Part shown: in pieces, positions 1-64,000 of the stretch
How positions within the stretch are numbered: position 1 is the stretch's first letter
How the letters are laid out: each line of letters begins with the position of its first letter
Sequence record: NZ_CP041325.1
Reading direction: 5' to 3' (one strand)
DNA: 64,000 nt
Source of the DNA: a plasmid
Notes under the pieces: model-generated
Database searches by the model: none
Told to the model about the DNA's origin: nothing
Seen by the model: only the letters and a program-made list of their open reading frames with translations
Made by a program: the position numbers and the translations under genes

Positions 1-1676
1 ACGCTTTCTGCAGCTTCATCGGGTGAAGGCCGCTGACAAATAGGTAACAGTCGTTTCGGGAAATGCTGGCCAAGTCCCCTTCTGGAATCAAGGAACGTTT
101 GACATATTGTTCCGACTGACTCCGGCTGGCGCTTGATTTGCCGCTCATGAAGCCGCCGCTTTGGCTTGAAGAGCCGGTCTGGATTTTCGCGGTGGTTTCC
201 CCGGCAAGCTGCGAGAAGTACTTGATGGTTTCCATGTCTTTGCTTCGCAGGTACAACAACGTATCATGGTTGGACAAAATCGAGCGGGCCATTTCTTTTC
301 CGTAAATGGATTCAATCTGGCCATTGTCCTGCACAATGGTATTCATCGATAAGCCAAGTCCCCGGCAGGTAGCAAGGACCCTTCCGTACTTCTCGATTTT
401 TCCGATGTTCGCAAATTCATCCAACAAGAAGATGGTCGGGATTTTTAGTTTCCCTTTGTTTTCATCCGCCATCCTATAGAACTGGGAAATCAACTGATCA
501 AAGAACACCGAAGTCAACGCAGTGAAGGGATTCTCGTCCATCGGCAGCTTCACATATAGTATGCTTTTCTGCTTCTGGAATTCCCGGAAATTGAAATCGC
601 TTTTACGCGTCATGTCGCTGATTTTCTTCAACGTAAAAATGCTGACCTGTGAAGCGAAGGATGATGTAACACTCGCTCTCGTGTTGCCGCCAAGCGTCGT
701 CAATCCTTTCAGCAGTTCGTAAGCTGGATGCCCTTTTCCGAGCTCCTCATCCACCCATTCTCGGAAGGTTTCTTCATCAGGTGCCACCTTTTCATTAAAG
801 ACATCCAACACATCCTGCATGCTGGCACCCGGAATTTCCGTCTTGCAGTAAACGATCAAGCCGGCGAGCATCTTCTGTGCCCGTTCCATGAAGAAATCCT
901 CTTTCCCGTCTTTCGTCGAGTTCTTCGCAATGGTCACCGATACACTTTGGGCATCCTGATCATCGAATACATAATCAAGCAGGTTGTAGCCGTCTTGGTT
1001 GAAATTAATAAAGTCAATTTGAAAGACCTGATAGCCTTGCTCTCGCTTGATTGCGGCTGTCTGGTCGAAGAGTTCCCCCTTTGGATCGGTGACAATCAAC
1101 GTTTCCTCTTTGTTATTGAGCAGGTTTGGAATGACAAAGGACTGGCCTTTCCCACTACCACTGGATCCGACAATGTAGACGTTCCGGTTGTCGATTTCGG
1201 TTGACCGAGGAATGACAAGTACTTGTTTCTTTTCCGGTACACGGCCCACAATCAATCCGTTTTCCAAAGCACTTAAGGTCTTTTCCGGTTGAGAAGGATA
1301 AAACTTATTCTGCTTCGAAAAGTGTTTCGCATTGATTACTTCATGCGGTTGGGTGAAACGTGCCGACCCGTGAACACCGAAGTCATGCGCATCTTCGTAT
1401 CTTTCTTCAAATAATCGTATTTTTGATAGGAACCATCCGAGGAAGACAACACTCAGCACTCCGACCAACAGCTGCGTCTGACGGTCCGCTTGTTCCGTGA
1501 TAAAAGATAAGGTGCCGGATACATCCAGAAGGATGGCATTCAAGTCCCCTTTCTCGTTGATGAAACGTAGAAACCCCGTCAGCACATAGCCGACCAATAA
1601 AGAAAGGAGGACGGCAATGCCGATTTTTACTCCCGCCCCTTTTTGCAGTTTCTTTTTCGCCATGTTTGTTCACACC
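1..1676 (-). CDS. Type IV coupling protein (TraG/TraD/VirD4 family), partial; C-terminus runs past the window edge
   Basis: By-eye reverse-strand translation from an ATG near 1676 gives an N-terminal TM segment, Walker A 'VGSSGSGKGQSFVIPNLL' and Walker B-like 'IFLLDEFANIG'. Open frame to position 1, so it is missing from the ORF track. Confidence 0.65.
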
Positions 1677-1692
1677 TCTCTTTTTCGATTTT

Positions 1693-2908
1693 CTACAGCT
1701 CGATTTCCAGACCCAGGTGACGCCGCATTCGGGTATTCCGTCCTTTGCGGTTCAGCTTTGAAAGTTCCCCTGGATCTTTTTCATAACTGTTTGGATGTGC
1801 GGCCTGCCGGACCAAATTATCCAGTAATTCCGTACTTGCCTGGCCGCTCGGAAAATGTCCGGTTTGTTGCTGGTCGATAGTCAAGCGCTGATAGAATGAG
1901 CCGCTTTGCTGATTTCGATAATTTACAAAAGAAGCATGGCGTTTTCTCCTGTTCTTTCAAAGCGGCATGTAAACACACTTTGAAAGAAGGTTCTTTCTGG
2001 AAAGCCGCTTCTTTTGCGAAATGCTTTAATAAATCGGCTTTCATTTCAAGCGGCAGCGCCTCCGTTTTTTCGCAGCAAACGCTCTTTTGCATGAGGGAAT
2101 TTTTCCCGGGCAAGATCGTTCAACTGTTTATCGAAATGCATCGCTTTTTTCTTGATATCGCTCCACCAGCTTCTGCGCTGTATTGAGCTTCACCGATGTC
2201 TCATAAAGGGCGTCCAGGTCTTTGCCAACCTTCAGCAACTTTTTCTTTTTCATTTCCTAATTTGTTTCGGACGAGTGACTGAATCCGGATGCTGTCACTT
2301 ACCTTCTCCGCTTGGCTGCATACCTTTTTCAGTTCGTGCAGCTGCAATCGATGATTCATTTCATGAGACGGTGGAACCCGGTGCCATTCTCCGTTTTTCA
2401 TCGCTTCAAGGAGTTCCGCTTTGAAGTCGGCAGTCCGATCATTGTATCCATAGCGGTCTTCGATATCCGGATACAGTTCATTGAACGCATTGTGCACTAT
2501 TAAGCTCTGTACCCGGAAGCTTCGTTCCAAATGAGCGGTGACGGTTTTATTGGTTTGCTTTTTCTTTTTCCGCCGCTTCGGCAAGCTTTTCAAACGTCTC
2601 TAAACGTTCAGTAAAGACGGTTAAGAAACCTTTGACGGGAAATCCTTGGTCTTTCACAGTGGCAACGTTTCGGTTCTGGTAAGCGCTGTGAGTTGCGTTC
2701 AAAATGGCGTGCATGACGTCAGTTTTCACTTGCTTAGGTTCCAACGTGCGCTCTTCCCAGCGATAGAGTCCTTCCAGCTGTTTATGAACTGCCTGGAACG
2801 TCACATTCTCCTTTTAAGCGGCCCTCCATAAAGCGCATGCTCTTTTGATAATCCGTGTCCAGATGCTGAGTTACTTCCACAGAATGGCGATGAAGAATGG
2901 ACTGAACA
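1693..2908 (-). other. Relaxase C-terminal extension or small ORFs spread over at least 4 frames (unresolved)
   Basis: Overlapping minus-strand ORFs (2782..3333, 2547..2804, 2201..2593, 1817..2113, 1693..1884) fill the gap between the relaxase domain and the T4CP gene. Total span ~690 aa, the size of Nes-like relaxases. Confidence 0.35.
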
Positions 2909-3760
2909 TCAACTGATTTCTGCTTTTCCGTAAGGAAGGAAATCTTCTGATTGAGCTGTTTGATTTCGGCGTTGGTCTTCCGGATTTCCTGGTTCAATTG
3001 GTGGTAAAAGGTCTTCGCTTCCAGTCCTTTTTTTCTCCATTCGTTTGACATACTGGTATTCGTTTCGTTCCAATCGGACTTCCGGTATCCGGTCCAGCCC
3101 CTGCTCTTCAAAGGAAAGCGCAGAAACGGTTTTCTTGATGCCGTGTTCCTTAAAAGTCTGGTTGATGGCTTCGGCATAATCGAGCCGCCATTGGACGAGG
3201 GTTTCCCGTTCATTCCAATTTGTCGAAGAAACCGTTTGGAAAACTTTTTCACCAGTATCGTTTCGGAGGATCTCACCGTCTTGGTCGTATTCATATTGGC
3301 GGACTTTCTTGTTCCCCCAGCTGCCGTCTTCATTGAACGGACGGACAGTCAACAAAATATGCGCATGGGGATTATGTGCTTTGTCCCGGTGAATGGAGAC
3401 ATCCGCTACCATGCCGGCATCGACAAATTCATTTTGAACGAACCGCTGAACAAGTTTGTGCTGCTGATCCGCGGTCAATTCAATTGGCAAAGCGATAAGC
3501 ACTTCACGGGCCAACTGAGCATTCCAGGCTTTCTCTACCTTTTCCACTTCGTTCCACAGTTTTTCACGGTTGAGTGTCCATTCAGGTGCATGGTCAGGCT
3601 TGAGGATGAAAGAGACCGGAGCCACTTCCCTCTTCCGGAAGCTTTTCATCTCTTCGTCCCTCTCGGAATACAGCTCTTCTCCGCTCCGGTAACTGGCACT
3701 GGCCACAGCGGATTGATTTTTTTTGCTGATGATGTTGGCTTGCAGTCGGAAATAGCTCAC
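2909..3760 (-). CDS. MobA/MobL (MobQ) family relaxase, N-terminal relaxase domain
   Basis: 283-aa ORF with a catalytic Tyr region 'ASASYRSGE' and histidine triad 'NPHAHILLTVRPF'. The C-terminal coiled-coil continuation sits in another frame (2782..3333), so a frameshift lies near 3060. Confidence 0.85.
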   Translation of the reverse strand: MSYFRLQANIISKKNQSAVASASYRSGEELYSERDEEMKSFRKREVAPVSFILKPDHAPEWTLNREKLWNEVEKVEKAWNAQLAREVLIALPIELTADQQHKLVQRFVQNEFVDAGMVADVSIHRDKAHNPHAHILLTVRPFNEDGSWGNKKVRQYEYDQDGEILRNDTGEKVFQTVSSTNWNERETLVQWRLDYAEAINQTFKEHGIKKTVSALSFEEQGLDRIPEVRLERNEYQYVKRMEKKRTGSEDLLPPIEPGNPEDQRRNQTAQSEDFLPYGKAEIS

Positions 3761-3853
3761 GTTCTCTCACCTCTTTTTTTTCTTCTCTGTTTGCTTCTTC
3801 TGTTTTAAAACATCCGAAGGCGACAATAAAAGACCGGAGGTTCTTTTTCCCAG

Positions 3854-3871
3854 GCACCACGAAGTGGTGTA
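3854..3871. promoter_or_regulatory. Inverted repeat GGCACCAC-GAA-GTGGTGT upstream of the relaxase; candidate oriT or promoter element
   Basis: Perfect 7-bp arm palindrome in the AT-rich leader 5' of the relaxase gene. Confidence 0.3.
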
Positions 3872-3990
3872 TAACTGGGCACTCTCCCTTTGGGTTCGGA
3901 TTTATTATAGCATAATATTTCCTTTTTTCTCTAGATTTATTTTACTTATATGTTAAAATATTTATATATAAATAAAAAAGAGGTGAAAAC

Positions 3991-4224
3991 ATGGTAGACA
4001 ATATTGAAAAGATCACAAGCATTGAAGAACAGATCGAGAAGTTGAAAGAGAAACGAAAACTCCTCGAACAGCAAATGCAAAAGAACATTGGTGCAGAGGT
4101 ATTGAGATGTTGGAATGTGGAATCTGAACAGGATGCAATGGAGTGGATTCAAAGATTAGCGGCTCAAGTAAACGGAAAAGAAGAACTTGCTGAAGAGTGG
4201 AATGGCCATGAACAGCAATCGTGA
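3991..4224 (+). CDS. Hypothetical coiled-coil protein
   Basis: 77-aa ORF, divergent from the relaxase. Confidence 0.4.
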   Translation: MVDNIEKITSIEEQIEKLKEKRKLLEQQMQKNIGAEVLRCWNVESEQDAMEWIQRLAAQVNGKEELAEEWNGHEQQS

Positions 4225-4450
4225 TACCCTGGCCAAGTCGGAGGAACTGAAACAGCAAATCAGTGGCCTTCAGAAAAGAAAGAAGCAGCTTCAAAATGAA
4301 GCGAAACGACGGACCAGTTGGGAAGAGCGGAAAGCACGAACGAAACGGCTGATTGAGACAGGAGCCCTAGCGGAGAAATATTTTGGCATGGAGAAGTTCT
4401 CGTTGGAAGAAAGAGAAAAAAGTGTTCCAGACTTTTTCTGCTTTTATTAA
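4187..4450 (+). CDS. DUF3847-like coiled-coil protein (relaxase-associated)
   Basis: Motif 'RKARTKRLIETGALAEKYFG' resembles the DUF3847 signature of proteins that co-occur with MobA/MobL relaxases. Confidence 0.4.
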   Translation: MLKSGMAMNSNRDTLAKSEELKQQISGLQKRKKQLQNEAKRRTSWEERKARTKRLIETGALAEKYFGMEKFSLEEREKSVPDFFCFY

Positions 4451-4900
4451 AAAGTAAGTTGAGGTCCAAGGAGTAAGTGAGATATTAATTTAGGGTTAGT
4501 TGCATTGCGTATCAATATAATCAAAGAAAAAAGACTTAGAGCTATCTGCTCTAAGCCTTTTTCAGCTTGTTTAATGGCAATGAAGTAAGCGTAAATTATA
4601 CTTATGGCGAAGAAACTAACCATGCTGTTTTGCAAGCAATGAAAATTCGGTATTTAGGAGAGTAAAATTGAATAGGTACTAAAGTATAAATCAAAGGGAG
4701 TTTTAAATTATTAATATCATTGAAGACGTTCAGAATAAAATCGACCAACTTAAAAAAGATAAAGAAAAAATGTATGCTGGTGCTCAATTTGAGAATCAAT
4801 TAAACGGAAAAGTTAAGGGATTAGAGATTTTGGAACAGGAAATTGATAAAGTTCTTCAGCATAAAGAAAAATAATTTTTCGTTTATAAGGAGGAATTTCA

Positions 4901-5203
4901 TTGAAAGAAATACAATCTAATTTCATCGTAAAAGGCTATAAAAATGGAAATTGCTATTACATCGTAAAAACTGATGATGTTGCTTACAATGTTTATCAGC
5001 AAACCGATCCCGATGAAAATTTTACGGTGAAAGATTACAAATCTGTTCTACCAAGTCTTAAGTCATTACCAGATGAAGAAATGATCGTTTCTATGCCGAA
5101 AGAAGACTGCACAGCGTTTTTGATGCTTAATCACATAGATATACAAAAAATGAACTTGTTCCGAATTGGTTTGAAAGAAGAAGAAATTCTTGTAAATTCA
5201 TAA
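4901..5203 (+). CDS. Hypothetical protein
   Basis: 100-aa ORF with a TTG start and an AGGAGG RBS. Confidence 0.4.
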   Translation: MKEIQSNFIVKGYKNGNCYYIVKTDDVAYNVYQQTDPDENFTVKDYKSVLPSLKSLPDEEMIVSMPKEDCTAFLMLNHIDIQKMNLFRIGLKEEEILVNS

Positions 5204-5333
5204 ACATCAAAAGCTTTCCCAATAACGGGAAGATCTTTTTTATTGCAGTTAAAAGAAGAGATTCAACTCTTAAGCAAAATCTGAAAAAGAGTGATACCAA
5301 TAATCAGAAAGTTAAAGAAAAAGGAGACTCTCT

Positions 5334-5606
5334 ATGAAAAGTACAGGCATTGTAAGAAAGTTAGACCAACTAGGAAGAATCGTTATTCCGAAAGAACTTA
5401 GAAAAGTGTTAGATATAAATGAACGTGACCCTCTCGAAATATTCATTAATGAGGAATTAATCGTATTAAAGAAATACTACGTAAAAAACGCCTGCATCGT
5501 TACAGGAGAAATTTCAGATGAAAATAAAGAATACGCTCCTGGACTCATTTTAAGTCCTAGAGGTGCTGAAATGGTTCTTAATATGCTAATGCAAGAAACG
5601 AAGTAA
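5334..5606 (+). CDS. AbrB-family transition-state regulator homolog (SpoVT/AbrB domain)
   Basis: 'MKSTGIVRKLDQLGRIVIPKELRKVLDI...' is near-identical in pattern to the B. subtilis AbrB N-terminus. Confidence 0.85.
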   Translation: MKSTGIVRKLDQLGRIVIPKELRKVLDINERDPLEIFINEELIVLKKYYVKNACIVTGEISDENKEYAPGLILSPRGAEMVLNMLMQETK

Positions 5607-5992
5607 AAATATAAATCGTTGCGGCCCTATACCTTGTTGACGGTGTAGTTTTTTTTCTGTAATACTTTAAGTAATTTTCTATTTAAAAATAATAGACAAA
5701 AAGAAAATACACGCCATTAACGGCGAGCATCTTCTTTTATATTCGCTTCTAATTATTTTATTTTTTTTAAAAGGATTTGAGAAAATCTAATATTTTAAAT
5801 ACAGAGGTTCTTGATTAGCTTTAGAATTGTTTATTTTATTCTTTAAAACTGCCAATAAACTTATGATATGTAACCCTATATCCTTTTGAAATTCAAGCTT
5901 TAAAGCCTTATAGAACAACGTTTTGAATGTATCTTTTCTCTAATGAAACCATTACAGTATGATTTTCTGGTGAAATCAATGGAATCAAGGAA

Positions 5993-6028
5993 CTGAATGT
6001 AACTTAATTTAGATTAAGTTACATTCAA
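5993..6028. repeat. Palindromic repeat, copy 1 (half-site GAATGTAACTTA)
   Basis: CTGAATGTAACTTAAT-TTAG-ATTAAGTTACATTCA. One of three copies; the others are at 6661 and 7488. Confidence 0.7.
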
Positions 6029-6040
6029 ATTTTATGTGAA

Positions 6041-6620
6041 TCACTCTACAACCAGATGGAAACGCTCAGTCTCTTGCAGAAAGTCTTCCCTGGTAAGCTG
6101 TTGGCCTGAAATATTTTGCCGATAAGAAGTGATAGTCCCGTCATGCGTGACAATATAGATTTTCTTGCGTTGAAAGCTCCGGCAAAAATCAATGAAATCT
6201 TCGATCAGTAGGTTAAATTCATTATCAGGTAGAACATTAATGCCTGTTGACCATAACGAAGAAGCAAGATTTGGGACAGGAACAAAAGAAGGGAATTCAT
6301 CTTGAACTCTTTCTAAATCAAGCAATTCATCACATGGCAATGTTTTTGCAGCCAATCGTGTAGGGGAATATACGGGGCGCTGCCAATGGATGCACCACTT
6401 TATTGCACTCTATGTTTTCACTCCAGATCGAGGCGGTTTGGAGGGTTCTTAAAGTTGGACTAACAATTAAAATGTCTTCCCGAGTTAACGGAAGAGTGGA
6501 TTTTAAATTTTCCGCCTGCAGCCTCCCTTGTACGGTTAACGAAGGATGACCCAATTGCAAACTTTCCGGTAAATTCGTTGTATGTTCGCCTTGTCCATGA
6601 CGAATAAAAATCAATTCCAC
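6041..6620 (-). CDS. Histidine phosphatase family protein (phosphoglycerate mutase-like), frameshifted
   Basis: N-terminal 'MELIFIRHGQGEHT' RHG motif. Two overlapping frames (6330..6620 and 6041..6355). Confidence 0.6.
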
Positions 6621-6660
6621 TTTTCTTCCCCCCTAGTAACGACTCTTTTATTTAATTGAA

Positions 6661-6698
6661 ACTGAATGTAACTTAATTCACAATAAGTTACATTCAGT
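6661..6698. repeat. Palindromic repeat, copy 2 (half-site GAATGTAACTTA)
   Basis: ACTGAATGTAACTTA-ATTCACAA-TAAGTTACATTCAGT. Confidence 0.7.
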
Positions 6699-6709
6699 TA
6701 AAGATTTTT

Positions 6710-7438
6710 TCAAGTCAGATGTTGATTGCCATGAAAAATGTTTAGAATGAAATCTTTTTCCGGGACTGCTAGCCTTTCATAGCCTGCTAAAAAATCTTGA
6801 TTATTGTAACGCACTTCTTCCAATTCGACCTTGAGATCGTCAGTCGTTATCGAAATTGTGGCGTATCTCGCAAAGGGCTTGTCGTGACATCCAAGCGATC
6901 CGGGGTTTAAATATATTCTGCTTTCTGATGAAAAAAAGTGCACGGGATGATGATGGCCGAAGCTTATTAAATCAAATGGAGAATCCCTATAAATATCATG
7001 AAGTTTTTTGGCAGAAGGCTCAGTGTCAATGGCTATAAATTGCTTCTCGGCATCCAAATGATAATGGGTAAACAAGAGTTTCTTACCTTCGTACTCCACA
7101 ATTAATTCTTTCGGTAATTCGACGATGTAGGGAATAAATTTTTTATCTAGACGATTTGCTAGCCATTCATGATGAATTTTTTCCCCACCTTGGCTAACAC
7201 TTTCTTTCCCTTCTAAAATCGCTATGATTTCTTCTTCATGGTTTCCCATCACAAAAGATATATCATTTCTAGAAAAAAGAATTTCAAGAACTTCATTTGT
7301 TTCATAACCAATTCCAACCATATCCCCTATACAGTAAATATGATTTATTTCGGGATTTTGATCTATTTCATTCAATACCGCGAGCAAAGCAGCACTATTC
7401 CCATGTACATCTGTAATTACAGCGATTTTTGTACTCAT
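6710..7438 (-). CDS. Metallophosphoesterase (calcineurin-like)
   Basis: Motifs 'DVHGN', 'GDMVGIG', 'GNHE'. Confidence 0.8.
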   Translation of the reverse strand: MSTKIAVITDVHGNSAALLAVLNEIDQNPEINHIYCIGDMVGIGYETNEVLEILFSRNDISFVMGNHEEEIIAILEGKESVSQGGEKIHHEWLANRLDKKFIPYIVELPKELIVEYEGKKLLFTHYHLDAEKQFIAIDTEPSAKKLHDIYRDSPFDLISFGHHHPVHFFSSESRIYLNPGSLGCHDKPFARYATISITTDDLKVELEEVRYNNQDFLAGYERLAVPEKDFILNIFHGNQHLT

Positions 7439-7487
7439 GAAATCATCCTCCGTTTCCTTCCATTTCTTCTCAGAGTTTCATTGATTT

Positions 7488-7523
7488 TTGAATGTAACTT
7501 ATCTGCACATAAGTTACATTCAA
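7488..7523. repeat. Palindromic repeat, copy 3 (half-site GAATGTAACTTA)
   Basis: TTGAATGTAACTTAT-CTGCACA-TAAGTTACATTCAA, in the leader of the metallophosphoesterase gene. Confidence 0.7.
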
Positions 7524-7692
7524 ATCCTAGTCTTCGCCCCAAAACTTCTACTTGGAATTTACCGGCCCTTTTTTCAATTCGTCCAGGTCGGTTTGCAGCT
7601 GATGAAACATAGCCAATAGCTGTTTTTATCGTTCCTGGCTCTTTTCTTTTGTTCTTTTGAAGTCTTTTACTACTGCTCAGATAAATTAGAGC

Positions 7693-8094
7693 TTAGCAGG
7701 ATTTTATGGACTGTAGAGCACGAATAGCACTTGTTGCATGCTCTCCCCAATGCATTTTAAGACCGAATTTCCAGTGCCATACCGCTTCTAGTTCATGACC
7801 GTGCTCATATAAAATTAACCCTTTCTTAATCTCGCTGTATATATCTGTAATATCGTCCTCAAGACAACCTTTTACCGGTGTTGTATCGCAATAAGGATTG
7901 AATATCTCCAGGTATACGTTATAGCTTTTAAATTCTACTTTTGGCAGCGGAAACTTCAAATCGATTGAATGTTCTTCTTTAGGTTCTACTTCTGGTAGCT
8001 CTAGTGCTTTTGCGTATAGTTGAGAAAGGCTTTTTAAAAGTTTGCTCAAATTCTCCTTCTCTTCAAAAAGAAATGTGTGAATCGATAAAGTCAC
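7693..8094 (-). CDS. Hypothetical protein
   Basis: 133-aa ORF. Confidence 0.4.
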   Translation of the reverse strand: MTLSIHTFLFEEKENLSKLLKSLSQLYAKALELPEVEPKEEHSIDLKFPLPKVEFKSYNVYLEIFNPYCDTTPVKGCLEDDITDIYSEIKKGLILYEHGHELEAVWHWKFGLKMHWGEHATSAIRALQSIKSC

Positions 8095-8563
8095 AATAAG
8101 TCGTAGCAGTAGTTACAAATGCTCTCACTTCTTTACTTCGCATCCCCTACTCCCCTTTCTTTCAAAAAGACGGCAGTTCTTTTTTAATCGATATTTAATC
8201 TCCTATCACGAATACCTTTCTCATGTTTATTAATTCATTGTAAGAAATAATCCCCTACTGCTCCTTTTTTTAATTCAATGATGAGCCAATCTTCTACTGT
8301 ATTTAGCTGTAAAAGAGATAAATGTTCTTCCGCTTCCTCTTTGTTGTGAAACAACTTTTCCTCGTTTTCTTCCATCAAAACAACACCGTTGGAAGATCTA
8401 ATTATGTAACGCATACCTTCCCCCCTTTAGATTGTCTTATCTTAATGAATAAGTCTTAAAAGCAGTAATGGGCTTTAGGGTAATTATGTATTTGAATGAC
8501 AATCAAACTCTATAATCTTTAGCCCCTAAACTTGTAAACATGATTTAAAAACTATTTTACATT

Positions 8564-8620
8564 CGCATGCAAGTATGCGCATATACTAGCATGCATGCAT
8601 ACGCATATGCTTGCATGCGA
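8564..8620. repeat. Iteron-like alternating purine-pyrimidine block 1 (GCATGCATACGCATATGC...)
   Basis: (RY)n tract built from ATGCAAGCATGCACATATGC-like units. Five such blocks flank the parA operon. Confidence 0.7.
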
Positions 8621-8666
8621 AAAATAAAAAGTTTGCTGATTTAAATTATTGAAAAATACCCTATCA

Positions 8667-8709
8667 GAAGTAGAAATATCTACCTTACAAAGGTGGATAT
8701 TTCTACTTT
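8667..8709. repeat. Inverted repeat AGTAGAAATATC(N)GGATATTTCTACTT, copy 1
   Basis: ~14-bp arms. A second copy sits at 9346..9386. Each lies ~50-100 bp after an iteron block. Confidence 0.6.
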
Positions 8710-9232
8710 TCTTGAATTTGTTTGTAATAAGAAACAAGCAAAAGGAATTCAAACTTTATTAGCTTAAACCGAAAATTTATTTGAAGTAGGGTATGTAACG
8801 GTTATTTTGTATTTGAGATTTGTTTAATGGTTATTTCTTCTTCCACCGTCAATACAAAAAGTAATTGAACTTTCAACGACATTATCCTTTTGCTATAGAA
8901 AATGAAAATCCCAAATAAAGAAGATGAAGCACATTTAATAGCTATTACAAATGAATTTTTTTCTCCTTTAAATATAAGCAACTTTATTACTCGAGCTCAA
9001 CACTTACTGTTTATCTTTAAGATCACTTTAAACATATTCCCTTATATGTATTGGAATTCCTGCGTTACTATATTCCCTCCGCGATGTTTAGTATGAAAAT
9101 CAAAATCGCTTATTCTTTTTAACCTGCGAGTACAAATAATCAGCTGTAATGAAAAATTTTGCTATTGCAATTCCAATAAAACAGTAACTCTTGTCCTCCT
9201 CTCCTTTTAAAAGAGAAGACGAATCTTACTTT

Positions 9233-9298
9233 TTGTATACGTGTATACATGTATGCGTGCATGCACATATGCAAGCATGCACGTATGCGCGCATACGA
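9233..9298. repeat. Iteron-like block 2
   Basis: GTATACATGTATGCGTGCATGCACATATGCAAGCATGCACGTATGCGCGCATACG. Confidence 0.7.
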
Positions 9299-9345
9299 AT
9301 AAAGCAAAAATGATAGTATGTTCTAGAATACTCATCCAATAGCAT

Positions 9346-9386
9346 AAGTAGAAATATTCACCTTTGTGAGGTAGATATTTCTACTT
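9346..9386. repeat. Inverted repeat AAGTAGAAATAT(N)ATATTTCTACTT, copy 2
   Basis: See copy 1. Confidence 0.6.
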
Positions 9387-9547
9387 GCTGCAACTCTCAA
9401 CAGGATAAGTAACGTATATAAAATTCTGGATGATTCTTCAAAGATGTATAGAAGAGAAGACGCTGTTATAAACAGAAGTGAATACTTGGCTGGTTAACAA
9501 CTGCTACTGGCAGCTATACTTTAATCAATTGAAATTTTCACTAGTCA

Positions 9548-9608
9548 TATACAAGTATGCGCATATGCTAGCATGCGTGCATGCACGTATACATATATGC
9601 AAATATAC
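9548..9608. repeat. Iteron-like block 3
   Basis: Same unit family. Confidence 0.7.
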
Positions 9609-9878
9609 TACTAAACAATAGTATTTGAGAAAGGACAATCACCCTTTATATTAATGATATTAAAGATGCTAGCTTATTTAGGGGATGACTCATGTTTAAG
9701 TGCGTGGAATTTAAAGAATCGATAGAGTGGTTAACTCTTGAGGATTATGAATTTTAATTAAGTAAATAAATGCAATATAGTTGTATGAAAATTTCCTAAA
9801 ATTGTTTGAACAAAGTTTTCCACAATGATATACTTGCATATGTTAGCATAAAACATTTTATGACAATTAAAATACATA

Positions 9879-10730
9879 ATGAGATGGGGGAACAAGAAGA
9901 TGAAAAAGAACGACAGAGCGACCGTAGTGACGTTCGGTAATTTTAAAGGCGGCACAGGCAAGACGACCAACAGTACGATGATTGCATATGCTTTATCGGG
10001 TATGGGGTATAGAGTCTTACTGAGTGACCAAGACCCACAAGCGAATGCAACAAGCTTGTATCTGAAGACAAAGTCGGAAATCTCAGATGAAGTCGTAAGC
10101 TTCAATAAAACATTGATGACGGCCATCCAGGAAGAAAACCTCGAACAAATCGTTACGGAAATTAAAGAGAACTTGTATTTGCTTCCAAGCTTCAGCGATT
10201 TTGCTTTATATCCGAAATTATTAGAGAAGAAGTTCGTCAACGAAGTGGATCGTGTCCAATACTTTTCCAAATTGATTGAACCGTTAAAGGAAGATTTCGA
10301 TTTTATTTTCATCGATGTTCCTCCAACGATCTCAATTATCACGGATTCAGCACTATATGCTTCTGATTTTGTGGTGGTGGTTCTGCAAACGCAGGAACGG
10401 AGTCTACAAGGGGCAGAAGTATTTACTAAGTATCTCCAATCACTTATTGACGATTACAGTGCTGATTTAGACATTATCGGGATCCTCCCGGTATTGCTTA
10501 AGAACGGGGCAGCAGTTGATTTAGCAACTTTGGAAAATGCGAAAGAGATTTTCGGCGAAGAAAACATGTTTAATATCGTGGTAAAAAATATGGAGCGCTT
10601 GAAGCGTTTTGACATGACAGGCATCACAGATGATGACATGCATGATAGACGCGTGCATGAGAGCTATAAAGCAATTGCTGCGGAATTCATCTCAAGATTG
10701 AATGCTGAACTTGAAAGGGTGAGCCAGTAA
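9879..10730 (+). CDS. parA: ParA/Soj-type partition ATPase (type Ib, no N-terminal HTH)
   Basis: Deviant Walker A 'FGNFKGGTGKTT'. 283 aa. The true start is probably the internal Met at ~9900. Confidence 0.9.
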   Translation: MRWGNKKMKKNDRATVVTFGNFKGGTGKTTNSTMIAYALSGMGYRVLLSDQDPQANATSLYLKTKSEISDEVVSFNKTLMTAIQEENLEQIVTEIKENLYLLPSFSDFALYPKLLEKKFVNEVDRVQYFSKLIEPLKEDFDFIFIDVPPTISIITDSALYASDFVVVVLQTQERSLQGAEVFTKYLQSLIDDYSADLDIIGILPVLLKNGAAVDLATLENAKEIFGEENMFNIVVKNMERLKRFDMTGITDDDMHDRRVHESYKAIAAEFISRLNAELERVSQ

Positions 10731-10740
10731 ATGAGCAATC

Positions 10741-11150
10741 TATTAAACAAGAATAGCAAAAGAAGTTGTTGGAGCGCGGCCCGCAGATTTCCCCTGCCAA
10801 TACCTTTAAAATTGAAGATGTGAAACCTGCTGCAGAAGAAGCCCGCCCCCAAGAGATTGAAAAGAAAAAAAGAAAAAAACGCCAGAAAAGAAAGTTACGA
10901 GTGTACGCGTGAAGAAATCAACCCGTGATCGATTAAATGCTTTGGTAAGTTTAAACAAGGCAGAAAACATCGATGAAATGATCGAAATTATGATTGATGA
11001 GTATTTTTCGGTTCATGTGACAAAAGATGAAAAAAAGCAGTTCGACATAGTCATGGATTTATACAAATCGAAAAAAGTAAATGAAAGTCCTTGGTTCCTG
11101 AATAGAACTGAGGATTTTTTAATTGGATTAAAAACGGCATGCAAGCATGC
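10741..11150 (+). CDS. Putative small centromere-binding partner (ParB/ParG-like), frameshifted
   Basis: An ATG overlaps the parA stop (TAAATG). A basic, K/R-rich protein is recovered only after correcting two frame changes, one in the run 'aaaaaaagaaaaaaac'. The ORF-track product 10909..11340 is its C-terminus run on into the iterons. Confidence 0.35.
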
Positions 11151-11275
11151 ACATATGCTCGTATGCACGTATGCTGACATGTACATATGCGCATATATCC
11201 GTATGCAAGCATGCACATATGCAAATATACGCATATGCAAGCATGCACATATGCTCATATGCATGTATATGAAAG
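11146..11275. repeat. Iteron block 4 (three or more copies of the 19-bp unit TGCAAGCATGCACATATGC)
   Basis: Direct repeats at 11147, 11204 and 11237. Confidence 0.75.
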
Positions 11276-11360
11276 AAGGAAATATATTTAATCGTTTGAA
11301 ACGTTGTCATATCAAGCTTCTTGTAAAATTAAGAAAATAGGAATTGCTTTTACCTAAAAA

Positions 11361-11480
11361 TATGCACATATGCAAGCATGCGCATATACCTGCATGCACA
11401 TATGCACGCATACGCACATGCGAGTATGCAGATATGCTGATATATGCGTATGCAAGCATGCACATATGCTGGCATGCGGG
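11361..11480. repeat. Iteron block 5
   Basis: Same unit, immediately upstream of the rep gene. Confidence 0.75.
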
Positions 11481-11721
11481 TTTATAAAGCGCCCCGAAAC
11501 CCTATTGTATCAACGTTTTTTCTCTTCTATACTTTAAAACTAACTAGGAAAAGGTTCAGTTTTAGGGAGGGGGGAGACAGTGGTGGAAGTGAAAAGAGTA
11601 CTGGAATCGATTTTGCATGATGGTATTTCGATGTATAAAAAGATCGGCTCTGCTGCACCGCTGCCGCAGCTTTTAAAAGCACAAAAAACCTCCCTAAAAA
11701 AGTAAACAAGGGGCAATCTGC

Positions 11722-13093
11722 TTGGTCAGATCCAAAGAGCACTTATCGACCTCAGAAGGAGTTCGCGGCTATATTGTCACTTCCATGGAAACTCTCTTGG
11801 AGGATTCTTTTGGCATTTCTCACTGGAATCCTAATGTAGCGAACTACTTAAGGTATTCTGATAAAAAAAGACGGCACATCAAGGGATTGGAAGAGAAGAA
11901 CCTGCAACAAATCAACACCTTCGTCGTTGACATTGATTCCAAAAAGCAGCCCTATACAGAAATCCTGACTGCCGCCCTTGATCACAGCATCGGCATACCC
12001 ACTTTAGTCTTGGAAACACCAAAAGGTTTTCAGGCTTATTTTGTGTTGGAGAAACCGTTGTTCATCAGCAATCAAAACGATTATCGCGGTTTGAAAGTGG
12101 CTAAACGCATTTCAGAAAACATCAAACGCAGCTTGGCGGAAGTTTTGCAGGGAGTGGACATCTCCTGCAACGACTTCGGCTTTTTCCGCATGCCTCAAAA
12201 AAGACAACATCCGCTGGTTCTCAGAAGAAATGGTCTACGACTTCGGCAGTTTGATTGCTTGGTCCAAACGCCAGGATGATAACCGGGGTCGCGGGTTATT
12301 TGTGGTGCCTGGAAAAGAAGCGCCGCAGGATCCGACACAGTCCGAATGGTTCCGGGAATTGTTGGCGACTCGTCACGTAAAAGGGGGCGAGGGGCAGATT
12401 GGCCGGGACAATCTGATGTACACGATTGCCTTAGCCTGTTTTAGTGCCGGGAAGGGGAGAGGGGAGGCTCTCGACTTACTTGATGAATACAATTCAGGAC
12501 TTCATGCACCGATGCGTCATAACGAGGTGGAGAAAATCGTCAGAAGCGCATATAAAGGACGTTTCAAAGGCGCACATCAGGAATACATCCGTGAACTATT
12601 GGAAAGCTGGACGAACAAGAAGGATCTGGTCATCGAAAATTCTTTTGGTGGCTGGTACAAGTTCAAGAAAGAACGGAAGGACCGGAAGCGAAGCCATTAT
12701 GAAGAATGGGAAGAGGATCTGCTTGCCTATATCCAACAGGCCACTAGTTTGGAGCAACCAGTAAAATGGACCACACAGAAAGCAATCTGTGAAGAACTCG
12801 GAATGGCCAAAAGCACGTTCAACGAAGTGATCCGCAAATCCAATCGGATTCTGATCAAACGAAAAGGAAAAGGCTGCAGAGCACAGACCGGATTGACATC
12901 GGTGGCTGTGCTTCTTCAGTGTGCCCTTGCTTACAATCAAACACATCGTGCAGCATACTACGAAACGATCCGCTTGATGAACACAGAGCATGAAAACCAG
13001 GAAGCACTGCGAGAGCTTGATAACCTCCTGGACCTACACGCATTTGAAGTAAAACAGCAAAGGATGAATGGTAAAATTTTCAATTCTTCCTAA
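11722..13093 (+). CDS. Plasmid replication initiator with a PriCT_1 (primase C-terminal) domain, frameshifted
   Basis: N-terminal 'TFVVDIDSKK...GFQAYFVLEKP' replicase-like region. 'GRDNLMYTIALACFSAGKGRGEALDLLDEYNSG' matches PriCT_1. The two ORFs overlap at 12230..12279. Confidence 0.7.
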
Positions 13094-13231
13094 TGGTCCA
13101 GTCTGCCAATACATATCTGAATACATGCTTCTGTTTTTGTGCTGGCTATATTGGGTTTATCCATCGATCACTCTTTTGTATTTTGGAGAATAAAAAAAGC
13201 ATCCCTTTTGGAGAAAGGATACTTAGAAGGA

Positions 13232-13555
13232 CTATTTATCTTGATTTTCGTCATAAGGGCCGAATCGCTCATACATTTTGTGAAGCTGCTGTTCTTGAAA
13301 GTCTTCTTTGAAGGCGCGAAGAAATACTTCGGTGGGATTGACCTCAAGGACATTGCAATAGTGGATGATCCAGCCAAGTGAGAAGTTTTGTTTTCCTCGT
13401 TCCACTAAGGAAACAGTGGCCGGGTTCAGCTTGGATTTTTCTTCGATTTCTTGCAGGGTCATCTTTTTTTCTTTTCGAATGGATTTCATGGCGGATCCGA
13501 TTTTTTGATATATATCAAGTTGTTCATTGGGAGTCATATGTAAAGGTCCTTTCAA
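13232..13555 (-). CDS. XRE-family HTH transcriptional regulator
   Basis: 'MTLQEIEEKSKLNPATVSLVERGKQNFSL' is a Cro/C1-type HTH. Confidence 0.75.
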   Translation of the reverse strand: MKGPLHMTPNEQLDIYQKIGSAMKSIRKEKKMTLQEIEEKSKLNPATVSLVERGKQNFSLGWIIHYCNVLEVNPTEVFLRAFKEDFQEQQLHKMYERFGPYDENQDK

Positions 13556-13819
13556 ATTTATCAGTACCCATTTTAAGAAGTTAATGCTATACTGAAGCCA
13601 TTATTTTTAGATATATATAAAAAATCTCTACAAACTCTGTTATTGGTAGTTTGGCGACCGTCCATAACAGAGTTTCCACGTAGAGAAATTTCAAGGGAAT
13701 AATTGTTAGCCTGATTATAGCATGAAACGGGCAAATATGAACAGATGAATGCGGGAATTCTAAGGTTTCCCCTGTCTGCAACCTCCTTTGAAGTTTCTCT
13801 AAAACTGATGTGAGAAATT

Positions 13820-14773
13820 GTGAAAGGGGCTTTATGCATGGCGAAGAAATACAACGTACAAGAAGAGGCTGCAGAGCGGTTTTACCGTCTGCCAAAAGTG
13901 TTTTTCATCAGTGAGCGTTATAAAAAAATCAGCAATGATGCAAAGATTGCCTTTGCAATTCTTCAGGACCGGTTGGAGTTATCGATTCGAAACCACTGGT
14001 TTGATGAAGAGGGGAATATCTTTTTCCTTTATGGGAATCATCAACTTGGAGAAATACTGAACTGCAGCAAACCGACGGTCATCAAAATCAAAAAAGAACT
14101 TCATACTGCGGAGTTGCTGGAAGAAAAACGGATGGGTCTTTCACAGCCGAATCGGCTCTATTTACTCAAACCGGTGGCGGATCGGTCTGATGTTGAGGCT
14201 TTGATGAACCCCGAAAATGAGTCTGAAATCCTTGGTCCCCAACAGAAGTTAAAATCTTTTACTTCTGGAAATCAAAATTCTTTACTTCAAGAAGTTAAAA
14301 ATTTTAATACGAATGATACTGAACTTAACAAGACTGATTTAAATGATACTGAAGATAAGATCAATCAAACAATCAGCAAACTGGACCTGCCAGAGGTATT
14401 AATACAGGTCCTGATCAAAAACAAAAAGCGATTGATGGATGACCGGATTCAAGTAAGGGATATAGCGAATCATTATCATGCTCATCAGGGACTGTTAAAT
14501 CTCTATCAATATGCGGACGCTTTGCAATATTCGCTGGAACGGACCCCAGGGCGCATTAAGAGCATCACTGCCCGATTGACAAAAGCCGTAGAAGACAAGA
14601 AAAAGTGGCTGACAAGCCATGAAAGTGCAGTCAGCACGCCTGTGAGAGAAGAACTAGTTCCGGATTGGCTGCATAAATCTGAAACTGAAGAGCTTGAACA
14701 ATTGAATAAAGAGGCGATGGAAGCTGAAAAGGCTGAATTGCTAAGGAAGTTGGAGATGCGGAAGTCACTCTGA
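13820..14773 (+). CDS. Replication initiator A, Firmicutes RepA_N family
   Basis: 'YRLPKVFF...ISNDAKIAFAILQDRLELS...WFDEEGNIFFLYGNHQLGEILNCSKPTVIKIKKEL' is the RepA_N signature with a winged helix. Confidence 0.75.
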   Translation: MKGALCMAKKYNVQEEAAERFYRLPKVFFISERYKKISNDAKIAFAILQDRLELSIRNHWFDEEGNIFFLYGNHQLGEILNCSKPTVIKIKKELHTAELLEEKRMGLSQPNRLYLLKPVADRSDVEALMNPENESEILGPQQKLKSFTSGNQNSLLQEVKNFNTNDTELNKTDLNDTEDKINQTISKLDLPEVLIQVLIKNKKRLMDDRIQVRDIANHYHAHQGLLNLYQYADALQYSLERTPGRIKSITARLTKAVEDKKKWLTSHESAVSTPVREELVPDWLHKSETEELEQLNKEAMEAEKAELLRKLEMRKSL

Positions 14774-14788
14774 CTTCCTTTTTTTATT
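14759..14788 (+). terminator. Rho-independent terminator
   Basis: GGAAGTCA-ctc-TGACTTCC followed by TTTTTTT. Confidence 0.6.
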
Positions 14789-14979
14789 TATATCTAAAAA
14801 TCTTCTCTTAAAACATTCAGAATTCGAGATTCCTTCATCTGGTAATTAAGTAACGATACGATGAAATAAAGAACTTTTTTAACTTTTAAAAAAGTAAATA
14901 ATACCCATAATTTTTTACTGAATTTTCATTGCCAAAAATATGGCAACTGTAGTAGGGTTGAGTCAAATAAAAGAAGGAG

Positions 14980-15213
14980 GTGGAGAATTTGTTTGAACGA
15001 ATAAATGGATTTCTTAATACAGTCTTTAGCGACATGCAGTCCACATTCATCACCGTCTTTATGATTGGTCTCTTAATCTGTGCCATCGGCGTATGGGCAG
15101 GGGATGAGCAATCGTCACCTAGATTTAAGAGAGGGTTGGTATTAAGTGTTTTGGGTCTTGTAGTCTTCATACTTGCAAAGCCAATTATTGAATACGTACA
15201 AATCAATCTGTAA
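14980..15213 (+). CDS. Small two-TM membrane protein, possibly a conjugation component
   Basis: 77 aa with two hydrophobic helices. Confidence 0.4.
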   Translation: MENLFERINGFLNTVFSDMQSTFITVFMIGLLICAIGVWAGDEQSSPRFKRGLVLSVLGLVVFILAKPIIEYVQINL

Positions 15214-15241
15214 GACAGAACGAGAAAGTATGTGATAGCGG

Positions 15242-15605
15242 ATGCGTTTAGATTCCTATACCGAACGCCAGGAGCGTTTGCGTGAGCGCGGGAAGGTGGA
15301 ACTTCCACTCAATATCGATACGAAAAAAGTACTTGTATGGCAATATCTCTTTCCAGGATGTCTTCATTGTTTCGCCATTCTTGGTGTTTGGGGCCATCAT
15401 CTCTTATTTTCTGTACAAAGCAGGGCATCTTAATCAGCAATTGTTATTGATTTCCTTTATTCCGGCGATGATTGTTACGGTATTTCAGTTAAACAAGCAC
15501 CCCATCCGGAAGAATTTATCGCTTCTGCAGTACAAAGTGATTTGGAAGCTGCGGGCTAAGCGGCGGAATAAGGAATTTCATTACGCGAAAGGAGCATTGC
15601 CGATG
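15242..15605 (+). CDS. TcpE-like small membrane conjugation protein, frameshifted
   Basis: N-terminus in frame 15242 ('...GKVELPLNIDTKKVLVWQY'). Two-TM body in frame 15282 ('FIVSPFLVFGAIISYFLY...LLLISFIPAMIVTVF'). Confidence 0.45.
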
Positions 15606-18093
15606 AGCCGGAAAGAAGGCGATACCCGGACGGAGCTGGGACTGGCGAATATTGCGAATGGCTGCCTGGAATCGACAGACCGGAAGCTCATCAAGGTATT
15701 GGAAGTCTCCTCAGTGAATTTGTCGTTGATGAATGAACTGGCAAAGAGAATGTGCTTTCAGCCTATCAGTCTTTTATCAACGACACCGGTGAGAAACAGA
15801 TCCAGTTGATGCAGGTAGCCCAGCCAATCAATCTCACAAACTACTTGATGTGGTTTAACGAACAGGTAGACCAGAACTCGTCCTATGCCAAACGGGTGCT
15901 GAAGCAAGGCTATTCCAACCAGATTGAACGGATTCAGAAGTCGAAGAACATGGTGACCCGGAAACGGTATTTGGTGATTTCCAAACCGATGACCCAATCG
16001 CCGAAAAGATTACATGAAGCTCGAGACGACGGCCAATATCTTGAAAGCGAAACTCGAACAGATGCTGTCGGGCTACGAGAAACTGGACGTTAAGATTTTG
16101 GAGAACGATGAATTGCTGAAGTTTTACTACGCTTGCATCGATTTCGAGAATGCACAGGCCCAAGGTGAAAACATTGTGCACAAGACCAATGCGAAGCTCG
16201 ATGTGGTAGTCGGAAAAAATACGGCCAAAGCGTTAGTGGACCAGTATAAAACACTGCTTAATGAACGATTTGAATAAGGAGGTGGCGTCATGCAATGGAT
16301 GAGCAGCCTGTTTCGTGCCAAACCGAAAGAAGAACCGACATTTGAAGAGACGGTGTTCAGCATGAATGAAACGTTGCTGACGGCGATTGCGCCGGATAAC
16401 CTAACGGAATACGATTCGTCGGTGCGCATCGGGGCCAACTATACCCGGACGCTGTTGATAGTCGATTACGATCCGATTCAGGACCAGAACAAAATCCAGC
16501 AAGTGACGGAGCTTCCGGAAAACGTCTCGATTGTGAACTACCTGCAGGAATACAACATCGGCGAGGTCCGGTCGCAGCTCGTTAAAAGCATCAAGCAAAA
16601 CCGGATGAAGATGAATACCCGATTTGCGGATGAACAGACGATCATCGATTCAGAAGGCCAGATTGAAAGTGCGTCGGAAATGCTGCGCAATCTCTCATAC
16701 CGGAACGATAAGATTTTCCTGTTTCATACCTTGATTCACCCCTGGTAGCCAGTTCGCAGGACGAACTGGACCAATTGACGACCACCGTCAAAAGCAAGTT
16801 TTCGAAAATCGGCATCATCCATAACCCGACAGACCGGGCAGTGGACGCCTTCCGTTCATTCCTTCCCCTCAATCAGAACAAAGTGGAGGAACTGACATAC
16901 AAAATGACCAACTCGGAAGCGATTTCGTATTTCTTCCCTTTCCATGAAAATGAAATGTTCTCGCAGACCGGATTGATCAAAGGGCGCAATATGACAACCG
17001 GCAATGTGGTCATCGTCGATGATACGACCTTGCTCAACCGGCATGAATTCGTCATCGGCATTTCCGGAATCGGGAAATCGACGTACTTGTTTGCCAACAT
17101 GACGAACAAGCATATGCTGGGCCGGAAAATCATTACCGTAGATCCGAAAGGGGAATTCGGCCGGAATTACGCGGACCTTGGCGGTGCCTGGGTCAAATTC
17201 CAGCTAAAAGGCGGAAATCGGATCAACCCGATGGATTTGCCGAAAATCAGTGAGAAGGTGCAGCGGGAAGAGGCCGAGCTCGGCAATATCCTGCTGACGA
17301 AAATCTCTAATCTCTTGGTCATGTTCAAGCTGATGTACAACTCCATGAATGAATTGCAGGAAGATATTCTGAGCCGGTATATCCAAAAAGTCTACGAAGA
17401 AAAAAGGCATCGATGAAACTACGGACATCAACCAACTGACGGCGAACGATTATCCGGTTCTTGAAGATCTGTACCGATTGATTGAACGCGATAAAAAAGA
17501 CGATCCGCCTTTGTACGAGCGTATCCGCGATTTTCACACGACTCTTGAAACATATGTATACGGCATCTACTCGGAGCTCTTTAACGGCGCCACAAACGTG
17601 AATATCGCCAATGAATTGGTTTGTTATGACCTAAAAGAGATGAGCAACAACGAAAAAATTCAGCGGATTCTTTTTTTACAACATTTTATCTCACACGACT
17701 TACGAAATTATGAGCGGGGACCGGGAACCCAGCGAAATTTTCATTGATGAAGCGCACGTCATCGCCGATCCGAAAGTGCCGAAAGCGATGGAGTTCATCT
17801 ATTTCATGATGAAAGTGCTCCGGTCGTTCAACTGCGGCATTACAACGGCATCCCAATCAGTGGAGGATTTCCTGTCCGCCCGCGATGAGAACCGGAACTA
17901 CGGGAAAGCGATCATCACCCAGTCGGTGCAACGCCTGTACTTACCGATGAGTGAGGAAGAACTGAAGTACCTGGAAGAGGAACTGGGCAACACGTTCTCA
18001 AAAGAGGAACGATCCACGTTGATTCTGAAGGACGGAAAGAAGAAAAGAGCAGGCCGGCAAAGGCATCTTCTATACCGGTTCCAAGAAAATTAA
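15603..18093 (+). CDS. VirB4-like conjugative ATPase (TcpF/ConE/Orf16 family), interrupted by at least 5 frameshifts
   Basis: Pieces 15603-15809, 15752..16093, 16014..16277, 16290..16748, 16775..17416, 17478..17747 and 17710..18093. Walker A 'GISGIGKST', Walker B '[12 protein letters not shown]'. Confidence 0.7.
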
Positions 18094-18165
18094 GTTAGAA
18101 GTGCAGCTGAATGAAGTGACCGAAAAGCTGTGGTTTGAGCAGAAGAGCATTAACGATATCACCAT

Positions 18166-19254
18166 TTGAAAAGGGATGAGGGTATGAATCCGAAAGAAGC
18201 AGCCAAAACACTGGGGTCCATATTGGTCTCGAAGCTCCTGTTTAGCCCCTTAGGGTTGATTGCAGTGGGAATTGGGCTTCTTCTGATTGCTGTTCCGGTG
18301 TTCATGTCCATGACGAGCAAAAGTGAGGATTTCAATATTGAAGACCCTAACAGCAACTTAGATGCACTCTCCAGCTCATCAGGAGGCGCTTACTGTGCAC
18401 CGGACGGCGAAATAGACCAAGACCTTTGGGATGAACAGTTCGCTTCTGCAGGTGTTTTCAGTGGGATGGGAGATGTATTCTTGGAAGTGGCAGCGCACCA
18501 AGGAATTGACCCGGTGCTGATGGCCGCCATTGCCCTGCATGAAACCGGGCATGGAACTTCTTCGGCAGTAGTGGAAAAGAAGAACCCCGGAGGATTGATG
18601 GGGAAAAACGGGCTCATGGTCTTTGGGACACTCGAAGAGGGCCTCGCTTCCATGGGCAAGACGCTCCACAATCGGATTATTAAAGACGGCTTGGTCACGA
18701 TTGCCGATTTAGGTTCAGTATATGCACCGATAGGAGCTAGTAACGATCCGACGAACCTGAACAGTCATTGGGTTCCGAACGTAACCAAAGTTGTTAGCTC
18801 GTTAGGTGGATTGACGATGAACTGTGCCACATCAACTGGAGAATTTGCCAAACCGGTCCCGAATGTCGCGGTCAATTCGAATTTTGGGGTCCGCGTGCAC
18901 CCGGTAACCGGAAAGATTTCAAGACACGAAGGCGTGGATCTGGAGTGTACACAGCCGGAACTGATTTATTCCGCGAAAGAAGGCCGTGTGGTCTTTGCAG
19001 AATATCCGTCTAATGGGCTCAATACCTATGGAAATGTCGTCGTCATTGAGCATGAGAATAAGTTGTTCAGCTTGTATGCGCATCTCAGCAAAATTGATGT
19101 GAAAGTAGGGCAGGAAGTCAGCCAGCTTCAGCCGGTTGGCCAGTGCGGAACCACAGGCCGCTCAACTGGAGATCATCTGCATTTTGAAATCCATACCGGC
19201 AAACTGTTCGGTAAACGGGTAAATCCGATGCCTTATTTGGAAAAAGGAGCTTGA
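18166..19254 (+). CDS. Bifunctional conjugation cell-wall hydrolase: lytic transglycosylase (SLT/lysozyme-like) plus M23 peptidase
   Basis: N-terminal TM. '[10 protein letters not shown]' is an SLT-like motif. C-terminal 'HEGVDL...GDHLHFEI' is an M23 (LytM) motif. Confidence 0.8.
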
Positions 19255-19270
19255 GATAAAGAAAGGAGAG

Positions 19271-19828
19271 ATGAGGATGCAACGGCTGGATCTTCGAATC
19301 ATCCTGCTTGGAATAGCGATTTTAATCTTAGCCATTGTCAGTTTTAACTTATACCTGTCTTCAAATGAAACAAAGGAAGAGAATAAAGAGCTGAAAGAGG
19401 AAGTAGAACGGTTAAAAACGGTGCAATCAATGGAACAGGCCATCTATACCCGGACTGAAGAGTTTCTCCGGGCGACTTTAGAAGGCGGTTCAATTGAATT
19501 CTTCTCCGATTCATTCAGAGAAGAGGCGGAGCAGCAGCTTGAGCAGGATGAAGAGTTGCATGATGGGAGCCGAAGCCAGATGGAGAACTTCGAAATCTTT
19601 AATATCTCCGTCCGGCAAATGGACGAGGCATACCAAGTCTATGCCATCTATAAAGTCAGCTTAACGGGAATCGAAGGGGAACTTGAAAATCCAGGTCAGC
19701 AACCGCTCCTGTACCTGACCTCCAGAATCAAATGGATTGAAGAAGAAGGGGAGTGGCGCGTGGATGCACACGAACTGGAAACCCTCGCGTCCGGTGAAGA
19801 AGTCGAAGAGGCGATTTCGAACGGATAA
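19271..19828 (+). CDS. Membrane-anchored coiled-coil protein (conjugation module)
   Basis: N-terminal TM plus an acidic coiled coil. Confidence 0.4.
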   Translation: MRMQRLDLRIILLGIAILILAIVSFNLYLSSNETKEENKELKEEVERLKTVQSMEQAIYTRTEEFLRATLEGGSIEFFSDSFREEAEQQLEQDEELHDGSRSQMENFEIFNISVRQMDEAYQVYAIYKVSLTGIEGELENPGQQPLLYLTSRIKWIEEEGEWRVDAHELETLASGEEVEEAISNG

Positions 19829-19848
19829 AACGGAAGGGACGTGCTGAG

Positions 19849-20103
19849 ATGAAAGATACACTGAGTCGAATGGCTGCCTTTCAACAAGCCGTTCAAAAGC
19901 GGATGGAACGATTGATTGATCGCTTAGCTCGTAATGCAATCGCCCAAGAGGAACGGAAATACGAATTGCTTTATGGCAAACCGCTTAGTGAGCAAGAAAA
20001 GATGGATATTAAAAAAGGTGTGGTTCTCCGGTTATCGATGTTTTTGCTAGTACCTTTACTTATTATAGTTCTAACCCTTATGAATAGAGGGATGATGTCA
20101 TGA
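19849..20103 (+). CDS. Small membrane protein
   Basis: 84 aa with a C-terminal TM. Confidence 0.4.
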   Translation: MKDTLSRMAAFQQAVQKRMERLIDRLARNAIAQEERKYELLYGKPLSEQEKMDIKKGVVLRLSMFLLVPLLIIVLTLMNRGMMS

Positions 20104-21125
20104 AAAGATGGATGAACCTATTAACTGTCTTATTGATATTAGTATTATCGATGCCCATTCAGGTATTCGGGGAAGAGGGCGACTTCATGGATGAAACTAT
20201 TACAGAATACAGCAAAACAGAAGGAGTAAAAGAACAAAGCATTAAAAACGCAGAGTCGTATATGAAGAATGTTTTATATCTTGAAAAATACAATTATGAA
20301 ACTAATCAATTCGATTGTAAGTGGCATGAAATTGGATGTCATACAAATAGTTTTCTATTCACTACAGTCAGTGGCTTTGTATATGGAGCGATTGATAGCT
20401 TCAGTAAATTTCAATTAGATGAAAGCTTTATTACTGAAAATCCTGTCTACGAGGGGTATATGCTAAATTTCAAATCTCTCGCTTGGACAATTGCAGCCAT
20501 CTTTATTCTGTGGCAGACACTTAAAATCGTCATTCTATATAGTGGAAATGGCGAAGAGGGAATGAATTCCCTTTACGACAAGTTGGTGGCTACTGTAACT
20601 GGCGGCATTTTATTAGGTATCTATGGACAGTTTTTCGATTGGATTCTCGAATTAACTCATCTGTTAACTGAAACAATGCTTACATCTCCCGTAACTCATT
20701 ACGATATCATGCAAGTCATGGCAATAAATTCTGTAGGCTATGGATTAATACTGATGGTTGTGGTTTCTGCGATACTATTCGTATTCTTCCTGTCAGTTCT
20801 ATATCGTACAGTGCTCTTCGTTATCCTGTATATAACTGGAGTTATTGCTATCCCGACTATAGTGAACGATCAATATAATTTCTTTAATCTTTGGTTAAAA
20901 ACTGTAGTAAGTAATATTTTGACTCTTACAATTCAATTGCTCTGTTTTGTGCTTGGAATAAAGACATTAGTAAACCTTCAAGGCGGAAATATGATTATCG
21001 GAATGATTTTCTTTATCGTGGGTCTATCAATCCCAACATTATTAAACCAATTTGGAGCGTCAACCGGTTCTGCAAAAGCCGTTGGTTCATCTATAAAATA
21101 CGTTGCGCGGTATGCTCGACGATAA
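20100..21125 (+). CDS. Polytopic membrane protein, VirB6/TcpH/ConG-like conjugation channel component
   Basis: Signal peptide plus at least 6 TM helices. Sits between the hydrolase and a lipoprotein. Confidence 0.5.
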   Translation: MKRWMNLLTVLLILVLSMPIQVFGEEGDFMDETITEYSKTEGVKEQSIKNAESYMKNVLYLEKYNYETNQFDCKWHEIGCHTNSFLFTTVSGFVYGAIDSFSKFQLDESFITENPVYEGYMLNFKSLAWTIAAIFILWQTLKIVILYSGNGEEGMNSLYDKLVATVTGGILLGIYGQFFDWILELTHLLTETMLTSPVTHYDIMQVMAINSVGYGLILMVVVSAILFVFFLSVLYRTVLFVILYITGVIAIPTIVNDQYNFFNLWLKTVVSNILTLTIQLLCFVLGIKTLVNLQGGNMIIGMIFFIVGLSIPTLLNQFGASTGSAKAVGSSIKYVARYARR

Positions 21126-21138
21126 TAGGAGTGGTTAT

Positions 21139-21633
21139 ATGAAGAAATGGTTATTAATATCGTTACTCTTGATATTGGGAGTCTTTTTAGCATCTTGTAA
21201 TTCTAATAATGAGGAAATTGGGGAGGCAGAATCTGAAGAAAAGAAACCTTTTACAAACTCAGATATTGAAAAAACTAACGAGATGATAGATTTTTTAAAT
21301 GAAAAGATGAGAGAGTTTGAGAATAAAGCTAATAATGCAATTGAAAGTGGACAGATTAAAATTGGTGATAATGAGCGATTAATAGAGGAGATACAAGGCT
21401 TAGGACAAGAAAGTGTAATTCAGCCATTTTTAGAAAAGTACCCAAATAGCTTAATTTCAAAAAATGAAGAAGATAGTTCTATCCCGATTACAGTCGAGCC
21501 CACTAGTAGCGAATCATGTACTTTAGGAAATTGCACTTATGAAAAAATCAATGTTATTGAAGTTGATTTTGATACAGATAAAAGTAAGGAATATCATTCT
21601 AGAAATTTCAAAATCACTCAACTGATTTTTTGA
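21139..21633 (+). CDS. Lipoprotein
   Basis: 'MKKWLLISLLLILGVFLASC' lipobox. Confidence 0.6.
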   Translation: MKKWLLISLLLILGVFLASCNSNNEEIGEAESEEKKPFTNSDIEKTNEMIDFLNEKMREFENKANNAIESGQIKIGDNERLIEEIQGLGQESVIQPFLEKYPNSLISKNEEDSSIPITVEPTSSESCTLGNCTYEKINVIEVDFDTDKSKEYHSRNFKITQLIF

Positions 21634-21904
21634 TAATGTAAAAACTTTATCAAAGGTTGAAGGGGAAATTGAAGAAGGAGAACTACGCTTTGTCAAAACT
21701 AAAGATAATAATTTAGTTATAACCTCTATTCCTAATATTCAGCTGCAAACGTTATATATTGATGAAATGGATAGCGAATATGAATCTATAGCAACCGATG
21801 TGCCAGAAAGTGAAGTAGAAGCCGAACAAGCTGAATACAAAAAGGAAGTAGAGGAAACGCTAGCGAAGTTCCCGAAACTTCAATAATCCTTGTAAGAAAG
21901 GGGC

Positions 21905-22975
21905 ATGTTGCAGATGGTGATTCGCACGATTGCTAATAAGGTCGGAACGATTGAAGTAAATGGCAATTCATTTTATTTTCTTCAGCCACTCTCTACCTTC
22001 AACACGGATCAAATGGAACGGATCCAACAGGCTTATGAACGGCGGATGGCTTCCTTAAAAGAAGAAACGCATTATTTAGTCGCAAAAAGCCTGACATTCC
22101 AGTCAGGGCAGGTTCAATTCGAATATGATTTGAGCGGATTAAAGGCTTATGATTACTTGAAGTCCCTTTATTTCGAAGATAAGCTACCTTACTACTTGTC
22201 ATTGGTACGTATTGCGCAAAATATGGAGGTCAACGTCCTTTGGCAAAAGGAAAACTTTGTGGTGGATGTGGAAGAGCAAGTACTTAAAGCGGCAGTTCTG
22301 GAAAACGAAGAGTTGAAACTGTATGACTCAAAAGACCGGGTAACTGCTGTCAAAGAATTGATTATCGTGTCGCTGACCAGTTTGAATCAAGTATTGGGGC
22401 GGCCGAAAAGAAGCGATTTTTTCGAACAGGATGAAGAAGTGATCCGTTTTGCTGAAATGGTCTATCTCCGTCTATCTACATTAGAGGAATTAGAATCTTT
22501 TATTTCTCAGGTCCACGTTGAAATTCAGGAACGGAAGCGGTTAGAAGAAGAGGAACGTGAAAAACTTATAGCCAATAATAAACACTTTGCTTTTACAAGT
22601 CTAAAACTTAACAAGAAACTTAATTCTCCAGGTAAAGATAAGGAGCATCTTCCTTACTTACAAGGCAAGCAAAAGAATAAGGGAAATAAAGCAGCTACTT
22701 CTAAGGAGAGCAATATCCGCTTCCTAGCGGGCGTTGGGGGTATATTGATTGTCGCAGTTCTCTTGAATGTCCTCTTAACCAATGCAAATGAAAATGCAGA
22801 AGCTAAAGATGCTGGGAAAGAAGAAGTGAAACAGGAGATAAACCTTGAAGAGACATACCGTCAAGGCCTGCTAGGAGATGAAACAACGGTCATTAAAACC
22901 CTGGAAACCGTAGGGTATGATTCTTTAAAAAAAGAAGAAAAAAGAAGTCTTAGAGGTATTGTATGTGAGAAATAG
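21905..22975 (+). CDS. EssB/YukC-like (type VII secretion pseudokinase-like) membrane protein
   Basis: 'LKSLYFEDKLPYYLSLVRIAQN' and 'ENFVVDVEEQ' resemble YukC motifs. Single TM 'FLAGVGGILIVAVLLNVLL'. Confidence 0.45.
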   Translation: MLQMVIRTIANKVGTIEVNGNSFYFLQPLSTFNTDQMERIQQAYERRMASLKEETHYLVAKSLTFQSGQVQFEYDLSGLKAYDYLKSLYFEDKLPYYLSLVRIAQNMEVNVLWQKENFVVDVEEQVLKAAVLENEELKLYDSKDRVTAVKELIIVSLTSLNQVLGRPKRSDFFEQDEEVIRFAEMVYLRLSTLEELESFISQVHVEIQERKRLEEEEREKLIANNKHFAFTSLKLNKKLNSPGKDKEHLPYLQGKQKNKGNKAATSKESNIRFLAGVGGILIVAVLLNVLLTNANENAEAKDAGKEEVKQEINLEETYRQGLLGDETTVIKTLETVGYDSLKKEEKRSLRGIVCEK

Positions 22976-23465
22976 GGAATACAATAAAGCGCTGGAAAAA
23001 AATCCGGAGCTGGCGGGTGAAATTGCTGCTAAACTGGTTAAGAGCAAGGACATCAAACAACTGGAGGAAGTTCGTGCTTCTTTACCTGAACCCAACCCTA
23101 TTGTGGATTTTGACTTGGCAGCAGCGACACACGATTGGCAAACCGTCATTGATTTACGGAACCAGATTGAATTAACGGGTGCTCACATGACTACCGTTGT
23201 GACAGCTTTTATCCGGACCGGTGATTTGAAGACAGCTAAAGGATTTGTGGAAGAGAAAGCTGCCGGCGATAAAAAGTTACTAAACCGGGTACTTGAAGCT
23301 GAGAAAAAGCAAAATGAACTCGCTGCGTTGAAAGTGGAAAAAGCAGAGAAACAAAAAGTGATTGATAAAGATACCGATAAGAAGAAGATAAAAGCGGCTC
23401 AAGATCGGATTAAAGCGATTGATAAGCAGATGAAGGCATTAACGGAAGAAATGAAAAACGGCTAA
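22959..23465 (+). CDS. Hypothetical coiled-coil protein, possibly the C-terminal continuation of the EssB-like gene
   Basis: Overlaps the preceding ORF by 17 nt in another frame. Confidence 0.35.
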   Translation: MYVRNREYNKALEKNPELAGEIAAKLVKSKDIKQLEEVRASLPEPNPIVDFDLAAATHDWQTVIDLRNQIELTGAHMTTVVTAFIRTGDLKTAKGFVEEKAAGDKKLLNRVLEAEKKQNELAALKVEKAEKQKVIDKDTDKKKIKAAQDRIKAIDKQMKALTEEMKNG

Positions 23466-23478
23466 GGGGGGCTGGAAT

Positions 23479-23730
23479 GTGCATACCAAGAGAATCAACA
23501 GTTTAGGGCGTATCGTCATTCCAAAAGAAATTCTGGAAGTTTTTCAATTAAGTGAAGGGGATTCTGTAGATATCATGCATAACGAGACTCAAATCATTAT
23601 TGAGCCCCACAAAAAGCGGTATCTATGCGCAGTAACGGGTAAGATTGCAAGTGAAGCTATCCAAATCGGAGAAGCGTGGATTAGTAAAGAAGGCATGAAA
23701 AAAATTGTAGAGTATATGAGCATGGAATGA
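23479..23730 (+). CDS. AbrB/MazE/SpoVT-family DNA-binding protein
   Basis: 'INSLGRIVIPKEILEVFQLSEGDSVDI' swapped-hairpin motif. Confidence 0.75.
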   Translation: MHTKRINSLGRIVIPKEILEVFQLSEGDSVDIMHNETQIIIEPHKKRYLCAVTGKIASEAIQIGEAWISKEGMKKIVEYMSME

Positions 23731-23770
23731 AAAGACAGTCGGGTTTCAATTAACCTGACTGTCTTTTATA
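23731..23770 (+). terminator. Rho-independent terminator
   Basis: AAGACAGTC-N17-GACTGTCTT followed by TTATATTT. Confidence 0.7.
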
Positions 23771-23896
23771 TTTGTCCAATTACTCCAAGAAAGCGTTTCT
23801 CTTTTCATTGTCCTTCTTTATTTTTACTTTAATTGACTCTTTATCAATCGAATCACAATTTCTGCATCACTCGGGTATTTCAACGGCAGCTCCTTT

Positions 23897-23989
23897 TTAA
23901 TTAGTCTCTTCAACGTTTAATTCACTATCAAATGCAACCTTGCATTTGATGGTGAGCACACAGCAAAAGTAAAATATGCATAACTGCAT
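23897..23989 (-). CDS. Candidate 30-aa signalling or pro-peptide ORF (MQLCIFYFCCVLTIKCKVAFDSELNVEETN)
   Basis: AAAGGAGG RBS immediately 3' of the RNPP regulator stop on the same strand. Hydrophobic N-terminus, charged C-terminus. Below the ORF-track size cut-off. Confidence 0.35.
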   Translation of the reverse strand: MQLCIFYFCCVLTIKCKVAFDSELNVEETN

Positions 23990-24055
23990 ATTCCTCCTTT
24001 ATTTATTCTGATAGTTTAATAGCTATAAGTTATTGCTAATGGAGAAACCAATAAA

Positions 24056-24943
24056 TTAATTTGTTGTACTTCCTAAGAGGTAATGCGACTTGTTCTCTAG
24101 CAAAATATTTGTGTATACCTCTAAATCAAGCATCTCAAAAAAGAATTGTGCTTTCTGATAAGAAGCTGAAATTTCTGCGGCGGAAAAGTCCAGTTTTTCT
24201 AATAAAGCGCCTTTTTGGTAGTAGAATTGGCCGAGCAAAGACATATTTGCACCTTCGACTGAAAGGCGGATGCCTTGGTCGGTGTAATGAAGGGAGGACG
24301 TATAGTCTTTCTTCAAATAAAGCAATTTTCCAAAGTTATAAATCACTTTTATTTTAAGATTGTTTGCTTCGGTAGTATCCAGCTTTTCGTTTAATATACT
24401 TTGATAAAGTTCACCACTTTCCTTAAAGTGGTTGTTTTCGGCGTAAAGGTTCGCAATCGTATTTTTGATATGGAGATCCAGCAGATTATCCGTACCCAGC
24501 ATTTTCTTTCGTATTAACAGGAGAAGTTCGGTTCTGCAATTATTGGCATCAAGACGGCCTAAATAATAAGCAGCTGTGTAGTTATGCCATAGAAGAAATT
24601 TCTTTGTTTCGGGATGTTGAGCAATCTCTTGAAGCAGCAACTCTTCTGTGTAATGAAAAAGTTCTTTATGATTTTTGCTGGAGGACAGCGCCCATACTTT
24701 ATTCTTAATGGCTTTGATTTCTTCGGCTTGTTCATGAGCCAGGATTTCAAAGAAATAATTGATGGGAATCTGAAGCTGATTGGCAATTAAATAAAGGAGA
24801 TCCAAACTCGGAAAAAATTCACCTGCTTCAATTCGGCTAATTTCGGATTGGCTGCACATGCCTTCAGCTAGTTGATGTTGCGTGAGCTTTTTTGCTTTGC
24901 GAAGCTTTTTTATTTCCAGTCCCAGCTTTTGTTTATCGAGCAT
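24056..24943 (-). CDS. RNPP-family (Rgg/PlcR/NprR-like) quorum-sensing transcriptional regulator, HTH-XRE plus TPR-like
   Basis: N-terminal 'LGLEIKKLRKAKKLTQHQLAEGMCSQSEISRIEAGE' HTH. ~230-aa helical repeat C-terminus. Confidence 0.75.
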   Translation of the reverse strand: MLDKQKLGLEIKKLRKAKKLTQHQLAEGMCSQSEISRIEAGEFFPSLDLLYLIANQLQIPINYFFEILAHEQAEEIKAIKNKVWALSSSKNHKELFHYTEELLLQEIAQHPETKKFLLWHNYTAAYYLGRLDANNCRTELLLLIRKKMLGTDNLLDLHIKNTIANLYAENNHFKESGELYQSILNEKLDTTEANNLKIKVIYNFGKLLYLKKDYTSSLHYTDQGIRLSVEGANMSLLGQFYYQKGALLEKLDFSAAEISASYQKAQFFFEMLDLEVYTNILLENKSHYLLGSTTN

Positions 24944-25140
24944 ATAAACACCTTCAAATTCTATAAATTCTCTTATAATCTTATAAATAGGGTGGATAAA
25001 ATTTACTTTTATGTATTAAGTAAATCAAATATAACAGGTTTGATAAAGGTCCAGGCTATCAAAATTGCTTCAGCAGGATTTTCTTCGGTTTGCTGCCTAG
25101 TTAAATTTGAATGACTGAAAAGTTTAAGGGATGAGGTTGG

Positions 25141-27202
25141 ATGGTGCTATACAATAATTTATTTCTATTTTATTTAAAACAAGTGATTAAAAATCCCTTA
25201 TATATCGGAACGTTGCTTTTTATGGTATTCATGTTGCTCGTACGTATTCTTATTCGAGTCAATGAACCGTTTGATTATTGGAATTACGGGAGTCTGGTAG
25301 GCGAGATGATGATCGTTATACAAGCAGCCATGTTATTGATAATTGTCTACTTCTATAAATTATTTTCAGATGAATTCCGATTTGGAGCCGCTAAACTCTT
25401 TCCGGGATTTTTCAAAGTTACTTTGCTAAAGATATCTACTTTATTGACTGTTCATTCTTTCGTATTGGCCTTTTTTGTCGGCAGCCAAATTCTTCTAGTG
25501 ACGACTTACTTTCATTTATCCGATATCCCTTTTTCAAGTTTCTATAACCAAACCGCGATATACATAATTGTCTATTGGTATTTGCCTTTAGTGCTTGCTT
25601 TTACAATTGGTATTCTTGCAGCGCTTCTGTTTGGAAAAAATAAGATGGCGCTAGTTTTCATGATTCTGTTGTGGATTGCAGTTGGACCGATGAATACGAC
25701 GTTTTTCTCTCAATTATTTCAGCAATATTCATTCACTGATATAGAGAGTCTCTTTTATATCGGGCCATTAAGCAACGAAACACCTTTTAATGATTTAATT
25801 GGATATAACGTGACTCTTTCGGCTTTTTTTCAAGGTTCTTTTCTGGATTTTTTCGCTTCTCGGATTAGTTGTGTTGGTTCTAATGAAAACAGCACGTGCA
25901 GTGCGGGAAAAAGGCATCTTATTGGCCCTGGTTCTCCTCTTGGTAATCTGTAATGGGTTGATTTTCCCTTATATATTCACCGATGGAAAAGCCGCATTCA
26001 ATTTTGCTGACCAAGAGTCGGAGATCCTATTTTATAAAAACGGCCCCAAAAAGATTTCGTTCACACAAACGCAATATGAAGTTAAAGCCTATGACATTCG
26101 TTTGAAAACAGAAGGGCAAATACGCATTGAAACTGAACTCGCCCTTGCTAATATCCAAACGGGAATTTTGGGTTTCGTCTTCTACCATAACTTCGATTTG
26201 GAGAAAATTATAGATGAACAAGGCAAATCTCTTCCCTTTATCCAACAAGGGGATTTCCTGATGGTGCAGCGAGCATCTGAATTGCCGGAAGAGAAGCTCA
26301 CATTTACCTACAAGCTGAACGACTCAACTTTGTTGCCTGTTAGTGAAAAGTATTTGTTTCTGCCTAACTCAGTTAGCTGGCTTCCCACAAAAGCAAATCA
26401 CGCACCTTTCGCTTTTAACCAGATCATCGAAGAAGGGGTAAATATCTCCTCTGTTCAAGGCGAAGAAGCGGTTCAATATGCCTTAACTGTTGAAGGGGAT
26501 CTCCCCATTTATACGAATTTGCCTTCTAGCGGAAAAAACTTCTACAGCGGAGAAGTAGTGGGAGGAGTCACTCTGCTCGCAGGTATGCTGATTGAAAGGG
26601 AAATAGGCGGTAAAACGATTGTATATCCGAACTCTTGGCCAGATCCTTCAAAGGATTGGAAGGCCTATGAAGAAGTTCTGACCAACGTACATGCCGAGCT
26701 TAATGAAATGTTTGGGCTTAAGAAGCCACTACCTGATCAGATTATCTTTTTAAGTTTTAAGAGGGATGCTTATACGAGCTACCAAAGCACAAACCATCTG
26801 CTCTATATCAGCGGTTCCCATTTCAGCCTCAGTTCTCAGCTGAATGAGATTCCAAGTATCTATATAAACGCTTATTTGTGGAACTCTATACAAGGCAATT
26901 TACTAGACCTGGAACAAGTCCTTGTATTCAATGAACTGCTTGCCGGATACCTTCACGGAGAAATAGACATTAACTCGCCGATTTCCTATACAGTCAATGG
27001 AATACCGCTGTATTTGGGATTTGAGAAGAACGATAAGGAAACCCAGGAAATCATTAGTCAGTTCTATAAAGAATTTTATGATTTGGAAAAAGAGGAGCAA
27101 AGAGCCTTTCTTGTTGTATGGTACAAAAAGATGAATCAGTTAACAGAAGGTTGGCCAGAAGCAAAACAGCTCTTGAAGGAGTTTGAGGAGGGCAGAATAT
27201 GA
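25141..27202 (+). CDS. Large membrane protein (8+ TM N-terminal domain plus extracytoplasmic domain), frameshifted
   Basis: ORFs 25141..25953 and 25871..27202 overlap. First gene of the ABC operon, divergent from the RNPP regulator. Confidence 0.5.
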
Positions 27203-28066
27203 TTCGAATTGAGAACCTGAGTAAGCGTATAAAAAAATATCATATCTTGTCTGAAGTGTCGCTGGACATTGAAGGCATATACGGATTGATTGGTCCAAAC
27301 GGGGCAGGAAAGACAACGTTGATGAAAATATTAGCCAGTTTAACTTCGATGAATGCAGGAAACATCCAGATGGACGGGAACAACATGGTGAAAGGGAAGT
27401 ACGTTAAACAAAACATGCTGGTTGGCTATTTGCCGCAGGATTTTATGGTATATCCGAATATCCCTTTAGAAGAAGCATTAGACCATATTGCCATGCTTCA
27501 AGGATTGATGAACAAACACGAACGAAAAATAAAAGTGGGCCAAGTGATTAAAGAAGTAAATCTCCAAGGACACGAGCATAAGAAAATGATTGAATTGTCC
27601 GGCGGTATGAGAAAGCGGGTAGGGATAGCACAGTTATTACTTGGCAATCCCTCCATCTTAATCTTTGACGAACCGACAGCAGGATTGGATATTGAAGAAC
27701 GAATCCGATTTCGTAATCTGCTTCGACATTTAGGGGAAGAGCGAACCATCATCATCTCTTCACATATTGTTGAGGATATTGAATTTTTAAGTACAAAGAT
27801 TGGCGTCTTGAAAAACGGGCGTGTTTTTGTTTGAGGGTTCTCCTGCAGAACTAAAGGCATTGGCCAAAGGCTCCGTTTGGGAGTATCGAATAAGAATGGA
27901 AGAGCTGGATGACATGGTTAGATACAAAAAGGTGGTGCAAGTGACGGAAGAGAATGAAGGCTTTACAGTCCGTGTTTTTTCTCAAGAGAAGGAAGAAGGG
28001 GCTGAGCTTGTCAAAGCTAAGTTAGTTGATGGATATCTTGCTGCAGTTGCTGGTGGATCTGGATGA
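27199..28066 (+). CDS. ABC transporter ATP-binding protein, frameshifted near 27825
   Basis: Walker A 'GPNGAGKTT', signature 'LSGGMRKRV', Walker B 'ILIFDEPT'. Confidence 0.85.
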
Positions 28067-28708
28067 AGGATTTTGCTGAAAGCCTCTACCTTTCTTTTCT
28101 ATTTGATCGAAAAACAATGGGCGTCACCTTTTTTGTTCCCGTTTTTATATTCAGCATTGTCTTACTGCTCATTCTTGTTGTCCCAAAAAATACGGCCGAT
28201 AGCTACAATAATGTAATTTTGATACAGGGTGGGTTTATTCCATTTTCTTGTTGGTGGCTTATGTATCGGCTTAGTGAGATATATGAAGAAGGTGCACAAG
28301 AAACGTTAGCACCTTATTACAGCAAAAGCTTTATGGTGGATTTTTTACGCTATTACGTGTTGAATACTTTAGCCACTTGTTTGTTGAGTGCTGCACTCGT
28401 CATGAGGCATGGAATTGAGGCATTGCCACTGGTCAACTTTATTCATTTCTTTTTACTACTCTTATTTTTTTATGTGGTTAGGCTCATTTCTGATTGTGCT
28501 TATCAAAAATATTGAAATAGCGCTCACAATCGTGCTCATCTTTACGGTTTTGGAAGTGGCTACATTAGGGGAATACATGCCTTGGCCGCATATCTTTTTG
28601 TTTGAATACCCGGTTTGGGACCCTGTCTTAGCTAGTAAGTTTACCGTTTTATCAATTGCTATTCTTATCTTGGTTATCATTACAATAATCTTTTTAAAAA
28701 GAATCTAA
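28063..28708 (+). CDS. ABC-2-type permease, frameshifted
   Basis: Two overlapping hydrophobic ORFs. Confidence 0.5.
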
Positions 28709-28947
28709 TGTAGAACGATTAATGATTCAATCGAATAGACATATACTTTAACTTTTGAATTCATCTAAAGGTACTTAAGGAGTTTTTAACAAGTAGTGTA
28801 TGTTCGTCCATAGATAGATTTTATAGGTTCTAATGATTAGTGAAAAATTGATTCGAGATGAATAAATAACATATTCAAAAAGAGATGGAGAATCGTTAAA
28901 TTCCCCATCTCTTTTTATAAAGATTTTACGTTAGTATTTAAATTCTT

Positions 28948-30531
28948 CTATTGAATATTGACGCTTTCTCTTTCGCTTAATAAACCGCCTGCTGCTTTCG
29001 CTCGAATCTTCGTCGCATTCCCTGGAAGGTAGGAGAGGGGAACCTCTTCTAGATCAACTAGAACCAGTTGTTCTGGATCGGCTCCTGCCTCAATTGCTTG
29101 CTGAAAAGCAAGTTGTTTAGCCAATTCCAATGTTTTCTCGCGTCCGAGCTCATCGGTGTTAAAGATTTTTTCGATTTCTCCGCTTACTTGTGAAATGGCA
29201 GAACCGATGGCATTTGCAACGCCTGAATTTTTCGGTTTAATGACTTCGGATGCACCTTTCAACTGATCAGAGAAGAGAATGCTGCCTCCACCGACAAGGA
29301 TAACCGGCACAGGTTCAGAACTTGTCTTCATCTTATCGATGGTCTCTTCAGCCATTTCCACCATCTTAGCGTAGATTCTTCCGACGAGTTCTTGGTTTAA
29401 ATGTGCGACCAGATCGGGATTTCCAAGTTGGGCTTTTCCTGTTGCCACCGCAATGTCGGTAGTTGTTAATGTATCACCGCCAAAGACGAGTCCTTTTTCA
29501 ATCAGACGGTAGCCGACGCTTTCGGGCCCAATCTGGAACGATTCATCTTCATTGACCGTGATGATCGTTCCGCCCCCAAGTCCGATTGAAGCGATATCCG
29601 GCATACGGAAATTCGTCCGGACACCACCGATTTCAACTGCCAGGGAAGATTGGCGAGGGAAAGACCCGACAAGGACTCCGACATCGGTTGTCGTTCCGCC
29701 GACATCCACGACCAGTGCATCGGGGTGATCCGTCAGGTAAGCCGCTCCACGCAAGCTGTTGGTCGGTCCACAGGCAATCGTCAATATCGGGTATTTCACT
29801 GTGTATTCAACTGACATCAGTGTCCCATCGTTCTGTCCAAAGAATACATCGGCATGGATGCCTTCTTTTTCAAGCGCTTTGACGAAGCCGTCTGCTGTAG
29901 AACGGGCGACGTCTACAATCGCAGCGTTTAAAATCGTTGCATTTTCCCGCTCAAGCAAACCGACACTGCCGATTTCACTGGAAAGAGAAATGACGGTCTC
30001 CTCACCCATAACTTCTTTAATAATGGCAGCGGCACGCAATTCATGGTCGACCGATACTGGTGAAAAGACAGAAGTGATGGCAATTGAGTCAACTTTACCT
30101 TTTAATTCTTCAGCGATACGACGGATTTCCTGTTCATCAAGTGCGGTGATTTCACGGCCATCGAATTCATTTCCTCCACGCACGATATAAATATGCTTCC
30201 CAAGAATCGCTTTCAGGTCGTCCGGAACGCCAACAAGCGGTTTGATGGCCATTGTTGCCGGTGCGCCAATCCGGATTGCAGCGACTTTATTGAGTCGTTT
30301 TCGCTCGACAATTGCATTCGTACAATGAGTTGTGCCAAGCATCGCATAACGAAATTGCTCTGTTGGTACACCGGAAGCTGCCACCACTTTATTTAATGCT
30401 TCGTAAATTCCGGAACTGACATCCTCTGTCGTGGTTGCCTTTACTTCAGAAATCACATTGTATGATTCATCCAGAACGACGGCATCTGTATGTGTTCCGC
30501 CGACATCGATTCCAATACGGTAATTTGCCAT
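28948..30531 (-). CDS. Hydantoinase/oxoprolinase-family protein
   Basis: 'MANYRIGIDVGGTHTDAVV' N-terminus and a second 'VVDVGGTTTD' motif. Confidence 0.8.
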   Translation of the reverse strand: MANYRIGIDVGGTHTDAVVLDESYNVISEVKATTTEDVSSGIYEALNKVVAASGVPTEQFRYAMLGTTHCTNAIVERKRLNKVAAIRIGAPATMAIKPLVGVPDDLKAILGKHIYIVRGGNEFDGREITALDEQEIRRIAEELKGKVDSIAITSVFSPVSVDHELRAAAIIKEVMGEETVISLSSEIGSVGLLERENATILNAAIVDVARSTADGFVKALEKEGIHADVFFGQNDGTLMSVEYTVKYPILTIACGPTNSLRGAAYLTDHPDALVVDVGGTTTDVGVLVGSFPRQSSLAVEIGGVRTNFRMPDIASIGLGGGTIITVNEDESFQIGPESVGYRLIEKGLVFGGDTLTTTDIAVATGKAQLGNPDLVAHLNQELVGRIYAKMVEMAEETIDKMKTSSEPVPVILVGGGSILFSDQLKGASEVIKPKNSGVANAIGSAISQVSGEIEKIFNTDELGREKTLELAKQLAFQQAIEAGADPEQLVLVDLEEVPLSYLPGNATKIRAKAAGGLLSERESVNIQ

Positions 30532-30532
30532 C

Positions 30533-31627
30533 TTAAACTTCCTCCTTTACAAGCACTAATTCTTCAACTGGCTGGTATGGCGCGCTGTATCCAAAATATT
30601 CAGGGCCTGCGACCTCAATGCCTTTTGGTGTGCGCCATTTCGGATCGCACGGCATACCGATAACGAGGCAGCGTGCGCCATAACGAAGGCCTTCGGTCGT
30701 AATCGGCATACCGGTTTCTGCATCAAGCACAGCAATCAAATCTGGCGTTACACATACGACTTGGCCGTCCACTTCCGCGAGCAAGTGCTCGTTTTGGAAA
30801 TGAAGTTTGCAGGTCTTTCCAGTATTTGAACCGATGCCTTCGATTGAAGCGGTTCCTTTTGCAAAACCATCCTGCGTTTTTCGATCGATGTCTGTTACTT
30901 TTCCTTGGAACAGCTGATGGCCGTTCGTCAATTCAAGAATTTCATCAATTGGATGTTTGCTATTCTTTAATGCTGTCCGGATTCTGGCACCGATTTTCTC
31001 TTCAAGCGACAGGATGTGATGGATTGAAGATTTTTTCATTGTCTTTCCATCCATTTGATAGATGGCATTCATGACAGAACCGCCCATCTCGATCGTTGCT
31101 TTCCGCGCAATGCGTTCAGCCCACACACTGTCAATGGTATTGAGCAGTAAGCTATTGCCTTTTTCATCAGATATGACCATCGGAGTAGCAGAAACACCTT
31201 CCAAGTGGAAAGTAACCATCTGAAGTTCCGGGAAAGCCCGTCCCATACCATCTGCATCAATCACCGGAAGCCCAAGTCTTGCAGCTAGCGCGAGTGGCAG
31301 CATTGAGTTCACACCGCCTGCTTCAATTGGCATGGTAGCGTAAATTTTTTTGCCAAGGTACTCCTCAAGCGCTTTAAACGCAGCTACAGCTTCATCACCA
31401 TTTGGAATTTTTTCAACCATGACAGTCGGCGCACCCATCATCGCGGAAGGAACAACCAAGGCATCATCCGGTACTTCCTCAGGATCGAGTAGACGGATGG
31501 GGCCGTATTCTTCGACAGCCTGCAGGGCCATCAATTTCCCGATATACGGATCACCTCCACCCCCAGTACCAAGAAGTGCTGCACCGATTGCGATATTTTC
31601 AATTTCTTCTTTCCCAATTAATCTCAT
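30533..31627 (-). CDS. DUF917-family protein (partner of hydantoinase-like proteins)
   Basis: 'AIGAALLGTGGGGDP' motif. Abutting gene in the same operon. Confidence 0.7.
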   Translation of the reverse strand: MRLIGKEEIENIAIGAALLGTGGGGDPYIGKLMALQAVEEYGPIRLLDPEEVPDDALVVPSAMMGAPTVMVEKIPNGDEAVAAFKALEEYLGKKIYATMPIEAGGVNSMLPLALAARLGLPVIDADGMGRAFPELQMVTFHLEGVSATPMVISDEKGNSLLLNTIDSVWAERIARKATIEMGGSVMNAIYQMDGKTMKKSSIHHILSLEEKIGARIRTALKNSKHPIDEILELTNGHQLFQGKVTDIDRKTQDGFAKGTASIEGIGSNTGKTCKLHFQNEHLLAEVDGQVVCVTPDLIAVLDAETGMPITTEGLRYGARCLVIGMPCDPKWRTPKGIEVAGPEYFGYSAPYQPVEELVLVKEEV

Positions 31628-32968
31628 TGAATGTTCCTCCCTTGTTTAGCTACTAAAGCTGGTTGCTTAGATTCTTGGAATGCTTTGCTGACAATCAGTT
31701 GAAGTCCGAAGGCAATCAGGAACGCGTCAAATCCTGAAGCTCCCGTCAGATTAAAGAGACCAAATCCGGTCGGGGCAGGGGTCGTCATAAAGGCGATCAA
31801 AGCTGATAGAACCCAGATTGACATGCCCAAGACGTTGACGTTTTTTTGCCGGTCCACTTGTTCGAATGTGTAATTTTTTCGATTTAGCAGGTAATCTGCC
31901 ACGTAGATACCGCCAATCGGAGGGATCAGAACACTCAAAAACGATAAGAATGGAATGAAATGTTCATAGATTCCACCGACAGCCATTCCTGTGCCAATGA
32001 TTCCCGCAATAATCGTAAGGATGTATTTGGGTGTCTTCCGGAAAATAACCGAAAACCCGAGAGCTGAAGAATAAAGGTTGTTATCATTGGTCGTCCACTG
32101 CGCCAAGATCAGAATCAGCATAGCTCCTGTACCCCAACCAAGCCCCAACATAATGGAGACAATATCCACTTGAGAAGTCGCTTTTGCAAGTAAGGCAGCG
32201 GTCAGCAGGACAACACTGAAACCGACAAAAAATCCGACGAACGATGAAATGACAGCATCTTTCGGACTTTTTGCATAGCGAGCGATGTCAGGTCCGATAA
32301 TAGCACCAACAGCGAGCGAGCCGATGATCAAAGAAATGGATACACCAATCGACAAAGGCTCAGTAGTCAATGGAGCTGCTGCGACATCCGAAAGCGACTG
32401 TCCGTTCATCACACGGATCAGAGATCCGATAAGCAAAAAGCGCGAGAAGCGGGACAGCGAGCAGACTAAGCTTTTCAATCGCTTTAAAGCCGATAAAGGC
32501 GGTGGTCGTCATGAGAGCTCCGCCGATGATTACCAGTATTTTCCGGTCAACATCTAAGTTGAAAACGTCAAGAAGTATGGAACGCAAGCTGGAACCAAAC
32601 AAATCTACTTGAACCCCGAACCAGCCAAAAAGCGAAATGGCGATAATGGCGGATACCGCATAAGAACCATATTTGCCAAGTGAGAACGTAGAGACAAATG
32701 ACGTCGAAAGACCGGTTTTTGCACCGACGACTGAGCACAGGGCACTGACTACAGAGAGCAGAAAGCAGCCGATTAAAGTAGCGATAATGGTATGTGGCAT
32801 GCTGAGACCAGCACCAAGCGCACCGCCTAAAGCTGTAGCGGAAAGGGCAATAATAGCGCCTATCCAGACGATGGATAACCTGAACCAACCCTTACGTTTA
32901 TCAGCTGGCACCGGCTCCCGTTCGTAATCCTGAATCAATTTTTTTCTCTTGTGTTTTCTCCATCTCAT
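31624..32968 (-). CDS. NCS1-family nucleobase:cation symporter (cytosine/purine/hydantoin permease-like), frameshifted
   Basis: Overlapping ORFs 32360..32968 and 31624..32478, both polytopic. Confidence 0.7.
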
Positions 32969-33010
32969 TTCCCCCTCTACTTTAAAAAATTTCTCCTAAG
33001 CAAGTGATAG

Positions 33011-33603
33011 TCAGACATAGGTTTTTGAAAGTTGATCGAACAAGGTATCAGTCATCTGGATTGCAAGTTTCACTTGTCCTTCCAAATATGAACTATCGTA
33101 AAGGTTGATTCCCCAGAATAAGCCATTTCCAAGCAAGACAAACTGTTTGATAAGTCGATCAACATCGTTTGAATCGATAGAGGGATAATCTCTGTGCAAA
33201 GCATTTTCTAACGAGCCGATAAGCCAGTCGTTAAATTCCAGCATATATTGTTGAAGGTGCGTCTTAATCTCTGGAATCGGAGCTGTCACGAGCGAGATAT
33301 AAGAGGATGTCTCGATGTAATCCGAAGTGTGATGGTCAACGATTCCCTGGAGCATGGCAGAAAAAATTCGATCTACCGGTTCTTCCTGATGTTTCTCCAG
33401 CACACGACGCATGGCTTCATGGTGATTGTTTAAAATCTGTTGAAACATTTCAATAAACAAGGCTTCCTTGTTTTCGTAGAAAAAAGTAGATGGAAGCAGG
33501 CTTGATGCCGACTTCATCCGCTATCTTTCTCATCGTTGCTCCTTGATAACCATGCTTCGAATACAGAAGAAGTGCCGCTTTTAAAATTTCTTCCCGTGTC
33601 ATT
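33011..33603 (-). CDS. TetR-family transcriptional regulator, frameshifted near 33520
   Basis: The HTH 'MTREEILKAALLLYSKHGYQGATMRKIADEVGIKPASIYFF' lies in the frame upstream of the 168-aa C-terminal ORF. Confidence 0.7.
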
Positions 33604-34233
33604 TTTTCACCACCTAATAAGTGTTAGGTTGAAGTATAGTACGAAAAAAAGTATAAATCAACAAATTTTTTAGACAAATTCGAATTATTGTAATATTGGA
33701 ATTTACGAAAGGTTTTTATTCCTATACTAAAAAATTATGTTGTTTAAAAATTTTTAAGCTTTACTTAGCTAGTTAAACGAAAGAAAAGATGGAGGAAACT
33801 AGGTTTAAAAAGAATATAAATAGTCCTCATTCGTGAATAGAATTCCTATACTAAAAACCTTTTTTCGTCCTAACCCAAGGGAAAGAAGAAGAAAAGAAAT
33901 CAGAAATCACAAATGCACGTCTTTTTTAAGGAGAGGAGGGGTTAAGAAAGAAATTATAAAATTAATTGCCATAGCTTATGTTTTTAAAAGAGTGCTAGAA
34001 AATAAAATTTGCATCGAGAATTTTAATTGTTAATATAAAGGGGTGTTGGAGTGTTCCGAATTTTCTTTTCATTTGTTTTTTATTTTCTTGCTATAATACT
34101 TATTTTTTCTTTAAGAGCAGAAGAAAATTAAAGGAATGAGGTCTACGGAAGTAGTGCTGAAAAGCCTTCTAAAAAAGGAAATCGGCAAGTATGGAAATTA
34201 AATTTGTGAACTGTACTTAAATCATTTGAAGGA

Positions 34234-35181
34234 GTGGATTTTATGTCTCTAAAATACACAATGGAGATTATGGAAATACTGGATAACGCAAATGTTACTG
34301 GTGAAACGGTACAAAATATTTTTAAAGAATTTGAATACTGTGAAGCCAGTTATCAAACAATCCATGGCAACCAAGGCGCAACTGATTTTGTGAAAATCGT
34401 AATCAAGGGAACTGAGGGAAAGGTGAGCGGAGGAAATGCCCCTTCTTTAGGCATTATTGGGAGGTTAGGAGGCATAGGGGCACGTCCTTCCAAAATCGGG
34501 TTTGTTTCGGATGGTGATGGAGCTGTTGCAGCGATTACGTCTGCTTTGAAACTGGCGCATATGTCCGAGAACGATGACCGACTTCCAGGGGATGTTTATA
34601 TTACGACCCATGTTTGCCCCCATGCTCCAATAATCCCTCATGAACCTGTTGACTTCATGGGATCACCGGTAGACATTCTTACCATGAATAAATACGAAGT
34701 ACTGCCTGAAATGGAAGCTATTCTGTCCATTGATACGACAAAAGGAAATAAAGTGATTAATCATAAAGGAATCGCTATTTCTCCAACGGTAAAGTCCGGA
34801 TATATTTTGAAGTTCAGCGAAGACTTGCTGCGAATTATGGAAGTGACTACAGGAGAGCTGCCGGTGACATTTGCTATTACAACACAGGATATCACCCCTT
34901 ATGGGAATGACGTATATCACCTCAACAGCATTCTTCAACCGGCTGTCGCTACACAGTCGCCTGTGGTAGGGGTTGCCATAACCGCCAAATCGGCAGTTCC
35001 TGGATCAGGGACAGGTGCCAGCCACGAAGTCGATATTGCGCAAGCGGTGCGGTTTAGTATCGAAGTCGCGAAAGAATTTACGCAACGCCAACTTAGTTTC
35101 TATGACCAAAAAGAATTCGAGCATCTGACGGATTTGTATGGCTCGCTTGAACATTTCCAAACAATGGGGAAAGAAAGTTAA
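34234..35181 (+). CDS. DUF1177-family protein
   Basis: 315 aa. Usually found with M24 peptidases and hydantoinase clusters. Confidence 0.5.
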   Translation: MDFMSLKYTMEIMEILDNANVTGETVQNIFKEFEYCEASYQTIHGNQGATDFVKIVIKGTEGKVSGGNAPSLGIIGRLGGIGARPSKIGFVSDGDGAVAAITSALKLAHMSENDDRLPGDVYITTHVCPHAPIIPHEPVDFMGSPVDILTMNKYEVLPEMEAILSIDTTKGNKVINHKGIAISPTVKSGYILKFSEDLLRIMEVTTGELPVTFAITTQDITPYGNDVYHLNSILQPAVATQSPVVGVAITAKSAVPGSGTGASHEVDIAQAVRFSIEVAKEFTQRQLSFYDQKEFEHLTDLYGSLEHFQTMGKES

Positions 35182-35321
35182 TGAAAAGCTGCAGGTCAAT
35201 AAACTCATATCTTTGACCAGCCGAAGCTCTCAATGCTAAGCGGTTGTCCCAAAGAGGAAACCTTTTCTTCAGTAAGTTGAAAATGCAGGATTCCGAAGAA
35301 GAAGAAGGAGGTATTATATAT

Positions 35322-36407
35322 GTTTGAAGCACGGAAGAAAAAAGCTGGTGCAGGTATTAAAGAAAAAATGAGATAGGGGCTATTGTTCTCGTACCGGGAC
35401 CGAACCTGTATTATTTTACAGGGTTAAAACTCAAACAAAGTGAACGGTTGACGTTGGCAGTTATAACGCAAGAAGCTGAAACATTTTTTGTTTCACCTCA
35501 AGTAGAACTGAGCAAGGTCGAGGAAACAGTAAACGACGATATTTTTTGGTATACCGACGAAGAAGGACCAAGTGGTGCCTTGTCCCAGTTAAAAAAAAGC
35601 AGTGGGAACGCTTGGTATTATCGGGGTCGAATATGATCAAATGAGAGTGATGGAGTTGAAGGCCGTAGAAGCTTTTGAAGCAGCGGTTGTGGATGGAAAT
35701 GGGCTGATTAATAACTTAAGGATCTGTAAAGATGAACAGGAAATTGAGCAATTGCAACAGGCTGTCAACATCTTGGAATCAAGTTTTGAAGCAGTGCTTC
35801 CATATATCAAACCCGGAGTAACGGAAGTTGAAATTGCGGCTCAATTGGAGTTTGAGATGAGAAAGAGAGGTTCTGAAGGAACACCATTTGGAACAATTGT
35901 TGCTTCTGGTGACAGAGGGCCAGTCCTCATGGACGTGCTAGCGAAAAGAAAATTCGTTCGGGAGAACTCGTTGTTATGGATTTTGGTGCCATTGTTAATG
36001 GATATGTAGGAGATATTTGCAGGACTGTCGCCATAGGAACCGTTTCAACAGAGCTAAAAGAAATCTATGAAATAGTACAACTGGCGCAACAGACAGCTCT
36101 CGATAGCGTCAAACCCGGCGTGACAGCTCATGAAGTTGACCAAGCTGCGCGCGAAGTCATTGAGAGCCATGGTTATGGAGAATATTTCACTCATCGTACG
36201 GGGCATGGACTGGGTTTGAATTCTCACGAAATGCCTTATCTCATGAAGAACAATGAAATGGTGCTTCTACCGGGAATGGCTTTTTCAGTAGAACCGGGTA
36301 TTTATCTCCCGGACAAAGTGGGAGTGCGAATCGAGGATAATCTTATTATTACAGAGGATGGCTTTATCAACCTGATGTCGTTGCCAAAAGAGCTTCTGAC
36401 TGTATAG
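35322..36407 (+). CDS. M24-family Xaa-Pro peptidase (PepP/PepQ-like), three frame changes in A-runs
   Basis: 'ASGDRG...EKKIRSGELVVMDFGA...GYVGDICRTVAIG...HRTGHGLGLNSHE' catalytic motifs, split over frames 35322, 35448, 35602 and 35976. Confidence 0.8.
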
Positions 36408-36421
36408 AGAGGGGTGCTGGT

Positions 36422-37648
36422 TTGGATACTGAGCAAAGCAGACAAGAGGGCGTTCTTCCGGGAGGGTATTCTTATATCAATTCAGCGGCGGCTTCTCCTC
36501 CTCCTCAGCAAGTGGTCGACGCGATGGTGGACTATTTGCAAAAAACAGTGGACGTCGGACCGTATTTGCCGGCGTTCAGAAGCGAGGTTTACCGAAAAAT
36601 CGATGAAACAAGAGAAAAAGCTGGAAGATTTCTTGGGGCAGATGCATCAGAAATTGCTTTTGTAAAAAATGGGACTGAAGGAATTAATTTTGTTGCTAAT
36701 GGCCTTTCCTGGAAGGAAGGCGATGAAATCATATTGGCCGACATTGAATTTCATAGCAATTTTACGCCTTGGCTGAAATTGAAGGATAAAGAAAAAGTGA
36801 CCTTGAAAATTATCGAGACCGATCGATCGGGTGTAATCGATGTACAGCAGATTGAAAAAGAAATCACCGATCAAACCAAGCTGATAACGGTATCGCATTT
36901 GCCGAATGCTTCCGGAGCATTGCAAAAAATTGAGAGGATATGCAACGTGGCACGGAAGCATCAGGTGTTGACGCTCATTAATGCTTCCCAGACTTTAGGG
37001 TTGATTCCTATCAATGTGAAAGAGTTGGATTGTGATTTTTTGACCGGGTGCGGAAGAAAGTGGCTAAGAGGTCCGGAAGGCTCGGGACTTTTATATGTTA
37101 GAAAATCGCTAGTGGAATCGATCGAGCCTACTATTACGGGATGGGGAGGGACCGATTGGGATTTTGAAACAAATGAGTATCGTTACATCCCAACGGCCAA
37201 AAGACTGGAAGCCGGATGCCCAATTGTTCCATCTATACTTGGACTAAATGCTGCAATCGATTATGCACAAGGGATCGGGGTAGAAAGCATACGGAAAAAA
37301 GTAGAAGCACTAACTCGTTATGCAGTGGCTCAACTTTCTTCAATTCAGGGCATCTCCATTTACGGACCAGAGGACATCGAAAATCGACTGGCAATTATTC
37401 CATTCAATGTTGCCGGCCTCCATCCTGATGAAATCACAAATTATTTAGAGGACCATAAAGTCATCATTGAATCGGGTACTTTTATGGCGAACAAGCTGCT
37501 TCAACAATATGGTATTGATAAAATGGCAAGATTGTCTCCCCATTACTTTAATACAGAAGAAGATATCGATTTGGTGATTTCCCTTATAAAGTCTTTACAA
37601 AAGAAAAAGAAAAAACTAGCGTTATTCGGTGAATTAAAATCAAAATGA
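36422..37648 (+). CDS. Class V aminotransferase (cysteine desulfurase/epimerase-like, PLP-dependent)
   Basis: 408-aa ORF with 'TVSHLPNASG', 'NASQTLG' and a lysine-region fold. Confidence 0.75.
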   Translation: MDTEQSRQEGVLPGGYSYINSAAASPPPQQVVDAMVDYLQKTVDVGPYLPAFRSEVYRKIDETREKAGRFLGADASEIAFVKNGTEGINFVANGLSWKEGDEIILADIEFHSNFTPWLKLKDKEKVTLKIIETDRSGVIDVQQIEKEITDQTKLITVSHLPNASGALQKIERICNVARKHQVLTLINASQTLGLIPINVKELDCDFLTGCGRKWLRGPEGSGLLYVRKSLVESIEPTITGWGGTDWDFETNEYRYIPTAKRLEAGCPIVPSILGLNAAIDYAQGIGVESIRKKVEALTRYAVAQLSSIQGISIYGPEDIENRLAIIPFNVAGLHPDEITNYLEDHKVIIESGTFMANKLLQQYGIDKMARLSPHYFNTEEDIDLVISLIKSLQKKKKKLALFGELKSK

Positions 37649-37889
37649 ACGATGAGAATAAGCTGCCAGAACCTGAATGCTACAGGGTACTGGTAAGCTT
37701 ATTTTTTTGGACAAGTATAAGTTGTTGATCTTACTCTTTAAAAACGCCTTTGCTTATTAAGCAGCATACAGGAGCCAAGGTATAAGCTTGCCAACGAATA
37801 GTATTGACAGTTTCGAATTGTTAAAATATTATAAACCTAATTAAGAACCAGTGGTTCTATTATAGAACCACAAGAAAGGGTGCAACTTC

Positions 37890-39938
37890 ATGAGGATTGC
37901 GACAGATATCGGAGGAACTTTTACAGATTTAGTATACGTAGACGATAACGGTGAATTTGGATATGCGAAATCCCATACGACCCCACCTCAGTTTGAAAAT
38001 GGGGTAATTGACGTCATCAAAAAGAGCAAAGTGACCGTTGATGGGATTGATATGTTTATCCATGGCTCAACAGTCGTAATCAATGCGTTAACTGAAAGAA
38101 AAGGTGTAAAAGTAGGGTTGCTTACGACAAAGGGTACGAAAGATGTCTTAGAAATTGCCCGGGGAAACCGTCCGGATTTATATAACTTCAAATATCAAAA
38201 GCCTGAAGCCTTTGTTGAGAGGCATCTACGTTTTGAAGTGGAAGAGCGACTGGATTACAAAGGAAATGTTATTACGCCATTAGTTCAAGCGGATATTGAA
38301 AGAGCGATTGATTATTTTAAAAAAGAACAGGTAGAAGCCATAGCGGTCTGCTATTTGCATTCTTACTTGAATACCGAGCATGAGCGAAAAACAGCTGAAA
38401 TCATTAAAGGTCTCTGGCCGCAAGTGTCTGTCAGTGTTTCGAGTGATATCACTAAAGAATGGCGTGAGTATGAAAGAACGAATACGACGGTTCTTAATGC
38501 ATATGTAAAACCGACAGCCAACTCCTATATCGACAAGTTATCCAATAAGCTGAGTGAATTTGATATCAAAGATAATCGCTATATCATGCAATCCAATGGC
38601 GGGGTTACCACGTTCGATAATGCTAAAAACATACCGATCAACATGGTGGAATCAGGACCAGTGGCGGGGATTTTCGGCGCGGCGATCCTTGGGAAAATGA
38701 TTGGGGAAGAAAATATCATCGCCTTTGATATTGGAGGAACAACAGCAAAATGTTCATTGATTAATCAAGGTGAAGTGAAAGTGACAACAGACTATTATAT
38801 CGAGAAGTCCGAAAAAACAGCGGGGTATCCCATTAAAGTCCCTGTTGTCGACATCGTCGAAATTGGGAATGGCGGAGGTTCGATTGCTTGGATTGATGAA
38901 TTAAACTCGTTGAAAGTTGGTCCGGAATCGGCCGGAGCATTGCCTGGCCCTGTCGCCTATGGGCAGGGAGGGACACAACCTACTACAACAGACGCAAATT
39001 TGTTTGTTGGGCGCCTCTCTGAAAAGAATTTCGATTATAAAGTTGATATGGAGCAAGTCAAAGCTGCCATTGATAAAAGTGTAGCGAAGCCTTTTGAAAC
39101 GACTACGGAAGACGGCGCACTGGGAATCATTGACATTGCCAATTCCAATATGCTGAATGCTTTAAAACTCATCTCCGTAAGAAAAGGGTACGATCCGCAG
39201 GACTTTACACTGTTGGCATTTGGCGGGGGAGGGCCGATGCATGCAGCCGAACTCGCAAGGGATCTCGGAGTGAAAAAAGTGATTATCCCAGTCTCTCCTT
39301 CTGTATTCTCTGCTTGGGGAATGCTGATGACGGATTTACGGCATGACTATATCCATACGTACATCAAATTATTAAACACCATGGATTTGGCAGAGATGAA
39401 TGGCAAATGGCAGGAGATGGAACAGAATTCCATAGAGCAGTTCAGGAAAGAAAATGTAAGCAAGGAGAAGATTGTCTTTAATCGCTTTGCAGACTTACGT
39501 TATATCGGTCAAGAGCATACGGTGAAAGTGCCGGTACCAACTGATGAGTGGGACGAGCTAGACATCGTAAAGGTCATGGAACAATTCCACAATATGCATG
39601 AGCAGGTGTACTCCTTTAACTTGCCGGAAAGTGCAGTTGAAATTGTAAACTTGCATCTGACTAGTTTTGGCATCGTGGATAAACCGGCTATTTCAGAAAT
39701 GAAAGAGAGCGGAGCAGCTGTATCTGAAGCAAAAATCGAAGAACGCAATGTCTATTTTCATCAAATTGGCTGGTATAAGACCCCAATATATGACCGAGCG
39801 AAATTGGCTAGAGGACATGAAATAGAGGGGCCGGCCATTATCGAAGAACAATCCGCTTCTACGGTCCTCATGGAAGGACAAAAATTGTCGGTTGATGCTT
39901 TTGGGAATTTGATTATTGAAACTGGGGTGGAATCATGA
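37890..39938 (+). CDS. hyuA: Hydantoinase A / N-methylhydantoinase A / 5-oxoprolinase subunit A
   Basis: 682 aa, 'MRIATDIGGTFTDLVYVD'. Confidence 0.9.
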   Translation: MRIATDIGGTFTDLVYVDDNGEFGYAKSHTTPPQFENGVIDVIKKSKVTVDGIDMFIHGSTVVINALTERKGVKVGLLTTKGTKDVLEIARGNRPDLYNFKYQKPEAFVERHLRFEVEERLDYKGNVITPLVQADIERAIDYFKKEQVEAIAVCYLHSYLNTEHERKTAEIIKGLWPQVSVSVSSDITKEWREYERTNTTVLNAYVKPTANSYIDKLSNKLSEFDIKDNRYIMQSNGGVTTFDNAKNIPINMVESGPVAGIFGAAILGKMIGEENIIAFDIGGTTAKCSLINQGEVKVTTDYYIEKSEKTAGYPIKVPVVDIVEIGNGGGSIAWIDELNSLKVGPESAGALPGPVAYGQGGTQPTTTDANLFVGRLSEKNFDYKVDMEQVKAAIDKSVAKPFETTTEDGALGIIDIANSNMLNALKLISVRKGYDPQDFTLLAFGGGGPMHAAELARDLGVKKVIIPVSPSVFSAWGMLMTDLRHDYIHTYIKLLNTMDLAEMNGKWQEMEQNSIEQFRKENVSKEKIVFNRFADLRYIGQEHTVKVPVPTDEWDELDIVKVMEQFHNMHEQVYSFNLPESAVEIVNLHLTSFGIVDKPAISEMKESGAAVSEAKIEERNVYFHQIGWYKTPIYDRAKLARGHEIEGPAIIEEQSASTVLMEGQKLSVDAFGNLIIETGVES

Positions 39939-41656
39939 ACAGTAATCCGTTTGCGGTAGAGGTAATTAAAGACTCGCTTTTATCCATAGGGGAAGAAATG
40001 TTTATCGCGTTGGCAAGAACCTCTATGAGTCCAATGTTTTACGAGGTATTGGATTATGCGTGCGGGTTAACAGATGCAAAAGGAAACTTGATTAGCCAAG
40101 GGAATGGGGTTACAAGTTTTATTGGCATGTTGAGCCCCATGGTTCAGCACGTATTAAACAAATACGACAACGGAAATAAACTGGCAGAAGGCGATATTAT
40201 TATCATCAATGATCCTTATGTAGGGGGAGGATCGCATTTATCCGACGTCGGTCTCGTGATGCCTATCTTTTATGAAGGTGAACTTATCGCTTTTTCAGCG
40301 AACAAAGGACATTGGACAGAAATAGGCGGGAAAGATCCAGGCTCTTTTACTAACAGTTCGACAGAGATTTATCAAGAAGGCTTGCAACTGCCGGGGATAA
40401 AACTTTTTGATGCCGGTAAAGTCAATGAAGGCATGGTGGAATTAATTGCGATAAATGTTCGGTTGCCTCAATTGTCTCTCGGTGATATGTGGGCGCAAGT
40501 AGCCGCACTTCGAACAGGCGACAAAAGGCTAAAAGAACTGTGTTCAAAGTATGGGGAAAACACGGTTGTCTCCACAATGGATAATCTCATCGAACAAGCG
40601 GAAAGATATTCATTAAGGGAATTGAAAAAACTGCCGCAAGGAACTTTTGAAGCACAGGATTTCATCGAAGGAGATCCATCAAAAGGGGGGCCATATCCGA
40701 TAAAAGTAAAAGTTACAATCACGGAAGATGAGTTTATTTGTGATTTTAGAGGCTCCCATGAACAAGTCATGAATCCAGTGAATTGTTCTTATTATGGATT
40801 ATTGTCCAGTGTACGAGTAATGTTTTTGGCAATTATCCGGCCAAACTTCAATGTGAATGAAGGACTGTTTAAGCCTTTAAAAATCATCACGGATAAAAAC
40901 TCAATCGTTTCAGCGACAAGGCCTTCACCGGTATCCATGAATTTTGAAGCAAGAATTGGCGGCGCAGAGCTGATTTGGAAAGCATTAGCTCCATTGCTTC
41001 CTGATCGTTTGACCGCTGGTCATCTATTGTCAGTTTGTTCGTTTCTACTGTCTGGAAAACATTCCGAAACGGAAGAACCATTCCTCATTGTTGAACCAAC
41101 TTTAGGGGGCTGGGGAGCTGGTGAAAATCAAGATGGACAACGAGGACAATTTTGTATGGGAAATGGCGAAACTTATAATATGCCAATCGAAATCGCTGAA
41201 GCCCGATATGGTGTAAGAGTGGAAAATTACCGGCTTCGATGCGACGGAGCTGGAGCGGGACAGTATATTGGCGGCTCAGGTGTCATCCGAGCCTATAAAA
41301 CGTTAAGTGAAGGTCAAGAAATGACAGCTAGTTTTGGAAGACATCAGTTCCAACCTTGGGGAATGAATGAAGGGGAAAACGGATCCTCCAGCTATATAAG
41401 AATCATAAAAGAAAATGGGGAGGTCCTTGGACCGTTTGGTGTCTCTTCCCGGTTGAAATTAGACGAAGGCGATACAGTTGAACTCGTTACGGCAACAGGC
41501 GGAGGATATGGAAATCCGGCGGAACGGGACGAATTACTCGTATTGCAAGATGTGAAAAATGGTTACATTACAGCTGAACAAGCCAAGGAAAAGTACGGAG
41601 TTATTATAAGTGAAGACCTTGATGGCATAGCGGGTTATACGGAGTTGCGCCAGTAA
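39935..41656 (+). CDS. hyuB: Hydantoinase B / N-methylhydantoinase B / 5-oxoprolinase subunit B
   Basis: 573 aa. Its start overlaps the hyuA stop (ATGA). Confidence 0.9.
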   Translation: MNSNPFAVEVIKDSLLSIGEEMFIALARTSMSPMFYEVLDYACGLTDAKGNLISQGNGVTSFIGMLSPMVQHVLNKYDNGNKLAEGDIIIINDPYVGGGSHLSDVGLVMPIFYEGELIAFSANKGHWTEIGGKDPGSFTNSSTEIYQEGLQLPGIKLFDAGKVNEGMVELIAINVRLPQLSLGDMWAQVAALRTGDKRLKELCSKYGENTVVSTMDNLIEQAERYSLRELKKLPQGTFEAQDFIEGDPSKGGPYPIKVKVTITEDEFICDFRGSHEQVMNPVNCSYYGLLSSVRVMFLAIIRPNFNVNEGLFKPLKIITDKNSIVSATRPSPVSMNFEARIGGAELIWKALAPLLPDRLTAGHLLSVCSFLLSGKHSETEEPFLIVEPTLGGWGAGENQDGQRGQFCMGNGETYNMPIEIAEARYGVRVENYRLRCDGAGAGQYIGGSGVIRAYKTLSEGQEMTASFGRHQFQPWGMNEGENGSSSYIRIIKENGEVLGPFGVSSRLKLDEGDTVELVTATGGGYGNPAERDELLVLQDVKNGYITAEQAKEKYGVIISEDLDGIAGYTELRQ

Positions 41657-41679
41657 TACAGGATGAAAGAGGTAGAAGG

Positions 41680-42445
41680 ATGACTTTGAAAACCTTAGAA
41701 AATGCATTGGATATGCTATCTTACTTCACCACGGATAATCCGGAATGGGGATTAAGGGATTTAGCACGTGAAATGGAAATTAATCATACCGTATTGCATC
41801 GGATACTAAAAACCTACGAGAAAAAAGGATACATCATTCAAAAATAAAAAAACGAAAAACTATGAGTTGGGCTTGAAGTTTTTGGAGTTTACGAGCGTAA
41901 TCAAACACAAAATGAAATTATCCGAATTCATTCAGCCAGTCATGAAAGAACTAGCAAGTGCGATTAATGAAACCGTCTTTCTGACGTTGCAGGATGGAGA
42001 TTATGGCGTAACGGTTGAGATTGCTGAATATGAACAACAGCTTAAATTCAATGTCACAATTGGGAGCCGAACACCGCTGTATGTAGGTGCTTCCTGCAAG
42101 ACGATTATGGCTTATCTGCCAGAAGAAGAACAGCTTGAAATCATAAACAAAGGCATAAAAGTTTTTACGGATAAAACGATGACGGATAAAGAAAAATTGT
42201 TAGCGGATTTAAAGGATATTAAAGAAAAGGGCTGGAGTTATACAAGAGGCGAGTACTCGGAAGCTGTTTTTGGCATGGGAGTCCCGCTATTTAACACATC
42301 TGGAAGAATCATCGGATCCGTAACCGCAGCAGGTCCCATTTATCGAATGTCTGAAGAAAAGGCTACAGAAACCTTGGCAATTCTAAAGGAAAAAACGAGC
42401 ATTATCCAGCAATACTTCAATAAGTTCGGTAACTTATACAATTAA
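41680..42445 (+). CDS. IclR-family transcriptional regulator, frameshifted at an A-run near 41845
   Basis: HTH 'LRDLAREMEINHTVLHRILKTYEKKGYI' in the upstream frame. The IclR effector domain is the 192-aa ORF. Confidence 0.75.
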
Positions 42446-42472
42446 AAAATACGTTATTCGAGGAGACTTTAT

Positions 42473-43971
42473 ATGGCAAATAACCCCCGAACTGAAGAAA
42501 AACATCCTACGATATTCAATCCAGCCATCTTAATTGTCATTGTATTAATGGCAGTAATTGGCGCTATGATTGGTGTTCAATTGATCACTACTTTAGGGAT
42601 TTCTGCAAATACATCGATTGTTGGAGCAGTCTTTGCAATGATCTTAGCGCGAATTCCCTTAAGATACTTGGTTAAATTCAAATCCATTCATAGTCAAAAC
42701 CTTGTACAGACATCAATCTCTGCAGCGACTTTTGGGGCAGCAAGCAGTTTGATGTTGCCGATAGGTATACCGTATGTGCTGGATATGCCGCATTTGATTA
42801 CGCCATTGTTTATTGGTGTAACGCTTGCAATGCTGGTAGATGCCGTTCTCCTTTACAAGATGTTCGATACAAAGGTTTTCCCGGCAAAGGTGCATGGCCG
42901 CCCGGCATTGCTACTGCTGAAGCGATTAAAGCAGGAGATGAAGGCGGAAGCCGAGCCAAATACTTACTGACTGGTATTGGAATTGGTATTGTTGGAGCAC
43001 TGTTGAAAATTCCGATGTCGGCTTTTGGCGTTGCGTTTATCGGGAATATCTGGGCACTTACTATGTTCGGTATTGGACTTTTATTAAGAGGGTATTCGGT
43101 TCCGCTATTTGGGATTGATATCAATGAATTGTATATTCCTCATGGTTTCATGATTGGTGCGGGTATCGTCGCATTGGTACAAGTAATAGTGTTGATTTTC
43201 AATAAAAAGAAGAAAGAGAACGTCCAGGAAGAGGAATTCTCAAAATCCAATAAAGAGCTGGGACAAGCTTTTGGCCTTGGATTTATTGCATACACAGCTA
43301 TAGCCATTCTATTGGCGGTAATGGGCGGATTATACACCGATATGTCAATTGGAATGCTGATTGGCTTCATCTTTTTCGCCATGTTAGCTGCATTTGCCCA
43401 CGAATTGATTGTAGGGATTGCGGCTATGCACGCTGGATGGTTCCCAGCTTTTGCTGTTGCCCTTATTACATTAATCATTGGGATCTTAATTGGATTCCCG
43501 GCAGAAGCTCTGGCATTGTTAGTTGGATTTAGTGCATGTACGGGTGTGGCCTTTGCTGATATGGGTTATGACTTGAAAACGGGTTATATTCTTCGAGGGA
43601 ACGGGAAAGATATGGAGTTTGAAAGAATGGGACGTCGGAATCAGCTTTTTGCAGGTTTTGTTGGTTTCATTGTTGCGGCTGTGGTCGTTTTGCTTTCATT
43701 CGAGGCTTACTTTTCTCAGGGCTTAATCCCTCCGGTGGATCTTGTCTACGCAGCGACAATAGAATCCGGCATTTCCAATGGTATAGCCACGCAATTGGTA
43801 CTTTGGGCAATCCCAGGCGCTATACTCCAGCTTCTCGGAGGTTCGAAAAGACAAATGGGAATTCTGTTTGCTACGGGTCTACTCCTATTAACACCTATTG
43901 CAGGTTGGGCTGTACTGACAGGTATTGTTTTGCGAATCATTATTATGAAAAAAAGGCAAAGGGAAATATGA
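42473..43971 (+). CDS. OPT-family oligopeptide transporter, frameshifted near 42885
   Basis: Polytopic. The consensus 'AWPPGIATAEAIKAGDEGG' is recovered in the alternate frame. Confidence 0.65.
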
Positions 43972-44109
43972 GCAACAAATGACCATCACTGCTGCTGGTA
44001 TTATTGCAGGAGATGCAATATATAGTTTTATGAACTCAATTCTAAAAGCTGGAAAATAATAAGCTTCTGGTTACTAGTTTATTATTTAAGTTTAATCTAT
44101 ATAAAAAAT

Positions 44110-44130
44110 ACCGCCATTGGGCGGTTTTTT
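44110..44130. terminator. Bidirectional rho-independent terminator
   Basis: ACCGCC-ATTG-GGCGGT followed by TTTTTTT, between convergent genes. Confidence 0.6.
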
Positions 44131-44181
44131 TGTTGTTACAAAGAATTAAGCCTGAGAATTGCTAAAGTTTTTATAAAAGAT

Positions 44182-44409
44182 TCAATCTTCCCAGAGCTCC
44201 TCCATCAGCTTTTCAATTTCTTTTCTCCGCTTCTCTGTCTCGTCTTTCAGGATGGTCGCCTGTTCATCCTTGATTTCGACGAAGTCACCAGGCTTAGCAT
44301 TCTCAGGGAAGATGCTTTTCTTGAAATCCTGGGGCTCTCCATTAACTTCGACCACAGCGATATCCTCCTCGAACCGGTCAATAATCCCTTTGATGATCTC
44401 CATGGTCAT
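44182..44409 (-). CDS. DUF3006-family protein
   Basis: 75 aa. A frequent partner of secreted MBL hydrolases. Confidence 0.6.
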   Translation of the reverse strand: MTMEIIKGIIDRFEEDIAVVEVNGEPQDFKKSIFPENAKPGDFVEIKDEQATILKDETEKRRKEIEKLMEELWED

Positions 44410-45221
44410 TTCACCGTTGCGACCGTGATCTTGGTCCCTGTCGAGGTGAAGATAATGTTGCCCTTCTGGTCGGTTCGATAGACAGCCGCCTTGTACGGCT
44501 TGTAGCGGTTGAGTACTTCCGCGGTCGGATGACCATAAGCATTCTTGCCGACACTGATGACGGCGTACTTCGGCTTCACCGCTTTCAGGAAATCCGCGTT
44601 GGAGGACGTCTTCGCCCCGTGGTGTCCGACTTTGATGACGTCCGCGAGGAGCGTCTGTTTTGCTTTGACCATGTCTGCTTCAGACGCCTTCTCCGCATCA
44701 CCCGTGAACAGGAATTTGTTCTTGTTGTACGTCACATGCAGCACCGCGCTCCAGTTATTGAGATCGGTCTTGCCATAGTCGCGCGTCGGTCCGACGAATT
44801 TCGCCATCACGGTTTTCAATGGTAGCTTGACGCCGACCTTCGCGGTCTTGATCGTCAGCTTCTCGGCCTTCACAGCTTTCAAAAAGTTCGCATAGGCATC
44901 CGTCGTGTGCGCCACTTTCGGGGCGTAGACCGATTCCACCTTGTACGCTTTCAGCACTTCATCCAGGCCGCCAAGGTGGTCGGCATCCGGATGTGTGGCA
45001 ATCATGATCTCGATGTCGTCCACTTTCTGTTTCTTAAGGTAGGCGATGACCTCGTCGCCCTGTCCCTGGCGTCCGCCGTCGATCAGGACGTCTTCACCGC
45101 CCGGCATCTTGATGTAAGTTGCGTCGCCTTGGCCGACGTTGATGAAATGCACCTTCATCGTCGGTGTGGCAGCGGAGGTGGACGGTACGGACACGAGCCC
45201 GGCCAATAGGAACATGGACAT
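44406..45221 (-). CDS. Secreted MBL-fold metallo-hydrolase (ComEC C-terminal domain-like)
   Basis: Signal peptide. 'HFINVGQGDATYI' and 'THPDADHLGG' motifs. ~60% GC. Confidence 0.8.
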   Translation of the reverse strand: MSMFLLAGLVSVPSTSAATPTMKVHFINVGQGDATYIKMPGGEDVLIDGGRQGQGDEVIAYLKKQKVDDIEIMIATHPDADHLGGLDEVLKAYKVESVYAPKVAHTTDAYANFLKAVKAEKLTIKTAKVGVKLPLKTVMAKFVGPTRDYGKTDLNNWSAVLHVTYNKNKFLFTGDAEKASEADMVKAKQTLLADVIKVGHHGAKTSSNADFLKAVKPKYAVISVGKNAYGHPTAEVLNRYKPYKAAVYRTDQKGNIIFTSTGTKITVATVK

Positions 45222-45364
45222 GAGGGTGCTTAGGGTCTTCTTCAGTGGGATCTCCTTCTTTCCTGTAAGTTATTTACATTCATCATAAGCGATGGTCTCC
45301 GAGACGGCAATCTATTTTTTCCTCTTTTTCAGGATTGTTCGTGGGCCTTTGGTGGTATAGAATT

Positions 45365-45378
45365 AGAACAAGTGTTCT
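45365..45378. promoter_or_regulatory. LexA (Cheo) box AGAACAAGTGTTCT
   Basis: Perfect GAAC-N4-GTTC palindrome ~20 bp upstream of the polymerase ATG. Confidence 0.7.
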
Positions 45379-45398
45379 TTTCGGAAGGGGTGAAGGAT

Positions 45399-46655
45399 AT
45401 GGAGAGCCGGGAAGGGGGGGAACGCACGATTGCTTGCCTCGACATGCGCAGTTTTTATGCGAGTTGTGCGGCGGTCGAGGCCGGGATGGATCCGCTGGAA
45501 GCGTATATCGCCGTCGTCGGCAACCAGGAGCGCAAGGGCAGCGTTGTGCTTGCGGCCTCCCCGCGGATGAAGCAGGAGTTCGGGGTCCGTACCGGCACCC
45601 GGCTGTTTGAAATCCCGGGCGACCCGCGGATCCGGCTCCTCGAGCCGAAGATGGGCTTCTTCCTGAAGGTGTCGATGGCCATCACGGACCTATTGGCGGA
45701 GTTTGTGCCGAAGGACTGCATCCACGTCTACAGCGTCGACGAGAGCTTCATCGACTTCACCCGTGTGGAGAGCTTCTGGGGCGGGGCAGAGGCGCTCATT
45801 CGCCACATCCAGGACGCGCTTGTCCGCCAATTCGGGCTGCCGTCTGCGGTCGGGGTGGGGCCGAACATGCTGCTGGCGAAGCTCGCACTCGACCTAGAGG
45901 CGAAGAAGAGCGGCTATGCCGAGTGGACGTATACCGACGTGCCGAAGAAGCTGTGGCCGGTCGCGCCCTTGAGCAAGATGTGGGGCATCGGGTCCCGCAC
46001 TGAACAGACCTTGAATGGCATGGGCATCTTCTCGGTCGGCGACTTAGCCTGCACGGATGTCGCAAAATTGGAAGGTCGCTTCGGCATCATGGGACACCAG
46101 CTCTATCAACATGCCAATGGCATCGACCTGTCGGAGCTCGGCGCGCCGCTCATCGAAGGGCAGGTCAGCTACGGCAAGGGGCAGATCCTCTACCGGGACT
46201 ATACCGAAGTGGAAGACATCCTGACGATCATCCTGGAGATGTGCGAGGACGTCGCGATGCGCGCGCGGCAGGCCGGACGGGCGGGGCGCACGGTCCAGCT
46301 GGGGGTCGGCTACAGCAAGACAGCGTTCGGCGGCGGCTTCTCCCGCTCGCGTTCAATCGAGGAGGCGACGAACGAGACGCTGGCGCTCTACCGGGTCTGC
46401 CAGGAACTGTTCCGGGAACATTACCTCGGCAAACCGGTCCGCCAGATTTCGCTGTCCCTCAGCAACCTGGAGGAAGAGTCATCGATGCAGCTGAGCCTGT
46501 TCGAGGCCCAGAAATGGGAGAACCGCAAGCTCGGGGCGGCGATGGACCAGATCCGGAACCGGTACGGCTATTCGGCGATCTACCGGGCGGTGTCCGGGAC
46601 CGAAGCTGGAACGGCCATTGCCCGGACACGCTTGATTGGCGGGCATCAGAAATAA
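45399..46655 (+). CDS. Y-family DNA polymerase (DinB/UmuC-like translesion polymerase)
   Basis: 'IACLDMRSFYASCAA...VYSVDESFIDFT' is the Y-family palm. The ORF-track start at 45372 overlaps the LexA box, so the Met at 45399 is preferred. ~62% GC. Confidence 0.85.
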   Translation: MESREGGERTIACLDMRSFYASCAAVEAGMDPLEAYIAVVGNQERKGSVVLAASPRMKQEFGVRTGTRLFEIPGDPRIRLLEPKMGFFLKVSMAITDLLAEFVPKDCIHVYSVDESFIDFTRVESFWGGAEALIRHIQDALVRQFGLPSAVGVGPNMLLAKLALDLEAKKSGYAEWTYTDVPKKLWPVAPLSKMWGIGSRTEQTLNGMGIFSVGDLACTDVAKLEGRFGIMGHQLYQHANGIDLSELGAPLIEGQVSYGKGQILYRDYTEVEDILTIILEMCEDVAMRARQAGRAGRTVQLGVGYSKTAFGGGFSRSRSIEEATNETLALYRVCQELFREHYLGKPVRQISLSLSNLEEESSMQLSLFEAQKWENRKLGAAMDQIRNRYGYSAIYRAVSGTEAGTAIARTRLIGGHQK

Positions 46656-46952
46656 GAAACTTGTTCTAAGAGAATTAAAAGAAGACGTTATACATATTCT
46701 TTATTAGGAATTATTGAGCGTTAATTCTAGAAGGTGCAATAATGCTTCAATATGGATATAAAAGACGGACGGAATAGTTAGAGCAAATGACAAAGTTTTC
46801 TATACAGAAGAGAATTTTTCGTGTTCAAACGTGACGTTTTAGTAGCTTAAACATGTAATATACCTATCAAAAAACACAAAAACGGCTCATTGTAAACTTT
46901 TCTTTCTTTTCATTACGATAATGTTAGTTACAACAAAAAGGAGAGATTGGGA

Positions 46953-47279
46953 TGGATTACGAATTGGAATTACCGGAAGAGTTTGAAGGAATGGAATTGC
47001 TGCAGACGTTAATCAGTCCAGCAAAAGTCAGATACGGGAATTATGATTCTTGGTGAGAATTATGCGGAGGGAGTTGAACGGCCGACTGTGCGGATTTACC
47101 TAATCAGTATCGGAAAAGATGAATGGAATATCGAAGGAGAACTTCAGGCGTTTACATTTCCAAGTTTCGGCAGCGCGAAGCGGTTTGTCGAGGATTTGCC
47201 AAGTATGTCGGCCATCGATTTGTTGCTGCTTATGAACGGGCATCAAGCTACCCATCCTAGTAAACAGATTATGCAATGA
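46953..47279 (+). CDS. Hypothetical protein, frameshifted near 47045
   Basis: 'MDYELELPEEFEGMELLQTL...' continues into the 47043..47279 frame. Confidence 0.3.
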
Positions 47280-47329
47280 AATGATATATAATGGTGCTCT
47301 TTCGACGATATTCTTATGTCTCCGTAAGA

Positions 47330-47770
47330 GATTACCTTCTGAAGGTTCTGAAGGTAATGATAAACTGAAATACCGCACCTGCAAGGTAACAAGGCAAAGA
47401 ATTCCCGGCTATTTGTGGTCCAAGCTGCTCGAAGTCCGGGAAAAGCAGGCCATCCATCGGCTCTTGAAAAAGGATGCCCACTTACAAGAACTTCAATTGT
47501 TCATCAGCGAGTTCTAGCAGCTCATGCGACTACAGCGAGAATGCCTGCATTGAATACGAAGAAAAAAAGCGGAATCAAGGAACTGAAGCAATTTGGACGC
47601 TACTTGCAATCAGATTGGCAAGCTGTTGAAAAATTCCCTGATTCATCGCTGGAGCAATGGTTTGGTAGAAGGTCATGTAAATCGCATTAAAGTGATCAAA
47701 TGGTAAAGGTATGGCCGGGCTAACTTTAATCTGCTTCGCCTTAAAATTTTATACCGTTCCAATTAATACT
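47330..47770 (+). mobile_element. Degenerate C-terminal remnant of an ISL3-family transposase
   Basis: Across three frames: 'GIKELKQFGRYLQS', 'LLKNSLIHRWSNGLVEGHVNRIKVIKW*', 'RYGRANFNLLRLKIL'. This is the ISL3 C-terminal signature with an in-frame stop. No N-terminal transposase portion is present. Confidence 0.6.
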
Positions 47771-48182
47771 TTCCTAAAAAACAAGCTAACCATTCACCAG
47801 CTGCCGACAATCATCTTCACCAAATTGCGGAAGAACCAATAATAAACCGGTGTTAACAAATATTATTTTCAATTTTAAAAAATAAGTTTAATACATCGAG
47901 TGCTATATATTTTTAGGAACCTAAACAACCGTGTTTAAGTTCCTTTTTTGCTGTTATTTAGCATTTGGTTATAGAAATTAGAAATAATAATTACCTTCTT
48001 TGATCTATCGAATGGTGCAAATTCACTTTAAATAATTTTCTTAATTTTTTCTCAAAACCTCAAAAATAAATCTCTTTTCGATGTGAATACTTGTATAATT
48101 TAGGTAATAATAAATATTTTTAAAGACTCATAAATTAGATGAATTAATTTAATTAAAATACTATTAAATATATAGGGGGTTA

Positions 48183-49787
48183 ATGATGGAGAGCATAAGA
48201 ATAAGAAATTTAAGAAGTTTAAAAGACACAGGGGAGGTTGAACTCAAACCGTTAACTTTATTAGTGGGGAAAAATAGCTCAGGAAAAAGCACCTTTTTAA
48301 GAACCTTCCCATTATTCAAGCAAACTATAGAAACTAAAACTAATGAACCGATTCTTTGGTATAGCAGTAGATACGTTGATTTTGGAAGTTTTCATGAAAG
48401 TCTTAATAAGATAACAGCTAAAGAAGAGGAGGAAAAGAAAAATATTAGTTTTGATTTCAAATTTAGTATCCCAAGTTCAGTTGTACAAATGGGAACTGTT
48501 GATATATTAAGCTACTATTCTTTAAGACCAAGTAGAATGAGTAGAATTTATAATTATAATTACAGCAATAGTAACCGTAAAACACCATTTAAAATAAGCA
48601 TTGAAACGAATCAAAAGTCATTATCTAAATTTACTATTTCTATAGAAGATCATTTACTTGAAATGACTTTAAAAGAAGATGAAAAATTTAGTCAAGTAGG
48701 ACTTAAAATAAACGGAGTACCTATTTCAGAAACTTCTAGTTTAGTAGCTCGATACGCTAAAGATTACTCGCAGTTATTACCTTTAATCTTTAGTGACAAA
48801 AGTAATTCTTCTGAAAATAATTATTTTAGAGATGAGTTATTTAAAATTTTTCAAAGCTTGGCTTATACTTCTACGAGAAGAAATACGATTTCAGAGTTTA
48901 TTGAGGACATAAAGTTTGGTGATAAATCTGAAATTATTAATAATATAAAAAGTCAAGATACTACAGCTAATGTTCTATTAGAAAATTTAAAAGCATTAGA
49001 GTCCGACAATGAGGTAATGCAACAAATTATAATAAATTACATAGGTATGAATATAAATCCTATAATAACAATGTGTAATAATTATATAGAACAGTATTTC
49101 TCTTCAATTAATTACATCGCTCCTATTAGAGCGAGTGCCGAAAGGTATTACAGAATTCAAGGTCTTTCTGTAGATGATATCGATCCACAGGGCGAGAATA
49201 TACCAATGATTTTCAATAATATGAGTGATATTGAAAAAGAAAATTATAACCATTGGTTATTTGGTAATTTTGGATTTCAAATATCAGCAAGCCCTACGGA
49301 AGGACATTCATCAATAAGAATAAAATATAGTAATGGAGAAGAGGTTAACTTAGCAGATACAGGCTTCGGGTATTCTCAGATTCTCCCAATTACTTTAGTT
49401 CTATGGCAGACTTCAAAACAAGAACGAAAAGACATATTTGCATATAGTGGATTATATAAAGCTGATTACAATTTTTTTAATTTAGTGATTGAGCAGCCTG
49501 AACTACATTTGCATCCAGCTATTCAGGCTAAATTAATCGATGCATTTATAAAGATAATTATGCTATGTAAAGAAAAGAGTATTGATATTAAAATTATTAT
49601 CGAAACACATAGTGAAACAATGATTAATAGAATTGGATATATAATAGCAAAAAATATAGAGGAATTTACCGAGGATTTAGTTAAGGTAATTATTTTTGAA
49701 AATGATGAGGTCTTTGATACTAAATTAAATGTAAGTACATATTCGGAAAACGGGTATCTAAAAAAATGGCCTTTAGGTTTTTTTTGA
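48183..49787 (+). CDS. ABC/AAA_21-type ATPase, AriA-like (PARIS-like system component)
   Basis: N-terminal 'IRIRNLRSLKDTGEVELKPLTLLVGKNSSGKST'. C-terminal 'IEQPELHLHPAIQAKLIDAF...IIETHSETMI' (Walker B, D-loop, H-loop). Confidence 0.6.
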   Translation: MMESIRIRNLRSLKDTGEVELKPLTLLVGKNSSGKSTFLRTFPLFKQTIETKTNEPILWYSSRYVDFGSFHESLNKITAKEEEEKKNISFDFKFSIPSSVVQMGTVDILSYYSLRPSRMSRIYNYNYSNSNRKTPFKISIETNQKSLSKFTISIEDHLLEMTLKEDEKFSQVGLKINGVPISETSSLVARYAKDYSQLLPLIFSDKSNSSENNYFRDELFKIFQSLAYTSTRRNTISEFIEDIKFGDKSEIINNIKSQDTTANVLLENLKALESDNEVMQQIIINYIGMNINPIITMCNNYIEQYFSSINYIAPIRASAERYYRIQGLSVDDIDPQGENIPMIFNNMSDIEKENYNHWLFGNFGFQISASPTEGHSSIRIKYSNGEEVNLADTGFGYSQILPITLVLWQTSKQERKDIFAYSGLYKADYNFFNLVIEQPELHLHPAIQAKLIDAFIKIIMLCKEKSIDIKIIIETHSETMINRIGYIIAKNIEEFTEDLVKVIIFENDEVFDTKLNVSTYSENGYLKKWPLGFF

Positions 49788-49802
49788 GCCGGAGGGAATT
49801 TA

Positions 49803-51006
49803 ATGTTATTAAAGATTGATAGTTCATTAGTTGATTATTTAAAAGATAATTCCTCAAAGCCCAATTTAATAAATAACGAAGTTCAGGCTTTAAATAATCT
49901 CTCTATAGCACACAGGGACAAAAAACATATTTTATTTGGATCTTTAGATGTAGTAGAATTTTTAAAAGATTTTAAACCCTTAGATGATACTGCGCTAGGA
50001 ATTTTTAGCAATTTATTTAAAAAGTTTACTTTCATGGGAATATATGAAGAAATGTTTGATAATCAAATATTAATTAAAAGTAGAGAACATAAGTTTTTAA
50101 AGAAGTTTGTTAAAGAGAAAGTAATATTTGAAATTCCTATAACTGATTTTTTTAGATATAGAGAGTATTAGTAGAACTGCACTAATTGGAGAAGACAGTA
50201 CTGACTGTGAATTTTATGAAGGATTAGCAAAACAGTATATTACAGAAAATTATGGGATTTCTGCTATTAATTTAAACTTTCACCATGTGAATGGAGGGGG
50301 AGTAAATACTTGGAAATCCTTGCGTTATTACAGTGAAAATAAAAAAATCTCACTTACTATAACTGATAGTGATAAGCGCTACCCAACTGGTAACGTAGGA
50401 GAGACTTTAAGAAAATTGAGGACTGAATATAATAAACATAAAAATAATACGATAACAGATTTAGTGGAGTTAAAAGTAAGAGAAAAAGAAAATTTAATTC
50501 CTCCTTCAGTTTATTTGTATTGCTGCAACAGTTCTGATAAAAGTAGATTGGAAAACTTCATGTTATTAGAGGATTCTAATAAGCATTCCGAAAAATTATT
50601 TTATTTAGATTATAAAGAAGGGTTAAACGTTAAGAGCTATAAACGAGATTCTCAATTGCAAGGATATATAGAAGAAATGGTGAAAGATTTTCCGCACTTA
50701 GCCACTTGTAGTTTGGAAGATATAGATTCCTTATCTGACGATTATCGTATTATTGAAGGTATAAGTATGAATGTTTCAGATTATTTTAGTGTAGGAGTTT
50801 TTTACGAAGGTTTAGAAAAAGAATTAGAAGATAAATTAATGATAGAAAAAATACCAGCAGAAGTTATAGATGATTTGCGTAATAGTATAGACAAAAAAAA
50901 TAAAATGTTTAGACATATGCCAGAAAGCTTTCAAGTTCATTTGGAGGAAATTTGCAAAAAGCTTATTGATTGGGGATGTGCTAATAGTTCTTTTATTGCG
51001 ACCTAA
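49803..51006 (+). CDS. DUF4435/Toprim-like (OLD-family nuclease-like) protein, AriB-like; one gene split by a T7-run indel at ~50165
   Basis: Removing one T from 'gattttttta' joins the 122-aa and 239-aa ORFs. The junction then reads 'ALIGEDSTDCEFYEGL' (Toprim Glu motif), followed by 'LTITDSDKRYP' (DxD motif). Confidence 0.5.
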
Positions 51007-51364
51007 ATACTTTGAAAAAGCATTTAAAAATATTTATGAAAGTATTACTTAAATTGTAAATTGATTTGTCAAGTGTATAGTGATTACGTGAATTTTTTTC
51101 ATAAAAGATGGTTTATAAGAGGCCGAAAAGAAGATTCCAATTTCTTCTCGGCTACTTCTAATTTAGTCTCAAAATTTATATCAAAAGCACTCTATTATAA
51201 TATTGCTTAAGAATGATCCAGCTAAGAAAAGGAAGGACATCGATTCTTATAACGAATCTAATACAGTATCTATATTTAAGTGTTTATACAATAAAGTTAT
51301 TTTTTGCTTAGTCTCGGCTGCGTACTTACTCGAACGAACCCTGGAATCGCAAGCTCGTCCAACT

Positions 51365-54300
51365 TTATCGTAAAAGTATGGTGTGAGTTACTTTATCTAT
51401 GATTTGCTGTGAAATTTCTCGATCGAAATCTGCTATCTCTGGTAATATAGCATTAATATTTGCTAAATCTATTTCTTCAAAGTTCGATATTGCTTCAGCA
51501 ATTATAGTTGATTTCTTGAGTAAAAATAATCTCAATGAATTGGGGTCTTCATTTATTAAGTGGAAAATAAGAATATGCAGAGCTTGCCATTCTAATCGAT
51601 CTTTTGAGTAAGAATCTCTATGCATAGGAATATCAAAATCATTTTCTATATAATACTTAACTAGCGAAGGAGAAAAAGCGAACTGATAAAGGTTTATTTT
51701 CTCAAATTTCTCTTTATTACTGTAAAGAAAATTATCAATTATTCGAACGTGCTTTTTATCAAGATACAAAAAGAGGAACTCAAGTATTTCACTATGAAAG
51801 CTCGCCCAAACATTATGCTCATCAAATTTAGTTTTTATTCGGGTTAAATCTATAGCTTTAATAAGCTCAGAGTATTTACCTGAATCAAACTTTCTCAGAA
51901 TCTTATAGAAACTAGATAAGTTGTGCCAACTGCGAAAGGGAACTGTTACTAATTCTTCAGCCAATTGCTTGGGTTCAATAAAACTAATGATTTTTTCACC
52001 AATGACTCTTTGATCTTTTTTAATATAATCTCTTTTTTCGCTTAAAGAGTTGAATCCCATTACTATTGCTAAAAATTTGAAATCTAGCATATGCCAAGCG
52101 TTAATTGAATGTTGTTTAAATGCATTGCGGAAATTGTCAGACATCACGTGAAATAATTTAATGCCATAAAGTCTGTCGTAGTTAAAAATGTTCCCAATGA
52201 AATCAACTAAGTCTTCGAAATCTAACTGGTTATTTTCCAATAAAAGTAGTTCTGTTTCAATCTGGTTTTTGTCTAAAAGCTTGAAAAATTCCTTTGCTCT
52301 TTCAATTGATAAAAGAAGACCTAACCTAGAAATAAAATAACTCCAGTGATATAAATCTTCTTTCTTTAAATTAGAAAATCTATTAGCAATTTCAGTTATA
52401 TTTAAGTTGTTACCAAAATCTTTTGCTTTAATTCTATCCGAATTATACATATCATTTATTATAGTGCCCAATGAATAAGCCGTTATACTATTTACATTTT
52501 CAATTTCTTTATGAATTGTTGAAGAAAAATGATATATATCAAAATACTCGGTTTTACTAAACTTTGTAAAAGTATTGGCGAAGTATAAAGCATGAGTAGT
52601 GAGAGTTTTTTTCTTCTGACGACAAGCTTTCTTCAATGATATGGTAAACTTCGTCTTTCGAAATAATATAAGGCATTCTAAAATGCAGTTCACTAGTGAA
52701 AATTGTATTCATAAACCATACTTTTCCTAAAAGCGGATTATTTAGAGATATCATTTCATTGTGTACTATTTGCTCATATTTTTTTCTATTTTCTGTGTCA
52801 TTATCGAATATGAACTTCAATTGTCTTTTAGCTGCTTCATAGTGAATCATTCTAAGGAAGAAACCATCAATTAACCTTTTCTTTCGTAGTGCTTTTAAAT
52901 TTTTATTTAGCCATTCTTCATCTTCAGAAAAGTATTCTTTTACGTTCTGTATTAACCAATTTTCATTTACTGTATTATCTTTGGTTATTATCTGTTTTAG
53001 AGCCAGTAAAAAAATTAATCTTTGTGAGTTGTCTAGATCTTTTGATTTAAAGTAGTTATCTTTAGTAGTTTTCCACCCGCCTCTAATTACATAATTAAAG
53101 GTCCAAAGATTGTCCTCTTTCGAGGCGGCATCTATTCTTTGATCGAACGATTCTTGCAGAAAGTAATTTCCTAAGTCTCCATCTATTTTTGAAATAATAT
53201 GTGAAACTGTTTTTTCATTTTTTCTGTAAAATTCACTAATGCAAGCGATATTCTCATTATTAGAAATTGAAACTGTAGCGGAATCAACTTCTATATCTTC
53301 AGTAACTGTCAAAATGATCTTTTGATAATTACTGCTTTTTTCTTGTAAGATTTGCAAAATCGAACTGGGTAGAATATGTCCATCATCAATGATATATATT
53401 GCTTTAGGATTGCTGGGTAAAGAAAAATTATCGATATCTGTAAAATCATTGGTTTTGAAACGTAAAACTTCATATCCATGTTTTAAAAAATGAAAAGCGA
53501 TTTGGTAACAAGAAATGGATTTACCAGATCCGGGTTTTCCTTGAAGAATAACAAAGTTATTCAACTCTAAAACTTTAATAGCTTTTTTGAACTTGGGGCA
53601 TTTCGGGACAAACGCTCACGTCTTGAGGGGTAAGTTTGTACCCTAAAACGGCTCTTCCAATACTATCATTTTGATTTTTAAAATTTAAGTACTCCCATTT
53701 ATTATAATTATTCTCGTCTATCAAATTTTCAACTAATTCCTCAAAAAATTCCGACGCCGATAAATTAATCACTCTTTCATCAGTTGAAAATGGGGAAACT
53801 CTATAGACTTTCCATTTATCTTCTAAAGGCGAAATCAATTCTTCTACAATTTTTGCATCGCTTTCTGAATAGCCAACGATAACTAGAGTTCTAGGTCTTT
53901 CCATTGCTAGTAGATTAATATGTTTTTGTTCTTCGTCACTTATATTTCCTGGAGAGTTTGGAAGTACCCACTCAGAATTTAAATTTAAGACATCTCCGTG
54001 TGGTTTGATCAAATTTATTTTACTGTCGTTTATTCGGGTACCATATAATTCAGACCATGACATTTCTAATAAGCTATCCCAATTAAAAGAGACAATTAGC
54101 TCAAAAAATTTTCATGAACTAATTTAGCTATATTATTATGTATACGAGGGGCAACGGTTATTTTACTGTTAACCTTGCTAAACTTGCTTTTAAATAAACT
54201 TACCGCATCTTCATTCTGTTCAATATATGAAAACGCCCTTTTGATTTTTTACAAAATCTTCTCCTATTCTACTCTTTGTACTTCCAATGCCTTTAAACTT

Positions 54301-54465
54301 CTGATCGATACTAGGAAAAGAACTTACTACCTCCCAAACAATAGGAGCAAGCTGGTTACCTAGTGGCATTCCAGGTTCAAAGGAAACTCCCGCCCCAATA
54401 ACTACGACAGCATTATTAACTCTTATTTCATTAATTATTGAGGTTAAATTATTAACAGACTTCAT
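51365..54465 (-). CDS. SIR2-like NADase domain fused to a NACHT/STAND-like P-loop NTPase and an α-helical C-terminal domain (~1030 aa after correcting homopolymer frameshifts); bNACHT/Avs5-like candidate
   Basis: SIR2 motifs: 'VVVIGAGVSFEPGMPLGNQL' (54220..54465), 'IVSFNWDSLLE', 'LIKPHGD' and 'LVIVGYSESD' (53575..54063). NTPase: 'ILQGKPGSGKS', 'IYIIDDGHIL', 'KIILTVTED' (52557..53564). Helical 442-aa tail (51365..52693). Junctions lie at T6, A6 and A7 runs. A single nt change at each gives a continuous ORF. Confidence 0.55.
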
Positions 54466-54563
54466 CTCACTTGCTCCTTTTTTTAGTGATACTTTAATTA
54501 TTCCATATAGGGAAAAATAATAAAAACGTTATAAATTAAACTGTTTTATAGGAGTTTCTTCTA

Positions 54564-55182
54564 TTATAAAGGAGTTGCTGTCTCTGCTTCGATTTCTCTC
54601 ACTAATTTATAAAAACTAGTTTTTTTAACTCCAGTTTCTTGCATGGCTTCAACTGCTGTTAATTCTCCAGATTTCCATTTTCTATAAACCTCTTTAAATT
54701 CTTCTGAAACAAGAACAGGAGTCCTGCCAAACTGAATGCCGTTTTTCAACGCTAAGTCGATTCCTTCGCGTTGCCGTTTTCGTATGCGTTCCCGTTCTTC
54801 TTCTGCCATCCAGGAAAGAATCTGCAAAACCAAATCTGCAATGAATGTTCCCATACTATCTTTATACTGCGTCGTATCGAGTAACGGCATATCCAGCACC
54901 ACGATATCCGCTTCGATTTTTTTTCGTCAGGTCATTCCATTCCTGGAGGATCTCTTCTTTGTTCCGGCCAAACCGATCCAGCGAGTGGATATATAAAATG
55001 TCGCCTTTCCGGATAATCCGTTTGAGCAGCTGATAGTTCGCTCGCTCGAAATTCTTACCACTTTGCTTGTCCAAATAAATATCCCGTTCAGTGATGCCCA
55101 TTTTTCTCATTGCTTCCAATTGACGGCCTTCGTTTTGATCTTTGCTGCTGACACGTATGTAGCCAAATTTGCGATGTTCCAT
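54564..55182 (-). CDS. Serine recombinase (resolvase/invertase family), one A8-run frameshift near 54895
   Basis: N-terminal 'GYIRVSSKDQNEGRQL...LYIHSLDRFGRN' catalytic domain. C-terminal HTH 'TAVEAMQETGVKKTSFYKLVRE'. Confidence 0.8.
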
Positions 55183-55219
55183 AATTCACCTCGAAAACGA
55201 TTGTTTCCTCTCATTATAC

Positions 55220-55355
55220 CTGAAAAGCGTTCGTAAAAGTGTCTGCAATTTCGCGAACGTTCGTAAAGTCATTTGACACGTTTACGAACGCTGTTTTAGC
55301 CGTTTAGCCCTTTTCAAAGCGTTCGTAAAAGTGTACTTTTACGAACGCTTTAAAA
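55220..55355. promoter_or_regulatory. res-like recombinase binding region: five copies of GCGTTCGTAAA(A)GT in direct and inverted orientation
   Basis: 55224 AAAGCGTTCGTAAAAGTG; 55253 GCGAACGTTCGTAAAGTC; 55278 (inverted) CACGTTTACGAACGCTG; 55316 CAAAGCGTTCGTAAAAGTG; 55336 (inverted) CTTTTACGAACGCTTT. Immediately 5' of the recombinase gene. Confidence 0.6.
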
Positions 55356-55665
55356 AGTATAGTGGCATGTATAAAAAGGGAATAAAGGAGAATTCGGCGA
55401 ATTACCTGTTTAAGGAAATAAACCAATTGTTAAAGAAGACAACTAGGGGCGAGGGGAGTGATTCGTTTTATTCGATATGAAGAGGATCAAATGTATTTAG
55501 AATTCACAGAAATAGAACCGGCTGTAAGTTTAACGGAATTTGTAAAATATCTATAAGATGAAGAAATCACAAGACGAAAGGATGCCTTGGCGATGGCTTT
55601 CAAAAAGCAAAAAACAGAAAGAAATCCAGGCAGTCTTCCGAACTTTGCTCGCCTGAAATCATGAA

Positions 55666-56094
55666 TTGAAAAATTTGCCGAAAGGATGTGATGATATGAC
55701 GATTAACGTATTTATCAGCTATGACTACACCAGCGATAAAGAGTATGCATCCTTATTAAAAGCTTGGGCTGAAAACGATGCCGAACATTTTAAGAACATT
55801 AATTTTATTGATGGTTCTAGCGATTTTTCAAGAGAATCTACTAAAGTGAACGCCTTCAAAAATTCAATTTCAAGAAGAATGAATGCGTGTGATAAAATAC
55901 TTGTTTTAGTTGGAAAAGAAACCTACAAAAGTGATTGGTGTAAATGGGAGATCAAGAAAGCTGAAGAACTTGAGCTTGATTTTGCAGCAGTTAACATTGA
56001 ACATGCAAATGCATCTCCCATCAGCTTGTACGGAAAAGGAGTAAAAAGGGCGAGAAGTTTTACTGAAGCAGCCATTGAAAGCGTCTTAACGTAA
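55666..56094 (+). CDS. TIR-domain protein (ThsB-like/DUF1863-like), ~130 aa
   Basis: 'INVFISYDYTSDKEY' βA motif and 'KSDWCKWEIKKAEE' (SxWCxxE catalytic-Glu box). Probable start at the Met of MTINVF (55696). Confidence 0.65.
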   Translation: MKNLPKGCDDMTINVFISYDYTSDKEYASLLKAWAENDAEHFKNINFIDGSSDFSRESTKVNAFKNSISRRMNACDKILVLVGKETYKSDWCKWEIKKAEELELDFAAVNIEHANASPISLYGKGVKRARSFTEAAIESVLT

Positions 56095-56260
56095 GATCAA
56101 ATCAACATGTGGATGTTTATAAGCTTTTACCTTTTCGAGGGTTTAACTTAAGCTAGGCAGTTTCTTTTGTAGTTAGAATTTTAATAGGTTTACATATCTT
56201 CACTTATAGGAAGCAGCAACCTAAATTAATCTTCAATTGGCGTTGCTACAGTTACATGTA

Positions 56261-56296
56261 AAACAGACAGCCGACTTGCTCAGGCTGTCTGTTTTT
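56261..56296 (+). terminator. Rho-independent terminator
   Basis: CAGACAGCC-N10-GGCTGTCTG followed by TTTTTG. Confidence 0.7.
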
Positions 56297-56583
56297 GTAA
56301 CTCTAGAGATAGACTTTGTGGCTCAGTTTTAATGATTACTGGACAAACTGCTTACCGATTCGCACCTATAATAATGAAGTGTATTGAAAATAATAGTTAA
56401 TTATTTAAAAATTTAATTATTTAATAGAAAAAGTTTTATTTCTTGCTATACTAAAAGCTAAAAGAAGAGATACATGGGGCAGAGAAACGGGGAGTGAGAA
56501 TGCTTTTGAAATCAAAACACTTTAAAGAAATTATTAATCTACAAGTATTTTTAATACATCCTTTTCAAGGGAGTGAAGAAGTA

Positions 56584-56718
56584 TGGAGAACTTTTTAATT
56601 CTATTTTCTCCTTACCTCATTGGCTTAGCGCTATGCTTAGGAATCAGCTCGCTTATCGCAAGTATTTTAGAAAATAAGAAAAACACTAATTCAAGTAGAA
56701 AGAGGATATCATTATAAA
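56584..56718 (+). CDS. Candidate 44-aa single-TM small protein (MENFLILFSPYLIGLALCLGISSLIASILENKKNTNSSRKRISL)
   Basis: GGGAGTGAAGAAG RBS. Hydrophobic helix plus a basic tail, which is type I toxin-like architecture. Not in the ORF track (<60 aa). Confidence 0.3.
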
Positions 56719-56831
56719 CTACCTCTTTGATAAGAAGAACCGCGGAGAGAACGGGCAAACAATCATTAACGGAAATATTGGTTGAGTTGTATATTTGTTT
56801 GTCCGACTATCGCCTTGTGCTTTTGATCCGT

Positions 56832-57239
56832 TTATTTACTCACTAACTCTTCAATGTATTCATAAGCAATTGCTTCATCTTCTGACTTGTAGAAAAACCC
56901 CTTGTACGTCATTGTATCCCTTGAATTGATGGTGAGGTCCTGGATTACTTCGCCTTTCTCGTCGAAAAAGACGGCGCGATAACTAAATGCGATATCCCCG
57001 ATTGAGGGTGCCCCTTTTTGAAAAATGGTTTTGTTCAGATTGCTGACCAGATGATTAATCTCGCTTTCTTCGGTAATCTCCAGTAATTTTATTGAGTTCT
57101 CATCTGAAACAGCTATTTTGGAAACCTTTGCTGGCTCGATGCTTACAACTTTATGAGGGGCATAGGACCACGCAAAAGCCAACAGCAATAAGAATGGAAC
57201 CGCTAGTACAACCCATTTGATCCACTTTCTTTTATTCAT
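56832..57239 (-). CDS. Membrane-anchored hypothetical protein
   Basis: N-terminal TM 'WVVLAVPFLLLLAFAW'. Confidence 0.45.
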   Translation of the reverse strand: MNKRKWIKWVVLAVPFLLLLAFAWSYAPHKVVSIEPAKVSKIAVSDENSIKLLEITEESEINHLVSNLNKTIFQKGAPSIGDIAFSYRAVFFDEKGEVIQDLTINSRDTMTYKGFFYKSEDEAIAYEYIEELVSK

Positions 57240-57371
57240 AAGAAAAACCTCCTTGACGGATAGAGAGCGCTATAAATGTCAGCTGCCGCTTCTTAATCAC
57301 TTCCTAGCATTCGAATGGAAAGTAAGGAAAAAAGTAAACATTGCCGGTTGTTCAAAGGAATCGTGCAGAAT

Positions 57372-57930
57372 TCAGCAGCTAGCTTCATATAGGTCCGTTT
57401 CGGGTTTGGGGCAATAGGTTGCTTCGCTGGGCGGAAGATTTAAAGCAGTGGTGAAACGCTGGATCGGTCCAGGCCAATCAGTTTTCCAGATTTCCGAGTA
57501 GTGGTGGTTCGTATACGCAGCGATGACGTTTCGCCAAAATTTCTGTGCAGGAAGATTGGTTTCCAACTCCGCCACTTCCCATGTTCCAGGATAGAGATCA
57601 AACAAATACCAGGCAGCCTGTTTGCCGATGCCTTCCTTCCGGTATTTTCTCAGGATGAAAAATTCGCAGATTTTGTAATAGGAGGAGGTCTGGAGCTCCG
57701 CCGAAGTGATTTCTCGTACCAAGGCGAATCCTGCCAGTTTTCCGTCCACTTTGATCAGAAATGGGAAGTGGCCAGGAACCGCCCAGTAATAGTCCAGATA
57801 CTTGTATCCATATGAGCCTTCTTAGTTTACATCTTCCGATTCGAATTCAGTGAACTCGTACTGGTACAACTCCAGCAAGTTGCGCAAAACATTCCGTTGT
57901 TCGATCGTTGGCTGCAAGATTTCTAGTTTC
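57372..57930 (-). CDS. GNAT-family N-acetyltransferase, frameshifted near 57750
   Basis: 'ICEFFILRKYRKEGIGKQAAWYLF' acetyl-CoA binding motif. N-terminus in another frame. Confidence 0.6.
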
Positions 57931-58327
57931 ATCATACGTCCTCCGTTCTAGTTATATACTCTTTTTTCTTTTTTACTACTGGTAGACTCGTTTGCCATTC
58001 CGGTTCTCAAAGAAAAATAGATACTTTTTTCTAGAAAACCTTCCCCGATGTTCGTTCAGTGAATGAAGTACGGCCAGCGGTAACGCCGGCAAAATCGCTC
58101 CCTGTATGCGAATTTTATTGTTCTCTTTTATTAAAGAAAGTTCAAGCTGGTCAGACCCAAAGAGATTCCAGTGCTTAAATATATCCCCACTATAAAGAAA
58201 GAAAGTGAAATCCAGATGAAAAAACAAGAAAAGGGGAAGAAATGCTTTATTTTCTTCCCCTTTTCTTATTTTTTTTTTACTAGTATCCCTGCTATTTTAA
58301 CTAAGAAATGCCGAAAAAGTGATCCAC

Positions 58328-58990
58328 TCAAGGCTTAAAAGCTCTGTATGCCCTCAATGTTCCGACAATCGTCGAAAACTGCCTTGTCTCTTCAATGGCC
58401 ACAAAACCGGTTTCCTTAAGCAAATCCGGGATGATGCCTTGAACATGCGGTGAAGTGGTTTCAAATCCGTCCATGAATTGGACAGGGAGAAAGGCCACGC
58501 GCATCAGCGCGTTTTGTGGCTTCTCGAAATCCAGGACATGGAATTGGCCGCCCGTTTTAAGGACCCGGCAAACTTCTTTAAACGTTTCCAGCTTCTTCTC
58601 CACAGTCAGATGATGGATGAACAGACTGGTGAAGACATGATGAAACCGGTTACTAGAAAAAGGGAGCTGTTCCGAAAAGCCTTCCACAAAGTGGATCGAT
58701 TCAGCACGGTTTTTCTTTCATCTTCTTTTTCGCAATAGCCAGGATTTCGGGATCGGCATCGAGTCCCATTACATGCACGCCGGAGTGGGATTGCTGAAGC
58801 AAAAGGGCGAGCGTTCCAGTACCACACGCCAAGTCCATTGTCAGCTCGCCCGGTTGAAGGGCCGCCTGGTTGACCAGATGTATTTTCATCTTTTTTTTCT
58901 TGCATGCCCCGTTCGATTAGCGGGTCATAAAAACGAGTCAGCCAACGGTACTTGAGTGCCGGTATATAAGCTCTTTTCGGAGTTTCCTTC
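58328..58990 (-). CDS. Class I SAM-dependent methyltransferase, frameshifted
   Basis: 'MDLACGTGTLALLL' motif I (58701..58889 frame). C-terminal portion in 58328..58687. Confidence 0.65.
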
Positions 58991-59004
58991 ATAAAAATCG
59001 TCTC

Positions 59005-59709
59005 CTATCGTAGACTGCCCTGGTCAGTAACTTCCACGATGAACGGAAAGGCGAGGACGCCTGTATCAGCGAAGTGGAACTCCGCCCATAATTTGTAAAA
59101 TCCTGCAGACGGAAATCGGACTTGAAATATGGGATGGTCTTTGGATGATGGATGCACATGGATAAATCGCTTTCCTTGCTCGTCCAGCACAACAACATGC
59201 CCCAACGCTCCCAAATACAGCAGAGGGGATTCTCCGTTCAAATCAAAAGACAGCGTAGCCGGTTCGCCGGCCGTCAATTTCGGATGCTGAAAAGTAACGG
59301 TTTTTCCTTGAATTTCTTTGGTCGGACGGTCACTTTTCACAAGCTTGCTGAAATCGTTAGCGATGCTTTCGGTTTCTTCTCCGACCATTAGCAACACTGG
59401 CTCAATGACATAAATTCCTTTGATTGGGCTGATGTCTGCAAAGAGGAAATATCGGCCAGAGGGGAGGTTTACTTTCACTTCAAAATCTCCTGAAATTGTT
59501 TCTATCGGATGAACGTGTAAAAAGGTCTCTAAGTCGGCACTGACGATTATCAAATGTAGACTCTTTTCATGATCCTTTAACAGCTCAACCGTCATGTCTT
59601 TCGCGTCGCGGACTTGAATCAGTATCCGGTCGGAGCGATAGACGGCATTCACATAGACGCTAGGTAGCTTGTAATTCATTTTATGATGCGAATGGTGTTC
59701 ATGCTTCAA
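59005..59709 (-). CDS. Hypothetical protein with a His-rich N-terminus (possible metal-binding)
   Basis: 'MKHEHHSHHKM...'. 234 aa. Confidence 0.4.
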   Translation of the reverse strand: MKHEHHSHHKMNYKLPSVYVNAVYRSDRILIQVRDAKDMTVELLKDHEKSLHLIIVSADLETFLHVHPIETISGDFEVKVNLPSGRYFLFADISPIKGIYVIEPVLLMVGEETESIANDFSKLVKSDRPTKEIQGKTVTFQHPKLTAGEPATLSFDLNGESPLLYLGALGHVVVLDEQGKRFIHVHPSSKDHPIFQVRFPSAGFYKLWAEFHFADTGVLAFPFIVEVTDQGSLR

Positions 59710-59736
59710 ATGAAACGCCTCCTCTTTTAGGTGAGT

Positions 59737-61209
59737 CTATTCGGATTCAATTACAAATTCAATTGTCTCCCGGTCGGAAATCGTCGGAAGTTGATAGGAT
59801 TGCTGGTAGTTTTCATGGCCTTTGCCGGTGATTACAACCCAATCGCCCGTCTTGCTTTCGTTGATTGCTTTTTGAATGGCGACTGTCCGATCCGGAATTA
59901 TGCTTCCCTTTTCATTACCGTAAGTCTCATTTAGTCGTTTTAAGTCGTCCACCATCTCGATTTGCGACACCGTGTTCAGGTCATCCAATGTCAAATGTAC
60001 CGGTCACTCCATTCTGCGCTTATCGACAGCATGGCGCTTCGCTTGCTAGGGTCCCGGTCCCCACGAAAGCCAAAAACATGGATAATCCGTTTGGCGCCCT
60101 GTAATTTTACGGTTTCCAAGCAGTAAGAAACGGCATCCGGTGTATGGGCATAGTCCACCACGACGGTTGAGCCATTGGTTAGTTTGGAAACTTCAAAACG
60201 TCCTTCGACCCCCCTTGAAATGTGGAACGGAATCCAAAAGCTTTTCTTTGGGAATCCCCAGAAGCCGTGAAGTTCCATACGCCATCAAGGTGTTGTACAT
60301 ATTGTGCATGCCGTTCATCGCTGAGTCCATTTGGTACGTTTCGTTCCTTTCCTCCACCAGCATCGTGGAGGTCGTTGGGGTAAAGTAGACAACGCGCAGA
60401 TCGCAGTCAGAGGACCTGCCAATCGCATACACCGATTTCCCTTCCCTTTGCAGGGTTTCCGTAAGCTTTCGCCCCCACACATTATCCGCATTCACCACAG
60501 CGGTTCCGTTCGCTTTCAACTGATGGAACATCAAAAGCTTCGTCTGGAAGTACTCCGCCATGGAGCCGTGGTAATCCAGGTGCTCCGGATGAAGATTGGT
60601 AAACAAGCTGTAATCAAATGTAATACCTGCCAAACGGTGTTGGGCCAATCCGTGAGAAGAGACCTCCATGATGATGACCTCATCGCGGCTGAGGGATAAT
60701 AGCTTGTGCAAAGCCAGCGAACTGGGCGTGGTGTTGGCGCTTTTCGTCTTCTGACCATTGATCACATTTTGGATGGTCCCGATGACAGCACAAGTCATCC
60801 CGTTGTTTTCTAGAAAATGCTGCAGCATGTAACTTGTGGTCGTTTTCCCATTGGTTCCTGTTATGCCAATCATTACTTTCTCTTTGGACGGATGCCCATA
60901 GAAATTCCTCGCCATTATGCCAAGGGCTTTGCGGCTATTCTCCACTTGAAGATAAGGGATGGATAGGCCGGTGATTTCCTGTTCTCCCACGACCACTAAA
61001 GTGCCTTTTTCAATTGCTTGTTCAATATACTGATGGCCATCACTTTTAAAGCCTGCAATGGCGACAAAGACGAATCCTGCCTCGACATCTCTGGAATTAT
61101 CGGCAATGCCTTGGATATCTAACTCTAACGTGCGGGAATTCAACCGATTAATCAAATCAATTTCCTGCAAAAGTTGCCTTATTTTCATTGATTGGGTAAC
61201 CTCTCTCAA
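59737..61209 (-). CDS. murE: UDP-N-acetylmuramoyl-tripeptide ligase MurE, two frameshifts
   Basis: 'IGITGTNGKTTT' P-loop, 'DNVWG', and a C-terminal 'VVVDYAHTPDA...ITGKGHE' spread over three frames. Confidence 0.8.
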
Positions 61210-61459
61210 ACAATTTAAATTCGATTTATTCTATAAGATGGATGTTGAGAAAGTGTGCAGAATTCAAACCAAGCACTCTCATAAGAAAAACTTAATTTTC
61301 TTGTAACACAAATGAAGTCTATCGTTTTCTAGAGGGAACAGTAGCACGGTTTGTTCATTCCAATAAAAACCCGAAATCTTATTGACAAGATTTCGGGTTA
61401 TACCGTTACTATTGGGGACATTTTGGTCTTCCTCTTCCATGTTGATTTTTTTAAAAAAA

Positions 61460-61912
61460 TTATTCCTCGTTCTCCAGCTCTTCAATCAAACTTTTCATTT
61501 TCGCAATTTCTTCGCGCTGCGTCTTGATGATTGTATCAGCCAGCTCTCTTGCTCGTGGGTCTGAAATGTTGGCTCGTTCACTTGTCAGGATGGCGATGGA
61601 ATGATGAGGGATCATTGCTTTCATCCATCCGGTATCCTCTATTAATATTTGGCTGCGGACGAGCCAAAGTGAAAGCGCAAATACTACCGCACTGCCAGCT
61701 AAAATCAACGAATTCACTTTTTTATTCTTGTACATTGGCCACATGAATAACAGCATGACAATGGCCATGACAGAGCCCATAATCAGCGCCATATAGATTC
61801 TTGTTTCACTGAGTGTAATATGTTCGAATTGAAAAACGTTTAAGAACATCAACCAATACATCAAAAAGGTCGAAGTGACAATCATGATTCCAAACTTAAC
61901 GTAACTGTTCAT
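61460..61912 (-). CDS. DUF305-family membrane protein (copper-resistance associated)
   Basis: 'MIPHHSIAILTSE...DPRARELADTIIKTQREEI'. Confidence 0.65.
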   Translation of the reverse strand: MNSYVKFGIMIVTSTFLMYWLMFLNVFQFEHITLSETRIYMALIMGSVMAIVMLLFMWPMYKNKKVNSLILAGSAVVFALSLWLVRSQILIEDTGWMKAMIPHHSIAILTSERANISDPRARELADTIIKTQREEIAKMKSLIEELENEE

Positions 61913-62201
61913 AAAATCCTCTCCTTATAGTAAAAGATTGATTTTTACAAGAATGCCTGAACGGGATCGATGCCTTTCTTATCTGTTTACCATTTAAATT
62001 CCCATATAAACTCCATAGAAAATGCATAATTTACTGTAGAAGAAAGAATTACAACGAATTTTATCGTCACTCCATGCAATTTTCGTCTGAAATATAAAGA
62101 AGCCGGCCAATCACCCTCAGATTAGCCGGCATCCTGCATATTTTCTGGTTTTGCATGATCGTCAGCACTTGGGAATCGGAGAAGCTACAGCTTAAGCTGG
62201 G

Positions 62202-62789
62202 TTATTTGGCTGATAATTCAGCTTCAGTTACCCATTTATGATTGGTGACCGGTTCGCCGCCAGTCGTCGGCGTGAAATCAACCATGTAGACAGTTGTTTC
62301 CTCGGCAGTATCAATCGTAGCTGTGGCACCGTCCATTCCTTCCATGTGATCGGCAGCGATTGTTGCTTCATCACCTGGTTTCAACGGTTGGTCTCCTGGA
62401 TTTTCAAGTTCTTCGTGGATGACCCATTTGTGGTTTTCCACCGGTTCGCCGCCATTGGTCGGAGTGTAAGTGACGGCATAAACAGTCGTATCGTAAGCTC
62501 CAACAATCGTAGCTTCCGCGCCTTTCATCCCTTCCATATGATCCGTTTCAATGATGGCTTGGCTTCCTACCTCATAGGTTGGACTTTCCGCTTCCTGTAA
62601 ATCTGCTGGTACTTCTCCTGAACCGGAATGGTCCATATTCATATGCCCCGAATCCTCGCTCATGTTTTCTTCGGTTGCATTATTCATATCCATTGATTCT
62701 TCACTCGTCTCGCTATCTGTATTGCAGGCGCTTAACGTGACGGCGACTACAAGTGACAGTATCCCCATCATCCATTTGTTTTTCGGCAT
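62202..62789 (-). CDS. YdhK-family lipoprotein (tandem DUF1541 domains)
   Basis: Lipobox 'LSAC'. Duplicated 'DHMEGM.GA.ATI...TVY.V.(Y/F)TPT.GGEPV.NHKWV' modules. Confidence 0.7.
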   Translation of the reverse strand: MPKNKWMMGILSLVVAVTLSACNTDSETSEESMDMNNATEENMSEDSGHMNMDHSGSGEVPADLQEAESPTYEVGSQAIIETDHMEGMKGAEATIVGAYDTTVYAVTYTPTNGGEPVENHKWVIHEELENPGDQPLKPGDEATIAADHMEGMDGATATIDTAEETTVYMVDFTPTTGGEPVTNHKWVTEAELSAK

Positions 62790-63029
62790 TGCGATCTCCT
62801 TCTTTCTACATTTGTCTTTAGATACTTTACCCCTTAACTTTGCATATTGTGTGCAGGAACCATGACATTTTCTTGTGCAAATGGTCTGGGCAGTGGATTA
62901 TGGCAAGTTCGTGAACCACTAAGGGAAGTTCTCTATTCTATAGAAGAAACTGCACAAAAATCGAAACTTATTTAGTAAACTGGTGGAGAAGAACATTTTC
63001 TAGAAAGAAAGAGCTGGAGGAATAGAGAA

Positions 63030-63900
63030 ATGAAGATGAAAAGAAAAGCGATCGGTGCACTGTTGGCGGTAATTATGTTGGCCGGCTGCAGCGGAGAGGA
63101 TACGGGCTCTTTGAGGCCCCGTACGATGGAGAAATGAATCATGTCCATGGAATGGGCTATGCGGGAAATGACAAAGGCTTGTATTTTGCGTCACACATTG
63201 GATTGAAAATCTACCGGGACGGTGAGTGGTTCGAAACAACGGATAATTTCCATGATTACATGGGGTTCAATGCGACAGATGACGGTTTTATTACGTCTGG
63301 CCACCCGAGCGCAGATTCTGAGTTACCCAATCCGCTTGGAATTCAGCGCAGTGTGGACGGTGGAGAAACCCTTGAAGAAATTGCGTTCCAGGGAGAGACG
63401 GATTTTCATGCCATGGCTGTCGGTTACAATAGCCATGACCTCTTTTTGATTAATCCGGCTCCCAATTCCTTGCTGGAAGCAGGCGTTTATAGAAGCACGA
63501 AAAAGGGGAGTCGTGGCAACCTGTAAAAGCTGAAGGACTGGAAGGCGAAGTGACAGGACTGGCTCTTCACCCGACAGATTCAGCTTTTGTGGCGGCGGCT
63601 ACTTCGACAGGCATTTATTTCTCGGAAGATGCAGGAGAATCGTTCCAAGCCCTTACGGCTGAAGGAGAAAGAGGGACCGCGGTGCATTTCACCGAGCAAG
63701 GGCTGTACTTCGGGAGCTTCGGGACAGCGGCGGCTTTGATGCAGTATACTGGTGAAAATGAGGCGTTGAAAAGACTGAACATACCGGCTCTTCCGGAAGA
63801 CGGCATCGCTTTTATCGCCGTAAATCCGGCGAATGACCAGGAACTGGCTTTTTTACACGCTGCGGGGCGATGCCTACTTCTCTGAAGACGGTACCCAAAG
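63030..63900 (+). CDS. Lipoprotein with BNR/Ycf48-like β-propeller repeats, frameshifted
   Basis: 'MKMKRKAIGALLAVIMLAGCSG' lipobox in frame 63030. Body in ORFs 63134..63526 and 63550..63885. Confidence 0.5.
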
Positions 63901-64000
63901 TTGGAAACCGCTGCTGCAAAACAGCAAAACCCAATAAAATACGTAAACTGGAAAGGGAAATATGTGAATTGAAACTAATGACTCACAGGAAGGGACAGCA

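Follow-up and report, generated by a model that had tools for sequence, protein, structure and literature searches.

In mismatch-repair mutants slippage depends on run length and gives ±1 changes, and in some organisms A/T runs of 6-8 bases can allow the polymerase to slip, for instance at the poly(A) tracts of insect endosymbionts. In older nanopore data deletions are commoner than insertions. For long-read-only bacterial assemblies, errors in homopolymer length are named as the commonest residual error in two reports (PMC8812927, PMC9262707). The stretch of 64,000 bp analysed here (the window) belongs to the 157,579-bp plasmid unnamed1 of Planococcus glaciei strain 46093, and its proteins exactly match GenBank entries QDY46973-QDY47017 (P. 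glaciei plasmid). Gene callers and the GenBank annotation read its broken genes as 2-8 overlapping fragments. According to the data presented below, these frame breaks are almost certainly consensus errors in the deposited assembly and not mutations of the organism.

Results

At least 77 length differences were registered in the window (1.2 per kb, Table 1). Sixty of them came from DNA alignment with independent assemblies, which covered 45,595 bp, and the other 17 from frameshift-aware protein alignment in the parts without DNA cover. The total is a lower bound; intergenic errors were scorable only within the 45.6 kb with independent DNA. Fifty-four indels are spread over 26 genes, all of which return to full length once the 77 sites are corrected, and 23 are intergenic. 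In 56 of the 77 cases the window carries extra bases. At least 74 sites are miscounted homopolymers; at 15743 a single non-repeated G is lost, and a C run at 16739 has an excess of two bases. At the intergenic sites 35247, 35288 and 35295 the window probably differs genuinely from a comparator strain with 98.8% identity.

Frame breaks at A/T homopolymers had been noticed in the initial annotation, and they proved to be real and far beyond chance: runs of at least 6 bases make up only 1.7% of the sequence, yet hold 33 of the 60 DNA-supported sites (binomial P = 1.5e-42), while runs of at least 3 bases (21% of the sequence) hold 55 of them (P = 8e-32). All five junctions quoted there as examples (35338-35343, 35591-35598, 50147-50153, 54917-54924 and 52606-52612) are true ones. 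The statement that junctions lie in A/T runs of 6 or more was accurate for 31 of the 54 in-gene sites (39 of 77 overall), but not for the 11 sites in G/C runs, the many in A/T runs of 3-5 bases and the single G.

Table 1. Affected genes and sites (+ or - with a number, bases gained or lost in the window; i, intact at the given length in the named comparator)
Feature	Coordinates	Strand	Length, aa	Sites	Basis
MobQ relaxase	1693..3760	-	~686	+1 each, plus strand: T4 1942-1945, T6 2065-2070, T6 2145-2150, T5 2240-2244, T5 2565-2569, T4 2812-2815, T7 3028-3034	L001, L071
Histidine-phosphatase-like	6041..6620	-	192	G4 6363-6366 (+1)	L083
DUF5063	7693..8143	-	149	A5 8065-8069 (+1)	P0095 (QKX52854.1)
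DUF5388, downstream of ParA	10731..11080	+	115	A4 10758-10761 (-1), A7 10865-10871 (+1), A7 10873-10879 (+1), A6 11071-11076 (+1)	L075 (i)
Ribosome-binding region directly upstream of PriCT_1 (intergenic)				G6 11569-11574 (+1)	
Primase C-terminal (PriCT_1)	11577..13093	+	503	A6 11696-11701 (+1), A6 12197-12202 (+1)	L075 (i)
RepA_N	13838-14773			none, intact	
TraC-like/TrsD	15242..16277	+	344	A6 15323-15328 (+1), G 15743 (-1), A4 16004-16007 (+1)	L075 (i)
VirB4-like (DUF87/P-loop_TraG) ATPase, 5 frames	16290..18169	+	624	C4 16739-16742 (+2), A6 17400-17405 (+1), T7 17671-17677 (+1), A4 18043-18046 (+1)	L075 (i)
Conjugation-cluster gene	21139..21886	+	248	T6 21626-21631 (+1)	L075 (i), L081 (i)
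Conjugation-cluster gene	21914..23465	+	516	A6 22938-22943 (+1)	L075, L081
ABC transporter permease	25141..27202	+	686	T7 25824-25830 (+1)	L085, L086, L087 (all i); QKX52871.1
ABC transporter ATPase	27199..28066	+	288	T5 27824-27828 (+1)	L085 (i), L086 (i)
ABC-operon gene	28063..28708	+	214	T7 28465-28471 (+1)	L085, L086; P0124 (QKX52873.1)
NCS1 (Transp_cyt_pur) permease	31624..32963	-	445	A5 32435-32439 (+1), T7 32939-32945 (+1)	L072/L085 (i)
TetR regulator	33011..33602	-	196	A6 33480-33485 (+1)	L072/L085 (i)
M24 peptidase (Creatinase_N + Peptidase_M24)	35320..36407	+	361	A6 35338-35343 (+1), A6 35363-35368 (+1), A8 35591-35598 (+1), G3 35917-35919 (-1)	L072/L085 (i)
Class-V aminotransferase	36422..37619	+	398	A6 37610-37615 (+1)	L072
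IclR regulator	41680..42445	+	254	A5 41840-41844 (+1)	L072, L073, L074 (i)
OPT oligopeptide transporter	42473..44059	+	528	A3 42886-42888 (-1), A7 43948-43954 (+1)	L072 (i)
Named 'geranylgeranyl pyrophosphate synthase' in source	46952..47279	+	108	A4 47023-47026 (+1)	P0159 (QKX52887.1)
AAA_15 ATPase (NsnB/AriA-like)	48186..49803	+	538	T8 49778-49785 (+1)	P0029 (QKX52888.1)
Partner gene	49803..51006	+	400	T7 50147-50153 (+1)	P0165 (QKX52889.1)
SIR2-nSTAND3 NTPase	51247..54465	-	1071	A4 51372-51375 (+1), T7 52606-52612 (+1), T6 53583-53588 (+1), A6 54103-54108 (-1), T6 54245-54250 (+1)	P0168 (QKX52890.1), P0170
Serine recombinase	54564..55182	-	205	T8 54917-54924 (+1)	P. maritimus
GNAT acetyltransferase	57372..57938	-	187	in-frame TAA; substitution at 57824	L077 (i)
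Class I SAM methyltransferase	58328..58992	-	220	T5 58710-58714 (+1), T8 58891-58898 (+1)	L077, L078, L079, L080 (i)
MurE-family ligase, plasmid-borne	59737..61188	-	483	A3 59993-59995 (-1), C6 60209-60214 (+1)	three to four assemblies (i)
F510_1955-family glycosylhydrolase / Sortilin-Vps10-like lipoprotein ('Ycf48-like' initially)	63030..63937	+	302	T3 63110-63112 (-1), A5 63500-63504 (-1), T6 63849-63854 (+1)	L077 (i), L078 (i)
Intergenic homopolymers				C6 6628-6633 (+1), T6 6705-6710 (-1), T5 7485-7489 (+1), A6 13619-13624 (-1), G6 23466-23471 (+1), A4 23965-23968 (-1), A6 32984-32989 (+1), A3 33882-33884 (-1), T6 33922-33927 (+1), A4 34124-34127 (-1), A4 34160-34163 (-1), T7 37702-37708 (-2), G4 56489-56492 (-1), A5 56679-56683 (-1), T6 57962-57967 (+1), T6 57969-57974 (+1), T7 61446-61452 (+1), A5 62956-62960 (-1)	
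Intergenic run of two bases				CC 14777-14778 (+1)	
Intergenic, non-homopolymer				35247, 35288, 35295	

About a dozen public assemblies served as comparators: Logan runs SRR31173159/164/175/176, SRR36359048, SRR29026057/061, SRR5240351, ERR13710822, SRR13007714, SRR32051687 and SRR14875195, and the ENA metagenome assembly ERZ27285383. From their contig naming (k141_...) and mutual agreement we infer that they derive from short accurate reads. At all 60 sites the comparators contradict the window, and wherever several cover a site they agree with each other; none sides with the window at any of the 60, which is the opposite of the outcome named in advance as refuting sequencing error, i.e. independent reads reproducing the window's run lengths. 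Within the covered parts all affected genes are called intact. As comparators stem from other samples or strains and not from strain 46093 sequenced again, a genuine strain-specific frameshift is formally conceivable at any single site. Six of them, with zero mismatches, together span 14,472 bp and show 0 substitutions against 18 homopolymer indels. L086 (ABC operon) has 0 mismatches over 4,262 bp and L078 (lipoprotein gene) 0 over 5,849 bp. At the histidine-phosphatase-like gene, which has a weak NCBIfam dPGM match, the 1,409-bp alignment with L083 (SRR31173176) contains 4 indels and no mismatch.

In the replication and conjugation region the comparator L075 comes from Logan run SRR31173175. 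The DUF5388 gene is probably the 'ParB-like' one of the initial annotation and the 248-aa gene, intact against the window in both comparators, its 'TcpE-like' one. The rep gene was listed there as broken, but RepA_N is intact, and it is the neighbouring primase-C gene, found by tblastn in two frames, that is disrupted. For the TraC-like gene a P. maritimus reference gives the same positions. The relaxase is read in 8 pieces and the SIR2-nSTAND3 gene in 6, and the range of 2-6 proposed earlier is thus exceeded. A near-identical independent assembly was looked for and not found for the relaxase, and its 7 sites rest on homologues with 65% identity: frameshift-aware alignment to P. maritimus (L001) and P. 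lenghuensis (L071) over aa 1-687 placed the same 7 '+1' events by both references, with no stop codons; at 2240/2246 and 2559/2565 adjacent equal runs make the affected run ambiguous. The recombinase, whose DNA homologues with 85-89% identity occur on many plasmids, matches that of P. maritimus at 177/200 residues with one '+1' event.

Among the transport and metabolic genes, the ABC permease is divided in GenBank between QDY46993.1 (270 aa) and QDY46994.1 (439 aa), both labelled 'hypothetical protein', while the sister assembly (HF394, strain CNCTC7660) has it in one piece of 686 aa. Its 149-aa DUF5063 and 214-aa ABC-operon proteins are 100% identical to the window translation, with a frame switch at 8066 in the former and two frames in the latter. 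Sites between 29.9 and 37.7 kb have one supporting contig (SRR31173164_993213, L072/L085), which is 98.7-98.8% identical to the window. The M24 peptidase and the OPT transporter each occupy three frames against Peribacillus homologues. The class-V aminotransferase looks intact; its indel alters the C-terminal residues, giving a 408-aa ORF. Three independent contigs agree for IclR, one of them (L073) 99.94% identical to the window, and four independent assemblies agree against the window for the methyltransferase. L077 and L078 are concordant for the lipoprotein gene, and three to four assemblies for the MurE-family ligase. The corrected ligase scores 439.5 bits with NCBIfam NF001126 MurE (cutoff 373); the earlier argument that essential murE is affected is weak, as this is a plasmid-borne copy whose essentiality is unproven.

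With frameshifts allowed, further proteins of the sister assembly equal the window translation at 1071/1071 (SIR2-nSTAND3, 5 frameshift events, all placed identically by the Logan homologue P0170), 400/400, 538/538 and 108/108 residues, the last three with one '+1' event each. The AAA_15 ATPase, for which PADLOC matches were found, looks intact, although its indel alters the C-terminal tail and introduces a premature stop, so that the window reads 534 aa. Its 400-aa partner, deposited as QDY47007.1 (122 aa) and QDY47008.1 (239 aa), has no match in PADLOC or NCBIfam, which leaves its initial 'AriB-like' label unsupported.

The GNAT gene, also listed initially as frameshifted, has no indel. A GAA codon in L077 is TAA in the window, one of only 3 mismatches between them over 8.7 kb, and the site is covered by this comparator only. 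The substitution does not fit the indel model, and the stop codon could be a genuine mutation.

The miscall rate climbs with the true length of A/T runs, from 0.15% at 3 bases and 1.8% at 4 to 10.8% at 5, 13.8% at 6 and 19% at 7. Of A/T runs of at least 5 bases, 23/216 were miscalled in coding and 13/72 in intergenic DNA, rates that are similar (P = 0.10); with runs of at least 4 bases included, coding sites are slightly under-represented (P = 0.036). Indels per gene agree with the prediction from homopolymer content (chi-square 44.1, 35 df, P = 0.14), and the indel pattern shows no sign of selection.

In NZ_CP041324, the small plasmid record from this genome assembly, one 3-kb stretch occurs twice, and the two copies disagree at ~20 homopolymers and at 1 mismatched base. 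Compared with the sister assembly, this record has 0 mismatches and 44 gap bases over 8.6 kb. The small record is over-circularised; the large one appears to contain two ~78.8 kb copies.

Discussion

Most probably, the lengths of runs of identical bases were miscounted by one at base-calling and consensus building, mostly with one base too many and sometimes with one too few. Each miscount inside a gene shifts its reading frame, and the gene is then reported as 2-8 overlapping fragments, making the broken genes an ordinary data-quality artefact. With ~1.2 errors per kb, an over-circularised small plasmid record and an apparently doubled large one, the pattern points to a long-read-only assembly that was polished poorly or not at all. 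The excess of insertions is unlike the pattern of older nanopore data.

Real frameshifts accumulating in the plasmid of strain 46093 and turning most of its genes into pseudogenes are very improbable. In the record as deposited the genes are truly out of frame, and the nonsense substitution in the GNAT gene is of the kind that real decay makes, but it is the only nonsense codon, and large deletions or IS insertions are absent. Decay is hardly compatible with the lack of substitutions beside 18 indels in 14.5 kb, with 100% amino acid identity of a 1071-aa gene across 5 frameshifts, or with per-run rates comparable between coding and intergenic DNA and per-gene counts that track homopolymer content. 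The genes are in frame in every other sample carrying the plasmid, and single-molecule biology cannot explain the discordant copies within the small plasmid record.

Still less probable is a hypermutable, mismatch-repair-deficient lineage. Replication slippage at mononucleotide runs in such a strain would likewise give run-length dependent ±1 changes; however, transitions would also be expected and none occurred over 14.5 kb, a density of 1.2 frameshifts per kb would leave most of a genome inactive, and coding DNA is not depleted of indels. The discordance of copies inside one record would be left unexplained, and the apparently identical plasmid of the sister assembly has intact versions.

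Programmed frameshifting, transcriptional slippage or phase variation, with the runs acting as functional slippery sites and the genes still expressed, has a negligible probability: many sites are indeed A/T runs of 6-8 bases, but many others are runs of 3-5 bases or G/C runs, intergenic runs are equally affected, the 26 genes hit are unrelated, represent all functional classes and suffer in proportion to homopolymer content, and all relatives and independent assemblies are in frame there. Just as negligible is the supposition that the miscalls sit in the other assemblies and the window is correct; the sister assembly does have errors of its own (one copy of its STAND NTPase has 786 aa and the other 1071 aa), but at every site they share, roughly twelve assemblies built from separate runs are concordant, their versions are full-length ORFs with complete Pfam domains, and the reading frame is kept at these positions in more distant homologues from P. 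maritimus, P. lenghuensis and Peribacillus.

Source record and fragmentation of its genes

Exact-sequence look-up showed the intact open reading frames (ORFs) of the window to be identical to proteins of a 157,579-bp plasmid contig from Planococcus glaciei (QDY46973–QDY47017, locus tags FK545_), and most of these ORFs are also identical to QKX528xx proteins of another record, 157,805 bp long (HF394_). Where the two disagree the window sides with FK545; the AAA ATPase, for instance, is 534 aa long in the window as against 538 aa in HF394. Judging by how PLSDB lists the small plasmids of both genomes, FK545 corresponds to strain 46093 (blood, Czech Republic) and HF394 to strain CNCTC7660, hereafter the sister assembly. 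Literature searches for papers on these two genomes (announcement, platform) found none, and the exact protein of hydantoinase A is present only in these two NCBI records. The G+C content of the window is 40.9%, and it contains 171 A/T runs of at least 6 bases. Its first 20 kb are about 77% identical in DNA to Planococcus conjugative plasmids, and PLSDB searches gave only Planococcus plasmids about 77% identical, which are informative on frames but not on run lengths; PLSDB has no entry for the source plasmid.

The frame breaks reported in the initial annotation are real, in that single genes do lie in several frames when compared with their Planococcus and Peribacillus homologues. Using tblastn with proteins of related Planococcus plasmids, the VirB4-like ATPase was found in five frames, the relaxase in at least four, TrsD in three and the primase in two, while Peribacillus homologues revealed the same scattering of the M24 peptidase, IclR, OPT and NCS1 genes. 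Nucleotide alignment with a P. maritimus plasmid presented the breaks as single-base length differences, mostly a surplus A or T in the window; some of these differences affected runs as short as 3–4 bases, and one affected a C run. Hydantoinase B homologues from a contig scan (Peribacillus, at most 88% identity) helped with frame maps only. An intrinsic scan for overlapping ORF pairs was dropped, since too many of its pairs were spurious and junctions located in short runs escaped it, and reference-guided comparison was used instead. Two groups of overlapping ORFs were rejected as split genes (see the table of coordinates).

Positions in the window of the features discussed
Feature	Position	Remark
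Covered by independent contigs	6127–7534; 10089–45594; 55320–64000	45,595 bp
Scored by protein alignment	1–6.1 kb; 7.5–10.1 kb; 45.6–55.3 kb	
Rejected split-gene candidate	3991-4224; 4187-4450	two separate genes in reference plasmids
Rejected split-gene candidate	4901-5203; 5131-5337; 5334-5606	each outer ORF is a complete protein, identical in both assemblies and Logan
Miscounted G run	11569-11574	directly upstream of primase gene, in GGGAGGGGGG
Miscounted G run	23466-23471	directly upstream of MazE-like gene, in AAGGGGGG
Catabolic island	28948-44059	in common with Peribacillus
Three intergenic differences	35247–35295	outside homopolymers
Defence island	48186-56094	low GC (G+C 28-36%)
ThsB-like TIR protein	55666-56091	in defence island
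GNAT gene	57372-57938 (-)	in-frame TAA via single substitution at 57824
MurE cluster	59737-63937	continues beyond the right end (Logan contig L077, 1-6700)

Comparison with independent DNA and proteins

Contigs assembled independently from other public runs (Logan), together with contig k141_4690 of an ENA metagenome assembly, served as comparators; several window proteins are present in them residue-for-residue. They represent other samples, not the isolate of strain 46093, and are 98.7–100% identical to the window. Their alignments contain 60 length differences, and at all 60 sites every covering contig contradicts the window and agrees with the other contigs, none sharing the window's length. 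Independent data reproducing the run lengths of the window had been named in advance as the observation that speaks against sequencing error; this comparison came out the opposite way, with 0 of 60 sites reproduced. Six comparators have no mismatch at all: over their union of 14,472 bp there are 0 substitutions, yet 18 single-base homopolymer indels relative to the window.

Gene calls on the independent contigs were all full length and contained complete Pfam domains. Intact there are Transp_cyt_pur (445 aa), TetR (196 aa), DUF1177 (312 aa), Peptidase_M24 (361 aa), Aminotran_5 (398 aa), IclR (254 aa), OPT (528 aa), the ABC permease (686 aa) and ABC ATPase (288 aa), PriCT_1 (503 aa), TraC-like (344 aa), P-loop_TraG (624 aa), the Mur ligase (483 aa), a methyltransferase (220 aa), an acetyltransferase (187 aa), a Sortilin-Vps10-like protein (302 aa) and proteins of 214, 248 and 516 aa.

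The remaining parts of the window, for which the comparison relied on proteins, were scored with a frameshift-tolerant protein-to-DNA aligner. The SIR2–nSTAND3 NTPase matched the sister-assembly protein in 1071 of 1071 residues across five frameshift events. One event each was registered in the 400-aa partner of the AAA_15 ATPase (400/400 residues identical to the sister-assembly protein), in this ATPase itself (538/538, the event being close to its end) and in a 108-aa protein (108/108); DUF5063 showed 100% identity to a full-length protein with one event, and the only event of the recombinase fell in an 8-base run. For the C-terminal 442 aa of the NTPase a word-indexed homologue search returned only the window's own fragment, and the full-length sister protein was obtained by cluster look-up. 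The relaxase aligned end to end (687 aa, 65% identity, 0 stop codons), two reference relaxases giving the same seven '+1' events; its sites rest on homologues of this identity because the only near-identical match found by a homologue search with its fragment was that fragment.

Census of length differences

The window contains no fewer than 77 length differences, a density of 1.2 per kb. It is one base too long at 56 sites and one base too short at 18, with single cases of +2, +3 and −2; 66 sites are in A/T and 11 in G/C runs, 54 lie inside 26 genes and 23 are intergenic. Once the indicated bases are deleted or added, all 26 genes return to the lengths seen elsewhere. Runs of at least 3 bases hold 72 of the 77 sites, and the 60 sites from the DNA comparison are enriched in runs of at least 6 bases (binomial P = 1.5e-42). 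The earlier statement that every junction traced lies in an A/T run of 6 or more is valid for the examples quoted with it, not generally: it describes 39 of all 77 sites and, within genes, 31 of 54. Three neighbouring intergenic differences outside homopolymers are probably real differences from a 98.8%-identical comparator strain. The two miscounted G runs of the table sit in Shine-Dalgarno-like sequences, and therefore predicted ribosome-binding sites are distorted as well as reading frames.

For A/T runs the rate of miscalls rose with true run length: 0.15%, 1.8%, 10.8%, 13.8% and 19% for 3, 4, 5, 6 and 7 bases, respectively. Runs of at least 5 bases were miscounted in 23 of 216 coding and 13 of 72 intergenic cases (P = 0.10), and for runs of at least 4 bases there was a mild coding deficit of miscounts (P = 0.036). 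Indel counts per gene fitted the prediction from homopolymer content (chi-square 44.1, 35 df, P = 0.14). Given the similar coding and intergenic rates and this per-gene fit, the differences show neither a mark of selection nor a preference for particular functions.

Duplicated copies inside the records

The small plasmid of the strain 46093 assembly (NZ_CP041324, 8,620 bp) is over-circularised, a 5.43-kb unit being present in it about 1.6 times. Between the two copies of the 3-kb stretch that occurs twice there are about 20 discordant homopolymers and one mismatch, and relative to the sister assembly the record has 0 mismatches and 44 gap bases. As the two copies are two readings of one molecule, their discordance is not biology. 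The small plasmid of the sister assembly (NZ_CP051178, 8,634 bp) likewise holds about 1.6 copies of the 5.43-kb unit, and both records are marked linear. As a result of these 1.6 unit copies the replication gene is annotated twice in each; it is fragmented in the former and intact (1,170 nt) in both copies of the latter.

For the 157-kb record the evidence is indirect: paired protein accessions of different lengths indicate that most of its genes are also present twice, with a different pattern of fragmentation in each copy. The AAA ATPase has 534 aa in one copy (QDY47006.1) and 159 aa in the other (QDY46925.1), and a 234-aa protein is intact in one and divided into 66 + 68 aa in the other. 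YdhK is likewise doubled (QDY46934.1 and QDY47017.1), and most window genes have two copies in the sister record as well, DUF305 (QKX52795.1 and QKX52897.1) among them. The 157-kb plasmid probably consists of two head-to-tail copies of a plasmid of about 78.8 kb, as an assembly artefact or as a true dimer.

Assembly error or biology

The frame breaks are an assembly error in the deposited sequence and not a property of the organism. The initial attribution of the breaks to sequencing indels can be held with high confidence, as five lines of evidence converge on it: indels free of substitutions, dependence on run length, no trace of selection, and the disagreement of copies both in the small plasmid and in the 157-kb record. 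From the resemblance to a published pattern we infer the platform: these would be long-read consensus errors. One study of long-read-only bacterial assemblies describes residual errors as 'most commonly homopolymer-length errors' (PMC8812927), and two others also describe the error pattern seen in the window (PMC9262707, PMC12007338). Shared with such assemblies are ±1 miscounts almost all in mononucleotide runs, at a rate growing with length and without substitutions, genes split into overlapping pieces named 'hypothetical proteins', and plasmid records that are over-circularised or duplicated. The window differs from them in its majority of insertions (56/77) and in the involvement of 3-4-base and G/C runs.

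Among the disrupted genes 26 of 27 are broken solely by ±1-2-base indels. The exception is the GNAT gene, which had been listed as frameshifted; in fact it has an in-frame TAA where the sole comparator reads GAA, and it is the only gene disruption in the window other than a homopolymer indel. A metagenome scan for this stop-codon site found nothing. Since substitution differences are very rare in the comparison, the TAA could be either a true nonsense mutation in strain 46093 or an uncommon error of substitution. Individual sites may be genuine because no comparator represents the same isolate. Even so limited a contribution of biology, a small minority of disruptions genuine in strain 46093 with GNAT GAA→TAA as the best candidate and perhaps a few single-comparator differences (98.7-99% identity), seems to us rather unlikely; if true, one or a few real strain-specific pseudogenes are hidden among about 70 artefacts.

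Genuine gene decay might be suspected from the many window genes out of frame and the one nonsense codon, which recall the pseudogene-rich replicons of recently host-restricted bacteria. Such replicons show a mixture of changes, with nonsense substitutions and non-repeat indels alongside deletions and IS insertions; their protein conservation is relaxed, and the decay is shared with close relatives. In the window, by contrast, proteins are 100% identical to their sister-assembly counterparts across the breaks, the sister-assembly proteins are full length, and the breaks are missing from every other sample, including the independent lineage data at all testable sites. Programmed or transcriptional slippage has a parallel in the frameshifts that insect endosymbionts carry in A/T homopolymers of otherwise conserved genes. 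The slippage-rescued poly(A) tracts of these bacteria, however, have about 9 or more bases, are found in reduced genomes of very high AT content and have been verified with accurate sequencing, whereas the runs of the window have 3-8 bases on a plasmid of 41% GC and independent data disagree with them. A search for a conserved out-of-frame state or slippery site found none: homologues of P. maritimus, P. lenghuensis and Peribacillus and the near-identical assemblies are in frame there. In phase-variable contingency loci the length of a homopolymer also sets the reading frame, but there the long tracts belong to a small set of specific genes for surface structures or restriction-modification, while in the window all gene classes and intergenic DNA are affected in proportion to homopolymer content. 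Together with a mismatch-repair mutator lineage, these alternatives predict substitutions, an out-of-frame state conserved in relatives, coding depletion or the involvement of particular genes only. None of this is seen, and none of the four accounts for the disagreement of copies inside one record. That the window is right and the comparators wrong is excluded, as the comparators are mutually consistent, their versions restore ORFs, and at the positions in question distant homologues also keep the frame.

Consequences for users of the record

The value of the finding is practical, not biological, and it serves as a warning only. About 1.2 indel errors per kb probably extend to the whole assembly of strain 46093. 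In the deposited annotation one 686-aa ABC permease appears as two 'hypothetical proteins' (QDY46993.1 and QDY46994.1) and one 400-aa protein as QDY47007.1 and QDY47008.1; such fragments are now in nr and UniRef and give rise to spurious protein clusters. Counts of pseudogenes, pan-genome analyses, calls of defence systems or conjugation modules and inference of 'gene decay' would be wrong if drawn from this record. The early caution about pseudogene calls in the window was justified, split 'hypothetical proteins' and absent-function inferences being equally unreliable. The corrected coordinates permit reconstruction of 26 genes, and the conjugation module, the hydantoinase/NCS1/M24 catabolic island and the defence island are to be treated as intact. 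Two gene assignments change as well: RepA_N, thought to be broken, is intact, the broken replication-related gene being primase-C, and the 'AriB-like' label is not supported for the 400-aa partner, which has no PADLOC or NCBIfam match, while the AAA_15 ATPase matches the NsnB and AriA models.

The low-GC defence island combines this ATPase (NsnB and AriA are its top PADLOC matches) and its partner with the 1071-aa SIR2-nSTAND3 NTPase, which has no PADLOC match, a serine recombinase and a ThsB-like TIR protein. The catabolic island consists of two hydantoinase/oxoprolinase sets, DUF917, the NCS1 permease, TetR, DUF1177, the M24 peptidase, a class-V aminotransferase, IclR and the OPT transporter. 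It is also found on contigs of several metagenome runs, and its presence in Peribacillus, with amino-acid identity of up to 88% for hydantoinase B, suggests horizontal transfer between Bacillales genera.

The Mur ligase had been described as an essential murE. Its family is upheld by the corrected protein, which scores 439.5 bits against the NCBIfam equivalog NF001126 (cutoff 373), while essentiality was overstated for a plasmid-borne gene. With its plasmid location and with YdhK/DUF1541, DUF305 and metal-resistance genes as neighbours, it probably represents an accessory copy. This meso-DAP-type MurE equivalog is clustered with the YdhK/DUF1541 and DUF305 genes, a secreted 234-aa protein, a methyltransferase and an F510_1955-family glycosylhydrolase, and a two-component system, a Csp (copper storage) protein and a P-type ATPase lie just outside the window. 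A cell-wall ligase paralogue in a metal-resistance island is unusual, and since the peptidoglycan of Planococcus is of the L-Lys type, a DAP-type MurE would be odd there.

What the first reader, a model, noticed from the sequence alone, without database searches (positions are those of the whole stretch)
51365..54465. SIR2–NACHT-like NTPase–helical sensor protein hidden as five ORF pieces
Five minus-strand ORFs (54220..54465, a middle frame at 54064..54219, 53575..54063, 52557..53564, 51365..52693) carry, in order, all four SIR2 motifs (GAGVS, NWDSLLE, KPHG, VIVGYS), a Walker A/B plus sensor-1 NTPase with NACHT-like 'IIDDGH', and ~400 aa of α-helical sequence. Every junction sits on a T6, A6 or A7 run, and a single nucleotide change at each restores one ~1030-aa ORF. 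The NTPase piece has a TTG start with no RBS, 10 nt after the SIR2 stop, which favours a fusion. SIR2 fused to a STAND NTPase is the architecture of Avs5/bNACHT-type antiviral proteins, an NAD+-depleting effector coupled to a nucleotide-gated sensor. It sits in a defence island beside a PARIS-like pair, a TIR protein, a recombinase and an IS remnant. It may be a divergent or undescribed clade.
Basis: partly seen in the sequence, partly recalled or inferred. Interest (0 to 1): 0.85.

Follow-up and report, generated by a model that had tools for sequence, protein, structure and literature searches.

The report
Avs5-like SIR2–STAND gene, broken by sequencing errors
The five ORF pieces are one ordinary 1071-residue antiviral-type gene (an NAD-destroying SIR2 domain fused to a STAND ATPase and a helical sensor) on a Planococcus glaciei plasmid. 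Its frameshifts are almost certainly homopolymer miscalls in this record, because an identical intact copy exists in public data.

Summary
The minus-strand pieces carry conserved SIR2 and P-loop motifs, and the junctions lie in homopolymers. There are five 1-nt frameshifts, not four.

The five-edit reconstruction is 100% identical to GenBank QKX52890.1 (P. glaciei plasmid). An independent 3.4-kb contig matches the window with 0 substitutions and only six homopolymer-length differences. Frameshifts occur at about 1 per kb across the window (relaxase, VirB4, TrsD, resolvase, M24 peptidase, Mur ligase). The rate per homopolymer is the same inside and outside this gene. dN/dS against a 91%-identical Planococcus copy is 0.16 in the whole gene and 0.08-0.45 in the segments. 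The breaks are therefore assembly artefacts, not decay.

The parts
51247..54465 (-). Whole SIR2-nSTAND3-helical sensor gene. It encodes 1071 aa after five 1-nt homopolymer corrections. Start is ATG 54465-54463 and stop is TAA 51249-51247.
   Evidence: The repaired protein is identical to P0037 = QKX52890.1. Window 54634..51194 matches L063 with 0 substitutions.
53596..54465 (-). N-terminal SIR2-like NADase effector domain (about aa 1-290). GAGVS is at aa 24-28. N128 is 54084-54082, D130 is 54078-54076 and H156 is 54000-53998. GYS is at aa 198-200.
52797..53595 (-). STAND NTPase module (about aa 291-556), made of a nucleotide-binding domain and helical/winged-helix subdomains. Walker A K315 is 53522-53520. 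Walker B D360-D361 is 53387-53382.
51250..52796 (-). C-terminal all-alpha-helical repeat domain (about aa 557-1071), the presumed sensor.
   Evidence: The AlphaFold2 model has mean pLDDT 87.8, and helices run from about residue 557 to 1061. Foldseek alignments to Avs5 and SAMD9 span about 880-1045 columns.
54245..54250 (-). Frameshift J1: A6 in the window, A5 in intact copies (extra base).
54103..54108 (-). Frameshift J2: T6 in the window, T7 in the identical intact copy (missing base).
53583..53588 (-). Frameshift J3: A6 in the window, A5 in intact copies. A second copy on the HF394 plasmid (P0039) reads as A4 at this site.
52606..52612 (-). Frameshift J4: A7 in the window, A6 in intact copies.
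51372..51375 (-). It causes the premature stop at 51365-51367.
54474..54484 (-). 5' leader: A7 run at 54478-54484 (A6 in L063), followed by the GGAG ribosome-binding site at 54474-54477, 8 nt before the ATG.
54564..55185 (-). Serine resolvase immediately upstream, in the same mobile module. It is split by an extra A in an A8 run at 54917-54924. Removing one base restores 205 aa.
55223..55357 (.). res-like array: four copies of AAAGCGTTCGTAAAAGT arranged as inverted pairs upstream of the resolvase. Homology with the Planococcus sp. S3-L1 module ends at 55351.

Best explanation
One gene (51247..54465, minus strand) encodes a 1071-aa single-polypeptide immune sensor of the Avs5 (AVAST type 5) kind. 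It has an N-terminal SIR2-fold NADase effector, a central nSTAND3 P-loop NTPase and a C-terminal helical domain of about 500 aa. The gene travels as a two-gene cassette with a serine resolvase on a Planococcus glaciei conjugative plasmid.

The five frameshifts (and a sixth length difference in the leader) are homopolymer miscalls of this sequence record, not biology. The real gene is intact.

Inferred mechanism, by analogy with EfAvs5 and PaAvs5: the helical domain binds a phage protein, the ATP-bound NTPase drives oligomerisation or filament formation, this brings SIR2 domains into an active arrangement, NAD+ is hydrolysed, and infection is aborted.

Shown here: gene continuity, domain identities, conserved catalytic residues, purifying selection, and the artefactual nature of the breaks. 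Inferred: NADase activity, the trigger, oligomerisation and antiphage function.
For: Artefact:
- The repaired protein is identical to QKX52890.1 / WP_176295310.1 (P0037), 1071 aa.
- L063 (Logan SRR36224905 contig) against the window over 3437 bp shows 0 substitutions and 6 one-base homopolymer differences.
- The window ORF 52557..53564 is identical to QDY47010.1 (P0038), which identifies the record.
- Frameshifts are found across the window: MobQ 4, VirB4 4, TrsD 2, resolvase 1, two hypothetical genes 1 each, and split M24 peptidase and Mur ligase genes.
- Frameshifts per homopolymer of 5 or more bases are 0.16 in this gene and 0.19 elsewhere.
- dN/dS against L001 is 0.16 overall and 0.08-0.45 across the segments, highest in the last 38 codons.

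Identity:
- nSTAND3 at 49.5 bits. Among relatives, 35 of 36 hit nSTAND3 and 14 of 36 hit SIR2_2.
- Catalytic and Walker residues are invariant.
- The model has pLDDT 87.8.
- Foldseek top hits are 9jap EfAvs5 (8.5e-13), 9nc9 AVAST5 and SAMD9.
- hhalign to EfAvs5-like proteins gives 82% probability and E 1e-5.

Modularity and mechanism:
- Relatives with the same NTPase and C-terminal domain carry HNH instead of SIR2.
- Neighbours vary between genomes, so it acts as a single-gene module.
- The Avs5 mechanism is taken from PMC11897194 and PMC12931631.
Against: - No reads were available, so the error explanation is indirect.
- The sequencing technology of the window record and of SRR36224905 is unknown to me.
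- A second copy on the HF394 plasmid (P0039) is also shifted at J3. Either that record has errors too, or that run really varies in length.
- The window protein itself does not reach any Pfam SIR2 model at E<=1.
- Sequence similarity to characterised Avs5 is remote, about 12-20% identity.
- The C-terminal domain is about 200 aa longer than in EfAvs5 or PaAvs5.
- The family is absent from the published Avs5 homologue table.
- EfAvs5 has a 'TTR' arginine after the sensor-1 strand. Here the corresponding stretch reads 'TVTED', but that alignment has not been verified.
- No functional data exist for this clade.
Confidence: 0.88

Rival explanations
1. Genuine pseudogene: the frameshifts are real mutations in this strain's plasmid, and the defence gene is dead there, for example because loss of a costly abortive-infection gene was selected.
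For: The gene is broken five times. The deposited record was annotated with the 335-aa fragment (P0038). Defence genes are often lost. The neighbouring resolvase is broken too.
Against: Against an intact copy there are 0 substitutions and 6 indels in 3.4 kb. The same rate of frameshifts per homopolymer is seen in conjugation and metabolic genes across 64 kb. There are no nonsense or large-deletion lesions. dN/dS is low in most segments downstream of the breaks (0.08-0.19), rising to 0.45 only in the last 38 codons.
Confidence: 0.07
2. Phase variation: the homopolymer tracts are contingency switches that turn a toxic immune gene on and off by slipped-strand mispairing.
For: All the differences lie in A or T runs. 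The J3 run is seen as A4, A5 and A6 in three deposited copies. One run lies in the leader next to the ribosome-binding site.
Against: The runs are short (3-7 bases in the intact form). Five simultaneous OFF mutations are not how a switch works. Identical behaviour is seen in unrelated genes of the window. The runs are not conserved as runs in the 91%-identical S3-L1 copy at J2 (TTTTTTC) or J5.
Confidence: 0.02
3. Three separate genes (a SIR2 protein, an NTPase and a helical protein) forming an operon, rather than one polypeptide.
For: ORF calling on the raw window gives separate pieces. The NTPase piece has a possible TTG start.
Against: More than 30 homologues from many phyla are single ORFs of 1030-1150 aa covering all three parts. 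There is no ribosome-binding site before the internal pieces. An identical-sequence intact ORF exists. The AlphaFold model is confident as one chain.
Confidence: 0.01
4. An intact SIR2-STAND protein whose role is not antiphage defence, for example plasmid competition or addiction, or conflict with other mobile elements, using NAD+ depletion or another SIR2 chemistry such as ADP-ribosylation.
Against: Every characterised SIR2-STAND protein is antiviral (PMC11897194, PMC12931631). Effector swapping with HNH is typical of immune STANDs. The neighbours are defence-type genes.
Confidence: 0.1

Closest known systems
Avs5 / AVAST type 5 (EfAvs5, PDB 9JAP; PaAvs5, PDB 9NC9)
   Same: It is a single polypeptide with an N-terminal SIR2 NADase domain, an nSTAND3 (PF20720) NTPase and a C-terminal helical sensor. 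The Avs5 filaments are its best Foldseek matches and EfAvs5 is the best PDB sequence-profile match. hhalign gives a collinear alignment from the GYS motif to sensor-1. It keeps the conserved Asn, His, Walker A Lys and Walker B Asp that are essential in EfAvs5 (PMC11897194).
   Different: It is about 1070 aa against about 790-870 aa, with a longer C-terminal domain. Identity is only about 12-20%. Spacing of the SIR2 motifs is tighter (Asn to His 28 residues against 37). It is found in Bacillota, Actinomycetota and other phyla rather than the Pseudomonadota of the studied clades. It is not in the published homologue list. Its trigger is unknown and filament formation is untested.
SAMD9/SAMD9L and the bacterial SAMD9-like STANDs (Avs6, Avs9)
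   Different: Those proteins use AlbA_2 or PNP effectors and have extra domains (PMC12680541). This protein has SIR2, and some of its relatives have HNH.
DSR2 and other defence sirtuins (ThsA, SIR2-HerA, SPARSA Sir2, KomC)
   Different: They have no STAND NTPase. Regulation is by SLOG and cyclic ADP-ribose (ThsA), tail-tube binding to HEAT repeats (DSR2), pAgo or HerA. No SLOG or pAgo partner is present here.
bNACHT / eukaryotic NLR NACHT modules
   Different: There is no Pfam NACHT hit at E<=1, and the best family is nSTAND3.

Membership tests
SIR2 / sirtuin-fold NADase (Pfam SIR2_2 PF13289) | Rossmann NAD-binding glycine loop (GAGxS) | tested here: met
   G24-A25-G26-x-S28 is at least 90% conserved in 37 sequences.
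SIR2 / sirtuin-fold NADase (Pfam SIR2_2 PF13289) | Catalytic Asn and His (EfAvs5 N141; DSR2 H171-type His) | tested here: met
   N128, D130 and H156 are invariant. The motifs SFNWD and KPHG correspond to TTNYD and LHING in EfAvs5-like proteins. The equivalence is by motif, not by a verified structural superposition.
SIR2 / sirtuin-fold NADase (Pfam SIR2_2 PF13289) | Sirtuin fold | tested here: met
SIR2 / sirtuin-fold NADase (Pfam SIR2_2 PF13289) | Match to the Pfam model | tested here: inconclusive
   The window protein has no SIR2 hit at E<=1. Of 36 relatives, 14 hit PF13289, best E 5e-7.
SIR2 / sirtuin-fold NADase (Pfam SIR2_2 PF13289) | NAD+ hydrolysis | not testable with these tools
   This needs an enzyme assay.
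STAND NTPase, nSTAND3 (PF20720) | Pfam model above the gathering score | tested here: met
   49.5 bits against a cutoff of 27.2. 35 of 36 relatives match.
STAND NTPase, nSTAND3 (PF20720) | Walker A GxxGxGKS and Walker B hhhhDD | tested here: met
   G312, G314, K315, S316 and D360 are invariant, and D361 is at least 90% conserved.
STAND NTPase, nSTAND3 (PF20720) | NTPase followed by helical and winged-helix subdomains and a repeat sensor in the same chain | tested here: met
   Secondary structure of the model. Structural matches to SAMD9, EfAvs5, NLRP3 and NOD2.
Avs5 (AVAST type 5) | SIR2 + nSTAND3 + C-terminal helical sensor in one polypeptide | tested here: met
   The architecture is as defined in PMC12931631.
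Avs5 (AVAST type 5) | Detectable homology to characterised Avs5 proteins | tested here: met
   Foldseek 9jap E 8.5e-13 and 9nc9 E 5.6e-10. hmmsearch E 1.4e-4. hhalign 82% probability and E 1.1e-5. The homology is remote.
Avs5 (AVAST type 5) | Placement in one of the four published Avs5 clades | tested here: inconclusive
   There are no Planococcus or Bacillus entries, nor the accessions of this family, in Table S1 of PMC12931631. That table is a BLAST list seeded on PaAvs5-1, so absence is weak evidence. No tree was built here.
Avs5 (AVAST type 5) | Recognition by defence-annotation HMMs | tested here: inconclusive
   There is no PADLOC full-length hit. However, PADLOC v2.0.0 also fails to call EfAvs5-like proteins as Avs5. 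DefenseFinder models were not available.
Avs5 (AVAST type 5) | Phage-triggered NAD+ depletion, filament formation and antiphage protection | not testable with these tools
   These are experimental features.
bNACHT / NACHT | Match to the NACHT family model | tested here: not met
   There is no NACHT hit at E<=1. The hits are nSTAND3, nSTAND5 and NPHP3_N.
Thoeris (ThsA + ThsB) | SIR2 protein with a SLOG/STALD sensor, encoded together with a TIR ThsB | tested here: not met
   There is no SLOG domain. The ThsB-type TIR gene at 55666..56094 lies outside the conserved resolvase + STAND module, whose homology ends at 55351.

The most novel reading that the evidence does not exclude
This Bacillota/Actinomycetota family of about 1070 aa (about 425 clusters at 50% identity with E<=1e-30) may be a separate Avs family rather than a fifth clade of Avs5. 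It would have its own helical sensor of about 500 aa that recognises a phage protein fold not yet assigned to any Avs, and a swappable effector (SIR2 or HNH). It would spread between Gram-positive plasmids as cargo of a resolvase/res cassette.
Probability: 0.4. Interest if true: 0.4.

Novelty: new member of a known kind. Interest (0 to 1): 0.25.

Why it matters
There are two practical points.

1. This record has about one homopolymer frameshift per kb. Any 'pseudogene', 'split gene' or 'hidden fusion' seen in this window should be treated as an artefact until checked. The annotation of the source plasmid is correspondingly fragmented.

2. The intact gene is a plasmid-borne, resolvase-linked Avs5-like sensor from a Gram-positive psychrotolerant genus. 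All characterised Avs5 proteins come from Pseudomonadota. A representative with a larger sensor and HNH-swapped relatives would be a reasonable candidate for trigger discovery in Bacillus-type hosts. It does not change the current picture of SIR2-STAND immunity.

Tried and rejected
- PADLOC scans of the repaired protein and 36 relatives gave only short local SIR2 hits (PDC-S65, Aga_SIR2, SIR2) and no full-length model. I first read this as evidence of distance from Avs5. I dropped that reading after PADLOC also failed on EfAvs5-like proteins.
- Searching the large protein collection with a 100-aa EfAvs5 fragment returned only two partial proteins. I obtained full EfAvs5-like genes through tblastn on plasmids instead.
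- An exact look-up of the window's 335-aa ORF found no contig.
- PLSDB holds no near-identical copy of the gene. Only the resolvase matched.
- The promoter and terminator scan gave fewer hits than shuffled controls and nothing between the resolvase and the gene.
- A literature search for the P. glaciei genome paper, to learn the sequencing platform, found nothing useful.
- A Thoeris reading (SIR2 + nearby TIR) was rejected. There is no SLOG domain, and the TIR gene lies outside the conserved module.
- The NACHT family was rejected in favour of nSTAND3.
- The hhalign alignment in the N-terminal SIR2 region misplaces the NxD motif, so I do not use it for residue equivalence.
Full report
**1. What is in the sequence**

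On the minus strand between 54465 and about 51250 there is a chain of open frames: 54220..54465, a middle frame at about 54096..54248, 53575..54063, 52557..53564 and 51365..52693. The reading frame changes inside short overlaps, and each overlap contains a homopolymer:
- A6 at 54245-54250.
- T6 at 54103-54108.
- A6 at 53583-53588.
- A7 at 52606-52612.

It lies in a T4 run at 51372-51375 and creates the apparent stop at 51365. The last 40 or so residues continue in another frame to TAA 51249-51247. Five single-base edits (delete A, add T, delete A, delete A, delete T) give one ORF of 1071 codons with a GGAG ribosome-binding site 8 nt before the ATG.

**2. Are the frameshifts real?**

Four independent lines say they are errors of this record.

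(a) The 90%-identity cluster of the best homologue contains two informative proteins. One is QKX52890.1 / WP_176295310.1 from a Planococcus glaciei plasmid (1071 aa), which is 100% identical to my five-edit reconstruction. The other is QDY47010.1 (locus tag FK545_20735, another P. glaciei plasmid record), which is identical to the window's own 335-aa ORF. The second match identifies the source of the window.

(b) An independently assembled contig (L063, Logan SRR36224905, 3440 bp) aligns to window 54634..51194 with no substitutions. It has six one-base homopolymer differences: the five coding sites plus an A7/A6 difference in the leader.

(c) The problem affects the whole window.
- Against the related P. 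maritimus plasmid pKRIBB-KS-1-2, the MobQ relaxase is in five frame segments, VirB4/DUF87 in five, TrsD in three and two hypothetical genes in two each.
- The adjacent resolvase is split at an A8 run, and one deletion restores 205 aa.
- An M24 peptidase and a Mur ligase are split between frames.
- The partner of the AAA_15 ATPase changes frame at a T7 run.
- Outside the gene I count 13 frameshifts in 13.3 kb. Per homopolymer of 5 or more bases the rate is 0.19 elsewhere and 0.16 in this gene.

(d) Against the 91%-identical copy in Planococcus sp. S3-L1 (L001), the corrected gene has dN/dS of 0.16 overall. Across the segments it ranges from 0.08 to 0.45. The highest value is in the last 38 codons, and all the longer segments downstream of breaks are at or below 0.19.

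Six indels with zero substitutions, and the same error rate in conjugation and metabolic genes, do not fit gene decay or phase variation. I could not see reads, so a small residual probability remains for a real pseudogene.

**3. What the protein is**

Pfam places residues 291-362 in nSTAND3 (49.5 bits against a cutoff of 27.2), with weaker nSTAND5 and NPHP3_N hits and no NACHT hit. The N-terminal 290 residues do not reach any Pfam SIR2 model in this sequence, but 14 of 36 relatives hit SIR2_2.

By sequence, the family profile's best PDB hit is the EfAvs5 NTPase (E 1.4e-4). hhalign against two EfAvs5-like plasmid proteins gives 82% probability and E 1e-5 over a collinear stretch from the SIR2 GYS motif to the sensor-1 strand.

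Published work defines Avs5 as Sir2 (PF13289) + nSTAND3 (PF20720) + helical repeats. It shows phage-protein-triggered NAD+ hydrolysis, with filament formation activating the SIR2 domain. In EfAvs5, N141, K379 and D426 are essential (PMC12931631, PMC11897194). The protein here has the same architecture and the matching residues.

**4. Family and context**

Full-length single-ORF relatives (about 1030-1150 aa) occur in Bacillota (Bacillus, Peribacillus, Clostridium), Actinomycetota, Verrucomicrobiota, Acidobacteriota and a Methanoculleus. An exhaustive profile search finds 1150 cluster representatives at E<=1e-3 and 425 at E<=1e-30.

Some relatives match only from about position 255 onward and carry an HNH nuclease domain instead of SIR2. 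This is the effector swapping expected of immune STANDs.

Neighbouring genes differ between genomes, so the gene works as a single-gene module. In Planococcus it forms a 4.2-kb cassette with a serine resolvase (window 55351..51112 corresponds to L001 2320-6553). The homology ends inside an array of four AAAGCGTTCGTAAAAGT repeats that looks like a res site.

The window is a Planococcus-type conjugative plasmid. The gene sits in a low-GC stretch (28-31% against about 42%). Beside it lie an AAA_15 ABC ATPase with NsnB/AriA-like PADLOC hits, an orphan ThsB-type TIR gene and an ISL3 transposase remnant.

**5. Mechanism**

The most likely mechanism is the Avs5 one:
1. The helical C-terminal domain binds a phage protein.
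2. The ATP-bound NTPase oligomerises.
3. SIR2 domains become active and deplete NAD+.
4. Infection is aborted.

The architecture, conserved catalytic residues, purifying selection and modular effector are shown here. The chemistry, the trigger and the assembly state are inferred by analogy.

**6. Comparison and novelty**

This is an Avs5-like SIR2-nSTAND3 protein, but a remote one.
- It shares 12-20% identity with solved Avs5 proteins.
- It is about 200 residues longer at the C-terminus.
- It has tighter spacing of the SIR2 motifs.
- It is absent from the published Avs5 homologue list, which contains only proteins of about 790-840 aa, largely from Pseudomonadota.

PADLOC does not call it, but PADLOC does not call EfAvs5-like proteins either, so that says nothing. 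NCBI already names the intact protein 'nSTAND3 domain-containing NTPase'.

I class it as a new member of a known kind. The 'hidden as five pieces' aspect is a sequencing artefact. Interest is modest: it is a candidate Gram-positive Avs5-like sensor with an unknown trigger, and a warning about the quality of this record.

Noticed in passing
window-wide, e.g. 1696-3766, 15192-18166, 21139-23450, 35593-36404, 59994-61230: Many genes are in several frames: MobQ relaxase, TrsD, VirB4/DUF87, two hypothetical genes, an M24 peptidase and a Mur ligase. This amounts to about 1 frameshift per kb, mostly at homopolymers. The record looks like an unpolished error-prone assembly.
   Followed up: yes
54564-55185 (-): A serine resolvase is split by an extra A in an A8 run (54917-54924). 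One deletion restores a 205-aa protein that is 82-94% identical to Planococcus plasmid resolvases. The same resolvase family, at about 85-89% DNA identity, is on plasmids of Staphylococcus, Proteus, E. coli and Pasteurella.
   Followed up: partly
55223-55357: Four copies of AAAGCGTTCGTAAAAGT are arranged as two near-perfect palindromes plus flanking copies upstream of the resolvase. This looks like a res site. The conserved resolvase + STAND cassette ends exactly here (55351).
   Followed up: partly
48183-51006 (+): An AAA_15 ABC-type ATPase of 534 aa (PADLOC NsnB 1e-45, PDC-M55A, AriA 4e-28) is followed by a partner gene of about 400 aa in two frames joined at a T7 run (50146-50152). The partner has no Pfam or PADLOC hit, so this is a PARIS/Nsn-like two-gene candidate with an unidentified effector.
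   Followed up: partly
55666-56094 (+): An orphan ThsB-type TIR protein of 142 aa (PF08937, 6e-19) has no ThsA partner. It lies just outside the resolvase/STAND cassette.
   Followed up: partly
about 47383-47860: A fragment about 69% identical to a transposase gene of Planococcus sp. MB-3u-03 plasmid, with short matches to ISL3 transposases.
   Followed up: partly
44409-46652: A metallo-beta-lactamase-fold protein (minus strand) and a Y-family (ImpB/MucB) DNA polymerase (plus strand) sit at a GC-rich patch (54%) just before the low-GC island.
   Followed up: no
P0039 / P0037 (P. glaciei HF394 plasmid, outside the window): The HF394 plasmid record carries two copies of the gene about 110 locus tags apart. 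One is intact (1071 aa) and one is annotated from a shifted frame at the J3 run (786 aa). Both P. glaciei plasmid records are about 157.6-157.8 kb. They may be doubled assemblies of a plasmid of about 79 kb, or may hold a real large duplication.
   Followed up: no
P0148, P0151, P0154, P0157 (relatives from the exhaustive search): Proteins that share the NTPase and C-terminal domains of this family (E about 1e-150) carry an N-terminal HNH endonuclease domain instead of SIR2. Others have N-terminal domains of 180-290 aa with no Pfam hit.
   Followed up: partly
L064:1439-3988, L065:1445-3979: PADLOC-DB v2.0.0 does not recognise EfAvs5-like plasmid proteins as Avs5. One gives only ThsA-SIR2 hits and the other gives none, so a negative PADLOC result for SIR2-STAND proteins carries no information.
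   Followed up: yes

Follow-up and report, generated by a model that had tools for sequence, protein, structure and literature searches.

A resolvase gene and three-subsite res of a Planococcus-type conjugative plasmid, with site I as a probable cargo junction

The recombinase gene and its res site

Within a 64,000-nt stretch of plasmid DNA (record NZ_CP041325.1; here called the window), a small serine recombinase gene lies on the minus strand at positions 54564 to 55182, with an array of short repeats 5′ of its start codon. As assembled, the gene is split into an N-terminal open reading frame (ORF) of 106 amino acids (54862 to 55182, minus strand) and a C-terminal ORF of 112 amino acids (54564 to 54902, minus strand), a frame break that an earlier, sequence-only reading of this DNA had not recorded. 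The break is a +1 frameshift in a run of eight A residues on the coding strand (T8 on the plus strand; 54917 to 54924), where alignment with three relatives revealed one extra base; no other indels or stops were found relative to these sequences. Relatives carry an intact gene of 618 bp, and removal of one A yields a protein of 205 amino acids that is 88 to 94% identical to those of the three aligned relatives. The remaining five located frame breaks fall in two nearby genes, likewise at homopolymers of at least 6 bases; they leave a SIR2-like/STAND gene in at least four pieces (five frame segments) and a MurE-like gene in three, and four 1-base edits at homopolymers restored a SIR2-like/STAND ORF of 1,032 amino acids. 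Since all six located breaks occur at homopolymers of at least 6 bases, the recombinase frameshift is probably a sequencing error. The gene itself is in reality probably intact.

The repaired protein matched the Resolvase family PF00239 with an E value of 5e-26 (92 bits, against a cutoff of 23.3), which upholds its initial description as a resolvase/invertase-type serine recombinase. Its nearest solved structure was Sin (2r0q; E value, 7e-25), followed by the gamma-delta and Tn3 resolvases (about 1e-19), with the invertases far behind (about 1e-11); bit scores were 91 for Sin and 74 for gamma-delta versus 47 for Gin and Hin. By this closeness to Sin, gamma-delta, and Tn3, the protein is resolvase-type. 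Its catalytic domain contains the YxRVS serine motif (FGYIRVSS, aligned with FGYARVST of gamma-delta and IGYARVSS of Sin) and a DRFGRN segment aligned with DRLGRD/DRLGRN of solved relatives. The alignment with gamma-delta resolvase extends to residue 181 of 183 of that protein, through the C-terminal HTH, and the total length of 205 amino acids lies within the ~180 to 210 amino acids of this group. No NCBIfam equivalog scored above its own cutoff with the repaired recombinase, and PADLOC returned no match for it; the family assignment is clear from the Pfam and PDB sequence matches.

Across the 64-kb window there are exactly five copies of the 10-mer CGTTCGTAAA. They all fall within 55228 to 55347, 46 to 167 bp 5′ of the recombinase ATG (55182), with three on the plus strand (starts at 55228, 55258, and 55320) and two on the minus strand (starts at 55281 and 55338); this recount agrees exactly with the three direct and two inverted copies reported in the sequence-only reading. 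The 14-mer GCGTTCGTAAAAGT, allowing up to two mismatches, gave 4 matches in the window against 0.36 expected. A scan for inverted pairs of half-sites added a sixth, degenerate half-site, CGTTCGCGAA (55250 to 55259, minus strand), so that the six half-sites form three inverted pairs, with internal gaps of 12, 13, and 8 bp, and the three-subsite layout of res that had been suggested is thus present.

Site III (55228 to 55259) consists of CGTTCGTAAA, a 12-bp gap, and the degenerate inner half-site TTCGCGAACG, which has two mismatches. Site II (55258 to 55290), which shares 2 bp with site III, has exact inverted half-sites around a 13-bp gap. Site I, the predicted crossover site (55320 to 55347), is CGTTCGTAAA-AGTGTACT-TTTACGAACG, exact with an 8-bp gap; its central GT lies at 55333 to 55334, and its palindrome reaches 55310 to 55357 (23-nt arms). 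The spacer between sites II and I (55291 to 55319) contains three T-tracts in ~10-bp phase. Inverted half-sites at unequal spacings, beside a resolvase gene and with site I distal, reproduce the layout of Tn3-family res, the comparison that the sequence-only reading had recommended.

Site III covers the −35 region of the recombinase promoter. A −10-like TATAAT (55213 to 55218, minus strand), read from the sequence, lies 9 bp downstream of site III, and an RBS, GAGGTG, was read at 55187 to 55192 (minus strand). The consensus promoter scan called no sigma-70 site inside res, where a good −35 element is absent, and the −10 element was assigned by eye and by conservation: its GGTATAAT/GGTAGAAT is kept in 8 of 8 aligned relatives. 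In the eight-sequence alignment the half-sites, −10 element, and RBS are conserved, whereas the spacers and the DNA past site I are not.

A paired-half-site scan identified a single res in the window. Four inverted pairs occur elsewhere in the 64 kb, none with fewer than five mismatches, and they do not exceed the shuffled-window controls (0 to 4 pairs at up to five mismatches). Searches of the window for a partner site with the 14-mer, the 10-mer, half-site pairs with up to five mismatches, and the right arm plus center of site I with up to three mismatches returned matches at chance level only.

The plasmid setting and the TIR unit

The window encodes a MobQ-type relaxase, ParA, a primase-type Rep, a VirB4-like ATPase, an M23 peptidase, and a TrbL-like protein; T4SS genes are among these plasmid genes. 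At 70 to 75% identity, the window is collinear with the backbone of Planococcus maritimus plasmid pKRIBB-KS-1-2. The same recombinase/res module has the same relative place there, preceded by a gene for a ComEC-like protein and by accessory DNA with an NB-ARC gene. Collinearity and shared position together argue that the module belongs to the backbone functions of a conjugative plasmid, or of an integrated copy of such a plasmid. The module has the location of a multimer resolution system, in a plasmid backbone and with a single res in the 64 kb. Rfam gathering and tRNA scans of the whole window returned nothing, with neither a tRNA-type integration target nor a known RNA.

What had been called a defense island is a low-GC accessory region of the plasmid, with an ISL3 transposase remnant at its left boundary. 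The neighbors are as first described: the SIR2-like/STAND NTPase gene (51365 to 54465, minus strand; nSTAND3 E value, 5e-13) is downstream of the recombinase gene on the same strand, and the TIR gene is on the other side, pointing away. The SIR2_2 match of the former is weak (E value, 0.006), and PADLOC gave no match for the repaired SIR2/STAND protein; its gene is a neighbor that lies outside the recombination module. PADLOC classified an AAA_15 ATPase, encoded on the side of the recombinase gene away from the TIR gene, as NsnB/AriA-like, and this ATPase and its partner are also found near the module in Planococcus sp. 4-30, without the SIR2/STAND gene.

The TIR gene lies in a cassette-type unit of ~0.97 kb (55348 to 56324, plus strand) that starts at site I and comprises a leader with small ORF(s), the TIR ORF, a 3′ module, and a decayed, partial copy of site I of the kind termed site I′ below. 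The ThsB-type TIR ORF (55666 to 56094, plus strand) matched ThsB_TIR (PF08937) with an E value of 6e-19 and was called ThsB by PADLOC. The leader matches, over the first 276 bp beyond site I and with 77% identity, the right-hand flank of a res without an adjacent recombinase gene (an orphan res) in another Planococcus (locus L037). Downstream of the TIR stop codon, the 3′ module contains GTTTACATATC (56188 to 56198, plus strand), then TTATAGGAAG (56204 to 56213, plus strand) and a perfect terminator hairpin (56260 to 56295, plus strand), followed by a T-run and AGATAGACTTT; the decayed site I′ is at about 56292 to 56324 (plus strand). Up to the crossover center, this 3′ end can be aligned with site I′ modules from eight other loci. 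The right arm is absent from the decayed distal site, and the TIR unit should for that reason be immobile at present. The earlier idea that the island is a mobile cassette therefore stands in part, for the TIR side with its unit from site I to the 3′ module, and falls for the island as a whole, which is not bounded by res copies.

By tblastn against plasmids, the TIR protein has homologues of 33 to 42% identity in Acinetobacter and Staphylococcus only, and this search returned none in a Planococcus res context. The GTTTACATATC motif has two copies in the window, one at the end of the TIR cassette and the other (5864 to 5874, minus strand) at the end of a three-hairpin array that is detached from res (5864 to 7521, minus strand; hairpins of the form GAATGTAACTTA-N8-TAAGTTACATTC, as in the gene arrays of relatives described below, at 5995 to 6026, 6664 to 6695, and 7490 to 7521).

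Copies of res and their flanks in other genomes

The 0.8-kb module (54545 to 55357) is 82 to 89% identical on Planococcus and Sporosarcina plasmids, on the Staphylococcus aureus cfr plasmid pSA8589, and on cfr plasmids of Proteus, Providencia, Pasteurella, and E. coli; Peribacillus and Priestia plasmid modules have ~70% identity, and the best match in the genome collection is 88.9% identical. In every case homology begins ~10 to 20 bp beyond the stop codon and ceases at the outer boundary of site I, with none further out.

To survey the site more widely, one genome per species was scanned for two exact half-sites 8 to 13 bp apart, which gave at least 120 stretches. Loci were selected by exact site I or II matches in fixed 8-kb chunks, so that the counts below describe a biased sample. 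The matches listed come nearly all from Planococcus, Planomicrobium, Peribacillus, and related genera. Among them, the geometry of sites I and II is retained in 81 genome loci, and site II is retained in 95 copies across loci. The spacer consensus from 61 copies among the matches listed has three 4-nt tracts 10 bp apart in which T frequency is 0.77 to 0.97, while the positions between the tracts are variable. We infer that these phased T-tracts bend the spacer intrinsically, a bend that would replace the HU-induced bend of the Sin system.

The DNA beside site III at the 81 loci among the matches listed contains a recombinase gene in 22, a decayed remnant of one in 2 (L039 and L045, where res is intact), and unrelated sequence in 57. 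Complete res copies that lack the gene thus outnumber gene-linked copies, 57 to 22, among the matches listed. The outer half-site of site III has on average 0.19 mismatches in gene-linked copies versus 1.14 in orphan copies, and the contigs that carry them have median lengths of 63 kb and 316 kb, respectively, with 21 orphans on contigs of at least 500 kb (all among the matches listed). Genomes of Planococcaceae often have several copies of res and of the recombinase gene.

Comparison of flanks points to site I as the place where DNA changes. One chromosomal left flank (genes for an ArsA-like ATPase, a zinc dehydrogenase, and a small membrane protein, a terminator, and then res) recurs at orphan res in seven genomes, each with different DNA after site I. 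Conversely, the same right flank occurs at five res loci, in four different left contexts, one of which is a plasmid copy with the recombinase gene. The flanks reassort exactly at site I. We also found empty and occupied versions of one junction: a sequence, Y, directly follows the full site I in L036, and it follows a site I′ behind an insert of 1,564 bp in L108 (91% identity over 393 bp from the junction) and behind an insert of 823 bp in L052. The two inserts are similar solely in their last ~115 bp. This pattern is that expected if a circular unit with a site I′ had recombined with site I. As judged by comparison of these loci, site I is the junction at which outer-side DNA is exchanged in this res family, and the enzyme of the exchange would be this recombinase. 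A pair of res copies in P. salinarum, spaced 6.2 kb apart, was excluded from this evidence; the pair lies in a perfect 6,168-bp tandem duplication at a contig end, which is probably a circular element or an assembly artifact.

Site I′ is an isolated copy of the center and right arm of site I with a degenerate left arm, TGTYTG in place of CGTTCG. It lies 0.45 to 6.5 kb from res, sometimes as two copies in series. Among the matches listed, 25 of 30 such copies are on the site I (cargo) side of res and in the same orientation, and 26 of 30 secondary sites are direct rather than inverted. A conserved module of ~100 nt precedes each site I′: GTTTACATATC, TTATCRGAAG, and then a terminator-like hairpin of variable sequence. 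Decayed sites II and III were sought next to the site I′ copies, on their upstream side, but this different module was found there instead, and the idea that the arrays are tandem res units was rejected.

A second repeat, the 32-nt hairpin GAATGTAACTTA-N8-TAAGTTACATTC, lies behind small genes in the arrays. All 70 copies at 23 loci among the matches listed are on the site I side, with equal DNA sampled on each side. In 47 of the 58 short segments between hairpins among the matches listed, an ORF points away from res and stops short of the hairpin, typically by tens of nucleotides. The same protein families appear at different positions with different neighbors, and some are immunity-type or uncharacterized (WapI, DUF3885, DUF5063, and LRR). 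Shuffling of the hairpin arrays could be the work of homologous recombination or of another enzyme.

Multimer resolution, cassette exchange, and other readings

We read the feature as a res/resolvase module of a Planococcus-type conjugative plasmid that would act in resolution and autorepression, with site I doubling as a cargo junction and the gene break being a homopolymer error; we give this reading a probability of roughly 0.7. The most likely role of the module itself is in the resolution of plasmid multimers and in autoregulation. By analogy with Tn3/gamma-delta and Sin, dimers of the 205-amino-acid recombinase would bind the six CGTTCGTAAA half-sites as three inverted pairs. In a plasmid dimer, two directly repeated res copies would synapse through the accessory sites and the T-tract-bent spacer between sites II and I, and strand exchange at the central GT of site I would then give monomers. 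Occupancy of site III, over the enzyme's own promoter, would repress the recombinase gene. As the comparison of loci shows, cargo units start exactly at site I and end in the conserved 3′ module plus the asymmetric site I′. Plasmid res sites beside a resolvase gene are known both for multimer resolution and as hotspots of recombination and insertion (PMC3276174, PMC2428073).

Two known kinds of system come close to this module. The Sin/res, beta/six, and pAMbeta1 Res systems resemble it in having a serine recombinase of ~200 amino acids beside its own res on Gram-positive plasmids, outside transposons, and are presumed multimer resolvers (PMC3276174). The res of Sin has two protein sites, of which site II is a direct repeat, and a spacer bent by HU/IHF between them (PMC2428073). 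Here, by contrast, there are three inverted-repeat subsites, including an exact inverted repeat at site II and a third subsite, with a phased T-tract spacer and an unrelated half-site sequence. The Tn3/gamma-delta res is like the present one in its three unequally spaced inverted subsites, its 28-bp distal site I, its ~120-bp total length, and a proximal site placed over the resolvase promoter. Sites II and III of Tn3 res have spacings of 34 and 25 bp, whereas those described here are 33 and 32 bp long and overlap by 2 bp. Unlike the Tn3 systems, the module has neither a transposase gene nor terminal repeats, and its protein is closer to Sin.

These comparisons bear on the alternatives. A cointegrate-resolution system of the Tn3 family or its remnant, that is, TnpR and res left behind by a transposon, would account for a Tn3-like res with three inverted subsites, site I distal, and site III over the promoter, and the ISL3 remnant attests to transposon traffic in the island. 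The neighbors in the window are STAND NTPase and TIR genes, however, and no Tn3-type tnpA is present in the window or annotated on the site I side in any of seven annotated relatives. At one locus (L007) the module is flanked on either side by transposase genes, but the one directly adjoining it encodes 349 amino acids, far below the size of Tn3 TnpA. Homology moreover stops at site I and at the stop codon rather than at 38-bp terminal repeats, and the module holds a conserved backbone position on a conjugative plasmid, which makes a transposon origin improbable. Still less credit is due to an invertible switch, in which the recombinase would flip a segment between inverted crossover sites and so control the SIR2/STAND or TIR genes. 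That small serine recombinases include invertases, that the genes on either side point away from the site, and that a partner could lie beyond the 64-kb window speak for it. The inverted partner copy whose search had been advised was sought across the window in either orientation, and no second crossover site appeared at any reasonable mismatch level; in addition, the protein scores 91 bits with Sin and 74 with gamma-delta versus 47 with Gin and Hin, a three-subsite res is a resolvase layout, and secondary sites of relatives are mostly direct (26 of 30 among the matches listed). Orientation control of the defense genes, as the sequence-only reading had entertained it, is thus not supported. 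That reading had also named what would tell against it, a motif without a partner together with a plain Tn3 resolvase; the missing partner was borne out within the 64 kb, while the protein proved nearest to Sin and only then to gamma-delta/Tn3.

The module might instead be a relic, with a real frameshift, an inactive recombinase, and a res that is inert or served in trans (or, as a variant, a gene switched by A7/A8 slippage). The ORF is broken in the sequence as given, trans action is plausible where several res and recombinase copies are common in Planococcaceae genomes, and at L039 and L045 a decayed gene does lie beside an intact res. But six single-base breaks in three genes, all at homopolymers, are the signature of read error, and an extra A as the sole indel, without stops, in a protein so close to its three relatives also goes against decay; we consider a relic unlikely. 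That the repeats are purely an operator array, regulating transcription of the recombinase and/or TIR gene without recombination, has in its favor the overlap of site III with the promoter region and the known autorepression by resolvases. Yet 57 complete copies among the matches listed have no adjacent recombinase gene to regulate, and flanks reassort exactly at site I, with inserts bounded by a duplicated right arm and center. Because such reassortment and duplication are a signature of recombination and not of regulation, this explanation seems as remote as the invertible switch.

Beyond the resolution module, we tentatively propose, at somewhat less than even odds, that in Planococcaceae, and on the plasmids of this family, res is the docking platform of a resolvase-run gene-cassette system that would be an integron counterpart. 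Circular units with an asymmetric site I′ behind the conserved 3′ module would integrate at, and excise from, the site I crossover, and polar arrays would be built in this way on plasmids and at orphan chromosomal res. The cargo seen includes immunity-type genes, the ThsB-type TIR gene of the window, and a cfr-carrying segment in staphylococci. For the wild-type resolvases of Tn3 and Sin, a pair of full res sites is by far the preferred substrate, and recombination between res and a lone site I′ would thus be unusual for the family.

As in integrons, the relatives have a fixed platform and a polar array in which the units, mostly of a single gene, are directed away from the platform, a conserved structured element at the end of each unit, and the same units in different orders. 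The likeness is one of layout alone. In contrast to integrons, the linked enzyme, which would act here, is a serine recombinase and not an IntI tyrosine recombinase with attI and attC sites; the cassette site is double-stranded and copies the crossover site in half-degenerate form, instead of being a folded single strand; and the platform includes accessory sites, with many platforms lacking an adjacent recombinase gene. To our knowledge, Gram-positive bacteria lack classical integrons. The pdif modules of Acinetobacter plasmids, in which XerC/D tyrosine recombinases act on dif-like sites in alternating orientation, are alike in that a housekeeping-type dimer-resolution site is reused as the boundary of exchangeable plasmid cargo; the sites here are res-type and direct. 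Insertions of the Tn552 type carry transposase genes and roughly 120-bp terminal repeats and make 6- to 10-bp duplications. The inserts described here differ: they are 0.45 to 6.5 kb (as segment lengths), those inspected have no transposase, and they are bounded by a ~20-nt repeat that equals the center and right arm of site I. With Tn552-type insertion, foreign DNA is found to accumulate at the res of Gram-positive plasmids (PMC3276174).

Taken alone, the module is a routine plasmid maintenance function that makes the defense island neither invertible nor excisable. If the comparative pattern holds, the res of a resolvase would be an attachment point for exchangeable gene cassettes, and if that is true, Gram-positive bacteria would have a new way to gather and trade defense, immunity, and resistance genes. 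A limited literature search, which is not proof of novelty, turned up no account of cassette arrays linked to res, or of orphan res, in these bacteria.

The same pattern, if it holds, would point to a concrete source of the DNA that immediately surrounds cfr in clinical staphylococci. The cfr gene confers resistance to linezolid among other drugs. On pSA8589, a short hypothetical gene and cfr directly follow a full site I. In S. capitis, plasmid pcfr-XZ03 has a MerR-family gene, then a site I′ with its 3′ module, and after these the same segment as on pSA8589. A paper on such staphylococcal plasmids covers the IS-bounded segment alone (PMC9769919). The same 41-nt match is given by about 30 plasmids of staphylococci or Mammaliicoccus, of which pcfr-XZ03 alone was inspected, and 30 records with this match are typed as conjugative.

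Arrays beginning at res and the cfr plasmids

Res is the three-subsite target (window 55228-55347) of the small serine recombinase encoded in the window, and its site I is the crossover end facing the cargo; site I′ is an asymmetric copy of site I, with centre and right arm intact and left arm degenerate, preceded by a conserved 3′ module. In pSA8589, the cargo immediately next to site I consists of cfr together with a short hypothetical gene (locus L130, 1450-1740). In pcfr-XZ03 of S. capitis, a conjugative staphylococcal cfr plasmid of ~39.5 kb, the same two genes come after a MerR-family gene, a 3′ module, and the site I′ that goes with it (L131, 6335-8644). About 30 similar plasmids gave the same match, pcfr-XZ03 being the one inspected. 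Because cfr adjoins site I in one plasmid and site I′ plus the module in the other, the DNA immediately around it looks like a fragment of a site I/site I′ cassette array.

The complete Planococcus maritimus plasmid pKRIBB-KS-1-2 (L128) carries a single full res (22462-22584), and site I′ copies or modules lie in the same orientation about 4.3 and 8.2 kb beyond it (26873-26900 and 30666-30775). Four hairpins occupy the stretch from res to the nearer of these. This plasmid would suit well as a model replicon for experiments. In relatives, gene arrays beginning at res site I are punctuated by a 32-nt perfect hairpin, GAATGTAACTTA-N8-TAAGTTACATTC. The same hairpin occurs three times in the window (5864-7521), where none is expected by chance, and its copies separate minus-strand genes that include those for a metallophosphoesterase and a DUF5063 protein. 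In the window, 48 kb separate this array from res, and the final 164 bp of the array (5864-6027) match the end of the pKRIBB-KS-1-2 array in inverted orientation.

Res copies in other genomes

Seven Planococcaceae genomes (L011, L027, L030, L043, L055, L105, and L117) share one chromosomal locus with an orphan res, that is, a complete res without an adjoining recombinase gene. Its gene order is ArsA-like ATPase, zinc dehydrogenase, small membrane protein, and terminator, and the cargo past site I differs among all seven. Separately, three complete chromosomes have one res copy at 51 to 60% of their length and another no more than 3 to 6% from the start or end of the record. In P. salinarum, a perfect 6,168-bp tandem duplication that includes a res lies at the end of contig Scaffold10_1 (90603-102938; L114 and L092). 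Either a small circular element or an error of assembly probably explains it.

Island edge, split genes, and other window features

What remains of the C-terminal part of an ISL3-family transposase (window 47400-47830; reading ...NGLVEGHVNRIKVIKW.. RYGRANFNLLRLKILY...), recognised by eye only, marks the left boundary of the low-GC island at 48 to 56 kb. An AAA_15/AAA_21 ATPase and a partner gene (48183-51006) lie near the recombinase module both here and in the Planococcus sp. 4-30 replicon (L096, 1-1775). The top PADLOC match of the ATPase was NsnB, followed by AriA; the partner, a single 403-amino-acid protein in Planococcus sp. 4-30 but two pieces in the window, matched no Pfam or PADLOC family.

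Splitting into adjacent open reading frames affects many window genes (51365-54465 [SIR2/STAND], 59737-61209, 49803-51006, 2782-3760, 11722-13093, and 16290-17416). Six junctions were examined, spread over the recombinase, SIR2/STAND, and MurE-like genes, and every one fell at a homopolymer of 6 or more bases. This suggests that the assembly carries homopolymer-length errors, and pseudogene calls anywhere in the window are therefore unsafe.

The Y-family (DinB-like) polymerase gene adjoining a ComEC-like gene (45372-46655) has a G+C content of 59%, compared to about 40% for the replicon, and looks recently gained from a high-GC donor. Degenerate ATGCRYATAYGC-type repeats form four clusters (8566-8620, 9240-9295, 9548-9610, and about 11150-11290) on both flanks of parA (9879-10730) and are candidate partition sites or iterons.

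What the first reader, a model, noticed from the sequence alone, without database searches (positions are those of the whole stretch)
55666..56094. Orphan ThsB-like TIR protein next to a SIR2 protein that lacks a SLOG domain: a possible Thoeris-like variant
In canonical Thoeris, a TIR protein (ThsB) makes a cyclic ADPR-isomer signal sensed by the SLOG domain of ThsA, which activates ThsA's SIR2 NADase. Here a small TIR protein with an intact SxWCxxE catalytic box lies 1.2 kb from a SIR2 protein whose C-terminal partner is a NACHT-like NTPase plus helical domain, not a SLOG. The TIR may be an independent NADase or signalling module, or the helical domain of the SIR2–NTPase may have taken over signal sensing. 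In the second case the wiring would be new. The two genes are divergently oriented around the recombinase and its res-like site.
Basis: inference. Interest (0 to 1): 0.7.

Follow-up and report, generated by a model that had tools for sequence, protein, structure and literature searches.

The report
Orphan Thoeris TIR gene beside unrelated Avs5-like gene
The small TIR gene is real and belongs to the signal-making half of a known two-gene phage-defence system (type VII Thoeris), but it has lost its usual membrane-effector partner, and it sits next to the SIR2–NTPase gene only because a plasmid recombination site joined two unrelated gene blocks.

Summary
Observation confirmed. Window 55696–56094 (+) encodes an intact 132-aa ThsB-type TIR (Pfam PF08937, E=6e-19; WxxWE glutamate present; AF2 model matches solved ThsB structures). 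It lies 1.2 kb from a divergent SIR2–STAND protein with an all-helical C-terminus and no SLOG.

The proposed new Thoeris wiring is not supported.
- Of 47 non-redundant close TIR homologues, 44 sit beside a SLATT/DUF4231 gene and/or a TPR-S protein. These are the type VII/VIII Thoeris arrangements (cADPR signalling; Yirmiya et al. 2025). None has a SIR2–STAND.
- In 84 loci (848 kb) around SIR2–STAND homologues, none carries this TIR family.
- Homology breaks inside the res palindrome at 55310–55357. Planococcus sp. S3-L1 shares res, resolvase and SIR2–STAND (51104–55356, 91%) without the TIR. Contig L007 shares 55320–64000 (99.8%) without that block.

The SIR2–STAND is structurally closest to Avs5, a self-sufficient sensor/NADase. 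Its frameshifts are probably homopolymer sequencing errors.

No SLATT or ThsI-like gene occurs in the 64-kb window, which is a conjugative Planococcus glaciei-type plasmid. The TIR is therefore an orphan ThsB: most likely a relic, possibly working in trans. Ordinary; low interest.

The parts
55696..56094 (+). Orphan thsB-like TIR gene: 132 aa, catalytic E85 in SDWCKWE, stop codon included
   Evidence: Pfam PF08937 E=6e-19 and PADLOC ThsB1. AF2 pLDDT 89.6 with ThsB structures as top hits. The identical protein is NCBI WP_176295216.1, Planococcus glaciei plasmid. It nests in a clade of SLATT-linked TIRs.
55666..55695 (+).
   Evidence: Sequence. Public gene calls start at the ATG.
55358..55665 (+). 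Leader upstream of the TIR with no SLATT remnant. Positions 55430–55619 resemble (~70%) an unannotated spacer upstream of a DUF5348 gene in Planococcus maritimus plasmids.
   Evidence: tblastn and HMM searches for SLATT were negative. blastn hits H36–H38 and their annotation.
55329..56190 (+). TIR cassette shared at 85–89% nucleotide identity with an unrelated contig (L013). There the cassette abuts IS21 and has lost the catalytic motif through a ~80-nt deletion.
55310..55357 (.). res site-I-like palindrome (23-nt arms, 2-nt centre); the junction where homology with other replicons switches
   Evidence: Inverted repeat I1. L007 is collinear only from 55320 rightwards. L068 is collinear only up to 55351/55356. 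Logan contigs break at 55323–55332.
55223..55295 (.). Further res sub-sites: inverted copies of CGTTCGTAAA(AGT)
   Evidence: The motif occurs only here in the 64-kb window.
54564..55182 (-). Serine resolvase, split in this window by a frameshift at the T8 run 54917–54924; an intact 205-aa gene in L068
   Evidence: PF00239 on both pieces. Sequence. L068 gene table.
51365..54465 (-). SIR2–nSTAND3–helical-repeat protein (~1035–1070 aa; Avs5-like single-gene sensor/NADase), read through four homopolymer frameshifts. Not a functional partner of the TIR.
   Evidence: The shared block 51104–55356 with Planococcus sp. S3-L1 lacks the TIR.

Best explanation
The gene at 55696–56094 encodes a ThsB-type signalling TIR. 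It belongs to the lineage that elsewhere forms the two-gene type VII Thoeris system. In that system a ~145-aa SLATT/DUF4231 effector (ThsH) lies directly upstream, and the TIR makes canonical cADPR on phage infection to trigger the membrane effector.

On this conjugative Planococcus glaciei-type plasmid the SLATT partner is missing, so the TIR is an orphan. The TIR lies on an ~0.86-kb cassette whose left edge is a res crossover palindrome.

The adjacent resolvase and SIR2–STAND genes form a separate mobile block. That block occurs without the TIR in another Planococcus, and the TIR cassette occurs without the block on other contigs. The adjacency is therefore a product of resolvase/res recombination in a plasmid accretion zone, not an operon-like wiring.

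The SIR2–STAND is expected to work alone, like Avs5: direct sensing through its helical C-terminus, oligomerisation, then NAD+ depletion.

The orphan TIR could at most make a cADPR-type signal, for which no receiver is encoded within 64 kb. It is most likely a relic of a broken type VII system.

Shown: identity, fold, conserved catalytic Glu, family contexts, block boundaries, absence of partners in the window. Inferred: cADPR chemistry, relic status, the Avs5-like mechanism.
For: - TIR identity.
- Contexts of the TIR family: the closest relatives (65%, 56%, 51% identity) have a SLATT_1/DUF4231 gene ending within ~4 bp of the TIR start.
- Of 47 non-redundant close homologues, 17 are SLATT-linked, 20 are linked to a TPR-S (ThsI-like) gene, 7 have both and 3 have neither.
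- In an NJ tree the window's TIR falls in a clade whose 9 other members all have SLATT.
- Yirmiya et al. (bioRxiv 10.64898/2025.12.03.692087) validated TIR+SLATT as type VII and TIR+CMP-hydrolase/TPR as type VIII Thoeris. Both use canonical cADPR. Their Table S2 gene IDs indicate the same SLATT-then-TIR gene order.
- No SLATT or ThsI-like ORF anywhere in the window.
- No SIR2/STAND near TIR homologues, and no TIR of this family near 84 SIR2–STAND homologues.
- Block boundaries fall at the res palindrome.
- SIR2–STAND homologues in Planococcus sp. S3-L1, B. cereus and Peribacillus are solitary genes.
- The AF2 model of the SIR2–STAND (pLDDT 90.4) is all-helical after residue ~570. Its top PDB hits are EfAvs5 (9jap, E=5e-11), AVAST5 (9nc9), SAMD9 and DSR2.
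- Avs5 acts as a single protein activated by phage proteins (PMC11897194).
- The L013 copy of the cassette has lost the catalytic motif.
Against: - The TIR ORF is intact, its catalytic Glu is retained, and the identical protein is seen on 11 contigs from several samples. Some function is therefore possible.
- Only 64 kb of the genome was available, so an effector encoded elsewhere cannot be excluded.
- No experimentally validated type VII ThsB sequence could be compared directly. Assignment rests on gene context and domain composition.
- dN/dS against L013 (0.65) mixes in a pseudogene lineage and says little about this copy.
- The leader upstream of the TIR is not a recognisable SLATT remnant. 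The history of partner loss is therefore inferred, not seen.
Confidence: 0.75

Rival explanations
1. The orphan ThsB is functional in trans. It produces cADPR (or another ADPR-derived signal) on infection, and this activates a ThsH/ThsI-type or other effector encoded elsewhere in the P. glaciei genome or on a co-resident plasmid.
For: - The ORF is intact with a conserved catalytic Glu, and the identical protein recurs on 11 contigs.
- NCBI accessions suggest two copies per P. glaciei assembly.
- Yirmiya et al. report islands with several ThsB genes and shared effectors, and report that ThsB alone still makes its signal on infection.
Against: - No SLATT or ThsI-like gene occurs in 64 kb.
- None of the 115 SLATT-family clusters retrieved with the closest ThsH carries a Planococcus name, although only a minority are named.
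- In the family, partners are almost always immediately adjacent.
- A sister copy of the cassette has decayed.
Confidence: 0.15
2. New Thoeris-like wiring: the TIR's product is sensed by the helical C-terminal domain of the SIR2–STAND and switches on its NADase.
For: Physical proximity (1.2 kb, divergent) inside a low-GC defence/mobile island. Both proteins use NAD+ chemistry.
Against: - No co-occurrence in either direction.
- The 93%-identical SIR2–STAND in Planococcus sp. S3-L1 has the same resolvase and res but no TIR.
- The identical TIR occurs without the block.
- The genes are not co-oriented, and a resolvase gene and res site lie between them.
- The C-terminus has no SLOG/SAVED/CARF-like α/β domain.
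- The closest structural relatives, Avs5 and DSR2, sense phage proteins directly.
Confidence: 0.03
3. The TIR is a stand-alone NADase toxin/effector, or a plasmid-borne anti-defence or addiction factor, independent of any signalling partner.
For: - Small stand-alone TIR proteins exist.
- The gene sits on a conjugative plasmid.
- Its leader resembles a spacer that in P. maritimus plasmids lies near JAB and ArdC-like genes.
Against: - The family's relatives are overwhelmingly in type VII/VIII Thoeris operons, not solitary.
- There is no antitoxin-like neighbour.
- The leader shows no unusual single-strand DNA structure (z ≈ −0.6 on both strands), so a leading-region ssDNA promoter is unlikely.
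- There is no Rfam match apart from palindrome artefacts.
Confidence: 0.05

Closest known systems
ThsB of type VII Thoeris (TIR + SLATT effector ThsH; canonical cADPR signal; Yirmiya et al., bioRxiv 2025, doi 10.64898/2025.12.03.692087). The TIR–SLATT association was reportedly predicted earlier by Burroughs et al. 2015; that attribution is from memory.
   Same: - Same Pfam TIR family (PF08937), same small size (~130 aa) and conserved WxxWE glutamate.
- All 9 members of its nearest clade have a SLATT_1/DUF4231 gene immediately upstream.
- That gene order matches the validated B. licheniformis, Pseudohongiella and Alteromonadales systems.
   Different: - No SLATT gene here, and no remnant of one.
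- The gene is preceded by a plasmid spacer and a res site.
- cADPR production was not tested.
- No direct sequence comparison with the validated proteins was possible.
ThsB of type VIII Thoeris (TIR + CMP-hydrolase/TPR effector ThsI; cADPR)
   Same: About half of the wider TIR family (36–47% identity) is followed by a ~410-aa protein with a TPR-S domain (PF20308) and often a second TIR.
   Different: The window's TIR does not fall in those clades, and no ThsI-like gene is present.
Type I Thoeris (ThsB + ThsA SIR2–SLOG)
   Same: ThsB-type TIR fold. A SIR2 NADase domain is encoded nearby.
   Different: The SIR2 protein has a STAND NTPase and helical repeats instead of a SLOG. It does not co-occur with the TIR in other genomes and belongs to a different mobile block.
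Avs5 / AVAST type 5 (SIR2-STAND; EfAvs5, PDB 9jap; 9nc9), for the neighbouring gene
   Same: N-terminal SIR2 with a conserved Asn/His catalytic pair, a P-loop STAND NTPase, a C-terminal sensor, and a single-gene system. EfAvs5 is the best PDB match.
   Different: - About 13% sequence identity, and no PADLOC Avs5 hit.
- The NTPase is Pfam nSTAND3.
- The helical C-terminus is much longer (~500 aa), more like DSR2.
- It occurs in Gram-positive hosts and travels with a resolvase.

Membership tests
ThsB (Thoeris TIR, PF08937) | TIR-like flavodoxin fold matching the ThsB profile | tested here: met
   PF08937 at E=6.1e-19, 68.7 bits against a cut-off of 21.2. AF2 pLDDT 89.6; Foldseek top hits are 8fz9, 9b7d, 8v6t, 8wcf and 6lhy, with query-normalised TM 0.55–0.76 (0.70–0.76 for 8fz9, 8v6t and 8wcf).
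ThsB (Thoeris TIR, PF08937) | Catalytic glutamate in the W-x-x-W-E motif | tested here: met
   E85 in SDWCKWEI is invariant in alignments A2 and A4.
ThsB (Thoeris TIR, PF08937) | Encoded in an operon with a signal-responsive effector | tested here: not met
   No SLATT, ThsI-like or second TIR ORF occurs in the 64-kb window. The PADLOC scan of 65 window ORFs lists only the top 25 of 88 matched families (E ≤ 1e-5), and no ThsA or other Thoeris effector is among them.
ThsB (Thoeris TIR, PF08937) | Phage-triggered synthesis of a cADPR-type signal | not testable with these tools
   Needs LC-MS of infected cells expressing the TIR.
Type VII Thoeris system (ThsB + ThsH) | SLATT/DUF4231 effector gene adjacent to the TIR | tested here: not met
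   Absent here. Present directly upstream in the closest homologues. The TIR is of the type VII lineage, but the locus is not a type VII system.
Type I Thoeris (ThsB + ThsA) | SIR2 effector carrying a SLOG sensor domain | tested here: not met
   In the model, residues 290–570 are a P-loop STAND and 570–1070 are all α-helical, with no β-sheet domain. Pfam finds only nSTAND3/nSTAND5.
Type I Thoeris (ThsB + ThsA) | Conserved co-occurrence of the TIR and the SIR2 gene | tested here: not met
   0 of 67 TIR loci have a SIR2/STAND homologue. 0 of 84 SIR2–STAND loci have this TIR family, and 1 of 84 has an unrelated TIR-like ORF.
Avs5 / SIR2-STAND (neighbouring gene) | N-terminal SIR2 with catalytic Asn/His, plus a Walker A/B STAND NTPase, in one polypeptide | tested here: met
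   GAGxS, SFNWD and KPHGD are conserved, as are GxPGSGKS and IIDD. Homologues are single ~1070-aa proteins. The Foldseek top hit is EfAvs5 at E=4.8e-11.
Avs5 / SIR2-STAND (neighbouring gene) | Sequence-level membership in curated Avs5 models | tested here: not met
   PADLOC gives only weak mad8 and SIR2 hits and no Avs5 hit. phmmer and profile searches of the PDB give no significant hit.

The most novel reading that the evidence does not exclude
The orphan ThsB is kept on the conjugative plasmid because it still does something. One possibility is that it feeds a cADPR-type signal to an effector encoded elsewhere, giving a split Thoeris whose sensor and effector sit on different replicons. Less likely, its product modulates the neighbouring Avs5-like SIR2–STAND.
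Probability: 0.08. Interest if true: 0.55.

Novelty: new member of a known kind. Interest (0 to 1): 0.15.

Why it matters
It matters little beyond correct annotation. The case shows that two NAD+-related defence genes lying next to each other on a plasmid can be an accident of res-site recombination. Block-boundary comparison with related replicons settles this quickly. The locus is an example of an orphaned type VII-lineage ThsB. It also shows a Gram-positive, resolvase-linked SIR2–nSTAND3 protein that current defence-system HMMs (PADLOC v2) do not label, although its predicted structure is closest to Avs5.

Tried and rejected
- SLATT remnant upstream of the TIR. tblastn and a maximum-sensitivity HMM search of all six frames of 55300–55720 gave only noise. 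An apparent by-eye similarity was not supported.
- ThsH/ThsI elsewhere in the window: none.
- SIR2–STAND pseudogenisation as an argument against function. Rejected, because all 13 window-versus-L007 indels are homopolymer errors and 'essential-type' genes (a Mur ligase) are also broken.
- The 80-aa P. glaciei fragment (P0003) as evidence of decay. Rejected as unreliable, because it looks like the same homopolymer-error artefact.
- Leading-region ssDNA promoter or structured RNA in the TIR leader. DNA folding gave z ≈ −0.6 on both strands, and Rfam gave only palindrome-driven miRNA noise.
- Viral contigs for SIR2–STAND relatives: none.
- An alignment that included the truncated P0002 was too gappy for locus finding.
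- Locating the ORFs behind the weak PADLOC LmuA and Avs1a hits: not found among the ten largest ORFs of 1–28 kb; dropped.
- PDB sequence searches for the SIR2–STAND: nothing significant.

Full report
**1. What is in the sequence**

The flagged ORF (55666–56094, +) is present. Its likely start is the ATG at 55696, preceded by AAAGGA, which gives 132 aa. Gene calls on public contigs that carry the identical protein use that start. So does the identical NCBI entry WP_176295216.1, 'TIR domain-containing protein, Planococcus glaciei (plasmid)'.

The protein matches Pfam PF08937 (ThsB_TIR) at E=6.1e-19 over profile positions 1–98 of 100. It also matches several PADLOC ThsB1 models (best 6e-15) and the candidate family PDC-M50B. 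An AlphaFold2 model has pLDDT 89.6 and pTM 0.86. It shows a five-stranded α/β fold whose best PDB matches are a B. cereus TIR protein (8fz9), the ThsB–Tad3 complex (9b7d), EcThsB2 (8v6t), EcThsB (8wcf) and ThsB (6lhy).

**2. The neighbour**

On the minus strand, 51365–54465 reads as four ORF pieces. Two frameshifts lie within the SIR2 part, one at the SIR2/NTPase junction and one inside the helical part. They sit at or near homopolymer runs. The resolvase (54564–55182) is also split, at a T8 run.

The window is 99.8% identical over 55320–64000 to an ENA metagenome contig (L007). All 13 indels between the two lie in 4–8-nt homopolymers. Genes broken in the window, such as a Mur ligase and a methyltransferase, are intact in L007. 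The frameshifts are therefore most likely sequencing errors.

Read through them, the protein (1035 aa) aligns over 100% of its length with single ~1070-aa proteins. Identity is 93% to Planococcus sp. S3-L1 and 55–79% to other Bacillales. Across 44 homologues the following are conserved: GAGxS, SFNWD and KPHGD (SIR2-type NAD pocket with Asn/His), and GxPGSGKS and IIDD (Walker A/B).

Pfam sees only nSTAND3/nSTAND5. PADLOC has no Avs5 hit, and PDB sequence searches are not significant. The AF2 model of the 93% homologue is confident (pLDDT 90.4). Residues ~1–280 are SIR2-like α/β, ~290–570 are a P-loop NTPase with winged-helix-type modules, and ~570–1070 are exclusively α-helices.

Foldseek against the PDB ranks EfAvs5 'SIR2-STAND' first (9jap_A, E=4.8e-11). 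Next come the AVAST5 filament (9nc9), human SAMD9 and DSR2. ThsA is hit only through its SIR2 domain.

**3. Who the TIR travels with**

The closest homologues are from Guptibacillus spartinae (65%), a JGI contig (56%) and Bacillaceae JMAK1 (51%). More distant ones include Staphylococcus plasmids (34–37%). All lie immediately downstream of a ~140-aa gene whose stop overlaps or abuts the TIR start. That gene is SLATT_1/DUF4231 by Pfam.

A scan of GTDB species representatives returned 51 loci. I used home-built HMMs for SLATT, for the ~410-aa TPR-S partner, and for the TIR. Counting 47 non-redundant close homologues (HMM E<1e-30):

| Partner within 3 kb | Homologues |
|---|---|
| SLATT only | 17 |
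| TPR-S partner only (often with a second TIR) | 20 |
| Both | 7 |
| Neither | 3 |

In a neighbour-joining tree the window's TIR sits in a clade whose 9 other members are all SLATT-linked.

These are the architectures that Yirmiya et al. (bioRxiv, Dec 2025) validated. TIR+SLATT is type VII Thoeris (effector ThsH). TIR+CMP-hydrolase/TPR is type VIII (ThsI). Both signal with canonical cADPR. Their Table S2 gene IDs indicate that the SLATT gene is immediately upstream of the TIR in the validated B. licheniformis, Pseudohongiella and Alteromonadales systems.

**4. Co-occurrence test for the proposed wiring**

- No homologue of any piece of the window's SIR2–STAND occurs in the 67 TIR-centred loci, by tblastn and phmmer.
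- I also examined 84 loci (848 kb) centred on SIR2–STAND homologues: 80 from metagenomes plus contexts from Planococcus, B. cereus and Peribacillus. None contains this TIR family, a SLATT or a ThsI-like gene. One has an unrelated TIR-like ORF at E=4e-5.

**5. Block boundaries**

Planococcus sp. S3-L1 (L068) shares window 51104–55351/55356 at 91% identity. This block is res, resolvase and SIR2–STAND in the same order, and homology stops inside the palindrome. Beyond it L068 has unrelated genes and no TIR.

L007 shares 55320–64000 and differs completely to the left. It keeps only a shorter version of the palindrome. Five short Logan contigs break at 55323–55332 or nearby, as expected at a repeated element.

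The palindrome at 55310–55357 has 23-nt arms and a 2-nt centre. Together with the further CGTTCGTAAA repeats at 55223–55295 it looks like a resolvase res site. The motif occurs nowhere else in the window.

A third contig (L013) carries only the ~0.86-kb TIR cassette (window 55329–56190, 85–89% identity), next to an IS21. There a ~80-nt deletion has removed the catalytic WxxWE region.

So the TIR cassette and the resolvase/SIR2–STAND block are inherited independently and meet at a recombination site.

**6. Is a partner present here?**

No SLATT or ThsI-like ORF is detectable in any frame of the 64-kb window. The 340 bp upstream of the TIR contain no SLATT remnant. Part of that leader (55430–55619) resembles (~70%) an unannotated spacer upstream of a DUF5348 gene in Planococcus maritimus plasmids.

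A Pfam scan of the window's ORFs shows RepA_N, a MobA/MobL relaxase, a T4SS coupling protein, TrbL and ParA. The window is therefore a conjugative plasmid. A search with the nearest ThsH returned 115 SLATT clusters across Bacillota. None is named Planococcus, which is weak negative evidence.

**7. Mechanism**

The best-supported reading has three parts.
- The SIR2–STAND is an Avs5-like, self-contained sensor/NADase that moves with its resolvase. By analogy with EfAvs5 it would be activated directly by phage proteins and act by filament-dependent NAD+ hydrolysis (PMC11897194). This part is inferred.
- The TIR is a signalling ThsB of the type VII lineage that has been separated from its SLATT effector.
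- Alone, the TIR may still make cADPR on infection. Yirmiya et al. note that ThsB expressed without its effector accumulates its signal. With no receiver nearby, it is most likely a relic.

Trans action with an effector elsewhere in the genome is the main rival and cannot be tested from this window.

**8. Verdict**

The orphan ThsB identity and the absence of a SLOG are right. The proposed TIR-to-SIR2–STAND wiring is not supported. This is a new member (an orphaned copy) of a known kind and is of low interest.

Noticed in passing
whole window; e.g. 59737–61209 (Mur ligase in 3 pieces), 58328–58992, 35602–36407, 31624–32968, 54917–54924: The assembly carries many single-base homopolymer indels. 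All 13 indels against contig L007 over 8.7 kb are in homopolymers. Many genes therefore appear frameshifted, so apparent pseudogenes in this window should not be trusted.
   Followed up: yes
51365–54465 (−) and homologues P0006–P0049: This is a ~1070-aa SIR2–nSTAND3–helical-repeat family, widespread in Bacillales and in metagenomes. PADLOC v2 does not label it as any defence system, yet its predicted structure is closest to Avs5 (EfAvs5, AVAST5), SAMD9 and DSR2. It may be an unrecognised Gram-positive Avs5-like clade with a long DSR2-like sensor.
   Followed up: partly
51104–55356: The res–resolvase–SIR2-STAND block is shared at 91% with Planococcus sp. S3-L1 and ends exactly at the res palindrome. 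It looks like a defence gene that moves as resolvase-linked cargo.
   Followed up: partly
48183–51006 (+): In the same low-GC (27–30%) island there is a 534-aa AAA_15/AAA_21 ATPase. Its best PADLOC hits are NsnB (1e-45), PDC-M55A and AriA. Two ORFs follow (122 and 239 aa) with no family match. This may be a separate ATPase-based defence module.
   Followed up: no
55430–55619: The leader upstream of the TIR is ~70% identical to an unannotated spacer that precedes DUF5348 and YolD-like genes in three Planococcus plasmids, near JAB and ArdC-like genes. It may be a shared promoter or regulatory region. No special ssDNA or RNA structure was found.
   Followed up: partly
L013:2574–3357 (Logan SRR28911520): A diverged copy of the TIR cassette next to an IS21 has a ~80-nt deletion plus a compensating 1-nt insertion. 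These remove the catalytic WxxWE region while keeping an ORF of 105 aa.
   Followed up: yes
NCBI accessions of the identical TIR: The identical TIR protein carries two accessions from each of two numbering series (QKX52790.1/QKX52892.1, and QDY47013.1 with the 80-aa QDY46929.1). This suggests the cassette is present twice per P. glaciei assembly.
   Followed up: no
L001:7490–10402; L004:3355–6201; L016:7006–9248: Some relatives sit in larger operons: TIR_2 + MAP3K_TRAF_bd/TPR-S + SLATT + TIR; TIR–TIR–TPR-S–TIR; and TIR–SLATT–TIR–TIR. These multi-TIR arrangements combine type VII and type VIII components.
   Followed up: partly
45372–46655 (+): A Y-family polymerase gene (IMS/impB-mucB-samB) sits in a segment of strikingly high GC (0.59, against ~0.27–0.45 around it). 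It is flanked by transposase-like remnants at 47.1–47.7 kb, which points to a mosaic accretion zone.
   Followed up: no
56584–56718 (+): A small ORF encodes a ~44-aa peptide (35 aa in L007) with one predicted hydrophobic helix and a basic tail. It lies downstream of the TIR and is not part of the cassette shared with L013.
   Followed up: no
L101:4705–5853 (−): This is the only TIR-like ORF found near any of the 84 SIR2–STAND homologues. It is ~380 aa, E=4e-5 to a broad TIR HMM, ~2 kb from the SIR2–STAND, and not of the window's TIR family.
   Followed up: no
window ORF set: The PADLOC scan of 65 window ORFs reports single-member hits to LmuA (6e-24), Avs1a (9e-15), DpdH, PDC-M48B and mad3. 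The ORFs responsible were not identified. They are not among the ten largest ORFs of 1–28 kb.
   Followed up: partly
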